Positions 1-64,000 of a stretch of 64,000 nt of DNA are shown here, in pieces. Location of the stretch: assembly GCF_001194135.2 (NCBI RefSeq), contig NC_068982.1, forward strand, positions 128,712,906 to 128,776,905. Reading direction: 5' to 3'. Position 1 is the first letter of the stretch, and each line of letters starts with the position of its first letter. Below the pieces are notes generated by a model. That model was not told where the DNA came from, made no database searches, and saw nothing but the letters and a program-made list of their open reading frames with translations. Origin of the DNA: Octopus bimaculoides (Eukaryota). The position numbers and the translations under genes are program-made.

Positions 1-39
1 TTGAGATAACCAGTGGGCCAACAGGTGGAGATGGCACAT
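1..39 (-). CDS. FN3 exon D73, class C, 3'-truncated by window
   Basis: ttttcag|AT GTG CCA TCT CCA CCT GTT GGC CCA CTG GTT ATC TCA = VPSPPVGPLVIS. Confidence 0.8.
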   Translation of the reverse strand, partial: MCHLHLLAHWLSQ

Positions 40-1751
40 CTGAAAATAGACAAATGAAAATAGGAGAAATAAAATATATGAAAAGTGATAAGCGTTACTT
101 TAGATTAAAATGGAGAATAAGCTGAATAGTATACAATTATGTGAAATGTCAATTCATTGGTTTATTTTGTTTTTGCTTACTAAATTTTTTTAACATACCT
201 ATACAGTATGATGAAAGTTATAAATAGAGTGAAGAACCTATTACTTTCAAAGTTTTTATAAGTTCATTGTAATGAGGCAAAAGAGAAGATGAAAATTGAA
301 AAAGATCACTTATATTGGCCATATTTAGAACAATATTCTTATTGTCAAAGCAGATTTAATAGAATTTAAGGTAAATGTTATTTTAATCAGCAAAATGTGT
401 TTTGGGGAAAAAAATGTATAATTCATTATAATGAAATGCAAGTGGAATATAATTTGTTTGAAATAAATTTATATTTGCTGTTCACTACTCTAAAATACTC
501 TTATACTTTTTTTTTAAAGCTGTCATGTTTCAATTACTCCTATTTTACCATGCTTTAAAATAGCTTAGCCTCAATTTGAACTTCATATTTAAGCAATACC
601 TTTTCCTTCTTTCTCATGAAAAAGGAAAATGAAACTAAAAGTAATGCCAAAACTGATCTATCCTTTAATATATCAATTTAATAAAATTGATATATTAAAG
701 GAGAGAGAGGAATGTTCAGTCCAAGAATATAATCTCTTTAGTTCAAAGTTTGTGTAAATATAAATCATCTTCAGTAACTTATCCTAATTTGATAGTGCCA
801 TATTTGTATGTATGTTCTTGTGGAGATAAAATGAGCTATCTTGAGATAATGTGATCAGATGTCCCTTGGTATTTCTGCTCAATTTCTGTTAACTACATCT
901 TACATAGTCTGATAAGATTTCAGGTAGTCTCTTATGGTTAAATTATTTTAATCTATACTTGACTTCAATTCACATTTAATTCAACATTGCTGAAATTTTA
1001 CCAGAGTGTTTAATCCACCAAACATATTTATCTTATTTTCAAGTTTTTTATGCTGTGTATTTTCAATGCTTTTTTGGTTGTGTGCTCTTCTTATCCTCCA
1101 CTGTTCAATATTTTCAATTTATCCATTGTATTTAATTGCTTTCTTATCTGTTCTCTTTTGGTAACATCAGAGCCTATTTTCTATGTTAAGGGTGCTTTCC
1201 TACATTAATTCTATCTACATCAGATTTTCAGTAACATATTCTGAATCCTCTCATAAGTTCCTTATTTTCATGTTCCTCTTTCTTATTTATAATTCAATAC
1301 AATGATACAGTAGCAAATTTATGGGACAACTAGCATGGTTACATTAATTATTTTGCATGCCCTATTTCAATTTCTGAGTATTGCTGAATAGTGGAAGCTA
1401 TAGTCACATAGAGAACCGAACAATATCTACTGACTCTATTTTTCCTTTGGCTTGTAATTTCTGGCAATCTTCTTCCATCTGGATGATATGATGGACTCTA
1501 AGATAGATCGGAGGGCCTAAAGATAGATATTTTATTCCAGGGTTAAACCACTGTCAAGTTGGAGAGGAAGGTAAGGGGGGAAAGAGAGGTGTCACAATCC
1601 AGTAAATTTACTGAATAGTAAGTGACAGTAATCTTCACTACACAATATTTTGTAAGCACAAAAGATTTTATTTTATTTATATATCAACAGTAAAATATCA
1701 ACACCATACTCACAACAAAAATAGAACTAAAATATTTAAAAAGAAACTTAC

Positions 1752-2057
1752 CAAATGGACTACGAGCTAAAGTAGCTGCGTCTGTCTCAAGAGGTGGACT
1801 CTGTCCAATCTTGTTGACTGCAATAACTCTGAAGAGATATTCATTCTTCTCATAAAGGCCTTTAACACACATTTCATATGTTGAAGCATCCACTTGATCT
1901 ACCCTACTCCATATATGGGCTTTAGTATGCTTCTTCTCAACATTGTAAGCAATAATTGGTGAACCACCATCATCCTTTGGTGCCTTCCATTTAATACTGA
2001 TGCTAGTACGTTGGACATCAGTAATGTCAAGAGGACCAGTAGGACATGAAGGTACAG
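1752..2057 (-). CDS. FN3 exon D72, class A
   Basis: VPSCPTGPLDITDVQRT...LARSPF; 306 bp. Confidence 0.9.
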
Positions 2058-2234
2058 CTAAAAAGAACAAGGTAAAAACAATATTTTTAAATTGTTAAAA
2101 AATTAGAATTATGAAAATATTTAATTCTTTAAATTCTTATATATCTTCAGTTATTTTCATAAATATTTTTTATCTATTTCAAATCAATATTTTATGGAAT
2201 ATATCTGTAAATAGGTGTCATTTGAGATACTTAC

Positions 2235-2537
2235 TTGCTTCTCTTGTTGGAACAACAGCTTCAGGAAGTTCAGCAGACTTTCCAGGTCCAACTTTGTTTT
2301 CTGCAGTAACTGAGAAGTAATATTCAGTACCCTCAGTTAAGTCAGGTACACGGCAAGCTGTTTCTTTACCATCAATTGTCATCAGTTTGACCCAATCAGA
2401 TTTCTTATCTTTCCTCATTCTAATAATATATTTGAGAATAGCTGAACCACCGTCATCTTTAGGATGTCTCCATTGAAGATTAACAAAGTTTTTGCCCACT
2501 TTATTAGCCATGAAAGAAACAGGAATTCCAGGAGGCA
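2235..2537 (-). CDS. FN3 exon D71, class B
   Basis: PPGIPVSFMANKVGKNF...VPTREA; 303 bp. Confidence 0.9.
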
Positions 2538-3199
2538 CTAAAAAAGAGAGAAACATTGGTAAATAAATGCAGGTAATGTAAATTGAATACAAACATATAT
2601 AAAAATAAAAATCTTTATTTGTAGTGGAATGTAAAGTCAAAACTTGCATTTACATATGCTCCTTGTCTGTGTGTCTATCTGTCTGTATATCTATCTGTCT
2701 ACACAACTTTCTGATGTTTAAATATGCCTTATAGTCTTCTATTTAAAGGGAGAAAGAGAAACTGACAAAATATATTTCAACACTTATTTTTCTACAAGAC
2801 TACTACAAAGCTATCGCCAAATCCATCTCATTATTAAATGGGTTATTCTGATAGCAGAAGTTATTATCTACTATTTCCATCATTGTATATGATCTGAGCA
2901 GTCCATAAACTTCGATATATAATGTGAGCCATGATGGTAACTACTTCAGTATATTTGGTTCATCAAAAGTTTTGATTTAATGATATCCACAGTTTGTAAT
3001 ATTGTCACAATCGAATTTCATCCTATTCTTTGTAAAAGACACTCAAAGACATTTTTGTACCAACTGTAACTAACCACTATCTTCATCTCTATAAATATAA
3101 CATTCAAATATAATTTTTCAAGTTTCAAATCTCTTCAAATTTGTGTGTGAATATGGAGAATAAATTTACATTCATACATATCAAGTACTGAGCTTATAT

Positions 3200-3590
3200 T
3201 GGGAATTGCACTGGCCTGGCTCTCCATCAGTTAGGTTATGATTACAAGTATTGCAGTTGATTTGATCAATGGAACAATCAGCCCGTGAAATTAATGTGCA
3301 AACGGCTGAGTATTCCACAGACATGCTACCCCTTAATGCAGCTCTAAGGGATATTCAATGTGACACACTAAATGTGACAAGTACGGCCCATTGAACTACA
3401 GATGCAATTCATTTTTGCCAGCTGAGTGTACTGGAACAATGTGAAATAAAGGGCCTTAGTCATAAGGTCATGAGTTCAGTTCTTGGCGGCACATTGGCCA
3501 GGGACACAAAGTGCCACCAGGAATTGAACTCATGACCTTATGACCAACAGCTGAACAACCTAGCCACTAAGATATGCACCTTCACACTAA
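3200..3590 (-). mobile_element. tRNA-derived SINE with an internal inverted duplication
   Basis: Minus strand has cttagtgg (A-box-like), gagttcaattcc (B-box-like) and the body ttcacattgttccagtacactcagctggcaaaaatg shared with the copy at 20914; boundaries approximate. Confidence 0.65.
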
Positions 3591-3714
3591 AGTACCAACA
3601 GAGTCAATTTTTTTATGCGCTTCCAATGGACTATTACATTTTTATTCAATGTAACATTAACCTTATGTATTTGTACATTACTCTGGTTAAAATGATATAA
3701 ACAATATGTATTTT

Positions 3715-3742
3715 ACACACACACACACATATATACATATAG

Positions 3743-3785
<43 letters not shown>
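3715..3785. repeat. Compound microsatellite (AC)(AT)(AGAT)(AG)
   Basis: Read directly; adjacent to the D70 donor. Confidence 0.95.
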
Positions 3786-3791
3786 ACTTAC

Positions 3792-4097
3792 TTATTTCTC
3801 TTGTTGGTATTGTTGATTCTGATGTCTCCAAGGGTGGACTTTCTCCTTCCTCATTGACAGCAATCACACGGAAGTAATATTCTGTACCCTCGACTAAACC
3901 TGTAACTCTGGCAACAGTAGATTTAGGATCAACCTCTTCTGCTTTGTTCCAAGACAAACGTGCAGCAGATCTTACTTCAACAACATATTTAGTGATTGGA
4001 GTGCCTCCATCACTGTCCGGAGCTCTCCATTCAAGATCAACATAGTCATAAGAGACTTTGGTAACTTCAAGAGGTCCTTTAGGACGAGATGGTACAC
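3792..4097 (-). CDS. FN3 exon D70, class C' (near-identical to D61)
   Basis: VPSRPKGPLEVTKVSYDYVDL...IPTREI; 306 bp. Confidence 0.9.
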
Positions 4098-4871
4098 CTA
4101 AAATGAAGAAATTTAAAGAATGGATGTTTTAAGATAATTCTCTATAATTAAACATGAAGATAAAAATGAATTTGAGTAATTTCTTTTTATTTACAAATCT
4201 ATTTTCAGCAGTTTATAAAAGCATCAAGAAGTAAGTTAGAATTAACTCTATATAACTCATATATATTTTGTCCTTTTCATTACTGTTTATGATAACAAAA
4301 AGAAATATGCATGTGAAACACATATCGGGGTAAAAATATAACTTATGATCTTCTTACACCTAAATTTGTCCAAAATTTGTAGATAAATTTGAAAGCTTAA
4401 TGTAAATAATTCTGAATACTCCACTCAAAGACTTAGATATCTTTAGAAATTCACTGTTCATTGGACACACATTCAACCATAAAAATTTATTTAAAAAAGT
4501 TTATGAACACAAAGTTTTATATAATCAAATTAATTATGCAAATTAAAAAATACAAAGGTATGCATGTGTTTTATGCATTTCAGGGTAATAAGTGAGTGAA
4601 ACTCAACGTGTGCTGTGAAGTCAGATGACAAGTAGAGTTCCAAAGATATTTTTAATTTCATGAGGTTGTTAAAGTAAAATTATCTTAAGATATTTGTTCA
4701 AAAGTGCTATTCACACATTTATTTTTTGCAATAGATTAACTCAAAGATGTTATTTACATTCTTCAACATTCAAATGAATGTTTGAATTATTGGAAATAAA
4801 ATGTAGTATTTTCAAATAAGGTGGCATGGAAACAAATACAATAGAAGATAATATAAAGAGTGGATACTTAC

Positions 4872-5177
4872 TGAAAGAGCTCTTGGCCATTGTTGAAGCT
4901 TCAGTCTCTAATGCATCACTGTGACCAATTTTATTGATTGCAGTAACTCTGAAGTCATATTCACAGTTCTGTCTCAGATCCTCAACGCGGTAGTTGGTCA
5001 CTGAGGGTGCTACCTTAGCCACATTGTTCCAGTATTGTCTATTAGCTTCTTTCTTCTCAATAATGTAACCAGTGAGAGGACTACCTCCATCATCTTCTGG
5101 AGCTTTCCAGGAAATGGAAATAGATGTTTTCTCAATATCATAGGTTTTCAGAGGACCAATTGGTTTCGATGGTTTTT
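4872..5177 (-). CDS. FN3 exon D69, class A' (near-identical to D60)
   Basis: KPSKPIGPLKTYDIEKT...MAKSSF; 306 bp. Confidence 0.9.
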
Positions 5178-5279
5178 CTAAAAATACAAAACAGTACACA
5201 ATGATAGAATAATGTCTCTCAAGTTTTACTCACATCAAATACCAAGAAAGTTTAAGATCTATAGACAAAAATTACAGAG

Positions 5280-5873
5280 NNNNNNNNNNNNNNNNNNNNN
5301 NNNNNNNNNNNNNNNNNNNNNNNNNNNNNNNNNNNNNNNNNNNNNNNNNNNNNNNNNNNNNNNNNNNNNNNNNNNNNNNNNNNNNNNNNNNNNNNNNNNN
5401 NNNNNNNNNNNNNNNNNNNNNNNNNNNNNNNNNNNNNNNNNNNNNNNNNNNNNNNNNNNNNNNNNNNNNNNNNNNNNNNNNNNNNNNNNNNNNNNNNNNN
5501 NNNNNNNNNNNNNNNNNNNNNNNNNNNNNNNNNNNNNNNNNNNNNNNNNNNNNNNNNNNNNNNNNNNNNNNNNNNNNNNNNNNNNNNNNNNNNNNNNNNN
5601 NNNNNNNNNNNNNNNNNNNNNNNNNNNNNNNNNNNNNNNNNNNNNNNNNNNNNNNNNNNNNNNNNNNNNNNNNNNNNNNNNNNNNNNNNNNNNNNNNNNN
5701 NNNNNNNNNNNNNNNNNNNNNNNNNNNNNNNNNNNNNNNNNNNNNNNNNNNNNNNNNNNNNNNNNNNNNNNNNNNNNNNNNNNNNNNNNNNNNNNNNNNN
5801 NNNNNNNNNNNNNNNNNNNNNNNNNNNNNNNNNNNNNNNNNNNNNNNNNNNNNNNNNNNNNNNNNNNNNNNNN
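5280..5873 (-). other. Assembly gap (594 N) probably hiding class B exon D68
   Basis: Both flanks match the introns flanking D59 (5180-5279 with 11375-11476; 5874-5961 with 11850-11937), and the B-A-C order needs a B exon here. Confidence 0.7.
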
Positions 5874-5961
5874 TCTTTAATATCCTACTGAATGAAACAT
5901 AAATACAAAGATTCTGAAAATCTGAACACAAAATTCTAATGAGAAATAGATTATTACACAC

Positions 5962-6267
5962 CAATCTTTCTCATTGGTTTTGTGACATCAGTAGATTCAA
6001 GTGGTTTACTTTGTCCTTCAGCGTTAACAGCAAAGACACGGAAATGGTAACTTGTGTCTTCTGTAAGATTTGGTACTGTAAATGTGGTAGTTTTCTCATT
6101 AACAGTGCCTGCTTTAGTCCAGAAGGTTCTGGAATCTACTCTGTGTTCAATAATGTATCCAGTTATTGGTGTACCACCATCATTGGCAGATGGTTTCCAG
6201 CTCAAGTCAGCAGAATTATTGGTGACATTTGTGATCTCCAATGGACCAACTGGTGCAGATGGCACAT
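5962..6267 (-). CDS. FN3 exon D67, class C (near-identical to D58)
   Basis: VPSAPVGPLEITNVTNNSADL...KPMRKI; 306 bp; donor gtgtgt. Confidence 0.88.
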
Positions 6268-6469
6268 CTAAGAAATAGAAAGGAAATATATGTAATATGA
6301 CACTTACTATATTGCTGTTATTGATAAATATTACTGAAAATTCAGTTGGCTCATTTTACCTTTTCAATGAAAATACTTTTGTTATTTCAATTATTTTAAC
6401 GTAACATTTTGTTTTACTATTAAAAGCAAATTTCAAAAAATACATTCAATATATAATGGCTAAACTTAC

Positions 6470-6775
6470 CAAATGGACTTCTGGCCATTGTAGCATCCCT
6501 AGTTTCCAAAGGTTCACTCTCTCCAATTTTGTTTTCAGCAATCACTCTGAAGTGATACATGGTTCTTTCTTGGAGATCCCTAACACAATAATCTGTGATG
6601 TCAGCACGAACTTTCTCAACCTTTGACCAGTATCGAGCAGACTCGGGACGTTTTTCTATGATGTATCCAATAATAGGAGAACCGCCATCATCAGATGGTG
6701 CTTTCCATTTGATGCTGATAGATTTACGCTGGACATCGGTAACAGTAAGAGGACCAATTGGTTTGGATGGAATTA
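6470..6775 (-). CDS. FN3 exon D66, class A (near-identical to D57)
   Basis: IPSKPIGPLTVTDVQRK...MARSPF; 306 bp; manual translation. Confidence 0.88.
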
Positions 6776-6921
6776 CTGAAAGTAAATTTATAATTTATAT
6801 AAACATCTTTCTTTAAACACTTCTGTCTACTTTTAACCAGATTATAATTTCAAATATACACGATATTCTAATTTCAAGTATAAATTTATTTTTCTGCAAA
6901 TATTCAAGTGAAAATACTTAC

Positions 6922-7224
6922 AAAGTCCCTTCTTTGTAGTGACAGGTTTCGATGTTTCAGTAGCTTCACCTTTTCCAAGTTTGTTTTCAGCACATACAGA
7001 GAAATAGTAGTCCATATCTTCTTCAAGTCTAGTAGCTTTACAGAATGTATCGTAAGCTCCAACAGTTGCCAGTTTAGTCCAGTTTCCTAATTTATGTGGA
7101 GATATTTCAACATGGTATTTAGTAATTGGTGTTCCTCCATCTGATTTTGGTTGATTCCACTCAAGTTCAACAAAGTCTTCACCAACTCTGCTAGCTCGGA
7201 CATTGACAGGTGGTCCTGGTAGTG
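6922..7224 (-). CDS. FN3 exon D65, class B
   Basis: LPGPPVNVRASRVGEDF...TKKGL; 303 bp. Confidence 0.9.
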
Positions 7225-7610
7225 CTAGAAAAAATTTGAACATTGTATTATTTTAAACGTTTTAAGATTAGGATAATAGGAACGCTTTAAGATTAGGATA
7301 CTAGTGTTTGACAAATATTGATAAGGTACGATGTGAAATACATTAAAAATGTGATTATGTATTTTCTGTCAATTAATGATTTTCAGCTTTCAAGTTATTA
7401 GTCATAGCTTTTCACTCTCAATGAATTGTCCTTTGGGTACAGTATTAATTCATTTCTTGAGAATTTAATTGGTATTAGAGTCTATTAAGGAAAGGGGAAA
7501 AGCTGTGTAGTAAGACCCAACTAACTGGTTATTGACATGTAGTGACAAGATTAAATCATTTTCAATGGTGACATTACATATATACACAGACTTTACATAT
7601 GTATGTGTGA

Positions 7611-7731
7611 ATGTATGTATGTATGTATGTATGTATGTATGTATGTATGTATGTATGTATGTATGCATGTATGTATGAATGAATGAATGCAAGCATGTGT
7701 CTATGTTTGTGTGTGTGTGTGTGTGTGTGTG
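7611..7731. repeat. Compound microsatellite (TATG)n, (TGAA)n, (GT)n
   Basis: Read directly. Confidence 0.95.
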
Positions 7732-8000
7732 TTCATACATGTATATATGCTGTTATAAATTGAACTCTCATCTTTCTTGATCTCATATATCTTTCCACCA
7801 TTATAATAGTTTCCATGTGGCCTTTTAGCTATTGCATATAAAGTAAATTTATGTTTACATAATATTGTTTACAGTGGGTAGGATAAAGTAAATTTATTGA
7901 ACTACCTGATCACATGGTTCATCAGCTCACTAGAGACACATTCTACACAATTTTGTTTAAATTTCGATATTATACTCAACATTAGTTAACTATAACTCAC

Positions 8001-8303
8001 CAAGCTCCCTCATTGGTTTAACAGAATCTGATTCCAAAGGACGGCTGTGCCCTTCAGCATTGACAGCAATAACTCTGAAGAAATATTCTGTTCCTTCCAT
8101 CAAATTGCTGCATGTATATGTTGTCTGTTTTGGATCCACTGTTGCTGCCTTTGACCATGTAGATCTAGTAGCAGTTCTGTATTCTATCAAATATCCTGTT
8201 ATGGGTGTTCCACCATCTTTTTCAGATGGTTTCCATTCAAGATCAGCTGAATTGTAGGTGACATTTGACACAGCAAGTGGCCCAACAGGTGGAGATGGTA
8301 CAT
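8001..8303 (-). CDS. FN3 exon D64, class C
   Basis: VPSPPVGPLAVSNVTYNSADL...KPMREL; 303 bp. Confidence 0.9.
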
Positions 8304-8595
8304 CTGTAAATACAAAGTAGGATGATATTGTGCATCATGTTGGAATACAATGAGATGATAAGGATTTCATTTTATTATACAATGATAATTATTTGCTATT
8401 ACAAATACATTTAATTGAATTTTTAATGTATTTTTTTCAGAAAAATTAAACATGTATTGCAATAAAATTATGAAATTTTTGGTAGACCTAAAAAGTGTTA
8501 CTGATAGTGATATAATGTATAAAAATTAAAATACATGTTAAGGAAATATAATTCATGTTAAACAGTTGAACCAGAAGTAACAGAAGACGTCATAC

Positions 8596-8901
8596 CATAA
8601 GGACTTCTTGTGAGTATAGTAGAATCAGACTCAAGTGGGACACTCTGACCAATTGCATTTATGGCCATGACTCTAAATAGGTACTCATTCTTTTCATATA
8701 GATTTCGGACACACATTTCAAATGTTGAGGTATCCACTTGATCAACTCTGCTCCATAACAGTGCTCTGGGATGTTTCTTTTCCACCTTATATCCAATAAT
8801 TGGTGAACCACCATCGTCCTTTGATGCTTTCCATTTAATATTAATGCTGGAACGTTGAACATCAGTGATATCAAGAGGACCAGTTGGTATAGAAGGTACA
8901 G
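8596..8901 (-). CDS. FN3 exon D63, class A
   Basis: VPSIPTGPLDITDVQRS...LTRSPY; 306 bp. Confidence 0.9.
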
Positions 8902-9038
8902 CTGAAAGATTTTCAAATGCAAGGAAAAAATCAAATATATTGTATAGCTTGAAATAGTACACTGTTTAAATACATATATGAGATCAATCGTAAATAAAGA
9001 TGAACCAAATAGAGGATAAAATAAAATGTTTTACTTAC

Positions 9039-9341
9039 TTGCTTCTCTAAGAGGGATGATAGCTTCAGAAATCTCTGCCATCTTGCCAAAACCAGCTTTG
9101 TTTTCAGCACAGACAGCAAAGTAATATTCAATGCCTTCTTTCAAATGTGTTGCTCTGAAACTTCGGCTGCTACCATCAATAGTCACCATAGTTTGCCATT
9201 CACTCTTTCTGTCTTTCCTTGATTTTATTGCATATTTTGTTATCTTAGAACCACCATCATCTTTAGGATGCTTCCATTCAAGATTCACAAAGTCTTTACC
9301 AATCTTTGTAGCCGTAAGATTAACAGGAGGTCCAGGTGGCA
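9039..9341 (-). CDS. FN3 exon D62, class B
   Basis: PPGPPVNLTATKIGKDF...IPLREA; 303 bp. Confidence 0.9.
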
Positions 9342-9487
9342 CTAATAAAGTAAAATATGATAAGTAAAATATAGTTTCTTAGAAAAATGAAGCAATTACT
9401 CAGAAAATAAAATAACTATCTATTCTACAAATTCATCCAAACATAAAATCACACATAAATACATATACGAGTAACTTTTTGACTTAC

Positions 9488-9793
9488 TTATTTCTCTTGT
9501 TGGTATTGTTGATTCTGATGTCTCCAAGGGTGGACTTTCTCCTTCCTCATTGACAGCAATCACACGGAAGTAATATTCTGTACCCTCGACTAAACCTGTA
9601 ACTCTGGCAACAGTAGATTTGGCATCAACTTCTTCTGCTTTGTTCCAAGACATGCGTGCAGCAGATCTTACTTCAACAATATATTTAGTGATTGGAGTGC
9701 CTCCATCACTGTCAGGAGCTCTCCATTCAAGATCAACATAGTCATAAGAGATCTTGGTAACTTCAAGAGGTCCTTTAGGACGAGATGGTACAC
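9488..9793 (-). CDS. FN3 exon D61, class C' (YVDL)
   Basis: VPSRPKGPLEVTKISYDYVDL...IPTREI; 306 bp. Confidence 0.9.
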
Positions 9794-9862
9794 CTATAAT
9801 AAGAAATACGGAGATTACCAAATTAATGAAAACAAGTTCATAAGTATTCAATAGAAGTATAT

Positions 9863-9916
9863 CCCTAAAATATATTTAAATGTGGTACTCCCTAAAATAT
9901 ATTTAAATGTGGTACT
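9863..9916. repeat. 27-bp perfect tandem duplication
   Basis: ccctaaaatatatttaaatgtggtact x2, directly before the LINE fragment. Confidence 0.9.
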
Positions 9917-10178
9917 CCCCTACAGGGAGCGACTGAAGGCACTAGGTCTCTACTCCCTGGAGCGCAGGCGGGAGAGATATGTAATAATATACATATGGAA
10001 AATACTGGAAGGACTGGTGCCAAACTTTGGTATCAAGTACTACAGGAATGCCCGCACGGGTCGCCACTGCATGGTGCCAAAGGTACCGTCCACTGCATCT
10101 CACATAAGAACGAGATACTGCAGCAGCCTCGGTTTCAGAGGACCTCAGCTCTTCAATGCCCTGCCAAAACATTTGAGA
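9917..10178 (+). mobile_element. 5'-truncated non-LTR retrotransposon (LINE) fragment, C-terminal end of RT ORF2, CR1/L2-like; runs into the gap at 10179-10471
   Basis: YRERLKALGLYSLERRRERYVIIYIWKILEGLVPN...GFRGPQLFNALPKHLR resembles the post-RT tail of CR1/L2-group LINEs (from memory); GC-richer than its flanks; antisense to the host gene. Confidence 0.75.
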
Positions 10179-11066
10179 NNNNNNNNNNNNNNNNNNNNNN
10201 NNNNNNNNNNNNNNNNNNNNNNNNNNNNNNNNNNNNNNNNNNNNNNNNNNNNNNNNNNNNNNNNNNNNNNNNNNNNNNNNNNNNNNNNNNNNNNNNNNNN
10301 NNNNNNNNNNNNNNNNNNNNNNNNNNNNNNNNNNNNNNNNNNNNNNNNNNNNNNNNNNNNNNNNNNNNNNNNNNNNNNNNNNNNNNNNNNNNNNNNNNNN
10401 NNNNNNNNNNNNNNNNNNNNNNNNNNNNNNNNNNNNNNNNNNNNNNNNNNNNNNNNNNNNNNNNNNNNNNNTATATATATATATATATATATGTGGACAA
10501 AATCACATTCTTGCACTGCCCCCACCCCACAACTTTGTTTCTTCATAACTTTCTGAAAAATGCATCACTATTAATGAACTTTGTATTGGTATGTTCTTTA
10601 TAACATAGATTAAGATTATACTGATGACATACAAAACAATTTTTGAGAAGTTTTGGATCAATCCACCCCCACCCCCATCTATTGACTTTGTTTCCTCATA
10701 ACTCTTGAAGATTCACATTTTGAGACCAAAGTTTGCAGAAATATATTTTCATGAATGTAGATTATGTAATATAGGTGGCTTAAGTATATGTATTTGGGGA
10801 AACTGAGGAAGGAGAAAATTATTTAAATCTCTTCCATCAAAAAATCGCATCTATAAATTCTATCAACATAACAGTACTTCACATCTGAGAAAACATATCC
10901 CTTCAAAATTTCATTCACAAATATGCTTTTCTTCAAAAAGTCATGAGTAAGCATATTTGGAACAGCACTAAATTGCAGTTGCCTATGTGTGTGCACAAAA
11001 GAAAATCAAACAAACAAATAGAGGTGGAAATATGGCATAAAATATAAATCCAAATATATGACTTAC

Positions 11067-11372
11067 TGAAAGAGCTCTTGGCCATTGTTGAAGCTTCAGT
11101 CTCTAATGGCTCACTGTGACCAATTTTATTGATTGCTGTAACTCTGAAGTCATATTCACAGTTCTGTCTCAGATCCTCAACGCGGTAGTTGGTCACTGAA
11201 GGTGCTACCTTAGCCACATTGTTCCAGTATTGTCTATTAGCTTCTTTCTTCTCAATAATGTAACCAGTGAGAGGACTACCTCCATCATCTTCTGGAGCTT
11301 TCCAGGAAATGGAAATAGATGTTTTCTCAATATCATAGGTTTTCAGAGGACCAATTGGTTTCGATGGTTTTT
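11067..11372 (-). CDS. FN3 exon D60, class A'
   Basis: KPSKPIGPLKTYDIEKT...MAKSSF; 306 bp. Confidence 0.9.
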
Positions 11373-11492
11373 CTAAAAATACAAAACAGTACACAATGAT
11401 AGAATAATGTCTCTCAAGTTTTACTCACATCAAATACCAAGAAAGTTTAAGATCTATAAACAAAAATTACATAGAGATATCAAATATCTTAC

Positions 11493-11798
11493 CAAGAGAT
11501 CTCATTGGTGTAACTGCATATTCTGCATTACAGTAAGGACTTAGACCAGCTTTATTCTCAGCTTGAATACAGAAGTAGTAGGACAAATTCTGTTTCAAGT
11601 CTCTCAAATGACAACTATGTTCATAAGCTGAAATAGTTTTCACTTTAGTCTTCACATCAGATGATGTACCACCCATTTCAGATAAGATGTAATTGGTGAT
11701 TTTAGAACCTCCATCTGAAAGTGGTTTCTTCCATTCCAAGACTGCAAAGTCAGGACCAACTTGTGTAGCTCTGAAGTAAATTGGTGGACTTGGTGGTT
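11493..11798 (-). CDS. FN3 exon D59, class B
   Basis: PPSPPIYFRATQVGPDF...PMRSL; 306 bp. Confidence 0.9.
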
Positions 11799-11937
11799 CT
11801 GAAAAACATTTCCAATACAATATTTTTAATATACAAAATTCTCTGACAATCTTTAATATCCTACCAAATGAAAGATAAATACAAAGCTTCTGAAAATCTG
11901 AACACAAAATTCTAATGAGAAATAGATTATTACTCAC

Positions 11938-12243
11938 CAATCTTTCTCATTGGTTTTGTGACATCAGTAGATTCAAGTGGTTTACTTTGTCCTTCAGCGT
12001 TAACAGCAAAGACACGGAAATGGTAGCTTGTGTCTTCTGTAAGATTTGGTACTGTAAATGTGGTAGTTTTCTCATTAACAGTGCCTGCTTTAGTCCAGAA
12101 GGTTCTGGAATCTACTCTGTGTTCAATAATGTATCCAGTTATTGGTGTACCACCATCATTGGCAGATGGTTTCCAGCTCAAGTCAGCAGAATTATTGGTG
12201 ACATTTGTGATCTCCAACGGACCAACTGGTGCAGATGGCACAT
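11938..12243 (-). CDS. FN3 exon D58, class C
   Basis: VPSAPVGPLEITNVTNNSADL...KPMRKI; 306 bp; donor gtgagt. Confidence 0.9.
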
Positions 12244-12526
12244 CTAAGAAATAGAAAGGAAATATGTAATAGATTGCGTATTTGTGTCATCATTTGTTAG
12301 TAATGGCAGCAACAACATCAACAACACCATCTTATCATCATTTTTACATCAACTTTCCATACTGAATTGGCTTATTTTTAATGAAAATTCATTAGTTCAA
12401 TTCAATATTAAAGTTTATTTTCTAGCTTTGTGATGATACTATTTTTCCAAGTTTATTTTTGTTTCAATTATGTTAAGAGTTTACCAAATCAAGAAATACC
12501 TTTAAATAAAAATTGACTCAACTCAC

Positions 12527-12832
12527 CATATGGACTTCTGGCCATTGTAGCATCCCTAGTTTCCAAAGGTTCACTCTCTCCAATTTTGTTTTCAGCAATC
12601 ACTCTGAAGTGATACATGGTTCTTTCTTGGAGATCCCTAACACAACAATCTGTGGTGTCAGCACGAACTTTATCGACCTTTGACCAGTATCGAGCAGACT
12701 CGGGACGTTTTTCTATGATGTATCCAGTAATAGGAGAACCGCCATCATCAGATGGTGCTTTCCATTTGATGCTGATAGATTTACGCTGGACATCGGTAAC
12801 AGTAAGAGGACCAATTGGTTTGGATGGAACCA
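12527..12832 (-). CDS. FN3 exon D57, class A
   Basis: VPSKPIGPLTVTDVQRK...MARSPY; 306 bp. Confidence 0.9.
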
Positions 12833-13010
12833 CTGAAAGTAAATTCGTAATTTATATAGACATCCTTCTTTTGATATTGGATATTTATTTTAAAACTTAA
12901 TACACATTTAAGCATTACAATAATTAAATCAAAAATACATATTTCTTTTGTTTCTTTACATTTCAAAGGTATTAACTACATTTCAATTTACAATTTAATT
13001 AGTTACTTAC

Positions 13011-13313
13011 ACAGGCCTTTCTTAGTTGTAATTGCTTTTGGTGTTGTAGCTGGAGGACTGACACCAATATCATTCTCAGCTGTGACTCTAAAGAAATAAT
13101 CCATGTTTTCATCAAGCTTCATTGCTTTACAATAAGTTTCAAGTGAAGAAACTTTGGTGAGTTTGACCCATTTGTCTGGTTCTCCTGAGGAAATTTCAAC
13201 GTTATAAGTTCTGATTGGAGTACCTCCATTGTTAACTGGAGGATTCCATTCTAATTCTATGAAATTTTCGCCAATTCTTGCTGCTCGTAAGTTAACTGGA
13301 GCATCAGGAATAG
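13011..13313 (-). CDS. FN3 exon D56, class B
   Basis: IPDAPVNLRAARIGENF...TKKGL; 303 bp. Confidence 0.9.
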
Positions 13314-13823
13314 CTACAAATAAATTTAGTAAATACAAATTATAAAATAAAACATGAATATAATGGATGAATATAAGACATCAATAGAAGGGATATTCAG
13401 TTAAATATTGAAATGCAAATAAAAAATTAGGTAAACTTTAAAAAAAAAGTAAACAATTTTAAGACATTATAATGCCTTAAAATGTTACAGTTGTAGAAAC
13501 ATTTCTAAACTTCATTGCATTAGTATAAACCCTATGTTTTACATTGATCCACTTCTTAAATTTTCTAAGTTTATGAGTACTGTATCATATACAAGATGTC
13601 AATATTATAATAATTCTTATTACTCAACTCAGACAACTGAGTAGCTTTACTAGAGGTACAATGTCCAGTCAGTAAAAATATTTGATTTAATGAACCTTCA
13701 GCTACTTATACAGGATAACTAGTTATACAAAGATACAGGAAAAAAGACAGAAAATCTAATACAGTTTCCTCTCATTTTTTAAGAAGCCATATATATCTGA
13801 AATATTGTAATTAAGTAACTTAC

Positions 13824-14129
13824 TTAATTTCTTCATTGGTTTTATTAGTTCTTTCGATTCAAGAGGTCGACTGTTTCCTTCAGAGTTCACGGCTATTACA
13901 CGGAAATAGTATTCTGTTCCTGGGATCAGGTCTTTAGCAGTAAATTTAGTTGTATGTGCATCAACTGTACCTGCTTTAGACCAGGTGCTTCGGGTTACTG
14001 ATCTATATTCAATCAGATAACCTGTAATAGGAGAGCCACCATCTTTTTCGGAAGGTTTCCATTCAAGATCTGCTGTATGCTCTGTGACTCCATCAATTAT
14101 TAATGGGCCAACAGGAGGAGATGGAACAT
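13824..14129 (-). CDS. FN3 exon D55, class C (absent from the ORF track)
   Basis: Manual translation VPSPPVGPLIIDGVTEHTADLEWKPSEKDGG...KPMKKL; 306 bp, no stops. Confidence 0.88.
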
Positions 14130-14387
14130 CTGAAAAGTTGTATAGTTAAATAATTTTAATAGAAATAAAGTTCAATTTATCAAAAGGTATGTACACATTT
14201 ATTTATTTCATATTATGTTTGTTATTTATACCATAACTGAACAATGAGTAAATATTTGAAAATTAAAAAATACTTGCTAGAAAATAGATTATAGAAGTAG
14301 AGGGAAAACTTAAAGAAGTATTTAACATGTTGTTGGGTTCTTCAGCATTGTAAAAGTTTAAGTAGAAAACAAAATAACAATACATAG

Positions 14388-14557
14388 AGACAAAAATGTA
14401 AATTTTGAATGCAGCATAGCTGTATAAACAACAGAAAGATTGGGTATTTTACCCTTATAAAATGGAAAAACTATTTTTGTCTTATAAAGGTAAAAGTACC
14501 CAATATCTTTCTGCTGTTTTCACAGCTCTACTGCATTTGAAATTTACTTTCTTGTCT
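14388..14557. repeat. Imperfect inverted repeat, ~70-bp arms and ~20-bp spacer
   Basis: The left arm ...aatgcagcatagctgtataaacaacagaaagattgggtattttacccttataa matches the reverse complement of the right arm with scattered substitutions. Confidence 0.8.
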
Positions 14558-14943
14558 GTAAAATACCAAACACATTCGATGCTTCCAAAGTTTGTTTATA
14601 AAATGTTGTTGCAATATAGAATTAAATAACAATAGTTTGCAAATCAATCTGCTGGTTTCTTATTTTGTGAAACATATTGTGAACAAAAGGGAACAGTGTC
14701 TATACATCACACTGTTGTAATATTCAGGTAGATGGTAATTTACTGACTGATGTATGCAAAAAAACCTCTTAATGAATCGAAATTGGCATCTAAACTGGAG
14801 AAAGTAAACAAAAACCTAACAGTAATTCTTAAGTAACTTCCAAAGGCAAGGGAAAATAATTTCAGGAAATTGCAAATTGTTTCCTGGAAAATTGAATCTA
14901 CTTGATTAAGAGGCAAGTTGTTAGTTCCCTTCCTTTTCCAGCT

Positions 14944-15035
14944 TTAATCCTTTAGAATTTAGATCGGCCATATCTAGTCCAAAATATTTTACCCATATTT
15001 ATGTCAAAACTGGCCAGATTTGGCTTCTTCACAAT
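14944..15035. mobile_element. Partial degraded copy of the same MITE family
   Basis: ttaatcctttagaattt...ggccatatc...aaatatt...agatttggcttc resembles the left half of 56458-56545. Confidence 0.5.
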
Positions 15036-15236
15036 GTCATTGTAATGTAAACAATCACATCATCAAAAATCCCCAAGTTATAAGCTAAACGTTGTGGAAT
15101 GAACTGTGTTAAAAATGAAAGACATTAATGTTTTATGCAAATTCTTAGTTTCACACAAACTTCTTATTTTAATTTGTACATATATCAACTTTTTAATTTC
15201 CAAAGAAAATTTATTTTTAAATTGAATATTAATTAC

Positions 15237-15542
15237 CACGAGGACTTCGTGCTAATGTTGCTCCCTCATCTTCCAGAGGAACACTCTCTCCAACATTGTT
15301 TACAGCAATAACTCGGAACAAATATTCAGTTTTCTCAAACAGCTTTTCACAGCAATACTGCAAGGTATTTGCTGTAACTTGTTCCATTCTATTCCAAAGG
15401 AATGATGATGGATGCTTTTTCTCTACTATGTAACCAACAATTGGTGTGCCACCATCATTCTTAGGTGACTTCCATTTGATTGTGATGGAAGTTCGTTGTA
15501 CATCAATGATATCAAGAGGTCCAGTTGGTGCAGAAGGAACAC
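15237..15542 (-). CDS. FN3 exon D54, class A
   Basis: VPSAPTGPLDIIDVQRT...LARSPR; 306 bp. Confidence 0.9.
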
Positions 15543-16441
15543 CTAAAATAGAAAAGAACATGATTCAACTTCTTAGCTCTTGTCCCAATCAAGGAGGAAC
15601 ATAAATTCTAGCCATAACCTATACCTTTATGAAGGTATATAATTTGCTATAAAGGTAACTTAATGACAAATTAATTCTATTTTAATTAGAATATAGATCT
15701 TGATTTTTAATTTTAAATATTCACAATTTAAAATATACTAATTAAACTTAATTAATTTGTAGATGAGATTTTATTTCTTGGTCTTTAACTCTTTTAAAGG
15801 AACATATCTTGGCTAAATGTAAACTACTGGTGATGTAAGTCTTTCAAGTTAACAATTCAAATTTAATTAATAAATTTCAAGTAATATGTAGGTTTACGAT
15901 GACTTTAGTAAAACAAAATATATTTAAAATAAAATCATTTTTTTGTTTTATTTTGCCTAATCTTGTATTTTGGAAATTTGTACCATATTCCTATGCAGAG
16001 AATTAACTCAGATGGAAAAAAAATGACTTCTGTAGCTGATTACTCTAAAATTAAACTGCTCAGCATAGGTAACACCACATCATCAGTATTGATGACATGA
16101 TAAATAAATATAGTGCTTACTGTTATATTTTAATGAGTCTTCAAGTTTAACACCACCTTTTGTCCGTGGGCTGCCTGTAGCAGAATTTACTTTACTGCTT
16201 GTGAAACAATGGGTTCTGGTTAACAAAAATTCCACCTGTGCCTTCCTCCAGATAGTTTTGTAGATAATTAAAATGTGCAAACAGAAATGGTTTTCCAGAG
16301 GAGGCCTACTATTGAACAGAGTATCACTCCAAAGGGCAATCCTTCAATTTTTATTATTTAAAATTTAAAAGGTGATAGATTGCTATTAGTTTATGTCTAA
16401 GGCTAGAGATGTTAAAATATTTTTGGAATTGTGTTACTTAC

Positions 16442-16744
16442 TCATTTCCCGGGTTGGCACAATAGCATCTGTAGTTTCACAGAGTTTTCCAGGTCCAGCT
16501 TTATTTTCAGCAAAAACACTGAAGTAGTAAGGAGTGCCTTCTTTCAAACTGGTAACGAGATTAGATGTGTCCACACCATCCACTGATGTAACACGAGTCC
16601 AGTCATCAGTGCGATTTTTCTTCTGTTGTACAATATATCTTGTAATCTTGCTGCCACCATCATCTCTTGGTGGTCGCCATTCAAGTTGCACAAAGTCACA
16701 GCCAATCTTAGTAGCATGTAAGTTGATAGGAGGTCCTGGAGGAA
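16442..16744 (-). CDS. FN3 exon D53, class B
   Basis: PPGPPINLHATKIGCDF...VPTREM; 303 bp. Confidence 0.9.
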
Positions 16745-17215
16745 CTGCACAAATAAAAATAACAAAATAGTGGTCAACATCAAATTTTTAAAAAAAACAT
16801 TAACTTCTATGAAAAAATAATTTACATAAAAAACAGATCCATAACAGATTATTTAAATAGTGATTATAAAATCACAATACACAGATTATTTTCAAATTAG
16901 TCAAAGTTGAAGTTAGAAAAAATTTTCTTTTTAATTTTAAGATGCAAATGAAGACATGATTTTAAAAAGGTTACAAATAAAATGGAAGTTAAATTGCAAA
17001 TATTTTCTCAAAGGAAATAATTATAAGAAAAAATTGTAATTCTAACAAAAATATTAATTGTTAATTTTGGCCACAAATCTAGCAAAGACCAAAATTATTT
17101 TTTTGTACAAGTACATTTAAAATTTTAAGTTATGTATTGCACTTTAAATTTGTTTTGATATAACAATATCGATAGGAAAATATTCTAATTCAAAATGCAA
17201 ATTGAAAATATTTAC

Positions 17216-17521
17216 CTATTTCCCTAGTTGGTTTTGTTGTCTCAGTTGTTTCTAAGGGTGGACTTTCTCCTTCTGCATTAACAGCAATCACACGGAAGTA
17301 GTACTCAGTTCCTTCACTTAAGCCTTGAACTCTGGCTACAGTAATGTGTGGTTCAACTTCTGAAGATTTATGCCATGTTAAGCGTGAGGCATTTCTGACT
17401 TCAATTATATACTTCGTAATAGGACTACCACCATCGCTGTCAGGATTTCTCCATTCAAGATCCACGTAATCATAGGAAACTTTAATGACTTCCAATGGAC
17501 CTTTAGGACGTCCTGGTACAT
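17216..17521 (-). CDS. FN3 exon D52, class C' (YVDL)
   Basis: VPGRPKGPLEVIKVSYDYVDL...KPTREI; 306 bp. Confidence 0.9.
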
Positions 17522-18145
17522 CTAGAAATAAAAAAGAAAATTTTATATGTTGTAAATGAAATAAATAGAAACTGAATTTGTAAGCACGAATTAAATTTTG
17601 GATGAATAATTATTTAAAAAATTGTAATTAACCCTTATAAAACAAGTCATTTTTGTTTTCATGAGAATATTTCACATGAAGGTGCAGGCATGGCTGTGTG
17701 GTCAAGCATTTCATTTTTCAACTCAGTTTTGAGTTTGATCTATGTGATTACTTGAGCAAGTATCTTCTACAACCATGGGTCAGCTAATATTTGTGAATGA
17801 CATTTGTGAATGACATTTGGTAGACAGACACTGTATGGAAGCCCATCATGTGTGTGTGTGCGTGCATGTGTCTGTGCATGCATGTATGGGCATGAGTGTT
17901 TGTGTTTGTCTTTGCAACTTATTTGCATTGATATCATTTGGATAGTGTTAACATTTCTTTTTGCATAAACAACATGCTGCACAATTTGGTGGTTCAATAT
18001 GCAAAAAAGACCAGTGGAAGAATATATTTTACTTGAAAACAGATAACAGTTGGAACCAGGTAGGGAATCTGGTTGTAGCCAATAGTCTCAAGTATTCTTG
18101 TCCAACCCATCTCAGCATATTAAAAAATGTAGATGTAAAAACAAC

Positions 18146-18238
18146 AATGATGATGGTGGTGGTGGTGGTGGTCATGGTGGCGGTCGTAGTGATGATAATG
18201 ATGATGATGATGATGAGGAGGAGGAGGAGGAGGAAGAG
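18146..18238. repeat. Compound trinucleotide repeat (GAT)(GGT)(GAT)(GAG)
   Basis: Read directly; intronic. Confidence 0.95.
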
Positions 18239-18280
18239 GCAAAATTAGAGTCGTTAAGACAAAAACAAAATGACACTTAC

Positions 18281-18586
18281 TGAATGGACTCTTAGGCATT
18301 GTGGTACCATCAGTATGCAGAGGTTCACTCTGACCAATTTTATTTACAGCAATAACTCTAAAGTCATACTCAGTATTCTGTGTAAGATTTTCAACAGAAT
18401 AACTTGTAACTGCTGGTGGTACTTGTTCCACCAGGTTCCAGTACTTTCTATTAGCCTCTTTCTTCTCAATAATAAATCCAGTCAACGGAGATCCTCCATC
18501 GTCTTCTGGATGTTTCCAAGCAATCGAAATAGATGTTCTTTCGACATCAATGACTTTCAGTGGTCCGCGTGGCATTGACGGTTTAT
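18281..18586 (-). CDS. FN3 exon D51, class A'
   Basis: KPSMPRGPLKVIDVERT...MPKSPF; 306 bp; AAG acceptor. Confidence 0.9.
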
Positions 18587-19469
18587 CTTTAAAATAGAAA
18601 TCCAATATGTAATTAGGAAGTTTTTAAAATTATAAGCATTATTTATATGATTTTAAATTACTGTTAAAAGCTAAGGTACAAAATGAGATGCTTTGGAAGA
18701 AATAATTACTTTAGATGGAAATGTGTATGTGTGTGTGTGTATGTGTGAAAGAGAGAGAGAGAGAGAGACACACAGAATCCAAAGAGACTGGTGCTGGTCT
18801 GCACCACCAAGACTTGTATTATATAGTGAAATTGACAAAAAAAAAAAAGTACCATGAACTTGCCATGGGAAGTGGATAATCCAGTGTTTAAACAAACTCT
18901 TGTCAACTGTTCACTGCAGAAGGATTCTGTCAGAAATGCTGGATTTTCCACTCCCCGCAGCAAAACAAGTTTAATGTAGTCTTTTTGCTGATTCTATGCA
19001 ACTGTTATTCATTTATATCAAATTTCATTAGAAAATATAAAAATAGTTCGTTCTTCTTAGTTTAAAGCTAAATGTATCTCAAATTGTTTTTTTGTTTTTT
19101 TTTACAATTATTGAGTGTCTTTTCTAGGAACACAATGCATTGCAAAGGATGGTTGAGATACTTACTGGTGCACTAAGATGCAACCAGTTAGAACTTATTA
19201 ATAAAATAAAGCATATTAATGTGATTATTGTAATAATATCATTATCTGCAATAATATTTTATGATTTGTCAGAAAACAAGAAGTTAGAACTTAACACAAG
19301 GTTTTCCTTCTAATTTCACAAGTTTCCTAGTTTAAAGTAAGTTACTCAGGCTTGAGAAATGAATCCTGGAATATGTTTTGGCCCAAGAAAGAATTCAATT
19401 GTTTTAAGAAAAACCCATAAATATGAGAGGGGAAAGGCTTCTATAGTTATTACAGAGTTATTACAACTT

Positions 19470-19750
19470 GCTGGGGCTGCCTGTTGGAGCCTAGAAGCAG
19501 GTATTTAAAGGGAAATTTGACAAAACAGTCAGTTGGCTGCTGACACTCGTTGACGCTGCATCGAAGAAGCCAGGGAACAGAAGAAAGAAGACATGCACTC
19601 AACACCAGAGCTGAAGACACCTCCGAAAGGAAGGGCCCCCACCACGTCAAAACGGTAGAGGAGTAGGGGCCGAAACCGGACGTGGTTCCTCCTGATGATG
19701 TCCTGAGCTAACTGGATCCTATAAAAGAGCTGTTGTGGTAGCAGACCACA
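19470..19750. other. GC-rich structured insertion of unknown type (possible solo LTR or Penelope-like terminus)
   Basis: Sharp GC rise, TATA-like motifs at 19502 and 19720, and several complementary segments; no family recognised. Confidence 0.3.
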
Positions 19751-19930
19751 AAACATGGTTGAAATTCCTCCTTAATACTTCACTTGTTGTAAAGTTAATA
19801 GTTGAAATAAACTGATGGGTATGAAATTCCAAAAGAATGAAATTCTTGGAAATATAGAATAAGTAAAAAAATTAAAAATAAAAGATCATCTGTATATAAG
19901 TGACATTTAGTTATTAAAAACAATACATAC

Positions 19931-20233
19931 CAAGTGGTTTTGATAATGTCACTGCATCATCCGCTTCACATGGTTTGCTTGATCCAATTTTATTTTCAGC
20001 AACGACTGAAAAGTAGTAGTTGATGCTTTGCTTGAGCCCTTTCACTGTTGCAACATGTTCACGTCCACTAACGGAAAGAACATCAGTGGCAACATCAGTG
20101 GGTGATTCTCGCCTTTTAAGCGTGTACTGAGTAATTCTTGAGCCACCATCGTGTATTGGTGGTTTCCATTCTAAAATAGCATAGTCTGACCCAATCTTTG
20201 TGGAGCGGAGGTAAATTGGAGCATCTGGTACAT
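19931..20233 (-). CDS. FN3 exon D50, class B
   Basis: VPDAPIYLRSTKIGSDY...LSKPL; 303 bp. Confidence 0.9.
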
Positions 20234-20523
20234 CTGTAAACATGAATGATTTTAAGTAAATTTTCTATCCACAATAAAACAAAAGACTATGTAAGCTAAA
20301 GTATGCAAATACATTTCTCACCACTCTGAATATATTTGTACATAGTAAATATGCAATTGTATATTTACTATTTATTAACAACTAATAAATTAATACAGAG
20401 AGTTTGAAAAATTGTGCATAAATTTTGTAAAATTACAAGTAAAAACAATAAGTGTGGTATTTTTCTTTTTAACAAGTTACAAGTAATTTGAATCTGTATA
20501 TATTTTCTAAGATATTGACTTAC

Positions 20524-20829
20524 TGAGTTTCTTAGTTGGTCTTGTAGAATCAAGAGTCTCCAATGGCAAGCTTTGTCCTTCTTTATTAACAGCCATAACA
20601 CGGAAGAAGTAGTCTGAATCTTCCATCAAATTTGTGACATTGAAAGTGGTACATTTTGCATTACATGTGCCTGCTTTAGCCCAGAATGTTCTTGAAGCCA
20701 ATTTGTATTCAATGATATAATTAATAAGTGGACTACCACCATCTTTTTCTGGTGCTTTCCAACTTAAATTGGCTGAATTACTGGTAACATCTGTTACTTC
20801 TAATGGCCCAATAGGTCGTGATGGGACAT
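20524..20829 (-). CDS. FN3 exon D49, class C
   Basis: VPSRPIGPLEVTDVTSNSANL...RPTKKL; 306 bp. Confidence 0.9.
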
Positions 20830-20913
20830 CTGAAATATCAAAAGTTTAAATAAGATATCATCAATATTTTATTTAAATATTAAGGATATTTAAATAAATA
20901 AATATTTAATTGT

Positions 20914-21160
20914 GGAGGCACGTGGCTTAGTGGTTAGGGTGTCAGCATCATGATTGTAAGATTGTGGTTTTGATTCCTGGACCAGGCGACCCGTTGTGTT
21001 CTTGAGCAAAACACTTCATTTCACATTGCTCCAGTCCACTCAGCTGGCAAAAATGAGTAATGCTGCGATGGACTGGCATCCCATCCAGCTGGGGAACACA
21101 TACACCATTGAAACCGGGAAACTGGGCCTATGAGCCTGGCTAGGCTTTAAAAAGGTGCAT
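20914..21160 (+). mobile_element. tRNA-derived SINE
   Basis: ggaggcacgtggcttagtgg (A box), ggttttgattcc (B box), then ttgtgttcttgagcaaaacact...ccactcagctggcaaaaatgagta. Confidence 0.75.
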
Positions 21161-21247
21161 TTATTTTTTTTTAATATTTAATTAAATAAATATTTAATAA
21201 TTTAAATAATAATTTAATGATTGTTAATTATCAGTATTATTAAGACA

Positions 21248-21450
21248 ACAAGCTGACAGAATCATTTGCATGCCAAGCGAAATGTTTAGCCGTGTTTCGT
21301 CTACTGTTATGTTCTGAGTTCAAATTCTGCCAGGGTTGACTTTGCCTTTCATCCTTTCAGATGAATAATAAAGTGCCATTTGTGCACTGGGGTCGATGTA
21401 ATGGACTTAATCCCTTCCGCCAAATTTGAGGCCTTGTGCTTCCAGAATAA
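21248..21450 (+). mobile_element. Second SINE-like family (ctgagttcaaattc...gactttgcctttcatccttt)
   Basis: The core motif recurs inverted at 30860-31045 and 39420-39520. Confidence 0.6.
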
Positions 21451-21522
21451 AGGATTATTTATTATCATTATCATCATCATTATTATTAGAAAATAGTTTT
21501 TAAAATGTAGAAAGCTTCTTAC

Positions 21523-21828
21523 CAAATGGACTCTTTGCTAGAGTAGCATCCTTTGTCTCCAGAGGTTCACTCTGACCAATTTTGTTTTCTGCAATCACTC
21601 TAAAGTGATATTCAGTTTTCTCTTCAAGTTGACTTACAGGTAATGAAAGAGTCTTTTCAGACACTTTATCCACTTTTGACCAATATTTACTTGAAGCAAC
21701 TTTCTTTTCAACAACGTAACCAGTAATAGGACTACCACCATCATCTTCTGGGGCTTTCCATGTCAATGTCATAGAATTGCGTTGAATATTTGTAACTTTA
21801 AGTGGTCCAATAGGTCTTGATGGACAGA
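21523..21828 (-). CDS. FN3 exon D48, class A
   Basis: CPSRPIGPLKVTNIQRN...LAKSPF; 306 bp. Confidence 0.9.
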
Positions 21829-22656
21829 CTAAAATTAATGCAAAAAATAATAATAATAACAAAACACTTAATCAAAGTATACAAATATTCTAAATCTTTA
21901 ATTCAGAATAACTTTAAATAAATTACAAACTGATCTTAAGAAATAACAATTAATTACAGCTAAGTAACAATATTTAAGCATTGTTCTACAAGAAAAATTT
22001 CACTAGAAAAGGAATTCAATGTAACATTTCTGAATAAGACAAATAATGTTGTATTCAAAAGAAAATGCTATGAAGTAATACAAGATAAATTCTGTTTTCT
22101 ATATTCTATATTCATTACAACTAAAATTATTATTATCATAAAAATTCAATTATGAAAGAAAAGAACTACAGTACTACAGTGGAATTTTAAGTCACAAAGA
22201 ACACTGTTAAAATATTGTGCAATGAAATACAAGGATTCTTTTAAGTTTCTCTAAAGTTTCAATTTTATGTCTTCTTTTCTCATTTTCATTTCATCATTTC
22301 TTTCATATTTGGTCATTAATAATAAAATATGAGATTAATACTCATTTCTTTGATAAAAACTTAAAAAGTTTCCCAAAATGAAAGCAGTGGTAAATAACAG
22401 TCATTAAATAACAGTCAATAACCAAGTCATTGGATTTGGCTACTAGTCCCATTGTAACTAATGTTAACATATGTTAACATTTAAATTAAATTATGAACAT
22501 ATTTTTATGATCAAGGATTAGCCTTGCCTTTAATATTATATAAATCATAAGAAAGTTCCAAAATGTAATAAAAGTTAACTAGTAGTAAAATATAAATACA
22601 AAGTTCTAAACATCTTATTCTAATAACATAATTAATCAAAAATGTATAATACTTAC

Positions 22657-22959
22657 GCAATCCTTTCTGAGTAGTTACTGCATTTTTCATTTCACATGGT
22701 TCACTTTTGCCAACTTTGTTAACGGCTTCCACTGAAAAGTAATAATCTGTATTTTCAGACAGATTGCTTGCACGGCAATAAGTCTGGTAAGAAGAAACAG
22801 AGGCAACTTTGGTCCAGTCATCCTTTTTAGGTGATGACTTTTGGACAACATATTCTGTAATTGCAGACCCGCCATCCGAGAGTGGGGTACTCCATTGTAA
22901 ATCAACGAAATTCTGTCCCACTCTATTTGCTTCGAAATTCACTGGTGGACCTGGTGGTA
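22657..22959 (-). CDS. FN3 exon D47, class B
   Basis: PPGPPVNFEANRVGQNF...TQKGL; 303 bp. Confidence 0.9.
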
Positions 22960-23544
22960 CTGAAAATATATGAAAATCAAAGAATATTGAATATCTAAAC
23001 TTATAAAGAAACTAAAAGAAAAGTAACAATTCTAAAACAAAAAAAGAAATGTATATGTTTATGTGTGAGTAACTGTGTATCAAAGGTAAAAAAAGTAAGA
23101 AGCAAATATTGATAACAACTTAATAATCTTTGGAATGAAAGCAATAAGCATATACTCCACATACACAAAAAATAAAGTATTATTGAAGTTTTTCCCTTTG
23201 ATCTTTCAGACCCAGACAGTGATTCAATCAATTGAACACTCCTTCAGATTGAAGGCTTTTTGCCAAAAACAAACAAAAATTGATACATTTCATTTAGAAT
23301 TGTTAAATGGATAAAGTGTATTCAAGGTTGAGAAGTAGTAAAATGTTAAATAGAATATAAGCTATAATATGGAAGTCCAACAGAAATTATTTTGTAGAGA
23401 AGAAAGAATAATTTCAAGAAATTTATGAATGTGTGATTTAAATTGTCAACACAGAGTCTGGTATACTGTTTGAATTCAAACTAAATATATATCTGAAAAT
23501 AAATTTACTGTTTTACAACAAAACAAAAATATTTGAAAACTTAC

Positions 23545-23850
23545 ATAATTTTTTCATTGGTTTGGTAATTTCTCTGGATTCCAAAGGTGCACTATTGCCT
23601 TCAGAATTAGTGGCAATGACTCTGAAGAAATATTCAGTGTCAACACTAAGATCTTCCACAGTAAATGTAGTAGTTTTTGCATCAACAGTTCCAGCCTTTG
23701 ACCATGATGTTCGGGTAATTGTTCTATATTCAATGATATAGCTAGTGATAGGTGTACCACCATCACTTTCAGGTGCCTTCCAATGCAGGTCAGCTGTACT
23801 TTGGGTTACGTTATCAATAACCAATGGACCAATGGGTGGAGATGGAATAT
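23545..23850 (-). CDS. FN3 exon D46, class C
   Basis: IPSPPIGPLVIDNVTQSTADL...KPMKKL; 306 bp. Confidence 0.9.
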
Positions 23851-24210
23851 CTGCAAGTTAGAAAGCAAGGAAGACTTTAAAATATCCTTTCAAACAATTT
23901 AAATGAATTTTAAATGTCAAACACTTTGTACACATTTTCAAAATACAAATGCTGTTTAATGAAGGTAGTCTCACCAATTAAAGAAAATTATTCTAGTTTT
24001 GAAATTGCAGGTGTTATTAATGGTGTCAAGAATACATATAATTCTGACATAGATTACATTAAGATACCAGGTAAATTTAGCAAAACTGTCTAACACATTT
24101 ATAGCCAAGGGTTTCAATTTAAATTCTGCTGGAATGTATTCAGTTACTTTACTTATAATTAAGAATTTGAAGATTATATAATTTTAAATGATAAAATAAT
24201 ATGATCATAC

Positions 24211-24513
24211 CAAATGGACTCTTTGCAACGATTGGTCCATCACTTTCAAGAGGTGAACTGTTTCCAATCTTGTTAACAGCAGTCACTCTGAACATATATT
24301 CAGCTTTCTCATATAAGTTAGTCAAAGTGCTTTTCAATGTAGATGCATCAACTTCATCAACACGACTCCAAACCTTAGATTTTGGATATTTCCTTTCAAC
24401 AATGTAGCCAGTAATGGGTGAACCACCATCATCTTTAGGTTCTTTCCATTTAATACTGATTGATGTGCGCTGCACATCAACAATTTCAAAGTCTCTTGGT
24501 CTGGAAGGAACAG
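24211..24513 (-). CDS. FN3 exon D45, class A
   Basis: VPSRPRDFEIVDVQRT...VAKSPF; 303 bp. Confidence 0.9.
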
Positions 24514-25383
24514 CTGTATGGAAAAAAATAATGATATAATTATCACTATTAACATCATTCACATTTCATTTTTTAATTTAGTAAGTTGGAGAAATTTGAA
24601 CAATTACTCTTTTCTTAATTGACTCTTCCATAATGGTTTCGTTGTTATTAGCTATTCATAAAATGTGAACCACTTGTCTTGTAGGCAAGATTAACAGTTG
24701 AATTTCTAATCTTATCCACTGAACTAAATTTTTTTTAATTTCTAGTTCATGGTGTCTTTACAGTTTTCAGATTTTCACTACTTATTGTCATAAGCAATCC
24801 GTTAATGTTTTAGCACCAATAAATATTAATATCATAACTGACTCTACTAACAGTTGTAGATATGAATTGTGTGTCAATAGTAGAATAATCAAATGAAGGT
24901 TAAATGATGATTATGACTTCATTATTGACAACTCACATCTGCTACAGTTAGTAAAATAATATATCAGTTTTGTTCTCATCAAGAATAATATATTAGCTGA
25001 AAAATTATATAAATTTTGTTCTGATCATTGTTATAATAAAGAAATAAAATTTAAATTTTGTGGTTTTATGACAGAGTTTAAGTGGATTGGCAGAATTGTT
25101 AGAGTACCAGATAAAGTTCTATCAATATATTTAGTTACATGTGTGCTCTATCATTTTCGGCTCAATAAAGTAAGTACTCGTCATTTATAAGGTCAAGTTA
25201 ATTCACTATATTTCCCATAATTTTTGGCCTTTTGCCTATGATGGAAACCATTGCTTAAAGAACTAGCCATATTATATAAAATGAATTTCCAAAGAAAATT
25301 ATATATATCTACTTTAAATTGATCACTGTCGTGTATTTACATGACATAAAAAGCATATTAAAATATACTAAAAGGAAACTTAC

Positions 25384-25686
25384 AAGCTTCTTTTTGAGGA
25401 ACAATAACCTCAATAAGCTCTTTGTTTTTCCCTCTTCCAGCTTTGTTTTCAGCAGCTACAGAAAAATAGTAGCCAACATTTTCTTCCAGTTCAGTGACTT
25501 TCCAGCTCTTTTCAACAGCATCTAAAGTGACAATATGCTGCCATTCATCTTTTCTATCTTTTCTCTTTTTAAGAGTATACTTCGTTATTCTTGAACCACC
25601 ATCATCTTTTGGTTGTTTCCAGCTGAGATCAACAAAGTTCTTTCCAATCCTAGTTGGTTTAAGTTCAGCTGGTGGTCCAGGAGGTT
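25384..25686 (-). CDS. FN3 exon D44, class B
   Basis: PPGPPAELKPTRIGKNF...PQKEA; 303 bp; manual translation. Confidence 0.88.
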
Positions 25687-26184
25687 CTGCAGAATAACAA
25701 ATGCAATTATATTAAATAAGATAAATTTTCTATGTAATAATTTATTAAACATACTTTTAAAATATTCACATATAAACAATATTTTTGTATGAATTTAGAT
25801 AATTTTAAAATGTTTACATAATTAAAAACTTGTAACTAAATTCAGCTAAACATATTATATATTATTATATACTTTCAACATCTCTGAATAATTTGCTTTA
25901 TTTTTCTCTCAGTTTGAACAACATATTTTATAAATTTTGACAGCCTCTGAATACCTTTAGAATACCTAATTTTTACAGAATTTTTATAAGTAGATTAAGA
26001 TTCAATATATAGAGAATCATTTCAAAAGCAAATACCTAAGAGCTAAAGTCAAAAAATGATAACTAATCATGAAATTTATAAACTAAGAAAACTTTAACTT
26101 TTTATAACATTACCACATAACTTAACTGTCAAGAACTTCTAAGATATAACTGAAATGTTATTAGATATTACAAATTATCCTTAC

Positions 26185-26490
26185 CAATTTCCCTTCTGGG
26201 AACTGTTGCATCTGATGTTTCTAAAGGTGGACTCTCTCCTTCAGCATTGACAGCAATCACACGGAAATAGTACTCAGTTCCTTCCAGTAGATCATTTACT
26301 CTGTATGTAAGAGTGTTTGAATCCACTTCACCGGCCTTGTGCCAACTCAAACGGGATGATGACTTAAATTCAATAATGTACTTAGTGACTGGACTGCCTC
26401 CATCAGTATCTGGTGCTTTCCATTGTAAATCAACATAATTATGAGATACGTCAATAACTTGTAATGGTCCTCTTGGACGTGCTGGTACAT
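26185..26490 (-). CDS. FN3 exon D43, class C' (YVDL)
   Basis: VPARPRGPLQVIDVSHNYVDL...VPRREI; 306 bp. Confidence 0.9.
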
Positions 26491-26581
26491 CTGGAAACAT
26501 TAACGTAGTATTTAGTATTATATCTATTATAAAAGAGATAACAGATCAAAGATGAGAATAACTATTGTTATATATTCTTAC

Positions 26582-26887
26582 CAAATGGACTTCTTGCTAA
26601 AGTTGCACCTTCTGTAACCAGTGGTTCACTGTGTCCAAATTTGTTGATAGCAATGACCCTAAATTCATATTCACAATTTGATGTCAAGTTCTGCACCATA
26701 TAACTGGTAATGTCATGAGGAACCTGTTCAACATTAGACCAATATTCTCTTCCACTTTGTCTCTTTTCAACTAAGAAGTTAGTGATTGGACTACCGCCAT
26801 CACTCTCAGGATACTTCCAAGATATACCAATTGCTGTTCTTTGGACATCAAAGATTTTAATAGGACCTTTTGGTGGACCAGGTTTAT
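26582..26887 (-). CDS. FN3 exon D42, class A'
   Basis: KPGPPKGPIKIFDVQRT...LARSPF; 306 bp; followed by a 91-bp intron. Confidence 0.9.
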
Positions 26888-27414
26888 CTGATTTAAAAGA
26901 AAACAAAATATATGTACGTTAATTAAGTAAAGTTTCGCCAATGTGTAATTTCTAATTAATGACTATTAAAATAGTATCTAAATCTAACTTTCACTTTCAG
27001 TTTTTAATATCATTCAACTTTTCCAAAGTTTCTCTTTAGCGATGATTTGAGAAGTTAAAGTGCATTACATTTTCCTATAACACAGAAGAAGAAAAATTCA
27101 TTTTTATAACCATGTAATATTTCAATGTCTGATAATACATTTGTCTGGTAGAGACAAACCTGACAAAGACATGAAGAAGTGAAGGTGTATGACTGATGAG
27201 GTTGCAATTGGCGACAAATAGACTATGACAAACCTAGCTTATTGATTGATTGATCATACAGTTAATCAAACAATTAATTAATTGGTTAAATGACTAACCA
27301 TTTGCCAAATAAAAAATAAAGAAGCGAATAGAACCAGTGCATGTTTATTATTGGTACCTTCCTAAAATATAACAAAATACAATTGGTATATTAGAAGAAA
27401 GTAAATCCACTTAC

Positions 27415-27717
27415 CTAATGCTTTCTTCAAAGTAACAGGTTGTTCAGCATCACAAGGATCACTGACACCAATTTTATTCTTTGAACAAACTGAGAAGTAA
27501 TAATCAATCTCTTGTTTGAGTCCTTTAATGTGGCTACTGAGTTCGTGACCAGTAACTGTATCGATATCTTTGCGTTCCTCATCTGGTTTCTCACGTTTCT
27601 GGATAATATAGTTAGTGATCTTTGAACCACCATCATAAACTGGTGCTTTCCATTCTAGCACAGTGAAATCATGTCCAACTTTGGTTGTCCTCAAATAAAC
27701 AGGTGGACCAGGTCGTG
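27415..27717 (-). CDS. FN3 exon D41, class B
   Basis: RPGPPVYLRTTKVGHDF...LKKAL; 303 bp. Confidence 0.9.
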
Positions 27718-28614
27718 CTATTACAAATAAAAATAATAATAATTGTAGTAGTAGTAGCAATAGATTTTTAATGTTATTGATAAAATTACAGGTTTTACAC
27801 TACAAGGAGCTCCACATTATGAAAATTCTGATAATGGCTATAGAAGTGATCAAATAATTTTTATTCCAAAAAGTTTCTCTGTAAATGCATCACAATTTTT
27901 AACATGCAAGTCAAGAGGAAAATAGGCTTGCATTATGGTATTTCCTCATTATGACAAAGCTTCTAAGACTGCATCCCTTCTGTAACATGAAGGATTGCTA
28001 TAATACTAAAGAAAAATCTATAATTTAATGCTATCCTTTGAAGGTGGTGCTCTAAGCTTTTACAATCTGCAGAACAATACACATGTATTGCAAAACTAAA
28101 GCATCTTGCACAAAACTCTGAATTTTGCATACAGAGATTTGAGATTTGATTTTACCTCATTATATTACTTATTTCAAAGATGAAAGGTAAAATCAAATTC
28201 AGTTGGATTGTCTCTCAGAAATATGGATCATAATAGTGGATGTTATAAAACTTCTATTTGCATTCTGAGTGGGGCAATCCTATCCTCTGTAGTGGTAAAT
28301 ATTAAACAGTTGTTGAATTATTTTCAGTCTAATATTTCTTAAATGGTTTTGAACTTACTAATTTTAAAGTTCAATAAGTTTTGTACCCTTCCTCATGGCA
28401 TGCTAAAAATTATAATGCAAAATTGTTTTAAAACTAACACTTATAATAACTGTTTAACAGTAAACGTTCATATATAACAAATTTTTTTTTTTTTCTAATG
28501 ATAATTATAATTTACAAATTTTTGAGCTTATACCTTATAACCTATTAAGGTATAAACATTAATAACTTCATTTCAGTAATGAATATAATAATATTAAACA
28601 AATGCAAAATTCAC

Positions 28615-28920
28615 CTAGTTTTCTTGTTGGTTTAGTAACATCACTTGCTTCCAGTGGTTTACTATTGCCCTCTGCATTGTAAGCAATGACTTGGAAATAG
28701 TATTCAGTATTTTCAATCAAATTAGTTGCTTTGAATTTGGTTGTTTTGCTATCAACAGTTCCTGCTTTGCTCCAGAATGTTCGTGAAGCTAATCTGGATT
28801 CAATAATATATCCAAGGAGTTGACTACCACCATCACTTTCTGGTGGATTCCATTTAAGATCAGCACTCTCGTGTGTAACATTGTCAATAACTAAAGGTCC
28901 AACTGGACATGATGGAACAT
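28615..28920 (-). CDS. FN3 exon D40, class C
   Basis: VPSCPVGPLVIDNVTHESADL...KPTRKL; 306 bp. Confidence 0.9.
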
Positions 28921-29783
28921 CTAAAAGAAACAAATTATATGATACATATAATTAAAGCAACATTGTAATGTACAAACTGATTCAGAATACATTTTTTACC
29001 AGACATGGGTAGTATTGAATGTAATATTTTACATTTGCAAGTTTCAATATTTTTTGTGTGCCTAATGTGCTCATTCTTCTTAATTCAAATAATTACTTTC
29101 TTTTTGATCATTTAAATCATTCAAATCTTACATTTAAGGCAATTAATGTTTCTTTGAGGATTTAAGGTTAGCTCTATGTAATATCAATAATATTTACATA
29201 AATTTGCTCTGTTTATAGCACTTTCTGTTTGTACAAAAATATCTGCATGCAATAGCGTGTAGGTTTGTTCATGTATTATTCCTAAAGTTTTGTATATATG
29301 AAATTATGTCAAACATAATTTCTGCATATTTTATGACTTTTCTTTATGCATTTATATGAAATTAGCTACTAAATTTTCAATATGTTGTAGTTGACATTCC
29401 ATATATTGGTTCTCATAAGAGAGCTTAAAATATTCCTGGGGGTAGGCAGAATATAAGCTCTGAGAACATTTTTTGCTGCTGATACAAATATTTGATGCCT
29501 CATGCATTAAGTAGCTTTAATGATTAACATATGCTAATCTTTCCTAACAGGGTTACTCTTATTAATTCTATAGTCAAGTTTTTCAGTTCATTTTTCAATT
29601 CAAAGATACTCTGGTCGAATGATTACATTTGCAATGTATAAAATAAGCTGTGTAAAGGAACGGCATCAAACACTGTCCATCACTACTGAATACCTAGCCA
29701 AGTAGATTAAGCCATATCAATCACAATGGTAATAGAACACATATTGTTTTTGAAATACACAAAATGGAAGGTCTTGTACGTAC

Positions 29784-30089
29784 CAAATGGACTTCGAGTT
29801 AAAGTGGTATCTTTGGTTTCAAGTGGTTCACTTTCTCCAATTTTGTTGACAGCTATAACTCTAAAGTGGTATTCAGTTTTCTCTTTCAGACCTTTGCAAG
29901 TTAATTCGAAAGTTGAATTATCCACTTTAGCAACTTGAGACCAGTACCTATTTGAAGTAGGCCTTTTCTCAACATTATAAGATGTGATTGGTGAACCACC
30001 ATCATCTTGAGATGCTTTCCATTTGATACTTATGGAATCTCGCTGGACATCGGTTACAGTAATTGGACCAATCGGTCTGGATGGAACAG
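29784..30089 (-). CDS. FN3 exon D39, class A
   Basis: VPSRPIGPITVTDVQRD...LTRSPF; 306 bp; AAG acceptor. Confidence 0.9.
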
Positions 30090-30457
30090 CTTGAAAAAAC
30101 AAAGTAAAATCTTTAATTTTTATTCAAACACATATACAAAAACATTCAATATCTTTTGTATATTCTTTAAATAACATTAAACATGGCTGGCCGGCAACAT
30201 ATTTTTCTGCATTATATGGATAATTTATCCTGATCACGCTATTTATAGCATTATCACGCGTTTGAGAAATAAATTTATTGCTGTATATCAAAATTTATAT
30301 TTCTGTAGCATATTAATGAATAAAATTGTAATTCAAAACCATGATAAAATTTATGCAAAAAAATTATTTAAAAATCACAAGCTTTCAAGAAATTTTGCAT
30401 AAAAAATTATGGCAATTTATCAACTTTAGAATTGAAATGAAAAATTTTAAAACTTAC

Positions 30458-30754
30458 TTGCTCCCTTCTTAGTTGAGATTGGTTTACTTTCACAAGGTTC
30501 ACCAACACCAACTTTGTTTTCAGCAGAAACTTGGAAATAAAATTCTTGACCTTCAGGTAATTTACTTGCTCGGCAATATGTTTCATATGCATTAACTGAA
30601 GCAACCTTTGTCCAAGTTGATTTATCTTGAGACTTTTTGACAATATAACCTGTAATTGGTGTGCCTCCATTATTTTCTGGAGGATTCCAATCAATCTCAA
30701 TAAAGTTTTCACCGACTCTGGAATCTCTCAAATTAACAGGTGGCCCAGGTAGGT
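30458..30754 (-). CDS. FN3 exon D38, class B
   Basis: LPGPPVNLRDSRVGENF...TKKGA; 297 bp. Confidence 0.9.
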
Positions 30755-30859
30755 CTGACAAAGAGAAATCAATACATTGCAGTCAGTTTAGATTAGAATA
30801 AACATGAAATTACAAAACTAATGTTTTCTAGTTTAAAATCCATTAGGATATTTAAATAT

Positions 30860-31045
30860 TGGTTTCAAATATTGACACAAGACCAGCAATTTTGCGAAAG
30901 GATTAAGTGGACCCCAGTCCACAACTGATACTTAATTTATCAACCCTGAAAGGATGAAAAGCAAAGTTGACCTTGACGAAATTTGAACTTAAAGTGTAAA
31001 GATGGACAAACTGCTGCTAAGTGTTTTGGTTCCTGTGGAAATGAT
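30860..31045 (-). mobile_element. Second SINE-like family copy
   Basis: aaggatgaaaagcaaagttgaccttgacgaaatttgaact is the reverse complement of the 21248 core. Confidence 0.6.
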
Positions 31046-31849
31046 TCTGCCACCATAAATTTAGATACTAAGAAGTAAACATTGGACCCAACATAAGCAG
31101 CAGGTTTCAAATTTGAGGGACAAGTATAGTTGTTTGACTGACACTTATCATCATCAGAAAAAATGAAAAGCGAAGTTAACCATGGTAAGATTTATAATTA
31201 GAACATGAAGGGCTGAAACTAAATACCACATCATATTTTGATGGCTAATTTTAAAGTATGTTAGAGAAAAATATAGCTTTTCACTGTCAACTCTCAGCAT
31301 TGATATTTTTCACATATGAGCTAAATAATTCTCCATGATTAACCCTTTCTATGTTTTGCTTTTCACTGACTTTTTCTCTCCAAAAGTCTTTGGTTGAAAT
31401 GATTTCAATGTATTTCCCTACTTTCAGAAATTTCCTTGAATATATATATATATATATATATANNNNNNNNNNNNNNNNNNNNNNNNNNNNNNNNNNNNNN
31501 NNNNNNNNNNNNNNNNNNNNNNNNNNNNNNNNNNNNNNNNNNNNNNNNNNNNNNNNNNNNNNNNNNNNNNNNNNNNNATGCGATCCATAGGAATCGGCGA
31601 TGTTAAAAATGTAAACTTCTCCTCAGGGAAATGCATGAGAACCAGCTTAAACGTAAGACATTATAACCGAGTATGAGAACTATAGTTGGATAAGGATATA
31701 ACGTAATTCATTTGAAAATATCAAGGAGTTTCTGCCTCACAAACAGGAGTTACACCACAGTTATTTTGTGATCTTTGCTACCCTGGTATCTATTAACCCA
31801 TTTATTTTATCTGAATTATTCTTAATTAGGAGAAAATAAATACATATAA

Positions 31850-31850
31850 T

Positions 31851-31901
<51 letters not shown>
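31850..31901. repeat. (TA)n(GA)n microsatellite
   Basis: Read directly. Confidence 0.95.
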
Positions 31902-31903
<2 letters not shown>

Positions 31904-32024
31904 CACACAAACAACGAATTTAGTGTTGGCTTCAAGAAAGATAGGTAACAATTTGCTGTCTATATTAAGAATAGTGTAATTATTTACTGGGAAACTGCAA
32001 ATTAAACAATAAAAATGTAATTAC

Positions 32025-32330
32025 ATATTTTCCTAGTTGGTTTGGTAATATCTGTTGCTTCCAGTGGTTGACTTGGGCCTTCATCATTAACAGCAATGAC
32101 TCGGAAAAGGTATTCAGTATCTTCAAGCAAGTCTTTAACAGTATATTTTGTGGTTGTTCCACTAACTGTTCCAGATTTAGACCAGGTTGTCCTAGTAGCT
32201 GTCCTATATTCAATGATATAGTTAACCACAGGCAAACCTCCATCCTTCTCTGGTGGTTTCCATTGAAGCTCAGCAGAATTTTCTGTTACATTGTCAATAA
32301 TTAGAGGACCAACAGGTGCAGATGGGACGT
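32025..32330 (-). CDS. FN3 exon D37, class C
   Basis: VPSAPVGPLIIDNVTENSAEL...KPTRKI; 306 bp. Confidence 0.9.
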
Positions 32331-33180
32331 CTGAAAATAGCAAGGACAAAAATTTCATAAGTTATCTGAAATGCAGCCAGTCAATTTTATTGCATTTAAC
32401 ATGTGATATCATACAAAAAAATTGTTTATTGATGATATCATTGCAAAATTACATATATTACATCTTAATATTACATGTCTATAGAATTAATTATAAAGGA
32501 ACTATTTCTATAAAGTGAAATATTGATTTATGGTTATATTTTTGATTATTCTAAATCAAACATATCAGATTAATTAAATCTTGTATTAAAGATTTGTTGG
32601 GTAAAATAATATCAACCAGAACTATATCTACTTAATAGTGTTATAATGTGTGTTTGTGTGTTTGTGTGTGCACTTATAGTCAAGTCTGCACTAACATACT
32701 TAGTGGGTAGAAATGATTTTTAATCAGTTGATATTATACCCATTATGAGAAGAAGACTAATTAGCATTAATGAAAATTCTTCTCAAAATGATCAAAAAAG
32801 TGAACTCTGAAATTTGAGTTGGTTGAAAATTAAAAGGAGATATTGAGAGAAGTAAGTTTTGGTAACTATGGTGACATCTCCAAACTTGTTTCAGTTTTAT
32901 CAGACCTTCTCAATGAGCCATAGTGCATAGTAACCAAAGCACAGAATGAATTGAGTATATTTTTCATATATTCTTAAAAAGTATCAATAAACACTCTTCA
33001 AGTATTGTATATATTAGAAAAGTTTCTACTGTGTGAAAATACTTCACTCATAAGACAGTCTAGAATACTGACTTTTAAAAATTTTCCGTGGGTACCTTCA
33101 GGATGAAAATTATGTAAAGTGCAGGCTAATTTACTTTGTCTAATAATCCCAAAATAATTTTCAAAGTGTGTTTGTTTGAG

Positions 33181-33186
<6 letters not shown>

Positions 33187-33262
<76 letters not shown>

Positions 33263-33283
33263 TGTGTGTGTGTGTGTGTGTGT
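33187..33283. repeat. (AG)n(GT)n microsatellite
   Basis: Read directly. Confidence 0.95.
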
Positions 33284-33403
33284 GCATGTGAGCAAATAGG
33301 TTTGTATACACACATACACAAAGAAACACTTATATATGCATATATTTTAACAGTGAATGCTTCAATTGCTTTATTTAACATCATAAATGCTTAATATTCT
33401 TAC

Positions 33404-33709
33404 CATAAGGACTTCTGGCTAATGTTGCACCAGATGTTTCCAAAGGTTTACTAGCACCAACAGAATTGTGAGCAATAACCCTAAAGAAGTATTCAGTTTT
33501 CTCAATTAGGTTTCTGCAGCAGAACTCTGTCACTTGATCGCTCACTTTTTCAACTTTACTCCAGGAAGAACGAGAAGCTTCTCTCTTCTCAATAGAATAT
33601 CCAGTTATAGGAGAACCACCATCATCAGCTGGTGGCTTCCATTTAATGCTGATTGATGTTCGTTTAATGTCAAACACATCAAGTGGTCCAATAGGAGGAG
33701 ATGGCAAAC
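33404..33709 (-). CDS. FN3 exon D36, class A
   Basis: LPSPPIGPLDVFDIKRT...LARSPY; 306 bp. Confidence 0.9.
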
Positions 33710-34313
33710 CTAAAAGAAATTTTATTAAGAAATTATATACATTTGTAACATCTGTTTGTCACATAATTAAATAACAAATATTATATGTACACATGTGTAT
33801 GATACTAATTTTAATTAGAAGAGACTTATATAACAACAGTAAGAATTAGATAATTATATTGATCTAAAGTTAAATTCTTTATAAGTTTATGATTAAGTAC
33901 TATTTTAGACCTGGTTCAAAAATCTACAATTTCCAACAACTATTAAAAAGAAAACTCATACTTTTTATCAGACATTATTAAAGGAAAATCATTGCATAAT
34001 CAAATTACTATGTGTTTTAAAATTATGATAATCAACATTATTTGGCAAGTTTAGATAAAACTATTCCCAATTGGCAACAACATTATTTAGCATGGAATAA
34101 CAAGAAAAATAGAAGAAAAGAAGGTATAGCTAACAAAATTTATATAGTAACAAAGAACCACCATGAAAAAACAGGAAGGGAAATATGACAGCTTATTTTA
34201 GAGGAACCTATAGTTTTATACTAAGCCCCACACTGCAACAGCTATATTATGCATTTAATAATCAAAAGCTGTATATGAAAAGCAAATATTTAATGCTAAA
34301 ATTAAATACTGAC

Positions 34314-34616
34314 CAGCTTCTTTCTTTGGTGTAATGATATCTGAAATTTCTGCTAAAGGTCCAGTACCAGCTTTATTTTCAGCACACACAGCGAAGTAGT
34401 AACCAACATTCTCAGTAAGATCAGTCACTTTCCAACTATGTTCAAAAGAATCAACTGTCATGACACGTTCCCAGTTATCTTTCTTTGATTTTCTCATCTG
34501 GACGATGTATTTTGTTACCTTTGAACCTCCATTTTCTTTTGGTGGTTTCCATTGTAAGGAAACAAAATCTTTTCCAACTTGGGTTGTTGTGAAATTTAAT
34601 GGAGGTCCAGGAGGTG
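34314..34616 (-). CDS. FN3 exon D35, class B
   Basis: PPGPPLNFTTTQVGKDF...PKKEA; 303 bp; donor gtcagt. Confidence 0.88.
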
Positions 34617-35078
34617 CTAAATTAAAAAAAAATAAATATATATATAAATTTAGTAATCAAAAATGACCAGCTGATATTTATATAATATTATTAGTAAATT
34701 CATTTACAAAAATAATTTCAAATAATTTTATAAGAAAACAATTGTAAGTACAAATACAAAAAAGGTAAAGGAAACATTATGTTGCTGGTGTTGTTTCGTT
34801 AATAATGTGCTTGTGTACGGATTCCAGTCATTTGGATATGGCCATGCTGGTGTCTGTCTCTCTTTCACACACACACACATACACATGTTAATATTTGTAA
34901 ATTTGTGTGTACATATAATAATAATTCTTTCTAACTGATTTTATTTTATTGAACCTGAAGGGAACAAAAGCAAAGCTGACCTCCACAGAATTTGAACTCA
35001 GAATGTAAAGAGCCAGATGAATTGCCACAAAGATTTTTGCCTGATATGCTAATAATTCAGCCATATCACAACCTTGAT

Positions 35079-35240
35079 GATGATGAGAAGAAGAAGAAGA
35101 AGAAGAAGAAGAAGGAGAAGAAGAAGAAGAAGAAGAAGAAGAAGAAGAAGAAGAAGAAGAAGAAGAAGAAGAAGNNNNNNNNNNAAGAAGAAGAAGAAGA
35201 AGAAGAAGAAGAAGAAGAAGAAGAAGAAGAAGAAGAAGAA
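35079..35240. repeat. (GAT)n then long (GAA)n tract with a 10-N gap
   Basis: Read directly. Confidence 0.95.
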
Positions 35241-35311
35241 ATGCCCTGATGCAGTACCAGGCAGTGGCTCTCATGGCTTCTGATCTTAACTCATTTGAAG
35301 TGTTATCATTG

Positions 35312-35795
35312 TTTTGGTATAAAAGATGGACTACAGCAAATATTCTGCTCAATAACACAGATTTGCTTGTCAGTTGTTTGACCTTAACCAGTTGAGCATG
35401 TCCCTTGGTGACTGATGATATGTGCATCTCTGATCATAAGCAGAAGTAGTGGGGGAGCATCAAAGCCAAGTATTGAAAGGAATTTTGGGGCATTTGGATA
35501 ATTCCCCTCTGGAAAGATGGGTGTTTTGCTCAACATCTTTAAACAACTCTGATTCAGGGACCTTTTGAGTGGGATGGGTTACTCAATGCAAGGAAAATTC
35601 TAACTAGGCCCCACCTGCAGGGTTATGCATTGTTTAACTTGATATGAGATCACCATGTCATGCACATATGGTTGTGATGCATGTACCTGGTGTACCCTTA
35701 TCAGATGGGTAGTCATGATGGGTATATTGGGTTTCGTATATTTTGCCAGAGTGTCAGTTTGATGGCATGCACTGCTCTCTCACTCAATAATAATA
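35312..35795 (+). mobile_element. ~470-bp dispersed retroposon-like element with an (AAT)n tail
   Basis: Colinear with 51084-51560 (for example gatgatatgtgcatctctgatca, agcagaagtagtgggggagcatca); ends in AAT repeats. Confidence 0.7.
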
Positions 35796-35822
35796 ATAAT
35801 CAAAAAAATAATAACTACTTAC

Positions 35823-36128
35823 ATATTTCTCTCCTTGGAATTGTTGCATCAGCTGTTTCTAGTGGAGGACTCTCTCCTTCTGCATTTACTGCCATAACAC
35901 GGAAGTAGTATTCCGTATCCTCAACTAAACTCGTAACACGATATTCAAGAGTGTTTGCATCAACCTCTCCAGCCTTATTCCAGGTTAAACGAGAGGCAGA
36001 TTTATATTCAATAATGTATTTAGTAATAGGTTGTCCTCCATCTTCACTGGGAGCTTTCCATTCAAGATCCACATAATTATGGGACACAGCAGTTACTTGT
36101 AATGGTCCTTTAGGATGTCCAGGAACAT
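35823..36128 (-). CDS. FN3 exon D34, class C' (YVDL)
   Basis: VPGHPKGPLQVTAVSHNYVDL...IPRREI; 306 bp. Confidence 0.9.
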
Positions 36129-36718
36129 CTACAAGGAAACAAATATACAGCGATTTTAACAAAGATTTGCAACAGAAAATTAATTATGTTTGAATTTATA
36201 TTTACCATTCCAACTAAATTTTCAATATATATTCATTTTTGACAATCGAAGTTTGTTAAAGCTTATCTTTCCTGGCTATGGATACATCAAATCCATATAA
36301 GATTGTAATGAATTCTTTATAATCAGATTTCAAAAGATTGTAAAAGAATCTCATGAAATAAACATATTTTTGATATATTTCTATTATAAATTAATTAGTT
36401 ACTGTTTGCATAATCAATTACTGAATGATTATACTCCAGACTAATGATAACAAGGTCAAAACTTATCATAAGTCAACATATATACCTAACTTAACTCAAT
36501 AAGTTTCCATAATATGTGATTGACACTGAGCATGAAGCTCAAATTTAAAGTAAGTCTCTAAAAATTTTAAGCCAACATACAAATTTTCTGATCTAGTTAT
36601 TCATCATACAAAAGTTAAATTAGAAAATTTATGCAATTCAAAATTATGATGATTTAAATTATATATATTTATTTATTTATTAAAGAATAATAAAAATATA
36701 TTATATCTAGCTACTCAC

Positions 36719-37024
36719 TGTAAGGGCTCTTTGCAAGTGTGGCTCCATCAGTCTCTAATGGATCACTGCGACCAATTTTGTTGACTGCAATAACTCTAAA
36801 TTCATATTCAGTTCCTTCTGAAAGGCTCTGAACACAATAAGAAGTTATATCAGATTGAACTGTAGCAACATTGCTCCAATATTGACGTTTGGCTTCTTTT
36901 TTCTCAATAATAAACCCTGTGATAGGTGAACCACCATCACTATCTGGATATTTCCAAGTAATGCCCATTGAAGTTCTCTGGATATCAAACACTTTAATAG
37001 GACCTTTTGGTTTTGAAGGTTTTT
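36719..37024 (-). CDS. FN3 exon D33, class A'
   Basis: KPSKPKGPIKVFDIQRT...LAKSPY; 306 bp. Confidence 0.9.
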
Positions 37025-37466
37025 CTGAAATATAAATTATGGTTGTTGCTACACTGTCATAATAATCTGAGTGATATTCAAAGATATATTTGAAACTTCA
37101 GCATTAAAGTTAGAAATAAATTTAAAAGAAAAGAGGACAGTAAGTTAAATGGCTATTCATTAACAATTATATTTTAAAGATATTACTCAGATGAAAAAAA
37201 ATTAAGTTTTAGAAAGTAGCAAAGAAAAGTTCAGAGCTAATTTCAAAATATTATCTAAAACATTTTGACTTCCATAGAAGAAAGAAAATCAAATATACTC
37301 TATTTCAAACTAAAATAAAATCTAAATAAGCTGACAGAACCTTTTAAAACATACTAAACTTGTTATTTATTAAAACCGAAAGTGATGTCCAAAAAGACAA
37401 AGATAGAGTAAAGTAATCAGCGCATTAAATATATTAAATACATAAAACAAGATTCTGAAGACTTAC

Positions 37467-37769
37467 GGAGTTCTTTCACAGGAGTGACAGGTTGATCCAT
37501 ATCACATGGCGCACTCGTTCCAACAGTGTTTGTTGCACATACTGAGAAGTAATAGTCAACATTTTCTTTAAGGCCAGTAACTTTATCAGTAAGTAAGTGG
37601 CTCTCGACAGATGAAACTCTCTGGCGATCATCACTCTTTTTCTCACGCTTCTGAATGACATAGTGTGTTATCTTTGCTCCACCATCAGAACGAGGTGGTT
37701 TCCATTCCAAAATAGTGAAATCAGCACCAACTGCTGTTGATTTCAAGTTAATTGGTGGACCTGGAGGAT
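37467..37769 (-). CDS. FN3 exon D32, class B
   Basis: PPGPPINLKSTAVGADF...PVKEL; 303 bp. Confidence 0.9.
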
Positions 37770-38861
37770 CTGAAATATAAATAAAATTTTATTAGAAATA
37801 TGTAAAAATATACTCCATTGGATATCAAATACTCAGAGAGGTATATAGAAATTTATATATAAAATATTGTATCTATTATCTTAAATTTTGTATCTGCCTC
37901 ACAGGACAAGTCATGTAAGGTTAAGAAAATCTATATAATAAAGTAAATTAATTGAACTACTGAGCAATTCAGTGTTACAGCATTAAGACTACTTTATCCC
38001 GGTTCACTTCAGATATTTATTTCACTAATCTCAAATGTATAAAATCAATATCAGTTTTAGCAAGATCTGCAACTCTTTAATCCACACTTGTCTAGCCAGC
38101 TAAATCATAATCTAATTTTCTTAAAAGTTTATTTTAATCAGTGAATTTGATCCATTCTATAGAATACAAATTAAGTTTTCCTTATATTTCTAAAATATAT
38201 AATCTCAAGTATGACTGTGGTGTTATTAGCTCAGTTCACAGCCACAATTACATGGTTCTGAGCCTGATACTACTTTGGTTGATTAACATTTCATGAATGG
38301 AATTTAGTAAATGGAAATCATATCTGTATGCATATGAAATGTGTGTTTATATTGTGGTGATCTTGTTTGCGTTCTTTTATGCTCTAACTTAGCAGTTAAC
38401 AAATTGAGGTTGACTAAGTAAGTGCTAGCCAAGAACATGTAGCAGCAGTTGATATGATTAACTAAATTCTTGAAGTGATTGCTCCAGTATAGCTGCAATC
38501 TAATGACTGAAACTAGAAAAAGAATTTTTTTTTTTAAATGTTTTCTCTATGAAAATCCCTGTGAAGGTTAAATAGTCATTGTGCTTCAGTAGTAAGCTTG
38601 GGAAGCAAGAGACTAATAAAGAGTAAGAAATTGGCAGAATGGCAACTGGAAACTAGTACTGTATGTTTCCCAAGAAAAACATATATCTTGAGATTCTGGA
38701 ATGGAGGTCCATGACCACTAGCACCTGTAGACATGGTACAGGAAGAGAGAGAGAGAGTGGAATTACAGTTGGTGACTAGTTCTTATGATCGTTTGGAGCT
38801 TTTGATGATACACACTGATACATAATGGAAGAGAATATTTCAAAAATTGAGTTCAACTTAC

Positions 38862-39167
38862 CAACTTTCTTGGGTAATTTAGTGTAATCAGAAGTTTCCA
38901 GTGGTTGACTTTGACCTTCTTCATTCACAGCAATAACACGGAAATAATATTCAGTATCTGCATTTAGATTTGGAACATAGAAAGTAAGAGTTGATCCATC
39001 CACAGTTCCAGCTTTAGTGTAATATGTACGTGAGGCTTGCTTGTATTCAATGATGTAACTAGTTACTGGTTTGCCACCATCACTCTTTGGTGCTTTCCAT
39101 GTAAGATCAACAGAATTATAAGTTACATTATCAACTTCAAGTGGTCCCTGTGGGCTTGAAGGAACAT
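38862..39167 (-). CDS. FN3 exon D31, class C
   Basis: VPSSPQGPLEVDNVTYNSVDL...LPKKV; 306 bp. Confidence 0.9.
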
Positions 39168-39419
39168 CTGAAAAATTTATATAAAAGATCATGTTATAGT
39201 CTATAAATGAAACATGAAAATTTAAAATGATATATCAACAAATATTTTCTGGGAAAGATTTTAAAACTTTTCTTATAAACTTTTATCCTTGTTCAAAATG
39301 AATATGGTCTTTTGGTTGCATAAGGTGTTTTCTAGGAAATTTTATTGATTACAATCTTTTAAAATATATCAGTGATACATATCAAACATTTCTAACTAAA
39401 TATTCTATTCTTTACTACT

Positions 39420-39520
39420 CTAGGCACAAGGCCAGTTGATTAGATCGATCCAGTATGCAACTGGTACTTAATTTATCGACCCCTAAAGGATGAAAGGCAA
39501 AGTCGACCTCGGTGGAATAT
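39420..39520 (-). mobile_element. Second SINE-like family, partial copy
   Basis: ctggtacttaatttatcgacccctaaaggatgaaaggcaaagtcgacct. Confidence 0.6.
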
Positions 39521-39723
39521 CAACCCAGGGTTTGGGTTAAATTAGCAGAAGTTTGATTAATAAATAATAATGTAGATCTTTATGAAAGCAACTTTACAAA
39601 ACTGTAAAATATTCGTAGCTTTGGGCTTTCAGATCTAATCTTTTTATGATATTCTGATGCAACTGAAATTAAAATATATTTTTTAAAATTCTGACTTTAA
39701 GTGAAATTCTTTAAGTTACTTAC

Positions 39724-40029
39724 CAAATGGACTCTTTGCAAGAGTAGCATCTTTGGTCTCCAAAGGAGCACTCTCTCCAACTCTGTTTTCAGCAATAACT
39801 CGGAAATAATATTCAGTTTTCTCTTTTAGATATGGACAGCACAATTCAAAAGTGGATGCATTGACTTTGGAAACTTTGTTCCAGAACGTGCTTGATGCAG
39901 CACGTTTCTCAACAATGTAACCTGTTATGGGAGAGCCACCATCATCTGGTGAAGGCTTCCATTTAATACTAATGGAAGTACGCTGAACGTCAGTGACCAC
40001 CAGAGGTCCTTCCGGTTTAGCAGCAATAG
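39724..40029 (-). CDS. FN3 exon D30, class A
   Basis: IAAKPEGPLVVTDVQRT...LAKSPF; 306 bp. Confidence 0.9.
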
Positions 40030-40217
40030 CTGAAAAACAAAAATTAGGAATATGTAACATATTTCATACAAAGACAAATATATATATTTATCTATCTACA
40101 AAATGATTTTTAAATATAATTTTAAATGAGAATGTTACTTGAAATTAGAGTTAAAAAATATCTCCATAAATAGATTATATATAAAATATAAATGTATTCT
40201 AACAGATTGAAACTTAC

Positions 40218-40520
40218 TTGGGCCTTTCTTGGGTATCACAGGTTTTGGACTCACACATGGTTCACTCAATCCAATTTTGTTTTCAGCAATTGCTGAGAAG
40301 TAGTATTCAATGCCATCCTGGAGAGAAACTGCTTTACAGAATGTTTCATAGGGACCCACTTTTGTAACTTTACTCCAGTTGTCAGGTTTATTGACTGATT
40401 TCTGAATGATGTAGCCTGTAATAGGACTGCCACCATCATTCCTTGGTGGTTTCCATTCTAAAGAAGCATAGTCTTCTCCTACTTTAGTTGGAACTAAATC
40501 AATAGGAGGCTCTGGAGGTT
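40218..40520 (-). CDS. FN3 exon D29, class B
   Basis: PPEPPIDLVPTKVGEDY...IPKKGP; 303 bp. Confidence 0.9.
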
Positions 40521-40804
40521 CTAGAAATTAAAAAAATTTAAATAGTTAAATTTTCAAAAGCATATATTTTAGATAATAACCATATATTATTAGACATATT
40601 TGTGAAAATATATAAAATATAGAAGATGTGAAATAATTTTTAAAGTTATTCCATGAGAGAATTCAATAAATTTTATGAACAAAATTTTTATGCAGTATAA
40701 ATCATCACCATTTAACATCTACATACCATGCTAAAATCTGTTGATATAGCCTAAAAACTTAATTTTTTTAAAGAATTGTTATAAATGTTAAAACAAAATC
40801 TTAC

Positions 40805-41110
40805 TTAGATCTCTTGTTGGTTTTGTAATATCTGTAGCTTCCAAAGGAGCACTGCGGCCTTCTGCATTGACAGCAATGACTCGGAATAGATATTCAGTAT
40901 TTTCAAAGAGATCTTTTGCTGTGTATGTTGTGGTATGTGCATCAACTGATCCTGCTTTAGACCATGTGGTTCTGTCTAAAGTCTTGTATTCAATGATATA
41001 ATTAGTAATAGGTGTCCCGCCATCCTTTTCAGAAGGTTTCCATTCTAAGTCAGCACTATTAAATGTAACATTGCTGATATTTAATGGTCCTACTGGTGGA
41101 GATGGAACAT
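40805..41110 (-). CDS. FN3 exon D28, class C (absent from the ORF track)
   Basis: Manual translation VPSPPVGPLNISNVTFNSADL...KPTRDL; 306 bp. Confidence 0.88.
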
Positions 41111-41439
41111 CTGTAAATGAACAAAAGCATTACCAAGATTAATAGTAAGCAGTCATAACTAATTATGTTAGAAATAACAACAGAAACTATGTATAGCATA
41201 ACATCAATTACATACCCTATTAAGGTCATTTTATTTTACAATAAAATTTATCCAAAAATTCATTTTTGTATTAGCTTTTTAATAATTATGTGCGTATAAA
41301 TTATATTCCTTGAGAACTAGATGTTGGATATAAATTCTTTTTATTATATTAAGATAGTTTTTTTTCTTTTTTCTTTTACATCCATGGCCAGCTCTGCTTG
41401 AGCAGACTTATTGCACTTATCTTTTATCTTTTACTTGAT

Positions 41440-41629
41440 TCAGTTATTGGATCACAGCCATGCTGGAACATTGCCTTGAGGGGTCTAGTCAACAAAACAA
41501 CCCCAGTACTTAGTTTTAAGCCTGGTGTTTATTCTATTGATCTCTTTTGCCAAAACCACTAGACTAGGGGGTGTAAACAAATCAACACTGGTTGTTTAGC
41601 AGTGGTGGGGGACAAATACAAATACAAAG

Positions 41630-41630
<1 letters not shown>
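41440..41630. mobile_element. Dispersed repeat, third family
   Basis: gccatgctgg...tagtcaa...ttattctatt...aa(t/c)caacact(g/a)gttg shared with 55370-55545. Confidence 0.5.

Positions 41631-41685
<55 letters not shown>
41630..41685. repeat. (AC)n(AT)n microsatellite
   Basis: Read directly; a second (TA)n lies at 41799-41842. Confidence 0.95.
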
Positions 41686-41689
<4 letters not shown>

Positions 41690-41690
41690 T

Positions 41691-41788
41691 GGAGGCATGT
41701 AGCTTAGTGGTTTGGGTGTTGGACTCATGATCATAAGATTGCGGTTTCGATTCCTGGACCAGGCAATGCATTGTGTTCTTGAGCAAAA
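41691..41788 (+). mobile_element. tRNA-derived SINE head, same family as 20914, cut by a gap
   Basis: ggaggcatgtagcttagtgg...ggtttcgattcctggaccaggc...ttgtgttcttgagcaaa aligns by eye to 20914-21010. Confidence 0.75.
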
Positions 41789-41798
41789 NNNNNNNNNN

Positions 41799-41848
<50 letters not shown>

Positions 41849-42164
41849 GTTTCTTTCAGTTTCCATCTCCCAAATTCACTCACAAGGCTTTGGCCAGCCA
41901 AGGGATATAATAGAAAACTACTGCTGTAATAACCAGCACTGAAAACAGGTTTATCCTTCTTTTAAATATTTAGGTTCTTTAGTGAGTTTTTAAAGAAGTT
42001 CTCTTAATAATATAGTTACAGAAATTAATATATTTTCTTTAATAAAATTATAACAGATATTGTAATATCATTGAAGGACCAAAAAATATCTAGTTATTTT
42101 CATGGACAGCAAATATGTCAAAATGTAATTCTAAATTCATTGATCCAAAATTTATTTTACATAC

Positions 42165-42470
42165 CATAAGGACTCTTAGCAAGAGTTGTTCCTTCAGTTT
42201 CCAATGGAGGACTCTGTCCAATTTCATTTTCAGCAAAGACACGGAAATAATATTCAGTTTTCTCAATAAGGTTCTTGCAACAGAGTTCTGTAGTTGAAGC
42301 ACTGGTTCGATCAACTTTAGACCACTTGTTACGAGATGCTTCTTGTTTCTCAACCAAGTAACCAATGATTGGAGAACCACCATCATCCTTAGGTGCTTTC
42401 CATTTAATAGTAATTGAATTTCTTTGGACGTCAATGACAGAAATTGGACCAATTGGTATTGAAGGTGCAA
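42165..42470 (-). CDS. FN3 exon D27, class A
   Basis: APSIPIGPISVIDVQRN...LAKSPY; 306 bp. Confidence 0.9.
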
Positions 42471-42888
42471 CTGAAATATATTTAAAGAGGAAAGTTTAGT
42501 TTTAATTAAATGATAAATACTGCCCTCATGAAACATAAAACTCAGCTAATAAAGTAGCATAAAGATGACAGTAATTCTTGTGATTCTTTTTGCCTTTTGG
42601 GAAAGACTTCCATATTTAGAGGATAATTTTTCAGACAATTAATCTCACCTGTTGAGAATATATTAATATTTACATTAGGTTTTGATTTCTAATTATTATA
42701 AGGTACCTTATCTCAAATATATTTGCAAACTGGATTCAAACAAGGACACTTTATTTCTAAATCTTATGTGTTAACTTCTCAATCCACTAAGCACTTAGTG
42801 CATATATTAAGACACTGGAACATGTGACAGAGTGGCTAAGAATCTTTTGTTTGAATCAAAAGTTCTAGTTCAAGTTTCACTTGGAATG

Positions 42889-43022
42889 AATGTACATGTT
42901 TCGAAATAAGGCATCTTATGAAAATTGGAGTTTGAAACAATGTGAATATAATTCACACTCCCAAAAGTAACTCAATACTCTGGACAATTATCATCTGCAT
43001 AATAACTCATTTCAGAATATTA
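42889..43022. repeat. 134-bp direct repeat, copy 1
   Basis: Identical by eye to 43608-43741. Confidence 0.9.
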
Positions 43023-43250
43023 GATCTTTAAATAATCAATAGTTTATATTTTAAGTGAATATTTTAAATGGAGAATCATATCCTTTGTAGTGATTCTCAT
43101 ACAACTATGTGTAGCTTCAGATGTTTTATTATTTTTCAACAATATAATGGCCCAGTTAAAGTACAGTACCTCTCAGCCAAGCACTGATTAAATAAGCAGG
43201 ACACAAAAAGTTATTAAACAACGTTATTTATGAAACAAACAGTCTCTTAC

Positions 43251-43544
43251 GTAATTCTTTTTGAGGTTTAACAGGCTTAGTTTCACAGGGTTCACTTAAG
43301 CCAATCTTGTTTTCAGCAAAAACTGCAAAATAACACTTAGTATCATCTTTCAAGTCTTTAACTCTGCAAGAATTATCAAAAGCTTCAACAGTTGTCACTT
43401 TAGTCCATTTGTCATCTTCTTTCTTCTTGATGATATATTTGGTAACCTTAGAACCACCATCTCTCAATGGTGGTAACCATTCTAAGTCTACAAAGTTGGT
43501 TCCAATTTTCACAGGTTTCAAATTTGTAGGAGGTCCAGGTGGGG
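43251..43544 (-). CDS. FN3 exon D26, class B
   Basis: PPGPPTNLKPVKIGTNF...PQKEL; 294 bp (shortest full exon). Confidence 0.9.
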
Positions 43545-43607
43545 CTATATTTAAAAAAAGGAGAAAACAAAAATGTAAATAAAGATTTGAAAGTAACAGA
43601 ATTATTT

Positions 43608-43741
43608 AATGTACATGTTTCGAAATAAGGCATCTTATGAAAATTGGAGTTTGAAACAATGTGAATATAATTCACACTCCCAAAAGTAACTCAATACTCT
43701 GGACAATTATCATCTGCATAATAACTCATTTCAGAATATTA
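43608..43741. repeat. 134-bp direct repeat, copy 2
   Basis: Identical by eye to 42889-43022; the two copies bracket exon D26. Confidence 0.9.
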
Positions 43742-44274
43742 TGATAGAAGATCATTTATTACAAACTATGAAAATAAAATAATAATTCTAAAATGATGAC
43801 ATCCAAATGTGATTAAAATTTAGTAAGAGTTATGTATATAAGATAATTAACAATCTAAAATATTTTATAGGCTATTACTTAAATTTCTTACATTCAACCA
43901 TTACACTCTATACTATTATTTTATACTTTTAATTATTTTATATTGAGCACATGTATTATATGTATGAAAAATGATTTATTTTATGTACAAAATATAAAGT
44001 TTTTTCTGCTTAGTAATGATAATTTGTTCTAATTCTATTTTAAGTGTGAGTAGTTGAGCACTAGTTCCTGAAGATATAAAGTACAAATATTTTCACTGAG
44101 ATGAGTAACGAATGTATTTCAAACATTCTTACATATTATTTCAATTCTAGATTTGCATTCAAGAATCTATAGGAAGCTATTGGTGAATGAATTTTGTTGG
44201 TGTTGAGAAAACATTATTAAGATTCCCATGTATATTACAAAAATATAATGTTATTATAAGAATGAAGTACATAC

Positions 44275-44580
44275 ACAAATCTTTCACTGGTTTGGTTTCA
44301 TCAAGAGCAACAAGTGGCCTGCTGGTTCCTTCTGAGTTTATTGCACTGACTCGGAAAAGATACACAGTGCCATCGGTCAGATTTTGAGCTGTGAACTTTG
44401 TTATATCAGGAGCTACAACACCACATCTTGTCCACGATGGACGATCAGTTGAACTGACTTCAATAATATAACTAATGATGTCAGAACCACCGTCACTTTC
44501 AGGAGGTTTCCAAGAAAGGTCTGCTGAGTTGTGAGTGACATTATCAACAATAAGTGGGCCTCTTGGACTTGATGGAATAT
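44275..44580 (-). CDS. FN3 exon D25, class C (P[KR]GPL subtype)
   Basis: IPSSPRGPLIVDNVTHNSADL...KPVKDL; 306 bp. Confidence 0.88.
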
Positions 44581-44890
44581 CTAATGAACAGAAAAAAATT
44601 TTTAATTACATTCTCATTCATATGAAGTAGTTTTGCTTATTTTAGAGATAAAAAAAAATTTATTTTTATAAACAACAAATTAAAGTAGTAGATAATTATA
44701 CATTTAATTTCAAATGAAAGACATTACAGGAAAATACAAAGGTATAATGGATAGAAATATTGTTTTTGTTAAAAGCACTTAAAATTAAGAGAATATTATA
44801 TTCTATATTGGTGATTTGATAAACATCTATTGAAAATTACAAGTAAATGAGTAGCTTTGAAATTTAATTTATAATTCATTAATTTCATAC

Positions 44891-45196
44891 CATATTTGTG
44901 TTTAGCCAATGTAGCTTCAGAAGTTTCAAGAGGTTCACTTTGTCCAACTTCATTAATAGCAATTACTCTAAAATGATATTCTGTTTTTTCTTCAAGATCC
45001 TTCACACAGTACTGAGTGATGAAATCAGCAACTTTATCAACCTTCGACCATACCTTACTGGAAGCTTCTCGCTTCTCAATAAGATATCCTGTCAAAGGTG
45101 AACCACCATCTTCTTTTGGTGGCAACCATTTAATTGTAATGCTATTCCTTTGGACATCAACAACCACAATAGGACCTGTTGCTTTAAATGGAGCAG
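44891..45196 (-). CDS. FN3 exon D24, class A
   Basis: APFKATGPIVVVDVQRN...LAKHKY; 306 bp. Confidence 0.9.
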
Positions 45197-45473
45197 CTAG
45201 AAAATATAAAAGAAAGATTGATTTGTAATTAGAAATTAAATATCAAAATATATTGAAATATTAATCAATAAAATATAAATATAAAATGTATATGAAATCC
45301 AAATTTGATAATTTTAACATGTTTGAGTGATATTTAAGATTGCTCCCGCCCCACAAAAAAAAAACAACAAAAAAAAAACAAATACGATTGTTATTTCAAA
45401 AGAAATAAAATAGATATTTTCTAAATAAATAACATTAAATCAAATCAATCTTATTAAACAACTTATGACTTAC

Positions 45474-45776
45474 TAGCATCCTTTCGTGGGATGATGGGCT
45501 TTTGTGTTTCAGCAGCCTTTCCAATGCCAACTTTATTCTGAGCACTGACAGAGAAGTAATACTCCACACCCACTTTCAAATTAGGCACCTTACAAGAATT
45601 TTCATAGCCACTAACTGTTGTTACATCAGTCCAGCTTCCAGTTTTCTTTTCTTTCTTTTTGATAATATAATCAGTTATTTTGGAACCGCCATCACTTTCA
45701 GGTGGATTCCAACTTACTAAACAATAATCTTCTGTAAGTTTAGTATGTTTGAAGTTCTGTGGTGGTCCTGGAACAA
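45474..45776 (-). CDS. FN3 exon D23, class B (absent from the ORF track on the minus strand)
   Basis: Manual translation VPGPPQNFKHTKLTEDY...IPRKDA; 303 bp. Confidence 0.88.
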
Positions 45777-46044
45777 CTGAAATAAGAAGTCAAATATAAA
45801 TAAATGATGTATTTTTGCGTTTAATAAACTTTATCAAATAAAACTATTGTTGTTATTGAAAATCAGTATGACTTCACTAGAAAGAATTTTAAAACAACAA
45901 ATACTTTTATAGAAATAAGATAAACCCCGCATATATTTATTATTGAATATCTAGAAAACTTCATCCCCATTTGGTATAATAGTCAAGCATTCAGTAATTA
46001 TTAAGAATCTTTTTTTAATTGCAATGAATATAGCATTAACATAC

Positions 46045-47871
46045 CTGGTACTCTAGTTGGGATAGTAACATCAGTAGCTTCTAAACGTTGGCTTTGTCCT
46101 TCAGCATTGACAGCAATGACACCAAAGATATATTCAGTGCCTTCGGATAATCCAGAAACTGTAAAATCTTTTACTTTTTCACCAACTGTACCACACTTTG
46201 TCCAAGTGGATCTGGAAGCTACCTTGTGTTCAATTATGTATCCTGTTATTGGTGATCCACCATCATCTTTAGGTGCTTTCCAGTGAAGGTCAGCACTGTT
46301 ACGAGTGACATTATCTACATCAAGTGGGCCAATAGGAATAGAAGGTGGGTTGAAAGGACTTTTAGCAAGAGTGGCATCATTAGTCTCTAATGGTGGTCCT
46401 TTTCCAACTTTGTTTTCAGCTGTTACTCTGAAATAGTATTCAGTTTTTTCTGTAAGATTTCCAATCTTTAGTTGAGTTGTTAATTCATCAACTTTGCTAA
46501 CTTTAGTCCACTTGGAGCTTGAAGCTTCTCGTTTTTCTACAGTATAGCCAGTCACTGGAGAACCACCATCATCCTTTGGAGGTTCCCATTTAATGCTAAT
46601 TGAATTACGCTGAACATCTGTCACAGCAATTGGTCCAATGCATTTGCCTGGTACTGTTGCTGCCTTCTTTGGTATAACTGGTTTTGCTGTTTCTGCAATT
46701 TCACCTTGGCCAACTTTATTTTCAGCTGCAACAGCGAAATAGTACTCTGTGTTTTCCTTAAGATTTGGTATTTTATAAAATGAATCAAATTCTTTCAGGG
46801 TAACTACTTTTGTAAAATCACCTGTTTTCTTCTCTCGCTTGAATAGGATATAATTTGTAATTGGAGAGCCACCATCACTTTTAGGTGGATGCCATTCAAT
46901 TACAGCAAAATCTTCTCCAACCTTAGTTGGTTCAACTGATCTTGGAGGACCAGGAGGTGAGAGCTTTCTAGTTGGCTTAGTAATGTCTGTTGCTTCAAGT
47001 GGAGGGCTCTTCCCTTCAGCATTTATTGCAATAACACGGAACAAATATTCTGTATCTTCAATTAGCTTTTTAACTGTAAATTGAGTAGTTTTACCATCCA
47101 CAGTGCCAGCTTTTGACCAAGTGGATCTGCCGACAGTTTTTACTTCAATAAGATACTCAGTAATGCTAGAACCACCATCAGATTTTGGTGGTTTCCACTC
47201 AAGATCTGCAGTATTCATAGTTACATTTGTAACTTCTAGTGGTCCCAGAGGTGCTGATGGAACATCAAATGGGCTCTTAGCTAAAGTAGCTCCTTCTGTT
47301 TCTAGTGGCTCACTCTGACCAATTTTATTCACTGCAATTACTCTAAAATGATAGGATGTCTTCTCTCTCAAATTTGGACAGCAAAGCTGTGTAGTGTTTG
47401 AATCAACAGTCTCTACTTTGGACCAATAAGTCTTATTCTCTTCTCGCTTCTCAACAATATAACCTGTAATAGGTGAGCCTCCATCCTGAGTTGAAGGTTT
47501 CCATTTGATAGTTATAGAGTTACATTGAACATCAATAACTTCAATAGGTCCAACAGGTTTGGAAGGTGGAGTTGGTTCCTTTTTCAGAATAATAGGTTCT
47601 GCCATCTCACAGGGTATACTGATGCCAGCTTTATTCTTTGCAAAGACAGAGAAATAATATGGTACTTCTTCTTTCAGACGGTTAACTTTCAATGATGTGT
47701 CATAATCAGAAACAGTGCTTTCAATTTCCCAATCACCTTTCTTCTCTTTCTTTTTAATGATGTATTCTGTGATAGGAGATCCTCCATCAGACTTAGGAGG
47801 AGACCAATTCAAAACTACAAAGTTAGCACCAACTTTAGAAGGTTTGAGATCAATTGGTGGGCCAGGAGGAC
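46045..47871 (-). CDS. Six-domain intronless FN3 exon D17-D22 (B-A-C-B-A-C)
   Basis: 1,827 bp = 609 codons, open throughout (603-aa ORF in the track); acceptor ...cattgaaaag|GT CCT CCT GGC, donor CCA G|gtatgt. Confidence 0.92.
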
Positions 47872-48334
47872 CTTTTCAATGAAAAAAAAAAAGAGATTTT
47901 AAGTTTAATCGTCCATCTAATTAAAAAATATAACAGAAAAATACTCAACAATTTGTTAAACATTTACTACATTTAAAAAATTAAGCATAAAATATATGAA
48001 TTTAACAAGTACACATAAAGAAAATAGGATGTTTCCAGCGTTTTTATAACATGTCAAATATATTAGTGAGTATTGAATTGGGTATGTGAATATCTTGCAA
48101 TTTTAGTTTGATTACAAAATATGCTATGAAACAAAGACTAATGTGCAAGTTTTAATTACTTAGAATCACATTTTAATATAAAATATTTTGGTACAAATTA
48201 AAAAGAAAATTAAGTTATTTACAAAAGCAAAAGAAAGCCTCTTTTGCCAACAATATGGTATAAGTGGATGTATTAAAACAACTGTTGAAGATTTAACATC
48301 TAACAATAGGAAAAAAAGAAAATTTGTCCCTTAC

Positions 48335-48640
48335 TTATCTTCTTCCGAGGTATCGTGACATCTTTAGCTTCTAAAGGCTCACTGCGTCCTTCAGCATTTA
48401 CTGCAACAACTCGGAACAAATATTCAGTATTCTCAATTAGATCTGAAGCAGTATATTTTGTTACATCAGGGCCTACAGTACCACATTTGACCCATGTTTT
48501 GCTATCAGTTGGCCTAAATTCAATGATGTAATTGGTGATTGGAGTACCACCATCACTTTCAGATGGTTTCCATTCTAAATCAGCAGAATCATGTGTAACA
48601 TTGCTGATTTCCAAAGGTCCTTTTGGTTTAGAAGGAACGT
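48335..48640 (-). CDS. FN3 exon D16, class C (P[KR]GPL subtype)
   Basis: VPSKPKGPLEISNVTHDSADL...IPRKKI; 306 bp. Confidence 0.9.
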
Positions 48641-49137
48641 CTAAAAATGACAAACATAAACTATAATTAGTTACTTTATCAAAATAATATGATAAATTAA
48701 TCTTATGTATGAAAAGTTAAATAAAGAAATTCACAAAAGAAGTTTAAAATGTTACATCATTAAAGAAAATAGTTAAATGCTAAAAGTAAGGATTAAGACT
48801 TCCTAAACAGTAAGTAAAAATATTATATTAAACAATATTTTATGTTGTTTTGTATTTGGTTTGCAAGATTCTTGATATGAACTCATGTATTGAGACATGT
48901 ATCTCAAGAGGCTCAATATGCCATTAAGTGAAAAAGAATCGAAATGTTTATTACTAGCATACTAACCCTACCAAGATAAAACAGAATTTAACAAATATCA
49001 TTATATTTAAACTGTTTAGGTTTTAGATATCTAAGTTTTAAATATTTTATGTATTTTTTTATGTTAATAAACAAGTGATATTATTTTCATAATACAGTAC
49101 AGACAAAGGATTAACTTAACAAAAAAGATGCACATAC

Positions 49138-49443
49138 CAAATGGACTTCGAGCCAATGTAGCATCTTTGGTTACAAGTGGTTCACTCTTTCCAATTTTAT
49201 TAACAGCAAAAACTCGGAAATGATATTCAGTTTTCTCAGTCAGATACTTGCAACAAAGTGCAGTAGTAAACTGATCAACTTTTCCAGCTTTAGTCCAGAC
49301 TGTGCTTGAATTTTCTCGTTGTTCAATAATGTAACCAGTAATGGGAGAACCACCATTGTCTTCAGGTTCCTTCCATTTAATGCTAATAGAATCCCTTTGA
49401 ACGTCAGTGACTTCAATAGGGCCTTGACATTTTCCTGGTACAG
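49138..49443 (-). CDS. FN3 exon D15, class A (absent from the ORF track)
   Basis: Manual translation VPGKCQGPIEVTDVQRD...LARSPF; 306 bp; donor gtatgt. Confidence 0.88.
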
Positions 49444-49940
49444 CTAAAATGGAAAAGAAAATGATTTATGAAATTATGCAAATATTATCTCTTAATATCA
49501 TAGCAGTTATTACTTGAGTAAGTACAATTATTTGTTGCTTGAAGCTTCAGTTATGTTCACACTTTCCATGACACCAAATGCCAGCCTGTTATGATGAGTA
49601 TCAATATATTTTACTGAAGCTTTAATTTGAGTAATAGAGTAAGTTTAGAACTTGGAACACATGGCATAGAATTTGTGGCTTGTTTTGAATATAACCATAG
49701 ACATAATATTTTTGTATTATTTTTGTATTTATTTAACTAGTTGCAAAACTTTAGCTATTAAATTTATAACTGCTCTCACTAGCTCTTCATTTTCAATGTG
49801 CAAGAAAATCATTTACATCATCAGATGAAATTTATGGTTTTTATCTCCTCTTATTACTCATCTACAATATTGTTTGCAACTAATAATTGAAATTTTATGA
49901 TTTTATTTCAACCGATTAAAATAAATAAAATGCAACATAC

Positions 49941-50240
49941 TTGGTTCTCTTTGTGGCACAATTTTCTTGGTTTCTGCAGTTGGGCCAACACCGGCACTAT
50001 TTTCAGCACACACAGAGAAATAATGATCAACATTTTCCTTGAGACCTTTAATCTTGTATGTGAAATCAGTTTCCTTAAGAGATGCAACATCTTCCCAGTC
50101 ACCAGTAGAACGTATTTTCTTTTTCAAGTGATAACCTGTAACTTTAGATCCACCATCATCTTTTGGTGCTTTCCATTGCAGGGTGACAAAGTCTTGTCCG
50201 ATTTTGTCAGCATGGAAGTTAACAGGTGCACTGGGAGGTT
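49941..50240 (-). CDS. FN3 exon D14, class B
   Basis: PPSAPVNFHADKIGQDF...VPQREP; 300 bp. Confidence 0.9.
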
Positions 50241-50397
50241 CTATAAAACAGATAAAAGTACTATCATAAGCAAATGAATAACTATCCTAATGTAGAAGCT
50301 AAAATATCAATCAAAGAATTAACCATAAAAGATATTTTTTAAAAATGCTTTATATGAAATATCATTATGAATAAAATGAAAATAATTTGGATCTTAC

Positions 50398-50703
50398 GGA
50401 TTTTCTTTGTGGGTTTTGTAGTATCAGTTGCTTCTAAATAGGGGCCTTGACCTTCAGCATTCACTGCAGTGACACGGAAAAGATATTCTGTTCCTTCTAA
50501 AAGTTTAGTTGCTGTAAATGTCAATGTTTTGCCATCTACAGTACCACATTTTGACCATGAAGTTCTTGTTAGTGTTTTACTTTCAATGATATAGTTAATA
50601 ATGGGAGTGCCACCATCAGATTTAGGAACTTTCCATTCTAAGTCAGCAGTGCTTTCAGTGACGTTACTGATTTCCAGAGGACCAATTGGTGCAGATGGAA
50701 CAT
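50398..50703 (-). CDS. FN3 exon D13, class C
   Basis: VPSAPIGPLEISNVTESTADL...KPTKKI; 306 bp. Confidence 0.9.
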
Positions 50704-51083
50704 CTAAAGAATCAAGAATTATATTTGAATGAGACATATCAATCAAAAGAACCAATTTATTAAAAATTGATGTGAAAAGTTCCCTACAATATGTGAATAG
50801 ATATATACAACTAAACTACAAGAACAGTAAATGAGATGTTATTTATGAAGAGAATATATAAAAAGAATACAGAGAAATAGTCTCAGTGACCAGCCATTAA
50901 AAGTATGATAAAAGAATTAGATACAATTAACTATAAAAGAGAACTAAAACGTGTGGATTCAATTGTGAATATGCTAACAAATGTGATATATGTTTCAAAA
51001 ATATAACAAAATATAAGAAAAATACAATAAGGTATATAAGCTCTTCAATTTACACAATTGAACATAATAATAAAAATAATGTC

Positions 51084-51560
51084 TTGGTATAAAAGATGGT
51101 CTACAGCAAATATTTTGCTCAATACCAGACTTCCTTGTCAGTTGTTGACCATAACCAGTTGAGTATGTCCCTTAGTGGCTGATGATATGTGCATCTCTGA
51201 TCATGAGCAGAAGTAGTGGGGGAGCATCATAGCCATGTGTTGAGAGAAATTCTTTGGAGTTTGAAAAATATTTACCTCAGGAAAGATGGGTGTTTTGTTC
51301 AAATTCCCTAAACAACCTTTATTGAGGGACCTTTTGAGCAGGATGGGCTACTCAGCCTGAAGAAAATTCTAACTGGGCCCTACCTGCAAGGTCATCCACT
51401 GTTTATTTTGATGTGAGATCACCATGCTGCACAGATAATGTTGTGCTGGATGTGCCTGGTGTACCATTATCAGACAGGTAGTCATGATAGGTAGACTGGG
51501 TTTCGTATATTTTACCTCAGTGTCACTTTGATAGCATGCACTGTTCTCTCACATAACAAC
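51084..51560 (+). mobile_element. ~470-bp dispersed retroposon-like element with an (AAT)n tail, second copy
   Basis: Colinear with 35312-35795; AAT-rich tail continues to about 51636. Confidence 0.7.
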
Positions 51561-51958
51561 AATAATAATAATAATTATTATAATAATAATCATAATAATT
51601 ATAATAATAATCATAATAATAATAATAATAATAATATACTTTTTGATACTTGTAACCACATCTTCAAAGCTAGAACTTTTACTTTTTTTTAATATTTACA
51701 TTTTCACAATGTTTTGATTGGTCTGCTCTCTGGTGGTTACCAGGTGTCTAACTCCAGGGTGTATAAATAATATAAGAGGAGATACAAACCATGAATTATT
51801 TCTAACATCATAGTAATAATGTAGTGTATGTATCAGAATTTTGTGAGAGTGAGGTAAATAATACTTAACATAGCTAAAGCAGAAACTAGGAAATAAAATA
51901 AATATAATTTCTTTGCTTATGGTCTAAAATAATGAGATAAACAATTATAGTTATTTAC

Positions 51959-52264
51959 CAAATGGACTCTTTGCAAGAGTTGCTTCTTTTGTTTCTAATG
52001 GCTCACTTTGTCCAACACTGTTTACAGCAAATACCCGGAAGAAGTATTCAGTCTTTTCAGTTAGTTTTTTGCAACACAAGTCAAAAGTTATCTCATCAAC
52101 TTTATCTACTGATGTCCATACAGTACTGTTTGCTGGGCGTTTTTCAATTATATAGCCTGTGATAGGTGAATTGCCATCACTTTTGGGGGCTTTCCATCTG
52201 ATGCTGATAGAGTTTCGCTGAACATCAGTGACTTCAATAGGTCCAAGAGGTGGTGAAGGTACAG
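51959..52264 (-). CDS. FN3 exon D12, class A
   Basis: VPSPPLGPIEVTDVQRN...LAKSPF; 306 bp. Confidence 0.9.
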
Positions 52265-52798
52265 CTAAAAGTAAAGACCAAATTAAATGTAATACAATCT
52301 TTCTTGTGAATATAATATAAAATAAATTTACATATTTGACTTGAATGTCTATTTTATCATACACCATTTGAAATTAATTCATTAGACTAGAAAGATATTA
52401 ATTGTTAATCTAAAAATTTGTTTCTGATTAATTTTAAAAGTGTAAGTAAACACTATAAATTGCTCAAGACAAGCATAACTTCTGACTACCTTTCTGTTAT
52501 AGTAGGTTAGTCTTGATGGATAGCAGATATGACAGAATGTGGATAGCAAAAAAGTAAAGAGACCAACACTCTTTATACATAATACTTAATATAAGTTATA
52601 TTAGAAATGAAGAGATGACAATGATTTCAATAACTTCCAAAATGATGGTTCTGTCCCACAATACTAAGCAGCATTGATACCATCCAATGATATCTGCTCA
52701 TTTAGGCTCACAAAAGAGTAATTTCCAGATATTTTAGGCAGGATCATTTTCCTTTCTCCCTAAAATTAATTACTAAACTATTTACCTTTCACTAAGAT

Positions 52799-52800
<2 letters not shown>

Positions 52801-52829
<29 letters not shown>

Positions 52830-52861
52830 GTTATGTGAAAGGAGAAGAGAGAGAGAGAGAG

Positions 52862-52899
<38 letters not shown>
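52801..52899. repeat. (GT)n(AG)n(GT)n microsatellite
   Basis: Read directly. Confidence 0.95.
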
Positions 52900-52901
<2 letters not shown>

Positions 52902-52932
52902 CACATGCATGTTTTACTGAATGTATACATAC

Positions 52933-53235
52933 TTGCGGCAGCCTTAGGAATAACTGCTTTGTCTGTGATTGCTTCTTTACCAATACCAGCTTTGTTCTCA
53001 GCAGAGACTGCAAAGAAATGTTCAACATTCTCTTGCAGTTTAGGTATTTTGGCTTTTGTGTCAAAAGCATCAACTGTTTCAACTTTCACCAAATCTCCAG
53101 TTCTTTTAATTCTTTTGAAAATGTGGTAATGTGTTACAGGAGAACCTCCATTCTGTTTTGGTGGTGACCAGGTGATTGAAGCAAAGTCTTTTCCAACTTC
53201 GACAACCTCCAAATTAACTGGCGGACCTGGTGGTC
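52933..53235 (-). CDS. FN3 exon D11, class B
   Basis: PPGPPVNLEVVEVGKDF...IPKAAA; 303 bp. Confidence 0.9.
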
Positions 53236-53464
53236 CTATTAAATGAAACAAAAAATATTTCATATTAGTTTTGTTTATTTCCTAACTTTGTAAATACAAA
53301 TTACAATTAATAGTAACTGATACAAATTATATCACATCATCATCATTTAAAATCCGTTGTCCATGCTGGCAAAATTTACTCTATCTAATTTTAAATAAAT
53401 AAATACGTTTTGCTAATGATTTATACACATGCATACTCACATGTACACTACACATACATGACTA

Positions 53465-53610
53465 GGCTTCTTTCAGTTTCCAACAACCAAATTCATTCAC
53501 AAGGCATTAGGTACTTTAGAAGACATTTTGCCAAGGTATCACACAATGGGACAGAGCCCAAAATCATGTGGTTGAGAAATGAACTACTTAAACACACAAC
53601 CATGCCTGTG
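53465..53610. mobile_element. SINE-like fragment
   Basis: ggcttctttcagtttcc...caaattcattcacaaggc matches 41845-41890 (ggtttctttcagtttcc...caaattcactcacaaggc). Confidence 0.5.
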
Positions 53611-53791
53611 CACATACATACATTTTCTAAAGGAATCAGTTAATTTGCTCAATAGCATGCTACTATGTAATATTTATTTTCATAAATTATATTGACTGTT
53701 AAAGTTATATGAAGTATTTCAAAACATAATCTTAGATCAAAACATTTGCCAAACCAGGCAAATTTCATATTTACAAAAACAAATACTTTAC

Positions 53792-54097
53792 CTATACGTG
53801 CTGTACATTTTGTTACATCATCTGCTTCCAGTGGAGGACTCTGTCCTTCTGCATTGACAGCAATGACTCTGAACCAATACTCAGTACCTTCTTCAAGGGC
53901 CATTGCAGTATAAGTTGTTGTTTTTCCATTTACACTGCTGAGTTTTTTCCATCCAGTGCAATATGAAGGTTTAATCTCAATAATGTAACTTGTAATAGGT
54001 GTACCACCATCCTCTTTGGGTGGCTTCCATTCAAGATCAGCAGAATTTGTGGTGACATTTTTGATCTCAAGAGGACCAATTGGAATTGATGGGCAAT
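53792..54097 (-). CDS. FN3 exon D10, class C
   Basis: CPSIPIGPLEIKNVTTNSADL...KCTARI; 306 bp; AAG acceptor. Confidence 0.88.
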
Positions 54098-54608
54098 CTT
54101 TGAAACAGAACAGAAATTAAATATATTGAAATGTCATCAGTATCTTCCAATATTAAAAATTAATTTTCTTTATTCAGTTTATTCAAATACTTAAACATAC
54201 AAAAGTACATTAATCATTGTGATAGACAACTAATTAAAATCAAATGTTGATAAATTTAGTTTTATCTCTATTAAACCAGAAACATAAAATTTATATTCAT
54301 AATAATAATTTTATTGAACAAAACTATTTAATTTATCATAAAAGTATTTGCCATTCTTATTGAATAAAATTATCTAATTTAATATATAAATAGATAAATA
54401 ATACTTGCCAAATTTATTCAACAAAACTACTTAAACTATCATAAAAATAGATTATATTTTCTAATTTTATTGAATAAAATCAATTTATTTTAAAATAAAC
54501 GATAATAATAATATCTGCCAAAACAATAAATTATAAAGAAATGGAAAACACAGAAAGCAATTTAGACTTATAAAAATGCTCAAAAATATGTTATGAATAT
54601 CAACTCAC

Positions 54609-54914
54609 CAAAAGGACTTTTAACTAAGGTTGCTTCCTTTGTTTCCAAAGGAGGACTTTGGCCAACTTTGTTAACAGCAATCACTCTGAAATGATATTTG
54701 GTTTTCTCAGTAAGATGGGTTGCAGTGTAGGTTAAAGTGGAGTCATTGACTTTGCCAGCCTTTGTCCAATTTGTTATAGATTCTTCTCTATATTCAATGA
54801 TATAGCCTGTAATTGGTGAACCACCATCATTTTCAGGTTCTTTCCATTTGATAGATATGGCATCACGTTTGACATCTGTAACTTCAATGGGACCAACACA
54901 CATTGATGGGACTT
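54609..54914 (-). CDS. FN3 exon D9, class A
   Basis: VPSMCVGPIEVTDVKRD...LVKSPF; 306 bp. Confidence 0.9.
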
Positions 54915-55369
54915 CTGAAACAAAAAGGATAAATAACATATAGTATCTATAGTATCACTTCCTTTTTAAATATGCATAAAATATAAAATAATTTTCATAG
55001 TAAATAATGATTTATTATTAACTATTTCAATTAATATTTTCTTATTATCAAGACATACTTCTTATGATATCTGATAATTAAAGGGGTGGGGGTGTTACCC
55101 TAAAGTTAGCTTTATTTGATAGTTAATATGAGGTTATGATTTCAGTCCTTACTGGGAGTTCTAAAATATGGGGACAAAGGACTTGAAGAAAATATTTTGC
55201 TTTTATCAAGTTTAAATAATAGAGAAAATTTGTTTTATAAAACCAAACTGAAGTTTGTCTTTTATAAAATTGCTGTTTAAATTTAGAAATATTTTTCTTG
55301 AAATATCATAATCAAGAGATTATGATTAAATTCAAATATTCTATTTTGCATATTTTACTTGTTTCAAGA

Positions 55370-55545
55370 TTGTGGCCATGCTGGGGTACCAGCATGAAGG
55401 GCTTAGTCAAACAAATCAAACCCAGCCCATATTTTTAAAGTCTGATACTTATTCTATTAGTCTCATTTGCTGAACTGCTACATTATGGGGATGCAAATAA
55501 ACCAACACTAGTTGCCAAGTGGTGAGATGGAGACAAACACAAAAG
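55370..55545. mobile_element. Dispersed repeat, third family, second copy
   Basis: Aligns by eye to 41440-41630; followed by CA-rich repeats as in the other copy. Confidence 0.5.
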
Positions 55546-56074
55546 CACACTCATGAGTGTGCATACACATACACGCACATGCACACACACACACACATAC
55601 AATGGGCCTCCACACAGTTACAGAATGTATATCAAAAGATAACATAGAGTGAAATATTAACTTTACATAATTATTTTACTTTTAATAAATTACAACATTT
55701 ATCTTAGAAAATCCTAAAAATATTTTCTATGATCTAGTTCCTAAATAAATCTATTTGTCAAGGAGCAATAGGAAATATCATTCTTAAATCAATAACAACT
55801 AGTATGATAGCATCTATCCTGAGCATCACATCAAGTCAACAAGCAATTGGGGCACCTAAAGAGTTTGAGATCATTTTACACAAATGAAAATCCATCTGAC
55901 TACACTAAAATCTAAAAAATGCTCTGAGTGTATCAAAAACACCAACAGAATGAAAAAGTTAGAGGCTCAATTCTACACTAAATCAAAGTATAAACTTATT
56001 TTTATTTAATAATACATCTGTTATTGTAAGGTGAATCTCTCCACAACATTAGTACAATTGTATATGAAACTTAC

Positions 56075-56374
56075 TTGGCTTTTTCACAAGAGTGATCTTT
56101 TTCGATTCACATGAATCGCTTATTCCAGCTTCATTTTCAGCAAAAACAGCAAAATAGTAATCAGTATCAGGTTCAGCATTTTTCAGTTTATACTTCCTGT
56201 CATATTCATCAATTTTGGCAACATCTTCCCATTTGTCACTAGCTTTGTGTTTCTTTTTAAGAATATATTGGGTGATCTTTGATCCACCATCATTCTTAGG
56301 TGGTTGCCACTCAAGTTCAATGAAATCTTCACCCGTTTTAGTTGGTTTCAAATTAATCGGTGGTCCTGGTCGGG
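56075..56374 (-). CDS. FN3 exon D8, class B
   Basis: RPGPPINLKPTKTGEDF...LVKKP; 300 bp. Confidence 0.9.
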
Positions 56375-56461
56375 CTGAAAAGCAAATGCACATAAAATGT
56401 CAAAAATATTGCAAAAATACTTCTGTTGTAAAACATTGAAGAAATTAGTCATGTTGTTTAA

Positions 56462-56681
56462 CCCTTTAGCATTTGAACTGACCATATCAAGCCCAAATAT
56501 TGTATATGCTTTATGGTCAAACAAAGAGATCTGGCTTCTCACGCCTACTCTACAACTTCTACTCTAAAACTAAGCAATCATATCATTGAAACCTAAAAGT
56601 TACAAGATAATACATGATTAATTTAGAACTATGTGAATAAATAAGCATTACATTTGTTAAAGTAATCTGAATGCTAAAGGG
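56462..56681. mobile_element. piggyBac-like MITE (220 bp)
   Basis: Perfect 12-bp TIRs ccctttagcatt / aatgctaaaggg, flanked by TTAA and CTAA; CCC...GGG ends with a TTAA target are piggyBac hallmarks. Confidence 0.75.
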
Positions 56682-56760
56682 CTAATCATTTATTTGAATT
56701 TTAGATTGTAAGAAAAAAATAAGACAAATACGAAAACATAGTGTGGAAAAAAATAGTTAC

Positions 56761-57066
56761 CAATTTTCTTTTTAATAATGGTTGTATCAGCAGCCTCCAA
56801 TGGCTCGCTTTTACCTTCTGCATTGACTGCTATCACTCTAAACTGATATTCTGTTCCTGCTGATAGATCAGGCACTGTAAATGTTGTAGATTTACCATCA
56901 ACACTGCCAGTTTTAGACCAAGATGATCGTGAAGCTTGTTTATACTCAATGATATAGCTAGTAATTGGTGTTCCGCCATCACTTTCTGAAGGTTTCCATC
57001 GAAGATCAGCAGAGTTTGATGTAACATCAGTTACCTCAAGAGGTCCTCTTGGTTTTGAAGGAACAT
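56761..57066 (-). CDS. FN3 exon D7, class C (P[KR]GPL subtype)
   Basis: VPSKPRGPLEVTDVTSNSADL...IKKKI; 306 bp. Confidence 0.9.
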
Positions 57067-58322
57067 CTGAAATATATATATTCATATGATTATATAGTTT
57101 ACTATACAAATTGTTAAATCACATTATTATGTCATTTGTGTGTGTTTAAGTGTATACACATGTGATATGTTTACAGCGCTGTAAAATTTATAATCATATT
57201 TTAGACAAACTGAAATTTTACAACACTTGTATTTGTAAATGAGCTGTAAAACTAGAAAACCAAATAATTCTCTTAAGACAATATCCTACAAATCTAATGC
57301 AATCCTCTGAAGTACCTTTAAAATACACCAAAAGGCTCATTCTCAAGATGGAATATGAGACAGTGAATATCTTAAGCTAATGGCCATTAATATCTGTCTA
57401 ATCATTTCCAAGAAGATTTACAGTCATATGATGCAAAATAACATATCAAATTATATGTAATGTCCTGATGTCAAATGACATCTGATGTAAAAGTTTTCTG
57501 ATGGGAATGTACAAATAGAATTGTATTTTAATGTATTAGAAATATTCTCCTTAGGAGAAACCTTGTTAAATATTTGTTATTGCTACATCAAATATTAGTG
57601 TTAGAGACAATTCAATCAGGTGAGGTAGGTCACTGGCCATAAACCCTGAATATTATTATAGATTTATCACAACTATAATTATTGGAACAAATGATTATGT
57701 AAAAACCATATGATAGGTCAGGATTCTGGATTCATTGTATTAAAAAAGAAAAGAAACAGCTGACTTAAACTAAATCAATTAGTGGCATGAAAGCAACATT
57801 CAAATTTTGTCTAAAATTGCAGTGTTTGACTTAAGCTGTCAGTTGATCAATTATTGTATTTATTGAATTATGTATCTACTTTTATTGTAGTGACTAGTGA
57901 AAATCACTAGTGCCTAAAGAATTCAACTGAGGGATGGATACCTGAGTTTAACAGACCCATTATCTATCAACTATAAAATACAACGATGAGCATATGTATC
58001 TAATAATCAGAGTAACAGTTCAAATTACAGAGCAATGCAGACTAAGAGAACTGTAAAAATCCTGGTTTGCTGTAAAATACTGGAACAGCTTCTCCATGCA
58101 AACAAGGTCGCTATTGTTACAGAGTTGACTTGTTCCTTCACTCCATCATTTAGGTGAAGTGTAGCCTTTTCTGAGTTAGCTGCTCTGACCATAGATGCAA
58201 AACAACCTCTGCTTTCTTTGATGCTATCTATTACCCTGTCTATCTCCCCTTGTATTGCAGTGAACAAGCTTATATGAAATGCAGTGTATGATATTTTAAT
58301 TACAAGTTACAAGGTTACTAAC

Positions 58323-58628
58323 CAAATGGACTTCTTGCAAGAGTAGTATCTTTGGTTTCTAAAGGTTCACTTTGGCCAATCTTATTGACAGCAATTACTC
58401 TAAACAGATATTCTGTTTTCTCAGTAAGGTATGGGCAACGTAATTTTGTAGTACTTTCATCCACTTTTTCAACTCGTTGCCATTTCATTTGAGCTGGTTC
58501 CTTCCTTTCTACTATGTAGCCAGTGATGGGAGAACCACCATCATCTTCAGGCATTTTCCACTGAATTGTGATGTTATCTCGTTGGACATCAATGACATCA
58601 ATAGGTCCCACAGGTTTGCCAGGGGCAG
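58323..58628 (-). CDS. FN3 exon D6, class A
   Basis: APGKPVGPIDVIDVQRD...LARSPF; 306 bp; donor gttagt. Confidence 0.9.
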
Positions 58629-59478
58629 CTACAAAAATATAAATAAAATAATGATTATAAAATCCAGAATTAATTATTTCCTAAGTTACAAGAAAATCAG
58701 GCGAAAACTGGCTATAGTATTGATGAACATACCATATTTGGTATGCAAAAAAAGCTTTGGATGAAATTTAAGATTATGAAGGTTAGACAAATATTTTAAG
58801 GCTATATGCATATAAATAACTAAACACACACACACACATATGCACATGCATAATACATATATGCATAAATATACATATTTATAAATGTCAATTAATGAAT
58901 AACAAAAGAACAAAAATTATGTAATTAATTTCATTAGCTTACAGCTATTTCTACAATAAGAAGCATACATTCAGAACTAAGTGTTCGTGCAACATCTTAT
59001 AGCTTCCTCTGAGCCAACACATACATGTGTCTGTGTCTATTTATCTTTCTATCTGTCTGTCTTTCAGTATGTATGTACGTATGTTTATATACATACTCAC
59101 ACACATGAATAAAAAGAGAGTCAAAGAAAGTTGATGAGAGTCTTTATGATACTCATGTGAAAAACAGAGAAATCTGAAGTAAGTTGTTTCAGAGCAAGTA
59201 TGAATTAAAGACACAATGTTAAAATTATGTTTACAAAAATTAGGGTGATACATGTATCACATATGAATGAAAACTATAATTGCTTTAAGTGAGTTGAATT
59301 AAATGAAATAATTAAATCTATAAAATGCTTAGCAGTAGCATAGCAATATCTTGAGCATCAACAAGTACTGTTATATATTATTATTATTGTTATTAAATGG
59401 CAATTTATTGATATATGTGATATGTCCATATTTAATTTGATATAGGGGTCTCAAAATGTACAATCAAAGATTACTTAC

Positions 59479-59778
59479 TTGGTTCTCTTTTTGGTACTAC
59501 TTTCTCTGTTTCTGCCGCTGGACCAACACCAGCACTATTTTCAGCACATACAGAGAAGTAATGCTCAACATTTTCCTTGAGGCCTTTAACTTTGTAGGTC
59601 AATTCAAATTCACTAGTGGTGGCCACTTTCTCCCAATCACCAGTTGCCTTTATTTTCTTTTTCAAGTGGTAAGCTGTAACCTTGGAACCTCCATCAACTT
59701 TTGGTGCCTTCCATTGCAGAGTAGCAAAATCTGCACCAACTTTGTCAACAGTAAACTTGATTGGTGGACCAGGAGGCT
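59479..59778 (-). CDS. FN3 exon D5, class B
   Basis: PPGPPIKFTVDKVGADF...VPKREP; 300 bp. Confidence 0.9.
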
Positions 59779-60244
59779 CTGATATTACAAAAAACACATG
59801 CATTATTATAATTAACAAACCACATCATTATCAGATATCTATATAAGGAATTACTATTGCATCTCTAAGACCAATATTGTAATCTGATTAAACTAAAAGG
59901 GTATAACTTCAATTATTTAATGGTAATCCACTCTTTGTTAAAATTTGGAATCTTTTTTATGCCAACTTATTTTGAAGATATTCAACATTTTGAAAATATC
60001 AGTATTTACTGCATATGCTTGCATATAAGTTATAACATGTTCACATTATTTTTGTTTCAATTTTTCACCCATATTGTTTTTCATAAATACTGTACACAAT
60101 ACTGCATGAAATATCGTTAAAAATCGAAAAACTGAAAAAATCCCAATCATAACCAGTATTGTCTAGCAAAGTTCCAGAATCATAGGTACCATCGTAATGT
60201 GTTTCTATAATCAATGTCTGGAATCATCAACATCACCATCATCA

Positions 60245-60435
60245 TTGTCGTTTAACGTCTGCTTTCCATGCTAGCATGGGTTGGACGATTTGACTGAGGA
60301 CTGGTGGACCAGGTGGCCACACCAGGCTCCAATCTGATCTGGCAGAGTTTCTACAGCTGGATGCCCTTCCTAATGCCAACCACTCTGAGGGTGTAGGGAT
60401 GCCCTTCCTAACACCAACCAGTCCGAGAGTGGAGG
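60245..60435 (+). mobile_element. Retroposon-like fragment with an internal duplication
   Basis: GC-rich island; ggatgcccttcctaa(tg/ca)ccaacca occurs twice in tandem; follows an (ATC)n tract. Confidence 0.5.
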
Positions 60436-60587
60436 AATGTTCAGATTAAATGATACTTTTAAATCACCATGCCTGATTGACTGGCATTATAGGCAAAAAC
60501 TAATAGGAATAAGAATTATTGCAGGGAAATGGTGCTGTTAGTCAATGTTTTAAATAGGAATAAAGAAGAACATTAAATCTGTCTTAC

Positions 60588-60893
60588 CAATTTTTCTAGT
60601 TGGTTTGGTTGTATCAGTAGCTTCAAGAGGAGCTCCGACACCTTCATCATTTACAGCACTAACACGGAAAATGTATTCTGTATCTTCCAGCAAACCAGTT
60701 GCAGTGAAAGTTAATGTTTTACCATCAACATTGCCACATTTTCCCCATGTTGATCTGGTTGCTGTCCTGTTTTCAATAATATAACCTGTGATAGGAAGAC
60801 CACCATCACTTTTAGGTTTCTTCCATTCAAGATCAGCAGAGTTTATAGTGACATTGCTTATTTCCAAAGGTCCAATAGGAGCTGATGGAACAG
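60588..60893 (-). CDS. FN3 exon D4, class C
   Basis: VPSAPIGPLEISNVTINSADL...KPTRKI; 306 bp. Confidence 0.9.
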
Positions 60894-62219
60894 CTGAAAA
60901 AACAATACAAAAAGAATGTCTGTCAAGAATCTGAAGATGTTTTACCCTTTCACATTATTAAAAGTTTATCAGGTCATCTTTTAATAATAATATGGAGCTA
61001 AACAGCCTAAATTTCAGTCCGGCAAAAGGTATATTTAAACTGAGGAGAATTATTAATGATAAATTTGGATTCCATATAAATTTTCCATCAAGTTGAAAGC
61101 ATTTACATCTGAGGCGATGTCATCTACATTATAGTGCTACTACCATCACCCCTACCAACACCATCATCACTCACAAAATAACTTTTCATATATCCCAACT
61201 TCCATAGATCATATCACTAGGCTTTATTGATTAAAGTTAGGTATTATTTTTCAAGTTTTAAGTTTTATTTATCAAGATTTTTGTTTCATAGTGTGATAGG
61301 AAAAAGAAAATTAAAAGTAGTTTAGTGCAGCTTTTGAGTGCAACTCAAGCTATATATTGATAGAATAAATGTCAACATTAGGCCTCAGTTCAAGCATTTA
61401 TTAGAGAGTTTAGTATTATTCAGTACTTTATATGTTGAGGACCAAGCTGTCATTGCAGAATCTGTTAAAAACTAACAACAAACTAGAAAATTGGCTGCCC
61501 CAGTTATACAAGAGTATATCAAAGCAAGAGCACACATGAAATGAAATCCATAATCTGTTTCTATGCCTAACTAGGAACTGTATATCGTTTTGTTTACTAG
61601 TTAATATACTCATTACTGGAATTGATTGAGTGAAATTAAAAATTGGTAAAGTGTTAGAAAAGCTTTTGTTGGTGACAAAATGCTTTTTACAAAATGCTTT
61701 TTTTCAGTAAGAGAACAGAATGTACAAAAATGTGTTAAAAGTGTAGGATGCATCAATATAGAGAGACATGTGCATTAAATAAAGAATCTTTGAGAAGACT
61801 GGAGAGGAATACATTGATTATGATTTCTGGGCTATGCAACATTCATTTACTGTTAGCATTAAAGATATTAGTTATTGTGGAAAGGAGTAACTATAAGGTA
61901 TAAACCTCTGATGGATAGTATTTGCTGAGAGACAAAAAACTGCTGTGAACAGACATTAGAATACACTAGAATCAGGAAAAATTAATAAAAGACAGGGAAA
62001 GACGTGGGAAGTTAAACTTGAGGGATTTGGGCCTCTATTACATAGACCAGATAATTCAGGACGAAGTAAAATTGCAGTTTACTATATTGAACAACCATTC
62101 AAAGTGATGTTAACATGGAAAATTGATATTAAAGCAATGCTACAAATGATAAATATTGATGTCTTTGATTCATTATGTTACAAAATAGACTTATAAATTC
62201 AAAACATTTTGAAACTTAC

Positions 62220-62519
62220 AGTATGGACTCTTGGGAGTAACTGCCTCACTTTCCAAAGGAGGACTTTTTCCAATTTTGTTAACAGCAGTAACTCTGAAGA
62301 AATATTCTGTGTTCTCAGTCAGTCTTGGCACATGAAGCTTGGTAATATTTCCCTCAACTTCATCAACAATAGTCCATCGGCCATATTTGTCTTTCTTTTC
62401 AACAATGTAACTGGTAATTGGTGAACCACCAGTGTCTTTTGGAGGCTTCCAATCAAGATCCACAGATGTCTTTTGAATATTAGTGACATTAAGTGGACCA
62501 AGTGGACTGGATGGAGCAG
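62220..62519 (-). CDS. FN3 exon D3, class A
   Basis: APSSPLGPLNVTNIQKT...TPKSPY; 300 bp. Confidence 0.9.
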
Positions 62520-63265
62520 CTGTAAATAAATATAATGTAATTAATTATATGACATACCTATAAATTAAGTTTATTATTCACATCGTTACTTAAACCTTTG
62601 CAGTAAATTTTTTTTTAATCCTTAGATTCAGATCATAATAGATTTTTTTTTATATATTCATATGTAAATAGACATTTGTTTAAACTAAACTATTTAACAA
62701 ATTCATTCACCCCAGCCATATAAGGTTATTTACTTTAGTATTGAGGCGTACAAACTGATACTTTACAATTAAATTATAAATTGTCATCATTCAGAGGTGT
62801 AGTGTTGTAATCTGTTTCTCAGTTTAACACCACTAGCTGGCTCTTGAGTACTGTTAACAGAGTAAATTCAATTGCAATCTTGGGGGCCAGAAAACTTATT
62901 TGAGAATAACTTCTTCCTACATGTCAGATCAACTGAATGACCTTTTCTTTCAATTAACATGCAAAATGGCTGAACATTCTGTGCCCTTTATGTAATTCCC
63001 AAGTAGAATCAGTGTGACAAGACTTGACCACTAAATTAAAGGCACAATCCATTCGATGGGCTTTCACACAGTTTCTGTCTTCTTAATTTCACTTACAAGG
63101 CTTGGTTTGACCTGTTTTCATCCAAGTTTTCAGTCTCAAATTAATTGCATCAATACTATTCATTAAACAATAGCTTTCTGATTATTCTTATCCTAAAGAA
63201 TCTATAAAGTCCGTACAAGAATCTATTAAGTCATTAACTCTCAAAACATATTTTAAAATACTTAC

Positions 63266-63565
63266 ATGGTGGCCTAGAGGGAACAATTGCATCTCTTGTT
63301 TCACAAGGTTCACTGACCCCAACTGCATTTTGTGCAGAAACAGCAAAGTAATAGCCAATATCTTTAAGGTTGTTTACTCGGTAAGTGAGATTGAATGCTT
63401 TTGTTGTGCCAATCTTCTCAAAAACATCAGATTTTTCTTCGCATAATTCCAGAACATAGTTAGTCAAAGGACTGCCACCATCTTTCAATGGTGGTTCCCA
63501 TGATAATACAACATAATCAATACCAACATCTGTTCCTTTAAGGTTGACTGGTGGATCAGGTGGAT
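63266..63565 (-). CDS. FN3 exon D2, class B
   Basis: [14 protein letters not shown]...VPSRPP; 300 bp, AG/GT, phase 1. Confidence 0.9.
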
Positions 63566-63885
63566 CTGAAATGCATATTAATGTTTATAGAATCAATGAA
63601 AGATTGATGATCATATAAAGGTATATTAACTAACATATGTGTAATTAGTCATAATATAAATACATTTATCATAAGTGAGGTAACGAAATACATCTCAATC
63701 AAAAACATTATTTCTTAATGAACATGAGTACCTAAAGAAATATGTCAGACTTACAAAGTCCTTAAAATGTTCATAATATTGCCATTAAAATATTAGCATT
63801 AAATTGATGTATAATAATATCTATAAATAACTTTCTATCTTTTGTGCTCTTGCACATCTATACTATCAACAAAAAGTGTACTCAC

Positions 63886-64000
63886 TCATCTTTTTCATAG
63901 GTTTGATTGTTGCTTCAGCTTCCAAAGGTGGACTTTGCCCTTGATCATTAACAGCTATAACCCGGAATAAGTATTCAGTTCCTTCAATGAGATCTAAAGC
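63886..64000 (-). CDS. FN3 exon D1, class C, 5'-truncated by window
   Basis: Manual translation ...LIEGTEYLFRVIAVNDQGQSPPLEAEATIKPMKKM; donor gtgagt. Confidence 0.88.

Follow-up and report, generated by a model that had tools for sequence, protein, structure and literature searches.

An immunoglobulin-free FN3 array in a probable titin-family gene of Octopus bimaculoides

Our analysis indicates that the window, i.e. the whole 64-kb stretch of Octopus bimaculoides DNA analysed here, probably comes from the interior of a single giant gene belonging to the titin/connectin family, which is encoded on the minus strand and whose product would form a thick-filament rod. The array comprises at least 73 FN3 domains: 70 whole domains, two partial ones and one in an exon concealed by an assembly gap (5280-5873).

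The exon chain is based on consensus splice sites and conservation (Table 1). It consists of 65 complete exons and two exons truncated by the window ends, all on the minus strand. Both window ends fall within FN3 exons, i.e. the segment is internal to its gene. A polypyrimidine tract with AG acceptor and a GT donor accompany each of the 65 complete exons, and the 64 complete introns are without exception bounded by AG/GT and of phase 1-1. Every exon length is a multiple of three; 64 exons measure 294-306 nt and each encodes a single FN3 domain, the one exception being a fused exon of 1,827 nt with six domains. Five introns have been lost at this fused exon, which is also found in contig L001 of a related species. 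The spliced product of 7,105 aa contains no stop codon, and a purpose-built HMM recognizes 70 FN3 domains in it, each 98-102 aa long and following the next without linkers.

Table 1. Exons, repeat units and selected assembly features of the window, listed in the direction of transcription (coordinates on the window; D, domain number)
Feature	Coordinates	Strand	Basis and remarks
Partial exon, C-terminal half of class-A FN3 (D0)	63886..64000	-	translation ...EYLFRVIAVNDQGQSPPLEAEATIKPMKKM, then GTGAGT donor, phase 1; 5' part outside window
Zone 1, D1-D30, ten plain C-B-A triplets, 25 exons	38862..63565	-	splice model, Pfam fn3 (single-domain exons), class HMMs, lag identity
Zone 1 exons D1-D8	63266-63565, 62220-62519, 60588-60893, 59479-59778, 58323-58628, 56761-57066, 56075-56374, 54609-54914	-	
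Zone 1 exons D9-D15	53792-54097, 52933-53235, 51959-52264, 50398-50703, 49941-50240, 49138-49443, 48335-48640	-	
Fused 1,827-nt exon, six FN3 D16-D21 (C-B-A-C-B-A)	46045..47871	-	open frame of 624 codons
Zone 1 exons D22-D30	45474-45776, 44891-45196, 44275-44580, 43251-43544, 42165-42470, 40805-41110, 40218-40520, 39724-40029, 38862-39167	-	
D31, class C', opening the first 9-domain super-repeat (D31-D39)	37467..37769	-	splice model, Pfam fn3, lag identity
D32, class B'	36719..37024	-	splice model, Pfam fn3, lag identity
D33, class A'	35823..36128	-	splice model, Pfam fn3, lag identity
D34-D39 (C B A C B A)	28615..34616: 34314-34616, 33404-33709, 32025-32330, 30458-30754, 29784-30089, 28615-28920	-	splice model, Pfam fn3, class HMMs
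Super-repeat 2, D40-D48 (C' B' A' C B A C B A)	20524..27717: 27415-27717, 26582-26887, 26185-26490, 25384-25686, 24211-24513, 23545-23850, 22657-22959, 21523-21828, 20524-20829	-	
Super-repeat 3, D49-D57	11938..20233: 19931-20233, 18281-18586, 17216-17521, 16442-16744, 15237-15542, 13824-14129, 13011-13313, 12527-12832, 11938-12243	-	
Super-repeat 4, D58-D66	5962..11798: 11493-11798, 11067-11372, 9488-9793, 9039-9341, 8596-8901, 8001-8303, 6922-7224, 6470-6775, 5962-6267	-	
Near-identical block, D65-D68 and gap-hidden exon	3786..6814	-	94-100% protein identity to D56-D60 at 9482-12871
Assembly gap concealing class-C' exon, first of super-repeat 5	5280..5873	-	colinear flanks, class-order jump, lag-8 identity
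Super-repeat 5 remainder, D67-D70 (B' A' C B)	1752..5177: 4872-5177, 3792-4097, 2235-2537, 1752-2057	-	splice model, Pfam fn3, class HMMs
Partial exon, start of next class-A FN3 (DVPSPPVGPLVIS...)	1..39	-	acceptor ...TTTTCAG|AT, phase 1; cut at window end

All 64 single-domain exons match Pfam fn3 (PF00041) above the gathering cut-off (best E = 2e-20), as do nine of nine domains in each of two 9-domain samples, while none of these 64 exons matches I-set, Ig or Pkinase. An Ig HMM trained on 196 Ig domains of titin and twitchin recovered 107 of 120 control proteins and detected Ig exons in genomic DNA of Lottia gigantea. Run with --max over the six frames of the whole window, introns included, it detected no Ig domain (best E = 0.23); its strongest weak matches (all those with E up to 1.2) sit on FN3 exons, and the handful of plus-strand matches all have E >3. 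Pfam families were absent from the ten longest non-exon ORFs, and neither Rfam families nor tRNAs were detected in the window.

Class HMMs place the domains in a strict C-B-A triplet order, (CBA) x 22 and onward. Identity along the array is 0.51 at lag 3 and 0.59 at lag 9, compared to 0.36 at other lags. In zone 1 it reaches 0.55-0.57 at multiples of three (0.36 otherwise), and lag 9 does not stand out among them. From D31 onward, a 9-domain super-repeat of the form [C'B'A'][CBA][CBA] is present in at least 4.5 copies, the variant C'B'A' triplets lying at D31-33, D40-42, D49-51, D58-60 and D67-68. Within D28-D66, identity at lags 9 and 18 is 0.61 vs 0.49 for the other multiples of three (p about 1e-11). 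The score margins of the class HMMs are too small for classes A, B and C to be assigned to module positions of titin or twitchin. An earlier note on this DNA had described at least 72 consecutive FN3 domains in an in-frame splice chain, with FN3 in every exon and a class order that leaves no slot for an Ig exon. All of this holds, the count of at least 72 because the total is at least 73.

The same note went on to call the architecture possibly lineage-specific and to read it as an Ig-free protein; comparison with relatives speaks against the first claim, and the second reaches further than the data, while the titin-family reading itself is supported. The limpet Lottia gigantea has the same C-B-A array, with at least 44 consecutive FN3 domains and no Ig. 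Its locus reads, on one strand, 12 Ig, FFF, Ig Ig, FFF, Ig(Ig)Ig and then the 44 FN3, so that a tandem-Ig region and transition modules of Ig and FFF immediately precede the FN3 array. The Lottia scaffold is interrupted by a 7.6-kb gap. The 9-domain unit and the primed variant triplets were not found in the Lottia stretch fetched; its proximal part shows period 3 only, and any period of 6 or 12 in its distal part is weak at best. Fetched stretches of two echinoderms hold about 33 (Diadema setosum) and about 42 (Asterias rubens) Ig-free FN3 domains, and the upstream gene model in Asterias includes Ig domains. The echinoderm domains could not be assigned to class A, B or C by the class HMMs, whose margins were too small. 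Like the octopus array, the models of Lottia (LOTGIDRAFT_141663/141610/141638), Elysia chlorotica (EGW08_013891) and the echinoderms have period 3 and about one domain per exon, with Ig-free FN3 runs of 33 to at least 44 domains in the stretches fetched. Because the Lottia and Asterias relatives have Ig domains upstream of the array, the window is most likely the Ig-free zone of a gene that bears Ig domains elsewhere. In the literature on molluscs, echinoderms and invertebrates generally we found no paper describing an FN3-only titin-like layout, nor one describing the Lottia, Elysia or echinoderm orthologues, which carry automatic names only ('titin-like' in Asterias rubens, 'twitchin-like' in Diadema setosum and Amphiura filiformis). 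Judging from these gene models, the layout exists, undescribed, in the limpet and in echinoderms too.

The 'twitchin-like' label raises the question of whether the gene is instead a derived twitchin/projectin (unc-22) orthologue that lost the Ig domain from each Fn-Fn-Ig module. Both share a three-domain period, and matches of the twitchin type score only slightly under the orthologues. Nevertheless, we consider this unlikely. The FF-Ig proteins, with their FF[95 aa Ig]FF pattern, form a match set of their own at 31-37% identity, compared to 43-48% for the gastropods Lottia and Elysia, the best named relatives. The Lottia orthologue also begins with a long tandem-Ig region and Ig-FFF-IgIg modules, which resembles titin rather than twitchin, and the twitchins previously described from molluscs are built of Fn-Fn-Ig. 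That the octopus layout differs from both the twitchin modules and the titin super-repeats, as previously proposed, is borne out by the database matches, in which those two layouts are visible.

The window contains five runs of N, the lengths of which are estimates, and all of them fall within introns of the exon chain. The flanks of the gap at 5280-5873 are colinear with a paralogous copy (4866-5276 vs 11061-11471, 98.8%; 5874-6297 vs 11850-12271, 97.9%), and between the matching flanks this copy holds 378 nt including a 306-nt class-C' exon (11493-11798). The gap thus hides one FN3 exon, which accounts for the one C missing from the class order: the order jumps from A to B' exactly at this gap, and lag-8 identity is 0.96-0.98 for D59 and D60. 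The other four gaps (10179-10471, 31463-31577, 35175-35184 and 41789-41798) have (TA)n or (GAA)n microsatellites on one or both sides; the first three lie inside introns 9794-11066, 30755-32024 and 34617-35822, respectively. No single FN3 exon is missing at these four gaps, since the neighbouring exons keep the expected class order. The frame is kept whatever the gaps contain, because all exons are multiples of three with phase 1-1. If the estimated lengths hold, only the 293-N and 594-N gaps would have room for an Ig exon.

Given these gaps, and given that D56-D60 and D65-D68 are 94-100% identical, one might suspect that a collapsed or duplicated repeat, or tandem haplotypes, inflated the domain count and the 9-domain rhythm. 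The near-identical block matches its counterpart at 94-99% in blastn across exons and short flanks, with protein identities of 0.94, 1.00, 0.98 and 0.96. The introns between these exons are unrelated, a comparison of 4098-4871 with 9794-11066 revealing no similarity, and this combination is better explained by gene conversion than by duplication of the block. Leaving out the five near-identical pairs, domains of the same class are only 27-76% identical and are therefore distinct exons, and the 9-domain signal persists (p about 1e-6). With the independent contig L001 colinear across 12 domains and like arrays in Lottia and echinoderms, we regard an assembly artefact as very unlikely.

An equally small chance is left to a rod that merely resembles muscle FN3 but is extracellular or belongs to non-muscle cells, like those of tenascin, usherin or receptors. 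Extracellular proteins are where long FN3 runs without interruption are otherwise known, and Pfam FN3_DSCAM-type matches occur on 59 of the 64 single-domain exons. Among solved structures, however, the sarcomeric proteins titin (C-zone), MyBP-C and myomesin rank first, many orders of magnitude ahead: titin of the cardiac thick filament (8g4l, 9e-134; also 8q6t), titin FN3 tandems (8bnq and 3lpw, 8e-47 to 4e-35), MyBP-C (3e-33) and myomesin (6e-27), with the extracellular FN3 of PTPRF (1e-20), Dscam (5e-19) and contactin trailing far behind. In the sequence database, titin and twitchin are the best named matches after the orthologues, and every named eukaryotic match is a titin, a twitchin or a '-like' form of these. 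The Lottia array, moreover, continues from I-set tandem Ig with titin-like transition modules. The affinity is thus to the sarcomeric Ig/FN3 family, in agreement with the muscle-type assignment made before.

The closest sequence found was Logan run SRR11869394 (88-92.5% DNA identity). In the comparison with contig L001, where DNA identity is 88-92.5% overall and 96.2% in exons, 105 synonymous vs 29 non-synonymous codon differences were counted across 1,208 codons, the exons being free of indels. The exons are under strong purifying selection. That the exons belong to a cluster of small separate FN3 genes, or are copies in a decaying array, is extremely improbable: older gene models do divide the Lottia array among several 'hypothetical proteins', yet here all 64 introns are AG/GT and phase 1, none of the exons has a stop codon, the dN/dS pattern indicates constraint and the rigid class order spans 64 kb.

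Under the preferred reading, i.e. an internal segment of a titin-family gene, the product would serve as a scaffold at the thick filament. With at least 73 beta-sandwich domains, the segment would make up a stiff rod measuring roughly 0.3 micrometre at 4.0-4.5 nm per domain and running along the myosin/paramyosin thick filament as the A-band part of titin does. Each FN3 class might present a recurring binding surface, and therefore each axial myosin level might be matched by one triplet. The 9-domain unit would then be a higher-order repeat comparable to the 7- and 11-domain super-repeats of the titin D-zone and C-zone, with one FN3 class occupying the slot that twitchin and projectin, in their Fn-Fn-Ig modules, give to Ig. 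Three FN3 domains would span about 12-13.5 nm and nine about 36-41 nm, which is near, but not clearly equal to, the myosin spacings of 14.3-14.5 nm and 43-43.5 nm, respectively.

A bolder version, which we hold to be rather doubtful, would make the rod, free of Ig, the length template long sought for molluscan thick filaments, with the triplet as the 14.5-nm level and the 9-domain unit as the higher helical repeat. Because every domain is a separate phase-1 exon, exon skipping by threes or nines could set the length of the rod. If true, this could explain why, within one animal, muscle fibre types differ greatly in the length of their thick filaments, as the tentacle and arm fibres of cephalopods do. 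Sharing with echinoderms would then make an FN3-only A-band titin ancestral to bilaterians, and the Ig-interleaved pattern of vertebrates and ecdysozoans derived.

The A-band part of titin is the textbook protein ruler, its Ig/FN3 super-repeats being taken to mirror the lattice of the myosin filament. The octopus gene appears to follow a titin-like logic (position-specific classes, super-repeats, two zones) using FN3 alone. With the FN3-only array conserved from limpet to octopus and similar Ig-free arrays in echinoderms, such an array can evidently exist without interleaved Ig, and comparing it with titin is a natural way to ask which traits of the titin pattern the thick filament dictates. 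The gene is also a candidate for molluscan thick-filament proteins of high molecular weight and for the 'end filaments': scallop thick filaments are reported to bear end filaments, and unidentified high-molecular-weight proteins of scallop muscle were proposed as an invertebrate counterpart of titin (PMC2115703). It further bears on how titin, I-connectin and twitchin/projectin are related among bilaterians, a relationship left undecided in the searched text of Hanashima et al. (PMC12198301), which does not mention an FN3-only layout.

One of the closest known systems is the A-band part of vertebrate titin. Both contain FN3 domains of muscle type, each about 100 aa long and joined without linkers, in both a domain resembles its counterpart in the next super-repeat more than its neighbours, and the two octopus zones of differing repeat order parallel the D-zone (7-domain) and C-zone (11-domain). 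In Lottia, the orthologous array also has a tandem-Ig region upstream of it. In contrast to titin, in which Ig domains are interleaved in the super-repeats, the octopus array has repeat orders of 3 and 9, no Ig in at least 73 domains and nearly each domain in an exon of its own. Twitchin (unc-22) and projectin (bent) share the domain family besides the period, but their third slot is filled by Ig, whereas (CBA)n is FN3 only; the long tandem Ig that forms the N-terminal context in Lottia is also unlike twitchin. Sallimus/I-connectin/TTN-1 have a tandem-Ig region followed C-terminally by FN3 domains, the same order as in the Lottia orthologue, but only a handful of FN3 domains compared to the super-repeated array described here.

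Our analysis finds at least 73 consecutive FN3 domains on the minus strand of the window. This strand has twice as many stop-to-stop frames of 75 codons or more as the other, and almost all of them carry an FN3 signature. With exon borders set at the AG and GT sites closest to the conserved tryptophan, 65 complete exons were obtained (64 of 294-306 nt and one of 1,827 nt), each preceded by a polypyrimidine tract and AG and mostly followed by a GTAAGT donor. The spliced product comprises 7,105 codons and no stop; since all exons are multiples of three with phase 1 at both borders, the frame is preserved whatever the assembly gaps contain. A profile made from the exons recognizes 70 complete FN3 domains (D1-D70, numbered from the N-terminus at the high coordinates) at a spacing of 98-102 residues, which leaves no linkers between them. 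Two partial domains at the window edges and one hidden in a gap complete the total, so that the count of at least 72 in the earlier note is upheld. Pfam fits the all-FN3 reading of that note as well: fn3 matched all 64 single-domain exons and nine of nine stretches in each of two 9-domain samples, and none of the 64 exons matched I-set, Ig_3, V-set or Pkinase. Plus-strand open frames of 108-126 codons across FN3 exons (49897-50277, 59456-59782, 5939-6271 and 11915-12247) are mirrors of coding exons, not independent genes.

Exons at the window edges, the fused exon and assembly gaps (window positions)
Feature	Position	Strand	Remark
Partial FN3 exon	63886-64000	-	window edge inside exon
Six-domain FN3 exon	46045-47871	-	1,827 nt; five introns lost
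Partial FN3 exon	1-39	-	window edge inside exon
N run	5280-5873		within intron of exon chain
N run	10179-10471		within intron of exon chain
N run	31463-31577		within intron of exon chain
N run	35175-35184		within intron of exon chain
N run	41789-41798		within intron of exon chain

For the Ig search a profile was built from 196 inter-FN3 segments (90-102 aa) cut from titin and twitchin matches. It recovered 107 of 120 matched proteins as positive control and found both I-band-type and A-band-type Ig exons in six frames of Lottia gigantea genomic DNA. In the window, searched in six frames with HMMER filters off, no Ig domain was detected (best E = 0.23); the strongest of the weak matches coincide with FN3 exons, and E exceeds 3 for the few plus-strand ones. 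Of the open frames outside exons, the ten longest had no Pfam match. Hence the I-set exons that might have lain within the introns were not found by the six-frame search of the window. By estimated gap lengths, an Ig exon could fit only in the 293-N and 594-N gaps.

The 594-N gap has a paralogous copy 6 kb away with which both flanks are colinear (4866-5276 vs 11061-11471, 98.8%; 5874-6297 vs 11850-12271, 97.9%). In the copy a stretch of 378 nt separates the flank-equivalent points and contains a 306-nt exon (11493-11798), which argues that one FN3 exon of class C' lies concealed in the gap. At this gap the class order misses one C, and domain similarity moves from lag 9 to lag 8. Each of the other four gaps is adjoined on at least one side by a (TA)n or (GAA)n microsatellite, and the exons around them keep the expected class order.

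The domains fall into three classes by position in a triplet. Mean inter-domain identity rises from 0.36 at lags other than multiples of three to 0.51 at lag 3 and 0.59 at lag 9, and the order assigned by class profiles is (C-B-A) x 22, with B-A-C-B past the 594-N gap. Clustering within classes separates D31-33, D40-42, D49-51, D58-60 and D67-68 as distinct variants, which divides the array into two parts: D1-D30, the N-terminal part at high coordinates, consists of ten plain triplets, and from D31 onward the repeat unit is [C'B'A'][CBA][CBA]. Within D28-D66 identity is 0.61 at lags 9 and 18 vs 0.49 at other multiples of three (p ~1e-11); without near-identical pairs this difference is still at p ~1e-6.

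A 7.9-kb Logan contig from a related species (L001, SRR11869394) aligns to 42132-48706 at 88-92.5% DNA identity and contains the same 12 domains. Its exons are 96.2% identical to those of the window, free of indels, and of 1,208 codons 134 differ, 105 synonymously and 29 non-synonymously, which shows that the FN3 exons are under strong purifying selection. Introns mostly reach 88-92% with many indels; at 45821-46005 the related species has ~1.5 kb of additional intron sequence (L001 2698-4192). The six-domain exon is also present in L001 (834-2651), so the intron loss is older than the species split. Two-domain exons occur now and then in Lottia and sea urchin.

Between neighbouring super-repeats, D56-D60 and D65-D68 are 94-100% identical, synonymous sites included (9482-12871 vs 3786-6814, five exons). 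Duplication in the assembly is one reading of such blocks; exon-limited gene conversion looks like the better fit, because the B'-A' introns (4098-4871 vs 9794-11066) share no similarity despite the near-identical exons. A 138-bp direct duplication (42889-43025 and 43608-43745, 99.3% identical) lies in the introns either side of D25, an unusually short class-C exon (43251-43544, 294 nt). Two interspersed intronic repeats (35310-35800 and 51080-51572, 84% identical; 20886-21011 and 41660-41788, 81%, adjoining the gap at 41789) are probably transposon or SINE remnants; neither had Rfam or tRNA matches.

Among solved structures, the C-B-A triplet best matches cardiac thick-filament titin (8g4l, 9e-134; 8q6t), then titin FN3 tandems (8bnq, 3lpw), then MyBP-C and myomesin, with extracellular proteins far behind. 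Judged by these matches, the window lies inside a giant gene of the titin family and covers an Ig-free zone of it. The closest named relatives are Lottia 'hypothetical proteins' (38-48% identity) and an Elysia fragment (43%), followed by echinoderm 'titin-like' or 'twitchin-like' models and by titin and twitchin (29-37%); public annotation of the relatives consists of automatic names only. Among the parsed matches, only Lottia, echinoderm and a few other proteins are FN3-only. Nine 'Titin' UniRef fragments from teleosts and a turtle (P0011, P0018, P0038, P0057, P0072, P0078, P0087 (turtle), P0097, P0117) have five or six consecutive FN3 domains, reflecting either gene models that skip Ig exons or titin FN3 runs longer than the textbook pattern. 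Three metagenome-derived 'predicted phage tail proteins' (P0043, P0104, P0156; FF-Ig-FF-Ig or all-FN3) are likely mislabelled eukaryotic sequence, as they are close to animal twitchin and titin.

Lottia scaffold KB200919.1, followed from 240050 down to 190357, reads on one strand 12 Ig, FFF, Ig Ig, FFF, Ig (Ig) Ig and, as far as an assembly gap, 44 FN3. The array keeps the C-B-A order with good class-score margins and a period of 3 (0.61 proximally); the 9-domain unit was not found in this stretch. At ~215500-210600 three successive triplets are 79-99% identical at equal positions, which suggests that whole triplets were duplicated or converted very recently, so the triplet would be the expansion unit in Lottia too. 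Ig-free runs also occur in Diadema setosum (~33 FN3 in 25.7 kb) and Asterias rubens (~42 in 22.7 kb), where the domains are not assignable to classes A, B or C; the Asterias gene model directly upstream of the run contains Ig domains. A further Logan contig (L009, SRR32558770, 1-5004) has 14 FN3 and no Ig, nearly all domains abutting and 12 in one reading frame, and represents a transcript or else an orthologue with few introns. The earlier note described the segment correctly as in-frame and all-FN3. Its 'possibly lineage-specific' architecture is not supported, given the arrays in Lottia, Diadema and Asterias, and its Ig-free rod holds for the window segment; the gene as a whole probably has Ig domains elsewhere, since the orthologous Lottia gene carries them upstream.

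An FN3 domain measures 4.0-4.5 nm, and three domains ~12-13.5 nm. A chain of at least 73 beta-sandwich domains packed closely end to end would make a rod about 0.3 micrometre long. That the position-specific classes have been kept for hundreds of millions of years would imply recurring ligands every three domains, with a second recurrence every nine (~36-41 nm). The obvious ligand lattice would be the myosin/paramyosin thick filament (repeats of 14.3-14.5 nm and ~43 nm), to which the fit is approximate. Scallop thick filaments have been described with titin-like 'end filaments', and scallop muscle with unidentified very large proteins (PMC2115703). In full-text literature searches, no paper describing a titin-like array made of FN3 alone was found. 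A 2025 survey of connectin/titin evolution has Octopus sinensis, oyster and sea urchin among its trees, leaves the relationship of titin, I-connectin and twitchin/projectin undecided and, in its searched text, makes no mention of this layout (PMC12198301).

The FN3-only array is of interest to muscle and protein-evolution specialists and falls within a kind of system already known. Titin itself has successive zones of different repeat order, the D-zone and the C-zone, and the octopus array resembles it in having two such zones. In contrast, parsed twitchin-type proteins place an Ig between FN3 pairs (FF-Ig-FF-Ig) and titin follows FFF-Ig-FF-Ig, whereas the array in the window consists of FN3 domains only.

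What the first reader, a model, noticed from the sequence alone, without database searches (positions are those of the whole stretch)
1..60893. Nested 9-domain super-repeat (3 x 3) across the whole array
Seen: among class C domains the motif P[KR]GPL occurs at D7, 16, 25, 34, 43, 52, 61 and 70, exactly every ninth domain, and in no other class C domain I could read. Close pairs are also 9 apart: D4/D13, D5/D14, D11/D20, D16/D25, and D28/55/64/73 (VPSPPVGPL). Established: vertebrate titin uses 7- and 11-domain super-repeats. Inference: the array grew by 9-exon block duplication and kept its register, which suggests a binding partner with matching periodicity.
Basis: seen in the sequence. Interest (0 to 1): 0.8.

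Follow-up and report, generated by a model that had tools for sequence, protein, structure and literature searches.

The report
Conserved nine-domain FN3 super-repeat array
The window is part of one giant muscle-type (titin-like) gene made only of fibronectin-III domains, whose downstream two-thirds is a true nine-domain (3 x 3) super-repeat conserved domain for domain in a distant species, an invertebrate counterpart of titin's 7- and 11-domain super-repeats that I did not find described.

Summary
On the minus strand, 73 FN3 domains run in A-B-C order, one per phase-1 exon; one exon holds six domains and one is hidden in an N gap. They splice into an open 7,205-residue frame. P[KR]GPL occurs in class C only at D7, 16, 25 ... 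70. Mean identity is 0.35 between classes, 0.52 at offsets 3, 6 and 12, 0.62 at 9 and 0.56 at 18 (z = 11.5).

The array has two zones. D28-D73 is a strong nine-domain super-repeat that does not decay with distance (0.60, 0.58, 0.58, 0.57 against 0.49). D1-D27 is mostly a plain triplet array with a weak 9-signal (p = 0.009) plus the motif.

A gap-free 127-kb contig from a distant species (synonymous sites saturated) holds one-to-one orthologues of D6-D64. It holds at least 84 domains in a perfect 0-8 cycle. The motif is kept at the orthologues of D7, 16 and 25.

Twenty-six position-diagnostic columns exist, against none in shuffles. Both species show recent in-register duplication or conversion at the 3' end.

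Block duplication and a kept register are supported. A periodic binding partner is plausible by analogy with titin but untested. I rate it a new variant of a known kind.

The parts
1..64000 (-). Continuous array of 73 FN3 domains (D1 cut by the window end, D73 cut by the window start) in A-B-C order. It is part of one larger gene that runs off both ends of the window.
   Evidence: 66 visible exons with AG/GT borders in phase 1-1, and an open spliced frame of 7,205 residues. Pfam fn3 at E = 4.7e-47 for one triplet. No other Pfam domain in ten intronic ORFs.
42165..64000 (-). Zone 1: D1-D27, a plain A-B-C triplet array with only a weak 9-register.
   Evidence: offset-9 excess of 0.036 (p = 0.009); 8 of 26 domains in register by zone-2 profiles; cross-species offset 9 is 0.593 against 0.55-0.57.
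1..41110 (-). Zone 2: D28-D73, nine-domain super-repeats (positions 0-8), 5.1 copies inside the window.
   Evidence: identity of 0.60, 0.58, 0.58, 0.57 at offsets 9, 18, 27, 36 against 0.49 at other multiples of 3; z = 8.6.
33404..41110 (-). Super-repeat copy 1 (D28-D36).
   Evidence: Exon table; orthologues E4-E12.
24211..32330 (-). Super-repeat copy 2 (D37-D45).
15237..23850 (-). Super-repeat copy 3 (D46-D54).
8596..14129 (-). Super-repeat copy 4 (D55-D63).
1752..8303 (-). Super-repeat copy 5 (D64-D72; D68 is hidden in the gap).
   Evidence: D66-72 are classified in register, 6 of 6.
56761..57066 (-). D7, class C exon with SKPRGPL.
   Evidence: the orthologue has VPSKPRGPL.
48335..48640 (-). 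D16, class C exon with SKPKGPL.
   Evidence: the orthologue has VPSKPRGPL.
44275..44580 (-). D25, class C exon with SSPRGPL.
   Evidence: the orthologue has VPSIPRGPL.
35823..36128 (-). D34, position-6 exon (GHPKGPL, VSHNYVDLEW).
26185..26490 (-). D43, position-6 exon (ARPRGPL).
17216..17521 (-). D52, position-6 exon (GRPKGPL).
9488..9793 (-). D61, position-6 exon (SRPKGPL).
   Evidence: A database fragment, P0122, equals D61+D62 spliced exactly as predicted here.
3792..4097 (-). D70, position-6 exon (SRPKGPL), 96.6% identical in DNA to D61.
3786..6814 (-). Recent in-register copy (D66-D70) of 9482-12871 (D57-D61).
   Evidence: exons and short introns are 94-99% identical, with dS of 0.015-0.07. 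The long introns 4113-4840 and 9808-11031 are unrelated.
5280..5873 (-). Assembly gap that hides one exon (D68, position 4, class A).
   Evidence: the flanks are colinear with 11032-11474 and with 11850 onward, which bracket exon D59 (11493-11798).
46045..47871 (-). Single exon of 1,827 nt that encodes six domains (D17-D22).
   Evidence: It is also fused in the close relative L001. It is six separate exons in the distant species.

Best explanation
WHAT IT IS (shown). The window is an internal stretch of one very large gene for an FN3-only modular protein. Its domains are of the sarcomeric titin / MyBP-C type. The array has two zones. The upstream zone repeats a three-domain unit (A-B-C). The downstream zone repeats a nine-domain unit made of three differentiated triplets (positions 1-2-3, 4-5-6 and 7-8-0).

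HOW IT AROSE (shown). The nine-domain unit was built and multiplied before the split from a species whose synonymous sites are now saturated. Since then, copies 1-4 have been kept one-to-one under purifying selection, with dN about 0.19 against dS of 1.5 or more. The 3' copies still duplicate or convert in register in both lineages.

HOW IT WORKS (inferred). Each of the nine positions keeps its own polar and charged residues. These are most numerous at positions 5, 6 and 7 and include the P[KR]G motif. From this I infer that the chain lies along a periodic filament. The most likely partner is the myosin/paramyosin thick filament. Each super-repeat would then present one specialised 4-5-6 triplet per structural period, as titin's C-zone does with its 11-domain unit. 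On that reading it is a scaffold or template, not a spring.
For: ARCHITECTURE AND STATISTICS.

CROSS-SPECIES CONSERVATION.
- Profiles trained only on the window read the other species' contig as 0123456780 repeated, over 79 domains seen (84 with an unfetched 5.7-kb stretch counted as 5), without a single break.
- All 79 zone-2 domains have a best window match at the position the cycle predicts.
- Orthologues of D6-D64 are colinear and one-to-one, at a mean of 72% identity, against about 60% for in-register paralogues.
- In cross-species paralogue comparisons identity is 0.61, 0.60 and 0.58 at offsets 9, 18 and 27, against 0.48-0.49 elsewhere. The signal is therefore not due to recent homogenisation.

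POSITION-SPECIFIC CONSTRAINT.
- 26 diagnostic columns against 0 in 200 shuffles; within-position identity 0.609 against 0.475.
- P[KR]GPL is kept at the orthologues of D7, 16 and 25 and is absent from those of D10, 13, 19 and 22.

SARCOMERIC TYPE. The best solved relatives are titin chains in cardiac thick-filament structures (8q6t at E = 1e-139; 8g4l), followed by MyBP-C and myomesin.

STRUCTURE MODEL. The position-6 domain is predicted with pLDDT of 91-98. Of its eight diagnostic residues, R4 and K6 lie in the N-terminal linker, K36 at the end of the BC loop, and E85 and P87 in the FG loop. From general knowledge of the FN3 fold, these sites sit together at the pole that faces the preceding domain.
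Against: - No localisation, expression or binding data exist.
- The gene ends, and any Ig or kinase domains, lie outside the window.
- The organism is unidentified.
- At titin's packing of 43 nm per 11 domains, nine FN3 domains would span about 35 nm, not the 43.5 nm of invertebrate thick filaments. The match to a thick-filament period is therefore not evident.
- Zone 1 shows that long stretches of the protein work with only a three-domain period.
- Unequal crossing-over keeps register on its own, so register alone proves no function.
- The limpet Lottia has only about five A-B-C triplets and no 9-cycle, so the super-repeat is not universal in molluscs.
Confidence: 0.6

Rival explanations
1. 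The 9-period is only a historical footprint. A three-triplet block was duplicated by unequal crossing-over, which keeps register automatically. The positions are functionally interchangeable, and no periodic partner exists.
For: Recent in-register duplication or conversion is seen in both species. Zone 1 functions with a three-domain period. Lottia lacks the 9-cycle.
Against: Copies D28-D63 have not been homogenised since a split that is old enough to saturate synonymous sites. Even so, 26 mostly polar or charged position-specific residues persist in at least 85% of 10-13 non-redundant copies per position in both lineages, against 0 in shuffles. Neutral surface residues should have been randomised over that time.
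Confidence: 0.22
2. The super-repeat does track a periodic partner, but the partner is the actin thin filament or another lattice with a period of about 36-39 nm, not the thick filament.
For: This is inference only. Nine FN3 domains at 3.9-4.3 nm each (from the titin C-zone figure of 11 domains per 43 nm, and from extended tandem structures) span 35-39 nm. That is closer to the actin crossover or tropomyosin period than to 43.5 nm.
Against: The closest relatives of these domains are thick-filament proteins. I know of no FN3-only thin-filament ruler. The domain spacing in situ is unknown.
Confidence: 0.12
3. It is an extracellular or membrane-bound FN3 array (adhesion or matrix protein), not a sarcomeric protein.
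For: FN3-only arrays are common outside cells. Class C domains carry N-V-T sequons. Contactins, receptor phosphatases and Dscam appear among the weaker matches to solved structures.
Against: Titin A-band chains match far better (E = 1e-139 against 1e-17 or weaker). The DGGSPITGY and EY.FRV.A.N..G signature is that of titin-type domains. No conserved cysteines, signal peptide or transmembrane segment occur in 7,205 residues.
Confidence: 0.05
4. The periodicity is an assembly artefact, such as collapsed or duplicated haplotypes or misjoined scaffolds around the N gaps.
For: Five N gaps are present. D57-61 and D66-70 are 94-100% identical in protein, and one gap sits inside that block.
Against: The signal stays at z = 8.6 in D28-D65, without the near-identical block. 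The two near-identical blocks differ by 1-6% and have unrelated long introns. A gap-free contig from another species shows the same order, domain for domain. A close relative's contig is colinear over D16-D27.
Confidence: 0.01

Closest known systems
Vertebrate titin A-band super-repeats (7-domain D-zone, 11-domain C-zone)
   Same: Tandem ~100-residue domains of the same sequence type. Domains at the same super-repeat position resemble each other more than they resemble their neighbours. The position-specific pattern is conserved between distant species. The array is organised in two zones. One domain per phase-1 exon is the rule.
   Different: No Ig domains at all in 73 domains. The period is 9 = 3 x 3, not 7 or 11. 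The source is an invertebrate, whose nearest named homologues are gastropod proteins. Nothing is known of its correspondence to a filament period. The 3' copies still vary by recent in-register duplication.
Twitchin / projectin [Fn-Fn-Ig] pattern of invertebrate thick-filament proteins
   Same: An invertebrate protein with a three-domain basic period built from titin-type FN3 domains. Twitchin-like proteins are among the database homologues.
   Different: Here the third member of the triplet is also FN3. A second-order period of nine sits on top of the triplet. The array is much longer: at least 73 domains here and at least 106 in the relative, against 15 FN3 in mussel twitchin (PMC12040844). 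No kinase domain is visible in the window.
Nebulin 7-module super-repeats and titin I-band Ig block duplications
   Same: A nested repeat hierarchy, with recent in-register segmental duplication of whole blocks of exons inside the array.
   Different: The fold and the partner are unrelated (nebulin). In the titin I-band case the function is a spring, not a template.

Membership tests
Titin-type sarcomeric FN3 domain | FN3 fold whose sequence is closest to FN3 domains of titin, MyBP-C and myomesin | tested here: met
   Pfam fn3 at E = 4.7e-47. Titin chains of thick-filament structures at E = 1e-139 (8q6t) and 7e-138 (8g4l), then MyBP-C and myomesin. AF2 model of D61-D62: pLDDT 91-98 in the first domain, with a strand pattern that fits FN3.
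Titin / twitchin / projectin family of giant kinases | Ig (I-set) domains interspersed with the FN3 domains | tested here: not met
   There is no Ig domain among the 73 domains, and no Pfam hit in ten intronic ORFs of exon size. This applies to the window only. The Lottia locus has I-set domains upstream of its A-B-C triplets.
Titin / twitchin / projectin family of giant kinases | [quoted passage not shown] | not testable with these tools
   The gene runs off both ends of the window. The relative's contig ends while still inside the FN3 array.
Titin / twitchin / projectin family of giant kinases | Localisation in the sarcomere, bound to thick filaments | not testable with these tools
   No expression or localisation data are available.
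Domain super-repeat (as defined for the titin A-band) | Identity between domains one period apart exceeds identity between same-type domains at other offsets | tested here: met
   0.62 at offset 9 against 0.51-0.52 overall. In D26-D65 the values are 0.60, 0.58, 0.58, 0.57 against 0.49. z = 11.5 for the whole array and 8.6 for D28-D65.
Domain super-repeat (as defined for the titin A-band) | Position-specific pattern conserved between species | tested here: met
   A perfect 0-8 cycle over the 79 zone-2 domains seen in the other species; the unfetched 5.7 kb is assumed to hold 5 more. 79 of 79 best matches are in register. 26 diagnostic columns against 0 in shuffles.
Domain super-repeat (as defined for the titin A-band) | Period matches a structural period of the bound filament | not testable with these tools
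   Only an arithmetic estimate is possible: 9 domains span about 35-39 nm.

The most novel reading that the evidence does not exclude
Some invertebrates (probably molluscs) have an Ig-free giant FN3 protein of more than 1 MDa. Its nine-domain super-repeat would template a periodic feature of the myosin/paramyosin filament, making it a titin-like ruler or blueprint with a different period. Its copy number, still changing by in-register duplication, would tune filament architecture between lineages.
Probability: 0.3. Interest if true: 0.85.

Novelty: new variant of a known kind. Interest (0 to 1): 0.66.

Why it matters
Titin's super-repeats are the textbook case of a protein whose domain pattern mirrors the filament it binds and sets that filament's layout. 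Whether invertebrate thick filaments have any comparable template is an open question; they differ in length, symmetry and paramyosin content.

A deeply conserved nine-FN3 super-repeat, with at least nine copies in one species, offers a concrete candidate. It also gives a sharp test: antibodies or nanobodies to one position should label stripes one super-repeat apart.

It is also a clean natural example of how such arrays evolve. Old copies are frozen one-to-one across species. Next to them is a 3' growth zone that still duplicates in register.

Full-text searches found no description of an Ig-free 3 x 3 FN3 super-repeat. Automatic gene models of the locus surely exist under names such as titin-like or twitchin-like.

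Tried and rejected
- ORGANISM. Not resolved. The database fragments that equal D61+62 and D63+64 carry only UniParc numbers (UPI0006954C3D, UPI0006953AF7). A search with the intronic LINE fragment gave nothing informative. Two exact look-ups of the six-domain ORF found no record. A text search for the run accession of the close relative found only an unrelated paper.
- P0030 AS CROSS-SPECIES EVIDENCE. I first treated this 405-residue fragment (positions 2-3-4-5) as evidence from another species. Its UniParc number lies next to those of the window's own fragments. It is probably a further part of the same gene in the same species, so I dropped it as such evidence.
- LOTTIA LOCUS L004. It has about five A-B-C triplets and then other FN3 patterns, with no 9-cycle. 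It shows only that the triplet is older than the super-repeat, or that the super-repeat was lost there.
- LABELLING SLIP. The first count of diagnostic columns was wrong because one low-scoring domain was dropped and the labels shifted. It was redone with labels taken from the profiles.
- OTHER CHECKS. There are no tRNA genes in the window. No Ig or other domain occurs in intronic ORFs. One search was an empty script.
- PAPERS READ. The paper on connectin/titin evolution (PMC12198301) and the catch-muscle review (PMC12040844) do not describe such an array.

Full report
WHAT IS IN THE WINDOW

The window is AT-rich (about 32% G+C) and has five N gaps. Its minus strand carries one uninterrupted series of fibronectin type III (FN3) exons.

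A profile built from the six domains of the one long exon finds 71 domains on the minus strand and only three sub-threshold matches (E = 2.6-6.0) on the plus strand. A further domain starts in the first 45 bases (DVPSPPVGPLVIS). One more is hidden in the gap at 5280-5873.

Every visible exon has AG and GT borders in phase 1-1. Exons are 306 nt (classes B and C, with three of 300-303) or 294-306 nt (class A). The exception is one exon of 1,827 nt that holds D17-D22. Spliced, they give an open frame of 7,205 residues without a stop.

Two database fragments, P0122 and P0124, equal D61+D62 and D63+D64 joined exactly as predicted. Intronic ORFs of exon size have no Pfam match, so no Ig or other domain is interspersed. 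The domain order is A (PPGPP...), B (VPS.P.GPI.V.DVQR) and C (DVPS.P.GPL...NVT) throughout.

CHECKING THE OBSERVATION

P[KR]GPL is present in 8 of the 24 class C domains whose start can be read. These are D7, 16, 25, 34, 43, 52, 61 and 70 and no others. The chance of that is 1.4e-6.

Mean pairwise identity by domain offset is as follows:
- 0.35 for offsets not divisible by three;
- 0.51-0.52 at offsets 3, 6, 12 and 15;
- 0.62 at 9, 0.564 at 18, 0.545 at 27 and 0.526 at 36.

Shuffling domains within their class never reaches the observed excess at offset 9 (z = 11.5). The excess survives removal of the near-identical D66-70 (0.595). D16/D25 is close only through the motif.

THE GAPS

The flanks of gap 5280-5873 are colinear at 96-98% with the paralogous block one super-repeat upstream. 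There they bracket exactly one exon, D59 at 11493-11798. The gap therefore hides D68, and it is nearer 375 bp than 594 bp.

The other four gaps lie in introns next to a LINE fragment or microsatellites. The gap-free orthologous contig described below has consecutive orthologues across each of them. No domain is missing there, and the frame is continuous.

TWO ZONES

The periodicity is not uniform.
- In D26-D65 identity is 0.60, 0.58, 0.58 and 0.57 at offsets 9, 18, 27 and 36, against 0.49 at the other multiples of three. It does not decay with distance (z = 8.6).
- In D2-D27 the excess is 0.036 (p = 0.009).
- Between the two parts there is no register by overall identity (0.506 against 0.508).
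- Nine position profiles trained on D28-D65 classify D66-D72 correctly (6 of 6). They place only 8 of 26 upstream domains in register.
- The upstream domains all look like the generic types: A like position 7, B like position 2, C like position 0.

So D1-D27 is essentially a triplet array. It shares the P[KR]GPL landmark and a few similar pairs (D4-6 with D13-15). D28 onward is a true 3 x 3 super-repeat, with 5.1 copies inside the window.

EVIDENCE FROM OTHER GENOMES

A close relative (Logan contig L001) is 88-92% identical in DNA and colinear over D16-D27. It has the same fused six-domain exon.

A search with D51-D52 found nine single-exon proteins on one 127-kb gap-free contig of another organism. 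I fetched five overlapping pieces of that contig. It carries 100 full FN3 exons on the part read.

Their best matches in the window run colinearly from D6 to D64, one to one. Mean identity is 72%. The proportion of synonymous differences is 0.63, which is saturated (dS about 1.5). dN is 0.19.

Read with profiles trained only on the window, the contig gives generic types for the orthologues of D6-D27. It then gives 0123456780 repeated without a break over 79 domains, or 84 if an unfetched 5.7-kb stretch holds the five domains its flanks require. That is 9.3 super-repeats up to the contig end. All 79 zone-2 domains have their best window match at the position the cycle predicts.

Comparing paralogues across species rules out recent homogenisation as the cause. 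It gives 0.61, 0.60 and 0.58 at offsets 9, 18 and 27 against 0.48-0.49 elsewhere. In zone 1 it gives 0.593 against 0.55-0.57.

The orthologues of D7, D16 and D25 keep P[KR]GPL. Those of D10, 13, 19 and 22 lack it. The motif is therefore a conserved in-register landmark even in zone 1.

The limpet Lottia has about five A-B-C triplets inside a larger Ig/FN3 gene and no 9-cycle.

HISTORY OF THE COPIES

In-register paralogues of copies 1-4 are old: dS is 1.2-2.0 for three in-register pairs (D34/43, D43/52, D52/61), and DNA similarity is confined to the exons. They predate the species split.

The 3' end is different. D57, 58, 60 and 61 against D66, 67, 69 and 70 have dS of 0.015-0.07, and the short introns are included in the similarity. 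The two long introns are unrelated. One holds a LINE fragment and a gap, and the other holds microsatellites.

The neighbouring pairs D56/65, D62/71 and D63/72 are old. This mosaic fits in-register gene conversion, or a recent block duplication followed by intron turnover.

The other species has its own extra copies of the same unit, 95-100% identical with their introns, at offsets of one or two super-repeats. The nine-exon block is therefore still the unit of change, and copy number probably differs between lineages.

ARE THE POSITIONS FUNCTIONALLY DISTINCT?

I used 102 non-redundant zone-2 domains from both species. In 26 alignment columns, one residue is held by at least 85% of the copies of one position and by at most 15% of the same-class domains at the other two positions. 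Shuffled labels give none in 200 trials. Within-position identity is 0.609 against 0.475.

Positions 6 (R4, K6, S15, K36, E54, R63, E85, P87 in domain numbering), 5 and 7 carry most of these columns. Most of the residues are charged or polar.

In an AlphaFold model of D61-D62 the first domain has pLDDT of 91-98. R4 and K6 fall in the N-terminal linker, K36 at the end of the BC loop, and E85 and P87 in the FG loop. From general knowledge of the FN3 fold, these elements lie together at the pole facing the preceding domain. That placement is an inference.

These copies have evolved separately since before a split that saturated synonymous sites. Retention of such residues therefore indicates position-specific purifying selection.

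WHAT KIND OF PROTEIN IT IS

The closest solved relatives are titin chains in cardiac thick-filament structures (8q6t, E = 1e-139; 8g4l). MyBP-C and myomesin follow. Extracellular FN3 proteins match far more weakly. Database homologues carry names such as titin, twitchin-like, or hypothetical gastropod proteins.

I conclude that this is an intracellular, filament-associated protein of the titin type. It cannot be filed as a member of the titin/twitchin kinase family. No Ig domain occurs in 73 domains, and a kinase domain cannot be checked.

The organism could not be identified. The nearest named homologues are from gastropod molluscs.

MECHANISM

Shown: a conserved nine-position architecture, its age, its mode of growth, and position-specific constraint.

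Inferred: the chain lies along a periodic filament and offers one specialised 4-5-6 triplet per period, as titin's C-zone does with its 11-domain unit.

The partner is unknown. At titin's packing, nine domains span about 35 nm, and fully extended about 39 nm. This does not obviously equal the 43.5-nm repeat of invertebrate thick filaments. It leaves a thin-filament or other partner open.

The main rival is that the period is a historical footprint of unequal crossing-over. That rival is weakened by the conserved diagnostic residues but is not excluded.

NOVELTY

Super-repeats are known in titin (7 and 11 domains) and nebulin. A three-domain Fn-Fn-Ig pattern is known in twitchin and projectin. 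Full-text searches found no description of an Ig-free FN3 array with a nested 3 x 3 super-repeat. I rate it a new variant of a known kind.

Noticed in passing
window 46045-47871 (-): Six consecutive domains (D17-D22) lie in one intron-less exon of 1,827 nt. It is also fused in the close relative (L001). In the distant species (L009, domains 11-16) the orthologues are six separate exons. Five introns were therefore lost together in this lineage, as expected from repair with a spliced cDNA copy.
   Followed up: partly
window 42889-43025 and 43608-43745: A 138-bp direct repeat, 99% identical, flanks exon D26 (43251-43544) on both sides. D26 is the shortest exon of the array (294 nt). This could be the footprint of a one-exon tandem duplication or deletion, or a mobile element pair.
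   Followed up: no
window 9855-10178 (+), next to gap 10179-10471: The 3' end of a LINE-like reverse-transcriptase ORF (…LGLYSLERRRERY…) sits in the intron between D61 and D60. The paralogous intron between D70 and D69 has unrelated sequence.
   Followed up: partly
window 35310-35800 and 51080-51572: An intronic element of about 490 bp is present twice at 84% identity, in introns that are not in register with each other. It is probably a dispersed repeat.
   Followed up: no
window 35086-35240, 33178-33260, 41799-43, 7598-7730, 51553-51636: Long microsatellites, (AGA)n, (GA)n, (TA)n, (TATG)n and (ATA)n, fill several introns. Two of the 10-N gaps sit inside or next to them, which probably explains those gaps.
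   Followed up: partly
window 24211-24513 (D45) and L005 3378-3677: This class B domain lacks the usual GPL/GPI (VPSRPRDFEIVDVQR) and is one residue short. Its orthologue shows the same peculiarity (VPSRPLDLEVVEIQR). It is therefore a conserved feature of that particular copy.
   Followed up: partly
L007 1442-1745 (= L009 14199-14502): The orthologue of D25 in the other species reads through a frameshift and stops. This is either an indel error of that assembly or a decayed exon.
   Followed up: no
L004 (Lottia gigantea KB200919.1, 197900-227802): The limpet locus has about five A-B-C triplets. Other FN3 patterns and I-set domains flank them, split over several short gene models. The triplet array is probably one region of a much larger Ig/FN3 gene.
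   Followed up: partly

What the first reader, a model, noticed from the sequence alone, without database searches (positions are those of the whole stretch)
1..64000. Unbroken three-class B-A-C domain cycle repeated about 24 times
Seen: class B starts PPGPP.N....KVG.[DN]F and has YYF[AS]V.AENK.G. Class A starts P..P.GP..V.DVQR.SI.IKW and ends A[KR]SP[FY]. Class C starts VPS.P.GPL.I.NVT..SADL.W and ends KP.[RK]K[IL]. The order never slips, including inside the six-domain exon. Inference: the triplet is the structural unit and may be an Fn-Fn-Fn counterpart of the twitchin/projectin Fn-Fn-Ig module. From memory, the class A ending resembles the AKNPF ending of twitchin FN3 domains.
Basis: partly seen in the sequence, partly recalled or inferred. 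Interest (0 to 1): 0.72.

Follow-up and report, generated by a model that had tools for sequence, protein, structure and literature searches.

The report
FN3-only super-repeat of titin-like gene
The whole window is the middle of one giant titin-family muscle gene, probably molluscan, built only of fibronectin-type-III domains in a strict three-domain cycle nested in a nine-domain super-repeat; this Ig-free layout appears undescribed.

Summary
On the minus strand, 66 exons with AG/GT splice sites, all in phase 1-1, encode 70 complete FN3 domains and one cut by the window end. Spliced together they give 7,244 codons with no stop. Domain class follows position modulo 3 without exception. Each class is one clade (bootstrap B 199, A 151, C 162 of 200), and the nearest neighbour is of the same class in 70 of 70.

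Four assembly gaps lie in introns. The fifth (5280-5873) hides the one expected class-B exon, so "unbroken" cannot be verified there.

A nine-domain super-repeat lies on top of the triplet. From d31 to the 3' end, every domain's best match is 9, 18, 27 or 36 domains away (40 of 40).

The copies are old (dS saturated) and under purifying selection. A related species keeps the six-domain exon intact (omega 0.10).

The closest relatives are titin A-band FN3 domains, especially the A84-A86 triplet. Gastropod orthologues place the same cycle between an Ig-rich part and a part with Ig, FN3 and a kinase.

The best reading is the thick-filament-type region of a titin-family protein. It is a new variant of a known kind. 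Whether class C replaces twitchin's Ig is unresolved.

The parts
63886..64000 (-). 3-prime part of an exon cut by the window end: C-terminal third of FN3 d00, class C
   Evidence: HMM positions 66-101, 37.7 bits; donor GT at 63885
63266..63565 (-). exon, 300 nt, phase 1-1: FN3 d01, class B
62220..62519 (-). exon, 300 nt, phase 1-1: FN3 d02, class A
60588..60893 (-). exon, 306 nt, phase 1-1: FN3 d03, class C
59479..59778 (-). exon, 300 nt, phase 1-1: FN3 d04, class B
58323..58628 (-). exon, 306 nt, phase 1-1: FN3 d05, class A
56761..57066 (-). exon, 306 nt, phase 1-1: FN3 d06, class C
56075..56374 (-). exon, 300 nt, phase 1-1: FN3 d07, class B
54609..54914 (-). exon, 306 nt, phase 1-1: FN3 d08, class A
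53792..54097 (-). exon, 306 nt, phase 1-1: FN3 d09, class C
52933..53235 (-). exon, 303 nt, phase 1-1: FN3 d10, class B
51959..52264 (-). exon, 306 nt, phase 1-1: FN3 d11, class A
50398..50703 (-). exon, 306 nt, phase 1-1: FN3 d12, class C
49941..50240 (-). exon, 300 nt, phase 1-1: FN3 d13, class B
49138..49443 (-). exon, 306 nt, phase 1-1: FN3 d14, class A
48335..48640 (-). exon, 306 nt, phase 1-1: FN3 d15, class C
46045..47871 (-). six-domain exon, 1827 nt, phase 1-1: FN3 d16-d21, classes B-A-C-B-A-C
   Evidence: intact in related species, omega 0.098
45474..45776 (-). exon, 303 nt, phase 1-1: FN3 d22, class B
44891..45196 (-). exon, 306 nt, phase 1-1: FN3 d23, class A
44275..44580 (-). exon, 306 nt, phase 1-1: FN3 d24, class C
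43251..43544 (-). exon, 294 nt, phase 1-1: FN3 d25, class B
42165..42470 (-). exon, 306 nt, phase 1-1: FN3 d26, class A
40805..41110 (-). exon, 306 nt, phase 1-1: FN3 d27, class C
40218..40520 (-). exon, 303 nt, phase 1-1: FN3 d28, class B, super-repeat position 7 of 9
39724..40029 (-). exon, 306 nt, phase 1-1: FN3 d29, class A, super-repeat position 8 of 9
38862..39167 (-). exon, 306 nt, phase 1-1: FN3 d30, class C, super-repeat position 9 of 9
37467..37769 (-). exon, 303 nt, phase 1-1: FN3 d31, class B, super-repeat position 1 of 9
36719..37024 (-). exon, 306 nt, phase 1-1: FN3 d32, class A, super-repeat position 2 of 9
35823..36128 (-). exon, 306 nt, phase 1-1: FN3 d33, class C, super-repeat position 3 of 9
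34314..34616 (-). exon, 303 nt, phase 1-1: FN3 d34, class B, super-repeat position 4 of 9
33404..33709 (-). exon, 306 nt, phase 1-1: FN3 d35, class A, super-repeat position 5 of 9
32025..32330 (-). exon, 306 nt, phase 1-1: FN3 d36, class C, super-repeat position 6 of 9
30458..30754 (-). exon, 297 nt, phase 1-1: FN3 d37, class B, super-repeat position 7 of 9
29784..30089 (-). exon, 306 nt, phase 1-1: FN3 d38, class A, super-repeat position 8 of 9
28615..28920 (-). exon, 306 nt, phase 1-1: FN3 d39, class C, super-repeat position 9 of 9
27415..27717 (-). exon, 303 nt, phase 1-1: FN3 d40, class B, super-repeat position 1 of 9
26582..26887 (-). exon, 306 nt, phase 1-1: FN3 d41, class A, super-repeat position 2 of 9
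26185..26490 (-). exon, 306 nt, phase 1-1: FN3 d42, class C, super-repeat position 3 of 9
25384..25686 (-). exon, 303 nt, phase 1-1: FN3 d43, class B, super-repeat position 4 of 9
24211..24513 (-). exon, 303 nt, phase 1-1: FN3 d44, class A, super-repeat position 5 of 9
23545..23850 (-). exon, 306 nt, phase 1-1: FN3 d45, class C, super-repeat position 6 of 9
22657..22959 (-). exon, 303 nt, phase 1-1: FN3 d46, class B, super-repeat position 7 of 9
21523..21828 (-). exon, 306 nt, phase 1-1: FN3 d47, class A, super-repeat position 8 of 9
20524..20829 (-). exon, 306 nt, phase 1-1: FN3 d48, class C, super-repeat position 9 of 9
19931..20233 (-). exon, 303 nt, phase 1-1: FN3 d49, class B, super-repeat position 1 of 9
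18281..18586 (-). exon, 306 nt, phase 1-1: FN3 d50, class A, super-repeat position 2 of 9
17216..17521 (-). exon, 306 nt, phase 1-1: FN3 d51, class C, super-repeat position 3 of 9
16442..16744 (-). exon, 303 nt, phase 1-1: FN3 d52, class B, super-repeat position 4 of 9
15237..15542 (-). exon, 306 nt, phase 1-1: FN3 d53, class A, super-repeat position 5 of 9
13824..14129 (-). exon, 306 nt, phase 1-1: FN3 d54, class C, super-repeat position 6 of 9
13011..13313 (-). exon, 303 nt, phase 1-1: FN3 d55, class B, super-repeat position 7 of 9
12527..12832 (-). exon, 306 nt, phase 1-1: FN3 d56, class A, super-repeat position 8 of 9
11938..12243 (-). exon, 306 nt, phase 1-1: FN3 d57, class C, super-repeat position 9 of 9
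11493..11798 (-). exon, 306 nt, phase 1-1: FN3 d58, class B, super-repeat position 1 of 9
11067..11372 (-). exon, 306 nt, phase 1-1: FN3 d59, class A, super-repeat position 2 of 9
9488..9793 (-). exon, 306 nt, phase 1-1: FN3 d60, class C, super-repeat position 3 of 9
9039..9341 (-). exon, 303 nt, phase 1-1: FN3 d61, class B, super-repeat position 4 of 9
8596..8901 (-). exon, 306 nt, phase 1-1: FN3 d62, class A, super-repeat position 5 of 9
   Evidence: spliced to d63 in database protein P0184
8001..8303 (-). exon, 303 nt, phase 1-1: FN3 d63, class C, super-repeat position 6 of 9
   Evidence: spliced to d62 in database protein P0184
6922..7224 (-). exon, 303 nt, phase 1-1: FN3 d64, class B, super-repeat position 7 of 9
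6470..6775 (-). exon, 306 nt, phase 1-1: FN3 d65, class A, super-repeat position 8 of 9
5962..6267 (-). exon, 306 nt, phase 1-1: FN3 d66, class C, super-repeat position 9 of 9
5280..5873 (-). assembly gap where the exon of FN3 d67 (class B, super-repeat position 1 of 9) is expected; not readable
   Evidence: flanks 98% identical to 11061-11474 and 11850-12271, which bracket exon 11493-11798; the 3-cycle and the 9-register need one domain here
4872..5177 (-). exon, 306 nt, phase 1-1: FN3 d68, class A, super-repeat position 2 of 9
3792..4097 (-). exon, 306 nt, phase 1-1: FN3 d69, class C, super-repeat position 3 of 9
2235..2537 (-). exon, 303 nt, phase 1-1: FN3 d70, class B, super-repeat position 4 of 9
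1752..2057 (-). exon, 306 nt, phase 1-1: FN3 d71, class A, super-repeat position 5 of 9

Best explanation
The window is an internal stretch of at least 7,244 codons of one giant titin-family muscle gene, on the minus strand. The organism is most likely a mollusc; the species was not determined.

**Shown**
- Seventy-one or seventy-two titin-type FN3 domains follow one another at a pitch of 100-102 residues, with no linkers and no Ig domain.
- Nearly every domain has its own exon, and every exon is in phase 1-1.
- The domains form three old sequence classes in a fixed cycle B-A-C. In the 3' 60% of the window, three different triplets make a nine-domain super-repeat, present in five copies.
- The array grew by tandem duplication of exon blocks long ago: synonymous sites between copies are saturated. 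It has been held since under purifying selection that keeps each position's class.

**Inferred**
- By analogy with titin's A-band super-repeats, and from gastropod orthologues, the array is the thick-filament-associated part of the protein. In those orthologues the same cycle lies between an Ig-rich N-terminal part and a C-terminal part with Ig, FN3 and a protein kinase.
- On this reading it is a stiff chain of beads lying along the myosin/paramyosin filament. It would offer a different binding surface every third domain, and a variant set every ninth, in register with a periodicity of the filament.
- Which periodicity that is remains unknown.
For: **A real, working gene**
- 66 exons, all with AG/GT sites and all in phase 1-1.
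- No stop in 7,244 spliced codons.
- The orthologous contig of a related species is colinear at 91-92% nucleotide identity. Its six-domain exon is intact, with dS 0.154, dN 0.015 and omega 0.098.
- The database protein P0184 equals d62 and d63 spliced exactly as predicted.

**Period 3**

**Period 9**
- Identity at lag 9 is 0.658 against 0.530 for shuffled order (0 of 5000). It is still 0.606 against 0.523 without the recently converted block.
- The best match lies at a multiple of 9 in 40 of 40 domains from d31 to d71.
- Super-repeat positions 1, 2 and 3 are clades with bootstrap 111, 188 and 195 of 200.

**Old copies under constraint**
- Pairs at lag 9 have dS above 1, dN 0.15-0.64 and omega mostly 0.1-0.4.

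**Family**
- The best solved relatives by sequence are titin chains in cardiac thick-filament maps: 8g4l (E 4e-145) and 8q6t. MyBP-C and myomesin follow, and the best extracellular FN3 protein is far behind at E 4e-22.
- The AlphaFold model of a triplet (pLDDT 93.5) matches the titin A84-A86 FN3 triplet 8bnq best (TM 0.58, 32% identity), then titin in the filament maps.

**Context in orthologues**
- Lottia gigantea scaffold KB200919.1 has at least 12 Ig domains, then Ig-Fn-Fn-Fn blocks, then an FN3-only A-C-B cycle of about 40 domains. It is crisp for the first 16 or so and degenerate beyond.
- In Haliotis rubra the same cycle bridges a 6,483-residue model rich in I-set domains and a 3,937-residue model with fn3, Ig and Pkinase. 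All lie on one strand, and both models start or end inside the array.

**Argument for selection on the order**
- Every exon is symmetric, so losing or skipping a single exon would keep the reading frame. Even so, no slip occurs in 71 positions.
Against: - No Ig, kinase or gene end lies in the window. The link to a kinase-bearing titin-like protein rests on gastropod loci and automatic gene models, not on this organism.
- Nothing here shows expression in muscle or binding to a filament.
- At titin's pitch of about 3.9 nm per domain (from memory: 11 domains per 43 nm), three domains span about 12 nm and nine about 35 nm. Neither equals the 14.3-14.5 nm crown spacing or its threefold.
- The nine-domain period is weak in the 5' 40% of the window: 0.593 against 0.555 for shuffled order (3 of 5000), with the best match at a multiple of 9 in 17 of 30.
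- It was not seen in the parts of the Lottia and Haliotis arrays that could be read. There the higher order looks like six domains.
- AlphaFold does not predict a fixed arrangement of the three domains (pTM 0.53).
Confidence: 0.62

Rival explanations
1. The periodicity is only history. A founder block of three exons, later of nine, was copied in tandem, and the order persists because nothing has disturbed it. The triplet and the nonamer then have no structural or functional meaning beyond 'many FN3 beads'.
For: - Tandem block duplication is certainly how the array arose.
- One block (d56-d60 against d65-d69) is still nearly identical, with dS 0.015-0.07.
- The higher-order period differs between lineages: nine here, about six in Haliotis and Lottia.
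- AlphaFold sees no fixed inter-domain packing.
Against: - Copies have saturated dS, yet each position keeps its class signature, with omega mostly 0.1-0.4.
- The three classes and their cyclic order are shared with gastropods at only 38-58% identity.
- All exons are in phase 1-1, so loss of a single exon would be tolerated by the reading frame, yet none is seen in 71 positions.
Confidence: 0.2
2. The FN3 array is an extensible or tethering segment of the protein. It would act as a spring or connecting filament between thick filaments and dense bodies or Z-structures, rather than as a filament-bound scaffold.
For: - No direct evidence places it on the thick filament.
- The protein is very long, and the array has no interruptions that would mark binding partners.
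- The predicted domains are independent beads.
Against: - From established knowledge of the family, elastic parts of titin-family proteins are built of Ig domains and PEVK-like sequence. They show low position-specific conservation and heavy alternative splicing, whereas FN3 domains are confined to filament-bound regions.
- Here, position-specific classes are conserved.
- The nearest relatives are the filament-bound titin C-zone domains.
Confidence: 0.1
3. It is an extracellular FN3-repeat protein of the tenascin, usherin, contactin or receptor-phosphatase kind.
For: - Pfam also gives weaker hits to DSCAM-type and other extracellular FN3 models.
- Class C carries a recurrent N-V-T, which reads like a glycosylation sequon.
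Against: - Titin chains score E 4e-145, against 4e-22 for the best extracellular protein.
- The D-G-G-x-P-I-x-x-Y motif and the N/D-V-T motif are shared with the FN3 that follows the Ig in twitchin-type modules.
- The orthologous loci carry I-set domains and a kinase.
Confidence: 0.03
4. The regularity is an assembly artefact, with haplotypes or collapsed repeats stitched in tandem, or the locus is a dead array.
For: - There are five N gaps. One is inside a 98%-identical block.
- A perfect 134-bp direct repeat flanks exon d25.
Against: - Apart from one block of five domains, copies differ by dS above 1.
- An independent assembly of a related species is colinear over 4.4 kb.
- There are no stops in 7,244 codons and omega is 0.098.
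Confidence: 0.02

Closest known systems
Titin A-band super-repeats (vertebrate C-zone, 11 domains: Ig-Fn-Fn-Ig-Fn-Fn-Fn-Ig-Fn-Fn-Fn), including the Fn3 triplet A84-A86 (PDB 8bnq)
   Same: - The FN3 subtype is the same. Titin chains are the best solved relatives by sequence, and 8bnq is the best by fold.
- Domains abut without linkers at about 100 residues.
- There is a hierarchical super-repeat in which each position has its own conserved sequence type.
- One domain per symmetric exon.
   Different: - There is no Ig at all in 71-72 consecutive domains.
- The periods are 3 and 9 instead of 7 and 11.
- Only three basic sequence classes occur.
- The register of B, A and C against titin positions is ambiguous.
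Twitchin / projectin Fn-Fn-Ig modules
   Same: - Both have a three-domain period.
- Class A resembles the FN3 that follows the Ig, including the ...PLET...AK(N/S)PF ending. Class B resembles the FN3 that precedes the Ig, including the one-residue shorter N-terminal segment.
   Different: - The third member is an FN3, not an Ig.
- In twitchin the two FN3 types are neighbours; here C lies between A and B.
- Molluscs have a separate twitchin with Ig and FN3 domains (Mytilus twitchin: 24 Ig and 15 FN3, as cited in PMC12040844), so this is not expected to be twitchin.
Uncharacterised gastropod gene models: Lottia gigantea LOTGIDRAFT_141638, 141610 and 141663; Haliotis rubra 'titin-like' on QXJH01000091.1; Elysia chlorotica EGW08_013891
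   Same: - They show the same three FN3 classes in the same cyclic order in genomic DNA.
- They have one domain per exon.
- They have Ig-rich sequence upstream and, in Haliotis, a kinase-bearing part downstream.
   Different: - Identity is only 38-58%.
- In the parts read, the higher-order period looks like six, with crisp and divergent triplets alternating, rather than nine.
- All are fragmentary automatic models with no published description that I could find.
MyBP-C and myomesin (thick-filament and M-band Ig/FN3 proteins)
   Same: They have muscle-type FN3 domains and are the next-best solved relatives after titin.
   Different: They are short proteins with mixed Ig and FN3 domains and no long periodic array.

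Membership tests
Titin/twitchin family of giant sarcomeric Ig-FN3 kinases | FN3 domains of the intracellular muscle subtype (closest to titin A-band domains) | tested here: met
   Titin chains 8g4l and 8q6t score E 4e-145 and 7e-141, against 4e-22 for the best extracellular protein. Titin and twitchin are the best named hits after the molluscan orthologues. The best fold match is the titin A84-A86 triplet.
Titin/twitchin family of giant sarcomeric Ig-FN3 kinases | I-set Ig domains in the same polypeptide | tested here: inconclusive
   There is none in the 64-kb window in any frame. Ig domains are present upstream of the same FN3 cycle in Lottia and Haliotis. The ends of this organism's gene are outside the window.
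Titin/twitchin family of giant sarcomeric Ig-FN3 kinases | Ser/Thr kinase domain near the C-terminus | tested here: inconclusive
   It is not in the window. In Haliotis rubra, the 3,937-residue gene model that starts inside the array carries Pkinase. This is an automatic model in another species.
Titin/twitchin family of giant sarcomeric Ig-FN3 kinases | Position-specific super-repeat of domains | tested here: met
   Period 3 throughout and period 9 from d31 to d71.
Titin/twitchin family of giant sarcomeric Ig-FN3 kinases | Location in the sarcomere and binding to thick filaments | not testable with these tools
   This needs expression, localisation or binding data.
Twitchin/projectin Fn-Fn-Ig module | Repeating unit of two FN3 domains followed by one Ig | tested here: not met
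   All three members are FN3, and there is no Ig in the window.
Twitchin/projectin Fn-Fn-Ig module | Two FN3 types, one after the Ig (ending AKNPF) and one before it, adjacent to each other | tested here: inconclusive
   A is like the FN3 after the Ig in 23 of 24 domains, and B like the FN3 before it in 23 of 23. They are not adjacent in that order, because C lies between them. Mapping against titin gives the opposite register.
Titin C-zone 11-domain super-repeat | Eleven domains with Ig at positions 1, 4 and 8 | tested here: not met
   The period is 9, with no Ig.
Extracellular FN3-repeat proteins (fibronectin, tenascin, contactins, receptor phosphatases) | Closest relatives among extracellular FN3 domains; signal peptide or other extracellular modules | tested here: not met
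   Extracellular proteins rank far below titin, MyBP-C and myomesin. No other module lies in the window. The N-terminus is not available.

The most novel reading that the evidence does not exclude
Molluscs carry a titin-family protein whose filament-bound region has dropped Ig domains altogether. It uses a 3-in-9 FN3 super-repeat as a ruler or template tuned to a periodicity of paramyosin-cored thick filaments. That would be a second, independently evolved solution beside the vertebrate 7- and 11-domain super-repeats. A speculative example, using values from memory: 18 domains at about 4 nm span the 72.5-nm paramyosin repeat.
Probability: 0.25. Interest if true: 0.75.

Novelty: new variant of a known kind. 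Interest (0 to 1): 0.5.

Why it matters
Titin's A-band super-repeats are the main argument that a giant protein can act as a ruler or template for the thick filament. Their 11-domain period matches the 43-nm myosin repeat.

An independent array from a phylum with very different thick filaments would give a natural second case to test that idea. Those filaments have a paramyosin core, variable length and catch properties. This array has a different domain alphabet (FN3 only) and different periods (3 and 9 here, apparently 6 in gastropods).

The test would ask whether the period of the protein tracks a period of the filament across lineages. The array also offers a clean system for asking what distinguishes FN3 classes that sit at different positions: 23-24 paralogues per class, old and under purifying selection.

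If the period is merely historical, the finding is an ordinary, if tidy, example of exon-block amplification in a giant gene.

Tried and rejected
**Structure prediction**
- An alignment of single-exon rows (A2) put all classes onto the C domain and was not used.
- The model finally used rests on a shallow 13-row alignment.

**Identifying the organism**
- The closest contigs come from Logan runs SRR11869384 and SRR11869385, which carry no name here.
- The protein databases seem to return only proteins up to about 1,100 residues, so the organism's own giant model, if any, was not seen.

**Orthologues**
- The Littorina orthologue (P0003) is not on record for a context look-up.

**Nine-position profiles in gastropods**
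- Run on the Lottia array, they gave no 1-to-9 order. Conservation of the nonamer outside this lineage is therefore not shown.
- The exception is the unnamed protein P0030, which reads positions 8-9-1-2.

**Register against titin**
- Three triplet registers and three class consensus queries against PDB sequences gave no consistent answer.

**Literature**
- Five searches for a description of an FN3-only titin-like array in molluscs, or of the Lottia gene models, found none.

**Readings considered and rejected**
- Extracellular FN3 protein, pseudogene and whole-array assembly artefact; see the rival explanations.

Full report
**What is in the window.** The window has 32% G+C and five runs of N. 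All long stop-free stretches that look like protein lie on the minus strand. A profile built from the six-domain exon finds 71 FN3 matches, all on the minus strand: 70 complete and one cut by the window end at 63887-63994. Pfam confirms fn3 for examples of each class. A profile of muscle-type Ig domains finds nothing in any frame, and there are no FN3 matches on the plus strand.

**Exon structure.** Each of the 65 complete exons starts after a polypyrimidine tract and AG, and ends before GT, mostly GTAAGT-like. Each is a multiple of 3 long: 294-306 nt, or 1827 nt for the six-domain exon at 46045-47871. Each is in phase 1-1. Joining all exons, with a placeholder for the one in the gap, gives 7,244 codons without a stop. 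Domains follow each other every 100-102 residues, so there are no linkers.

**The gaps (tested first, as asked).** Four gaps (10179-10471, 31463-31577, 35175-35184, 41789-41798) lie inside introns, at least 367 nt from the nearest exon. The two 10-N gaps sit in microsatellites. The class cycle and the nine-register continue across all four without a slip.

The gap at 5280-5873 lies between a class-C exon (5962-6267) and a class-A exon (4872-5177), exactly where a class-B domain is due. Its flanks, 4866-5279 and 5874-6297, are 98.6% and 97.9% identical to 11061-11474 and 11850-12271. Those regions enclose 375 nt that include the class-B exon 11493-11798. One exon fits, but it cannot be read.

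**The three-class cycle.** I numbered the domains d01 to d71 in gene direction, with d67 in the gap.
- Identity within a class is 0.526 against 0.360 between classes. No shuffle in 2000 reached that difference.
- Identity peaks at every lag that is a multiple of 3 (about 0.51 against 0.36).
- The nearest neighbour is of the same class in 70 of 70 domains, and all average-linkage clusters are pure.
- In a neighbour-joining tree each class is one clade, with bootstrap B 199, A 151 and C 162 of 200.
- A and C are closer to each other (0.43) than either is to B (0.32-0.33). B also lacks one residue in the N-terminal segment.
The five longer ones are class-specific; the short C ending is specific only when exact.

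**A nine-domain super-repeat (not in the finding).** Lag 9 stands out above lags 3 and 6.
- Identity at lag 9 is 0.62 overall and 0.66 for d31-d71, against 0.49 at lags 3 and 6. There are further peaks at lags 18, 27 and 36.
- From d31 to d71, every domain's best match lies 9, 18, 27 or 36 domains away (40 of 40).
- Shuffling the order within classes never reaches the observed value (0 of 5000). This still holds after the recently converted block is removed (0.606 against 0.523).
- The first triplet of each nonamer is a distinct variant. Its B is rich in R/K-E-K. Its A starts KPSKP and has E-Y-[DE]-F-R-V. Its C has V-S-[HY]-[ND]-Y-V-D-L and a net charge of about -5. These three positions are clades with bootstrap 111, 188 and 195 of 200.
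- In d01-d30 the nine-period is weak: 0.593 against 0.555, reached by 3 of 5000 shuffles.

**Age and selection.** Between copies nine domains apart, synonymous sites are saturated (dS above 1). dN is 0.15-0.64 and omega mostly 0.1-0.4.

The exception is d56, d57, d59 and d60 against d65, d66, d68 and d69, with dS 0.015-0.07. Here similarity also covers the intron flanks near the exons. This is a recent conversion or duplication, or an assembly problem, and it lies around the unread exon.

A contig from a related organism (Logan SRR11869385) is colinear with 48706-44300 at 91-92% nucleotide identity, introns included. Its six-domain exon has no stop or indel, with dS 0.154, dN 0.015 and omega 0.098. 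A 184-residue database protein (P0184) equals d62 joined to d63 through the predicted junction codon.

**Family.** Database hits are molluscan hypothetical proteins made only of FN3 (Lottia, Littorina; 36-46% identity), then titin and twitchin from many animals.
- By sequence, the best solved relatives are titin chains in the human and mouse cardiac thick-filament maps (8g4l, E 4e-145; 8q6t). The titin FN3 triplet 8bnq comes next, then A77-A78, MyBP-C and myomesin. Extracellular FN3 proteins come far behind.
- An AlphaFold model of d16-d18 is confident per domain (pLDDT 93.5) but not in the mutual arrangement of the domains (pTM 0.53).
- Its best fold match is titin A84-A86 (TM 0.58, 32% identity), followed by titin in the filament maps.

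**Context in other molluscs.**
- *Lottia.* In scaffold KB200919.1, the genomic DNA itself, independent of gene models, shows at least 12 Ig domains. Three Ig-Fn-Fn-Fn blocks follow, then an FN3-only run in the order A-C-B. The run is crisp for about 16 domains and continues for at least 24 more, with some divergent members.
- *Haliotis rubra.* The same cycle, with crisp and divergent triplets alternating, bridges two gene models on one strand. One is a 6,483-residue model rich in I-set domains. The other is a 3,937-residue model with fn3, Ig and Pkinase.
- *Distribution.* A profile search with the triplet, followed by class scoring, finds crisp B, A and C only in molluscan or unnamed proteins.
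- *P0030.* An unnamed 405-residue protein, not encoded in the window, reads as nonamer positions 8-9-1-2 with wide margins.

**Relation to the Fn-Fn-Ig module.** From 85 modules in the hits I built profiles of the FN3 after the Ig (F1) and the FN3 before the Ig (F2).

Class A scores higher with F1 in 23 of 24 domains (+10 bits). Class B scores higher with F2 in 23 of 23 (-12.5 bits). Class C leans weakly to F1 in 18 of 23 (+3 bits). On that mapping the Ig slot, between B and the next A, is empty, and C is an additional A-like domain.

Against titin the picture differs. The B consensus best matches super-repeat domain 2 and A77. The A and C consensuses best match domain 9 (A84) and A78. B-A aligns to A77-A78 better than A-C does (124.5 against 113 bits). 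That mapping would put C in the Ig slot. I therefore leave the register open.

**How it most likely works.**
- *Shown:* a long, linker-free chain of muscle-type FN3 domains with position-specific sequence classes, kept by purifying selection in a 3-in-9 hierarchy.
- *Inferred:* from titin, whose FN3-rich super-repeats lie on the thick filament, and from the gastropod gene layout, this is the filament-bound part of a titin-family protein. It would present periodically varying surfaces to myosin or paramyosin.
- *Caveat:* the match to a particular filament spacing is not established. At titin's pitch (from memory, 11 domains per 43 nm), 3 and 9 domains give about 12 and 35 nm, not 14.5 and 43.5 nm.

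**Literature.** I found no paper describing an FN3-only array or a B-A-C cycle in a molluscan titin-like protein, and none citing the Lottia models. The library is incomplete, so this is absence in what could be searched.

**Verdict.** The feature is a new variant of a known kind, a titin-family super-repeat without Ig and with periods 3 and 9. It is of moderate interest, which would rise if the period proves to track thick-filament geometry.

Noticed in passing
window 3786-6814 versus 9482-12871: Five consecutive domains (d56-d60) and their counterparts one super-repeat later (d65-d69) are 94-99% identical in DNA, including the intron flanks next to the exons (dS 0.015-0.07). The neighbouring pairs d55/d64 and d61/d70 are saturated. 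This is a recent gene conversion or duplication, or an assembly problem. The 594-N gap lies inside it.
   Followed up: partly
window 42889-43022 and 43608-43741: A perfect 134-bp direct repeat, 719 bp apart, flanks exon d25 (43251-43544). It could be a very recent local duplication or an assembly artefact. It does not change the exon count.
   Followed up: no
window 35310-35814 and 51080-51589: Two intronic copies of a roughly 510-bp element are 82% identical. It is probably a dispersed repeat.
   Followed up: no
window 60240-60440 (minus strand): An intronic element holds a 38-bp unit repeated twice (GGATGCCCTTCCTAACACC...) and is followed by ...GCATGGAAAGCAGACGTTAAACGA and a GAT-rich tail. 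It looks like a SINE. From memory it resembles an abundant repeat of octopus genomes, which would point to a cephalopod. This was not tested.
   Followed up: no
window 35086-35240, 41799-41843, 33178-33260, 7598-7730: Long microsatellites are present: (AGA)51, (TA)22, (GA)41 and (TATG)33. The two 10-N gaps sit directly in or beside the first two, so those gaps are probably repeat-induced breaks within introns.
   Followed up: partly
L001 2851-4198 versus window 45819-45824: The related species has about 1.35 kb of extra sequence in the intron after the six-domain exon. It is an insertion there or a deletion here.
   Followed up: no
proteins P0184 and P0030: P0184 (184 residues, MetaClust, no organism given) is identical to d62 and d63 of this window, spliced. 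P0030 (405 residues, UniParc UPI0006951A40) is not encoded in the window, but reads as nonamer positions 8-9-1-2 at about 57% identity. Further super-repeats therefore exist outside the window or in a relative.
   Followed up: partly
L003, L004 (Lottia) and L006 (Haliotis): In gastropods the B-A-C cycle alternates between crisp triplets and triplets whose B (and sometimes C) is divergent. That gives an apparent six-domain higher order instead of nine.
   Followed up: partly
class A domains d11, d14, d17, d26, d29, d35, d53, d56 (for example window 47267-47569): A pair of adjacent cysteines (L-C-C or Y-C-C) recurs at the same position of many class-A domains, mostly in the 5' half. The meaning is unknown.
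   Followed up: no
class C domains, super-repeat position 3 (d33, d42, d51, d60, d69): Net charge differs by class: B +1.1, A +0.8, C -2.5. It is most negative, about -5, in the variant C at position 3 of the nonamer. The chain may therefore carry a periodic charge pattern.
   Followed up: partly

Follow-up and report, generated by a model that had tools for sequence, protein, structure and literature searches.

The window, by which we mean the whole stretch of 64,000 nucleotides that was analysed, holds the interior of a single gene, which lies on the minus strand and spans it completely (1..64000). An exon scan for phase-compatible AG...GT pairs in minus-strand open stretches recovered 65 complete exons, along with a partial one at either end of the window, and one further exon is hidden in an N gap. 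The 71 consecutive Fn3 units of the window fall into three sequence types in type-wise alignments, and these alternate strictly in the order A-B-C. Both partial exons are C-type, and the exon concealed by the N gap (5280-5873) is A-type. Apart from one long exon at 46045..47871, the array exons are 294-306 nt in length and phase 1/1, have GT-AG splice sites, and encode one Fn3 domain each; this holds for 64 of the 64 other complete exons. Each exon opens on the second and third bases of a split codon and closes on the first base of the following one. All 71 of the 71 units are Fn3, and no Ig (I-set) domain was found in the 64-kb window. Ig domains of the gene may lie outside it, and the Lottia gigantea homologue has I-set domains just upstream of its own A-B-C array.

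The mean identity of same-type domains is 61.9% at an offset of nine domains, 56.3% at 18, and 54.3% at 27, and about 51% at offsets not divisible by 9. The array has a real nine-domain super-repeat period, which is built of three-domain A-B-C units. One super-repeat exists as a near-copy, with 3786-6814 resembling 9482-12871 (exons 60-63 and 51-55 of the minus strand, respectively). Four exon-centred blocks in these segments are nearly identical (3786-4112 with 9482-9807, 4866-5276 with 11061-11471, 5874-6297 with 11850-12271, and 6433-6814 with 12489-12871; 94-99% nucleotide identity). Some of the domains within them are 96-100% identical, and the intervening introns are of unequal length. 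The N gap at 5280-5873 occupies the expected place of the A-type exon that would match 11493-11798. The likeness of the two segments appears to reflect a very recent duplication of one nine-domain super-repeat, or gene conversion.

The closest named homologues are titin-like proteins (Saccoglossus, fishes), twitchin-like proteins (Diadema, Lingula, Amphiura), and unc-22, these names being annotations rather than the outcome of functional tests. Their hosts are hemichordates, echinoderms, brachiopods, and fishes, and three gene models of Lottia gigantea are also among the homologues. Judged from its Fn3 arrays, its super-repeats, and these named relatives, the gene appears to be a giant titin/twitchin-like sarcomeric gene. 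Its ends, including the 3' part in which this family would have an autoinhibited C-terminal Ser/Thr kinase domain, lie beyond the window. The repeat unit of twitchin and projectin is Fn3-Fn3-Ig, unlike the A-B-C Fn3 unit of the present array. A titin-like stretch composed only of Fn3 domains also occurs in Lottia and in the Saccoglossus and Diadema models annotated as titin-like, and no description of an Fn3-only A-B-C architecture was found in the literature searched.

The long exon at 46045..47871 on the minus strand comprises 1827 nt, or 609 codons, and is in phase 1 at both ends. It starts at 47871 behind an acceptor AG at 47873-47872 and ends at 46045 in front of a donor GT at 46044-46043. 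Pfam recognized six Fn3 stretches in it (E = 2.7e-93), in the order A-B-C-A-B-C. A retained intron of 463 nt (47872..48334, minus strand, phase 1) separates it from the upstream neighbour exon, which encodes the single C-type domain D15 (48335..48640, minus strand), and a retained intron of 268 nt (45777..46044, minus strand, phase 1) separates it from the downstream neighbour, which encodes the single A-type domain D22 (45474..45776, minus strand). We estimate the probability of a 609-codon open frame by chance at about 1e-22, taking some 8% of random codons as stops, which is our own figure from a GC content of roughly 30% and not the output of a tool. The stretch stands out by its higher GC in a 1-kb profile because it is entirely coding. 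A GC comparison with neighbouring exons, proposed in the preliminary description, was carried out as GC3 and gave 0.222 for the fused exon against 0.255 +/- 0.038 for the other exons; since this value lies within 1 SD, a compositional anomaly was rejected.

The fused exon can be divided into six virtual exons on the minus strand, which correspond to domains D16 to D21. D16 (type A, 47572..47871, 300 nt) ends at a lost-intron site at 47572/47571, within the ACT codon of Thr in KKEP-T-PPSK. D17 (type B, 47266..47571, 306 nt) ends at 47266/47265 within GAT (Asp) in KSPF-D-VPSA, and D18 (type C, 46960..47265, 306 nt) ends at 46960/46959 within TCA (Ser) in TRKL-S-PPGP. The second A-B-C unit consists of D19 (type A, 46657..46959, 303 nt), with its site at 46657/46656 within ACA (Thr) in KKAA-T-VPGK, D20 (type B, 46351..46656, 306 nt), with its site at 46351/46350 within AAC (Asn) in KSPF-N-PPSI, and D21 (type C, 46045..46350, 306 nt), which ends at the true donor. 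In a type-wise alignment against the 65 single-domain units, each of the five junctions coincides exactly with the codon that a phase-1 intron interrupts in the paralogues, with 0 indels, and the virtual exon lengths (300+306+306+303+306+306 nt) are those of real exons.

The nine-domain register is unbroken across the fused exon. Its domains pair as D16-D25, D17-D26, D18-D27, D19-D10, and D20-D29/D11, and two of the pairs (D16-D25 and D19-D10) are reciprocal best matches. The best paralogue in the window of any domain in the exon reaches at most 70% amino acid identity, which is no closer than ordinary super-repeat neighbours. These results agree with the preliminary description in all of its structural claims. 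The exon borders and the six Pfam matches bear out a single exon of 609 codons with six domains, the count of 67 exons agrees with the present one, and each of the 64 other complete exons has a single domain. The alignments likewise place the five junctions it had named (KEP/TPPS, SPF/DVPS, RKL/SPPG, KAA/TVPG, and SPF/NPPS) at phase-1 intron sites with no added residues. The domain order given there as B-A-C-B-A-C is the same as A-B-C-A-B-C here, with only the labels differing, and the continuation of the period of nine through the exon is reflected in the identity at offset 9 and the intact register. Its central proposal, a precise loss in place of five adjacent introns, is upheld by the paralogue alignments and by the comparison with Lottia described below.

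Because the window contains five runs of N (5280-5873, 10179-10471, 31463-31577, 35175-35184, and 41789-41798), the assembly is a scaffolded draft, and an uninterrupted exon might in principle stem from a genome patched or contaminated with cDNA or another transcript. The only close relative of the six-domain peptide in the databases is P0001, with 96% identity. It is encoded on Logan contigs L001-L003, which are independent assemblies of three sequencing runs from a related species. L001, the longest at 7.9 kb, aligns collinearly with 48706-42132 of the window on the minus strand. With this contig the fused exon shares 95.6% identity, with 0 gaps over 1827 nt, and the six neighbouring single-domain exons are 95-98% identical, also without gaps, while the six introns are only 86-91% identical and differ by many indels. 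All splice sites are conserved in this alignment. The introns next to the fused exon belong to this pattern, with the upstream one showing 89% identity and indels and the downstream one 86%. Because the flanking introns are retained, the only sensible reading of L001-L003 is that they represent the genome itself or an unspliced copy. The related species thus has the same uninterrupted exon between diverged introns, in independent contigs from three runs, and in the window itself the exon flanks join ordinary introns at canonical splice sites. A cDNA patch in the assembly, which the preliminary description had considered as a source of error, is therefore ruled out, and we regard an artefact as the most improbable of all explanations discussed here. 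The same comparison indicates that the loss predates the split of the two species.

The divergence between the related species and the window amounts to a dS of about 0.15. The fused exon is under purifying selection, with no stops and a dN/dS of 0.096, compared with 0.046 for the six neighbouring exons pooled. The segment 46045-47871 appears to be a genuine coding exon of the expressed type. In the intron just downstream of it, L001 carries about 1.4 kb of additional AT-rich DNA (L001:2698-4192, opposite 45821-46005 of the window; 27% GC). This DNA is full of stop codons, and no copy of it was found elsewhere in the window. It may represent either an insertion in the related species or a deletion in the window species.

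The homologue in Lottia gigantea (LOTGIDRAFT_141610/141638/176120, on scaffolds KB200919.1 and KB203489.1, hereafter L004 and L005) repeats the A, B, and C types of the window in identical order, mostly with one domain per phase-compatible exon. It has introns at the domain boundaries in question, as the outgroup comparison suggested in the preliminary description called for, although the domains of Lottia and of the window do not sort into one-to-one orthologous pairs, their identities of 45-63% being scattered across many domains. One exon of this homologue carries two domains, A+B, in one open frame (L004:11305-12048, also L005:7901-8644). L005 is a second copy of the L004 region and confirms the two-domain exon only. 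The A+B exon represents an independent loss of a single intron in the same kind of array. Lottia thus shares the A-B-C array and has a fused exon of its own, but differs in that just one intron is missing, and this exon indicates that intron loss recurs in the gene family. Searches for cephalopod outgroups were made at three levels and yielded no orthologue from squid, cuttlefish or Nautilus. A search with D19 as a single domain gave only 3 weak matches (42-48% identity). No cephalopod protein was among the matches to the 1825-aa spliced query, where the listing appears to cover only proteins up to about 1.75 times the query length (maxima of 1062 and 3193 aa), which would leave out giant proteins. 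A scan of metagenome contigs for orthologues found distant relatives only, with 29-35% identity.

In all likelihood, single-domain exons are the ancestral state of this array and the fused state is derived, so that the difference would be one of intron loss and not of gain. This view is based on at least 65 introns at the homologous codon and phase in other super-repeat copies; a gain scenario would require many parallel insertions at identical sites. The opposite polarity, in which the six-domain block was ancestrally intronless and the introns elsewhere in the array were gained, has in its favour that the sole related species compared is also intronless here. It is opposed not only by those intron positions but also by the nesting of the fused domains among intron-flanked paralogues as reciprocal best matches, and by the occurrence of the same A/B/C types in Lottia with one domain per exon. 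We consider it very improbable. Much the same can be said of a duplicative retro-insertion of a fragment from the same or a paralogous gene. Such an event is conceivable in a highly repetitive array that has undergone recent internal duplication elsewhere, but the nine-domain register is intact across the exon, the best paralogue is no closer than an ordinary super-repeat neighbour, and the exon ends are normal phase-1 splice sites. Because the register is kept and the window has no near-identical source, the fused exon replaced resident exons instead of being inserted among them. On this evidence, we rejected the artefact, the retro-insertion, and the ancestral intronless block.

There remains the question of how five introns were removed. 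All five are adjacent, which has a probability of about 5e-6 if losses were independent among some 70 introns; this means either a single event or a strongly predisposed region. Five separate exact genomic deletions (by NHEJ, microhomology-mediated repair, or replication slippage), clustered through short introns or a break hotspot, would belong to the latter kind. The retained introns near the fused exon are indeed short, at 463, 268, 277, and 310 nt where the median is 570, the two-domain exon of Lottia documents an isolated loss in such an array, and microhomology-mediated exact intron loss is documented in worms and flies (PMC3698931). The junctions themselves are less accommodating. Their bases (A|CT, G|AT, T|CA, A|CA, and A|AC) would share 0, 1, 0, 0, and 0 nt with an intron of the canonical GT...AG form, as judged from the present-day exon bases, the introns being gone, and extant introns examined for comparison have a mean microhomology of 0.4-1.0 nt. 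With 0-1 nt at each junction, microhomology-mediated exact deletion is not favoured. In addition, five of the five losses are base-exact and left no exonic scar, whereas most simple genomic deletions would be expected to miss the exact intron borders (PMC3652778). Together with the low probability of adjacency, these observations make separate deletions an unlikely explanation.

We think it probable that the five consecutive phase-1 introns were lost exactly and in place by one RNA-templated event. Two parts of this best explanation are what we infer, namely that there was a single event and that the template was RNA-derived. In the proposed course, homologous repair or gene conversion in a single germline event would have used spliced transcript sequence of this region as its template, either as a cDNA that was partial and of internal origin or as RNA taking part directly in the repair of a double-strand break. 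Conversion would have extended over about 1.2-1.8 kb, from inside D16 to inside D21, sparing the introns on either side. No retrocopy, poly(A) remnant, or other direct trace of a cDNA exists, nor could one have persisted after homologous replacement, and the mechanism is accordingly read from the pattern of the loss. All five introns are already missing in the one related species compared, a state that a stepwise history would also produce.

Exact removal and simultaneous loss of adjacent introns are predictions of the reverse transcriptase (RT) model, which the literature still debates (PMC3652778). This mRNA-mediated intron loss, which was characterized in yeast and has been deduced for animals, fungi, and plants, shares precise deletion and adjacent loss with the present case (PMC3652778). 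The present loss differs in being internal and in affecting a muscle structural gene with no known germline expression, and no processed copy was observed. Already within the window, introns are retained at about 50 exons farther downstream, which amount to about 15 kb of mRNA, and a 3' bias of the loss is absent; simple reverse transcription primed at the poly(A) tail is at odds with these retained introns. The RT model also presupposes an active reverse transcriptase and transcription of the gene in the germline, and the latter would not be expected where a gene has a structural role in muscle. Direct repair of a double-strand break from an RNA template could remove introns precisely along a short tract at any point of a transcribed gene and would not need a poly(A)-primed cDNA (PMC12065846). 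Such repair has been demonstrated in human cells (PMC12065846). It has also been shown in yeast but is not known from molluscs. Recombination with a cDNA and direct RNA-templated break repair fit the data equally, and the sequence does not distinguish between them. The preliminary description had named a partial cDNA as the agent and had taken clean loss of neighbouring introns as the signature of recombination with it. An RNA template fits the adjacency, the exactness, and the scarcity of microhomology; the choice of a cDNA does not follow, because a 3' bias is lacking, germline expression is not obvious for a muscle gene, and RNA-templated break repair fits equally. Similarly, clean adjacent loss is what the RT model predicts, but to call it the signature is too strong for a model that is still debated.

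A more specific version of the RNA-templated event, which we put forward tentatively and consider doubtful, would place the repair deep inside what would be among the animal's longest transcripts, at least 15 kb of mRNA from its 3' end and with about 50 introns beyond it left intact. The fusion may then also have been kept for locking six super-repeat domains of the thick-filament type as an unskippable block in an array whose other exons could be skipped freely. If the deep-internal repair were true, the locus would be a clean and datable natural case of short-tract transcript-templated DNA repair in a metazoan germline. Irrespective of why the fusion was retained, the six domains would no longer be skippable or duplicable exon by exon, unlike the rest of the symmetric 1-1 array.

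The nearest structural parallel is human TTN, whose exons are mostly single-domain and whose 17,106-bp exon covers A-band super-repeats. A passage of PMC12198301 that cites Bang et al. 2001 gives 363 exons for human TTN and 17,106 bp for the largest one. Both are giant sarcomeric genes with mostly single-domain exons and one exon with a run of super-repeat domains. TTN differs from the octopus array in being a vertebrate gene with mixed Ig and Fn3 super-repeats of 11 domains and a large exon about ten times longer; the array described here is Fn3-only, has periods of three and nine domains, and has a fused block of six. The likeness implies no orthology. Neither exons with several domains in genes of the titin family nor the concerted loss of neighbouring introns is new, and the latter is on record for many lineages (PMC3652778 and works cited therein). 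The exon is a new and clean example and represents no new kind of element or mechanism. Its merit lies in the dozens of retained homologous introns on both sides, which serve as built-in controls, in the repeat structure, which fixes the ancestral state, and in its location well inside a very long transcript. Being internal and not 3'-biased, the loss bears on the debate between cDNA-mediated and deletion-mediated intron loss. It also shows a route to multi-domain exons in giant muscle genes, such as the 17-kb exon of human titin.

Two features of the introns may be recorded. An open frame of about 107 codons lies on the plus strand at 9855-10176, antisense to the gene, abuts the N gap at 10179-10471, and contains RERLKALGLYSLERRRERYVIIYIWKILEGL; it resembles the tail of a retrotransposon ORF, but this identification is tentative, as Pfam gave no match. 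The introns also contain long simple repeats of the dinucleotide and homopurine/homopyrimidine kinds, at 33150-33390 and 34980-35400.
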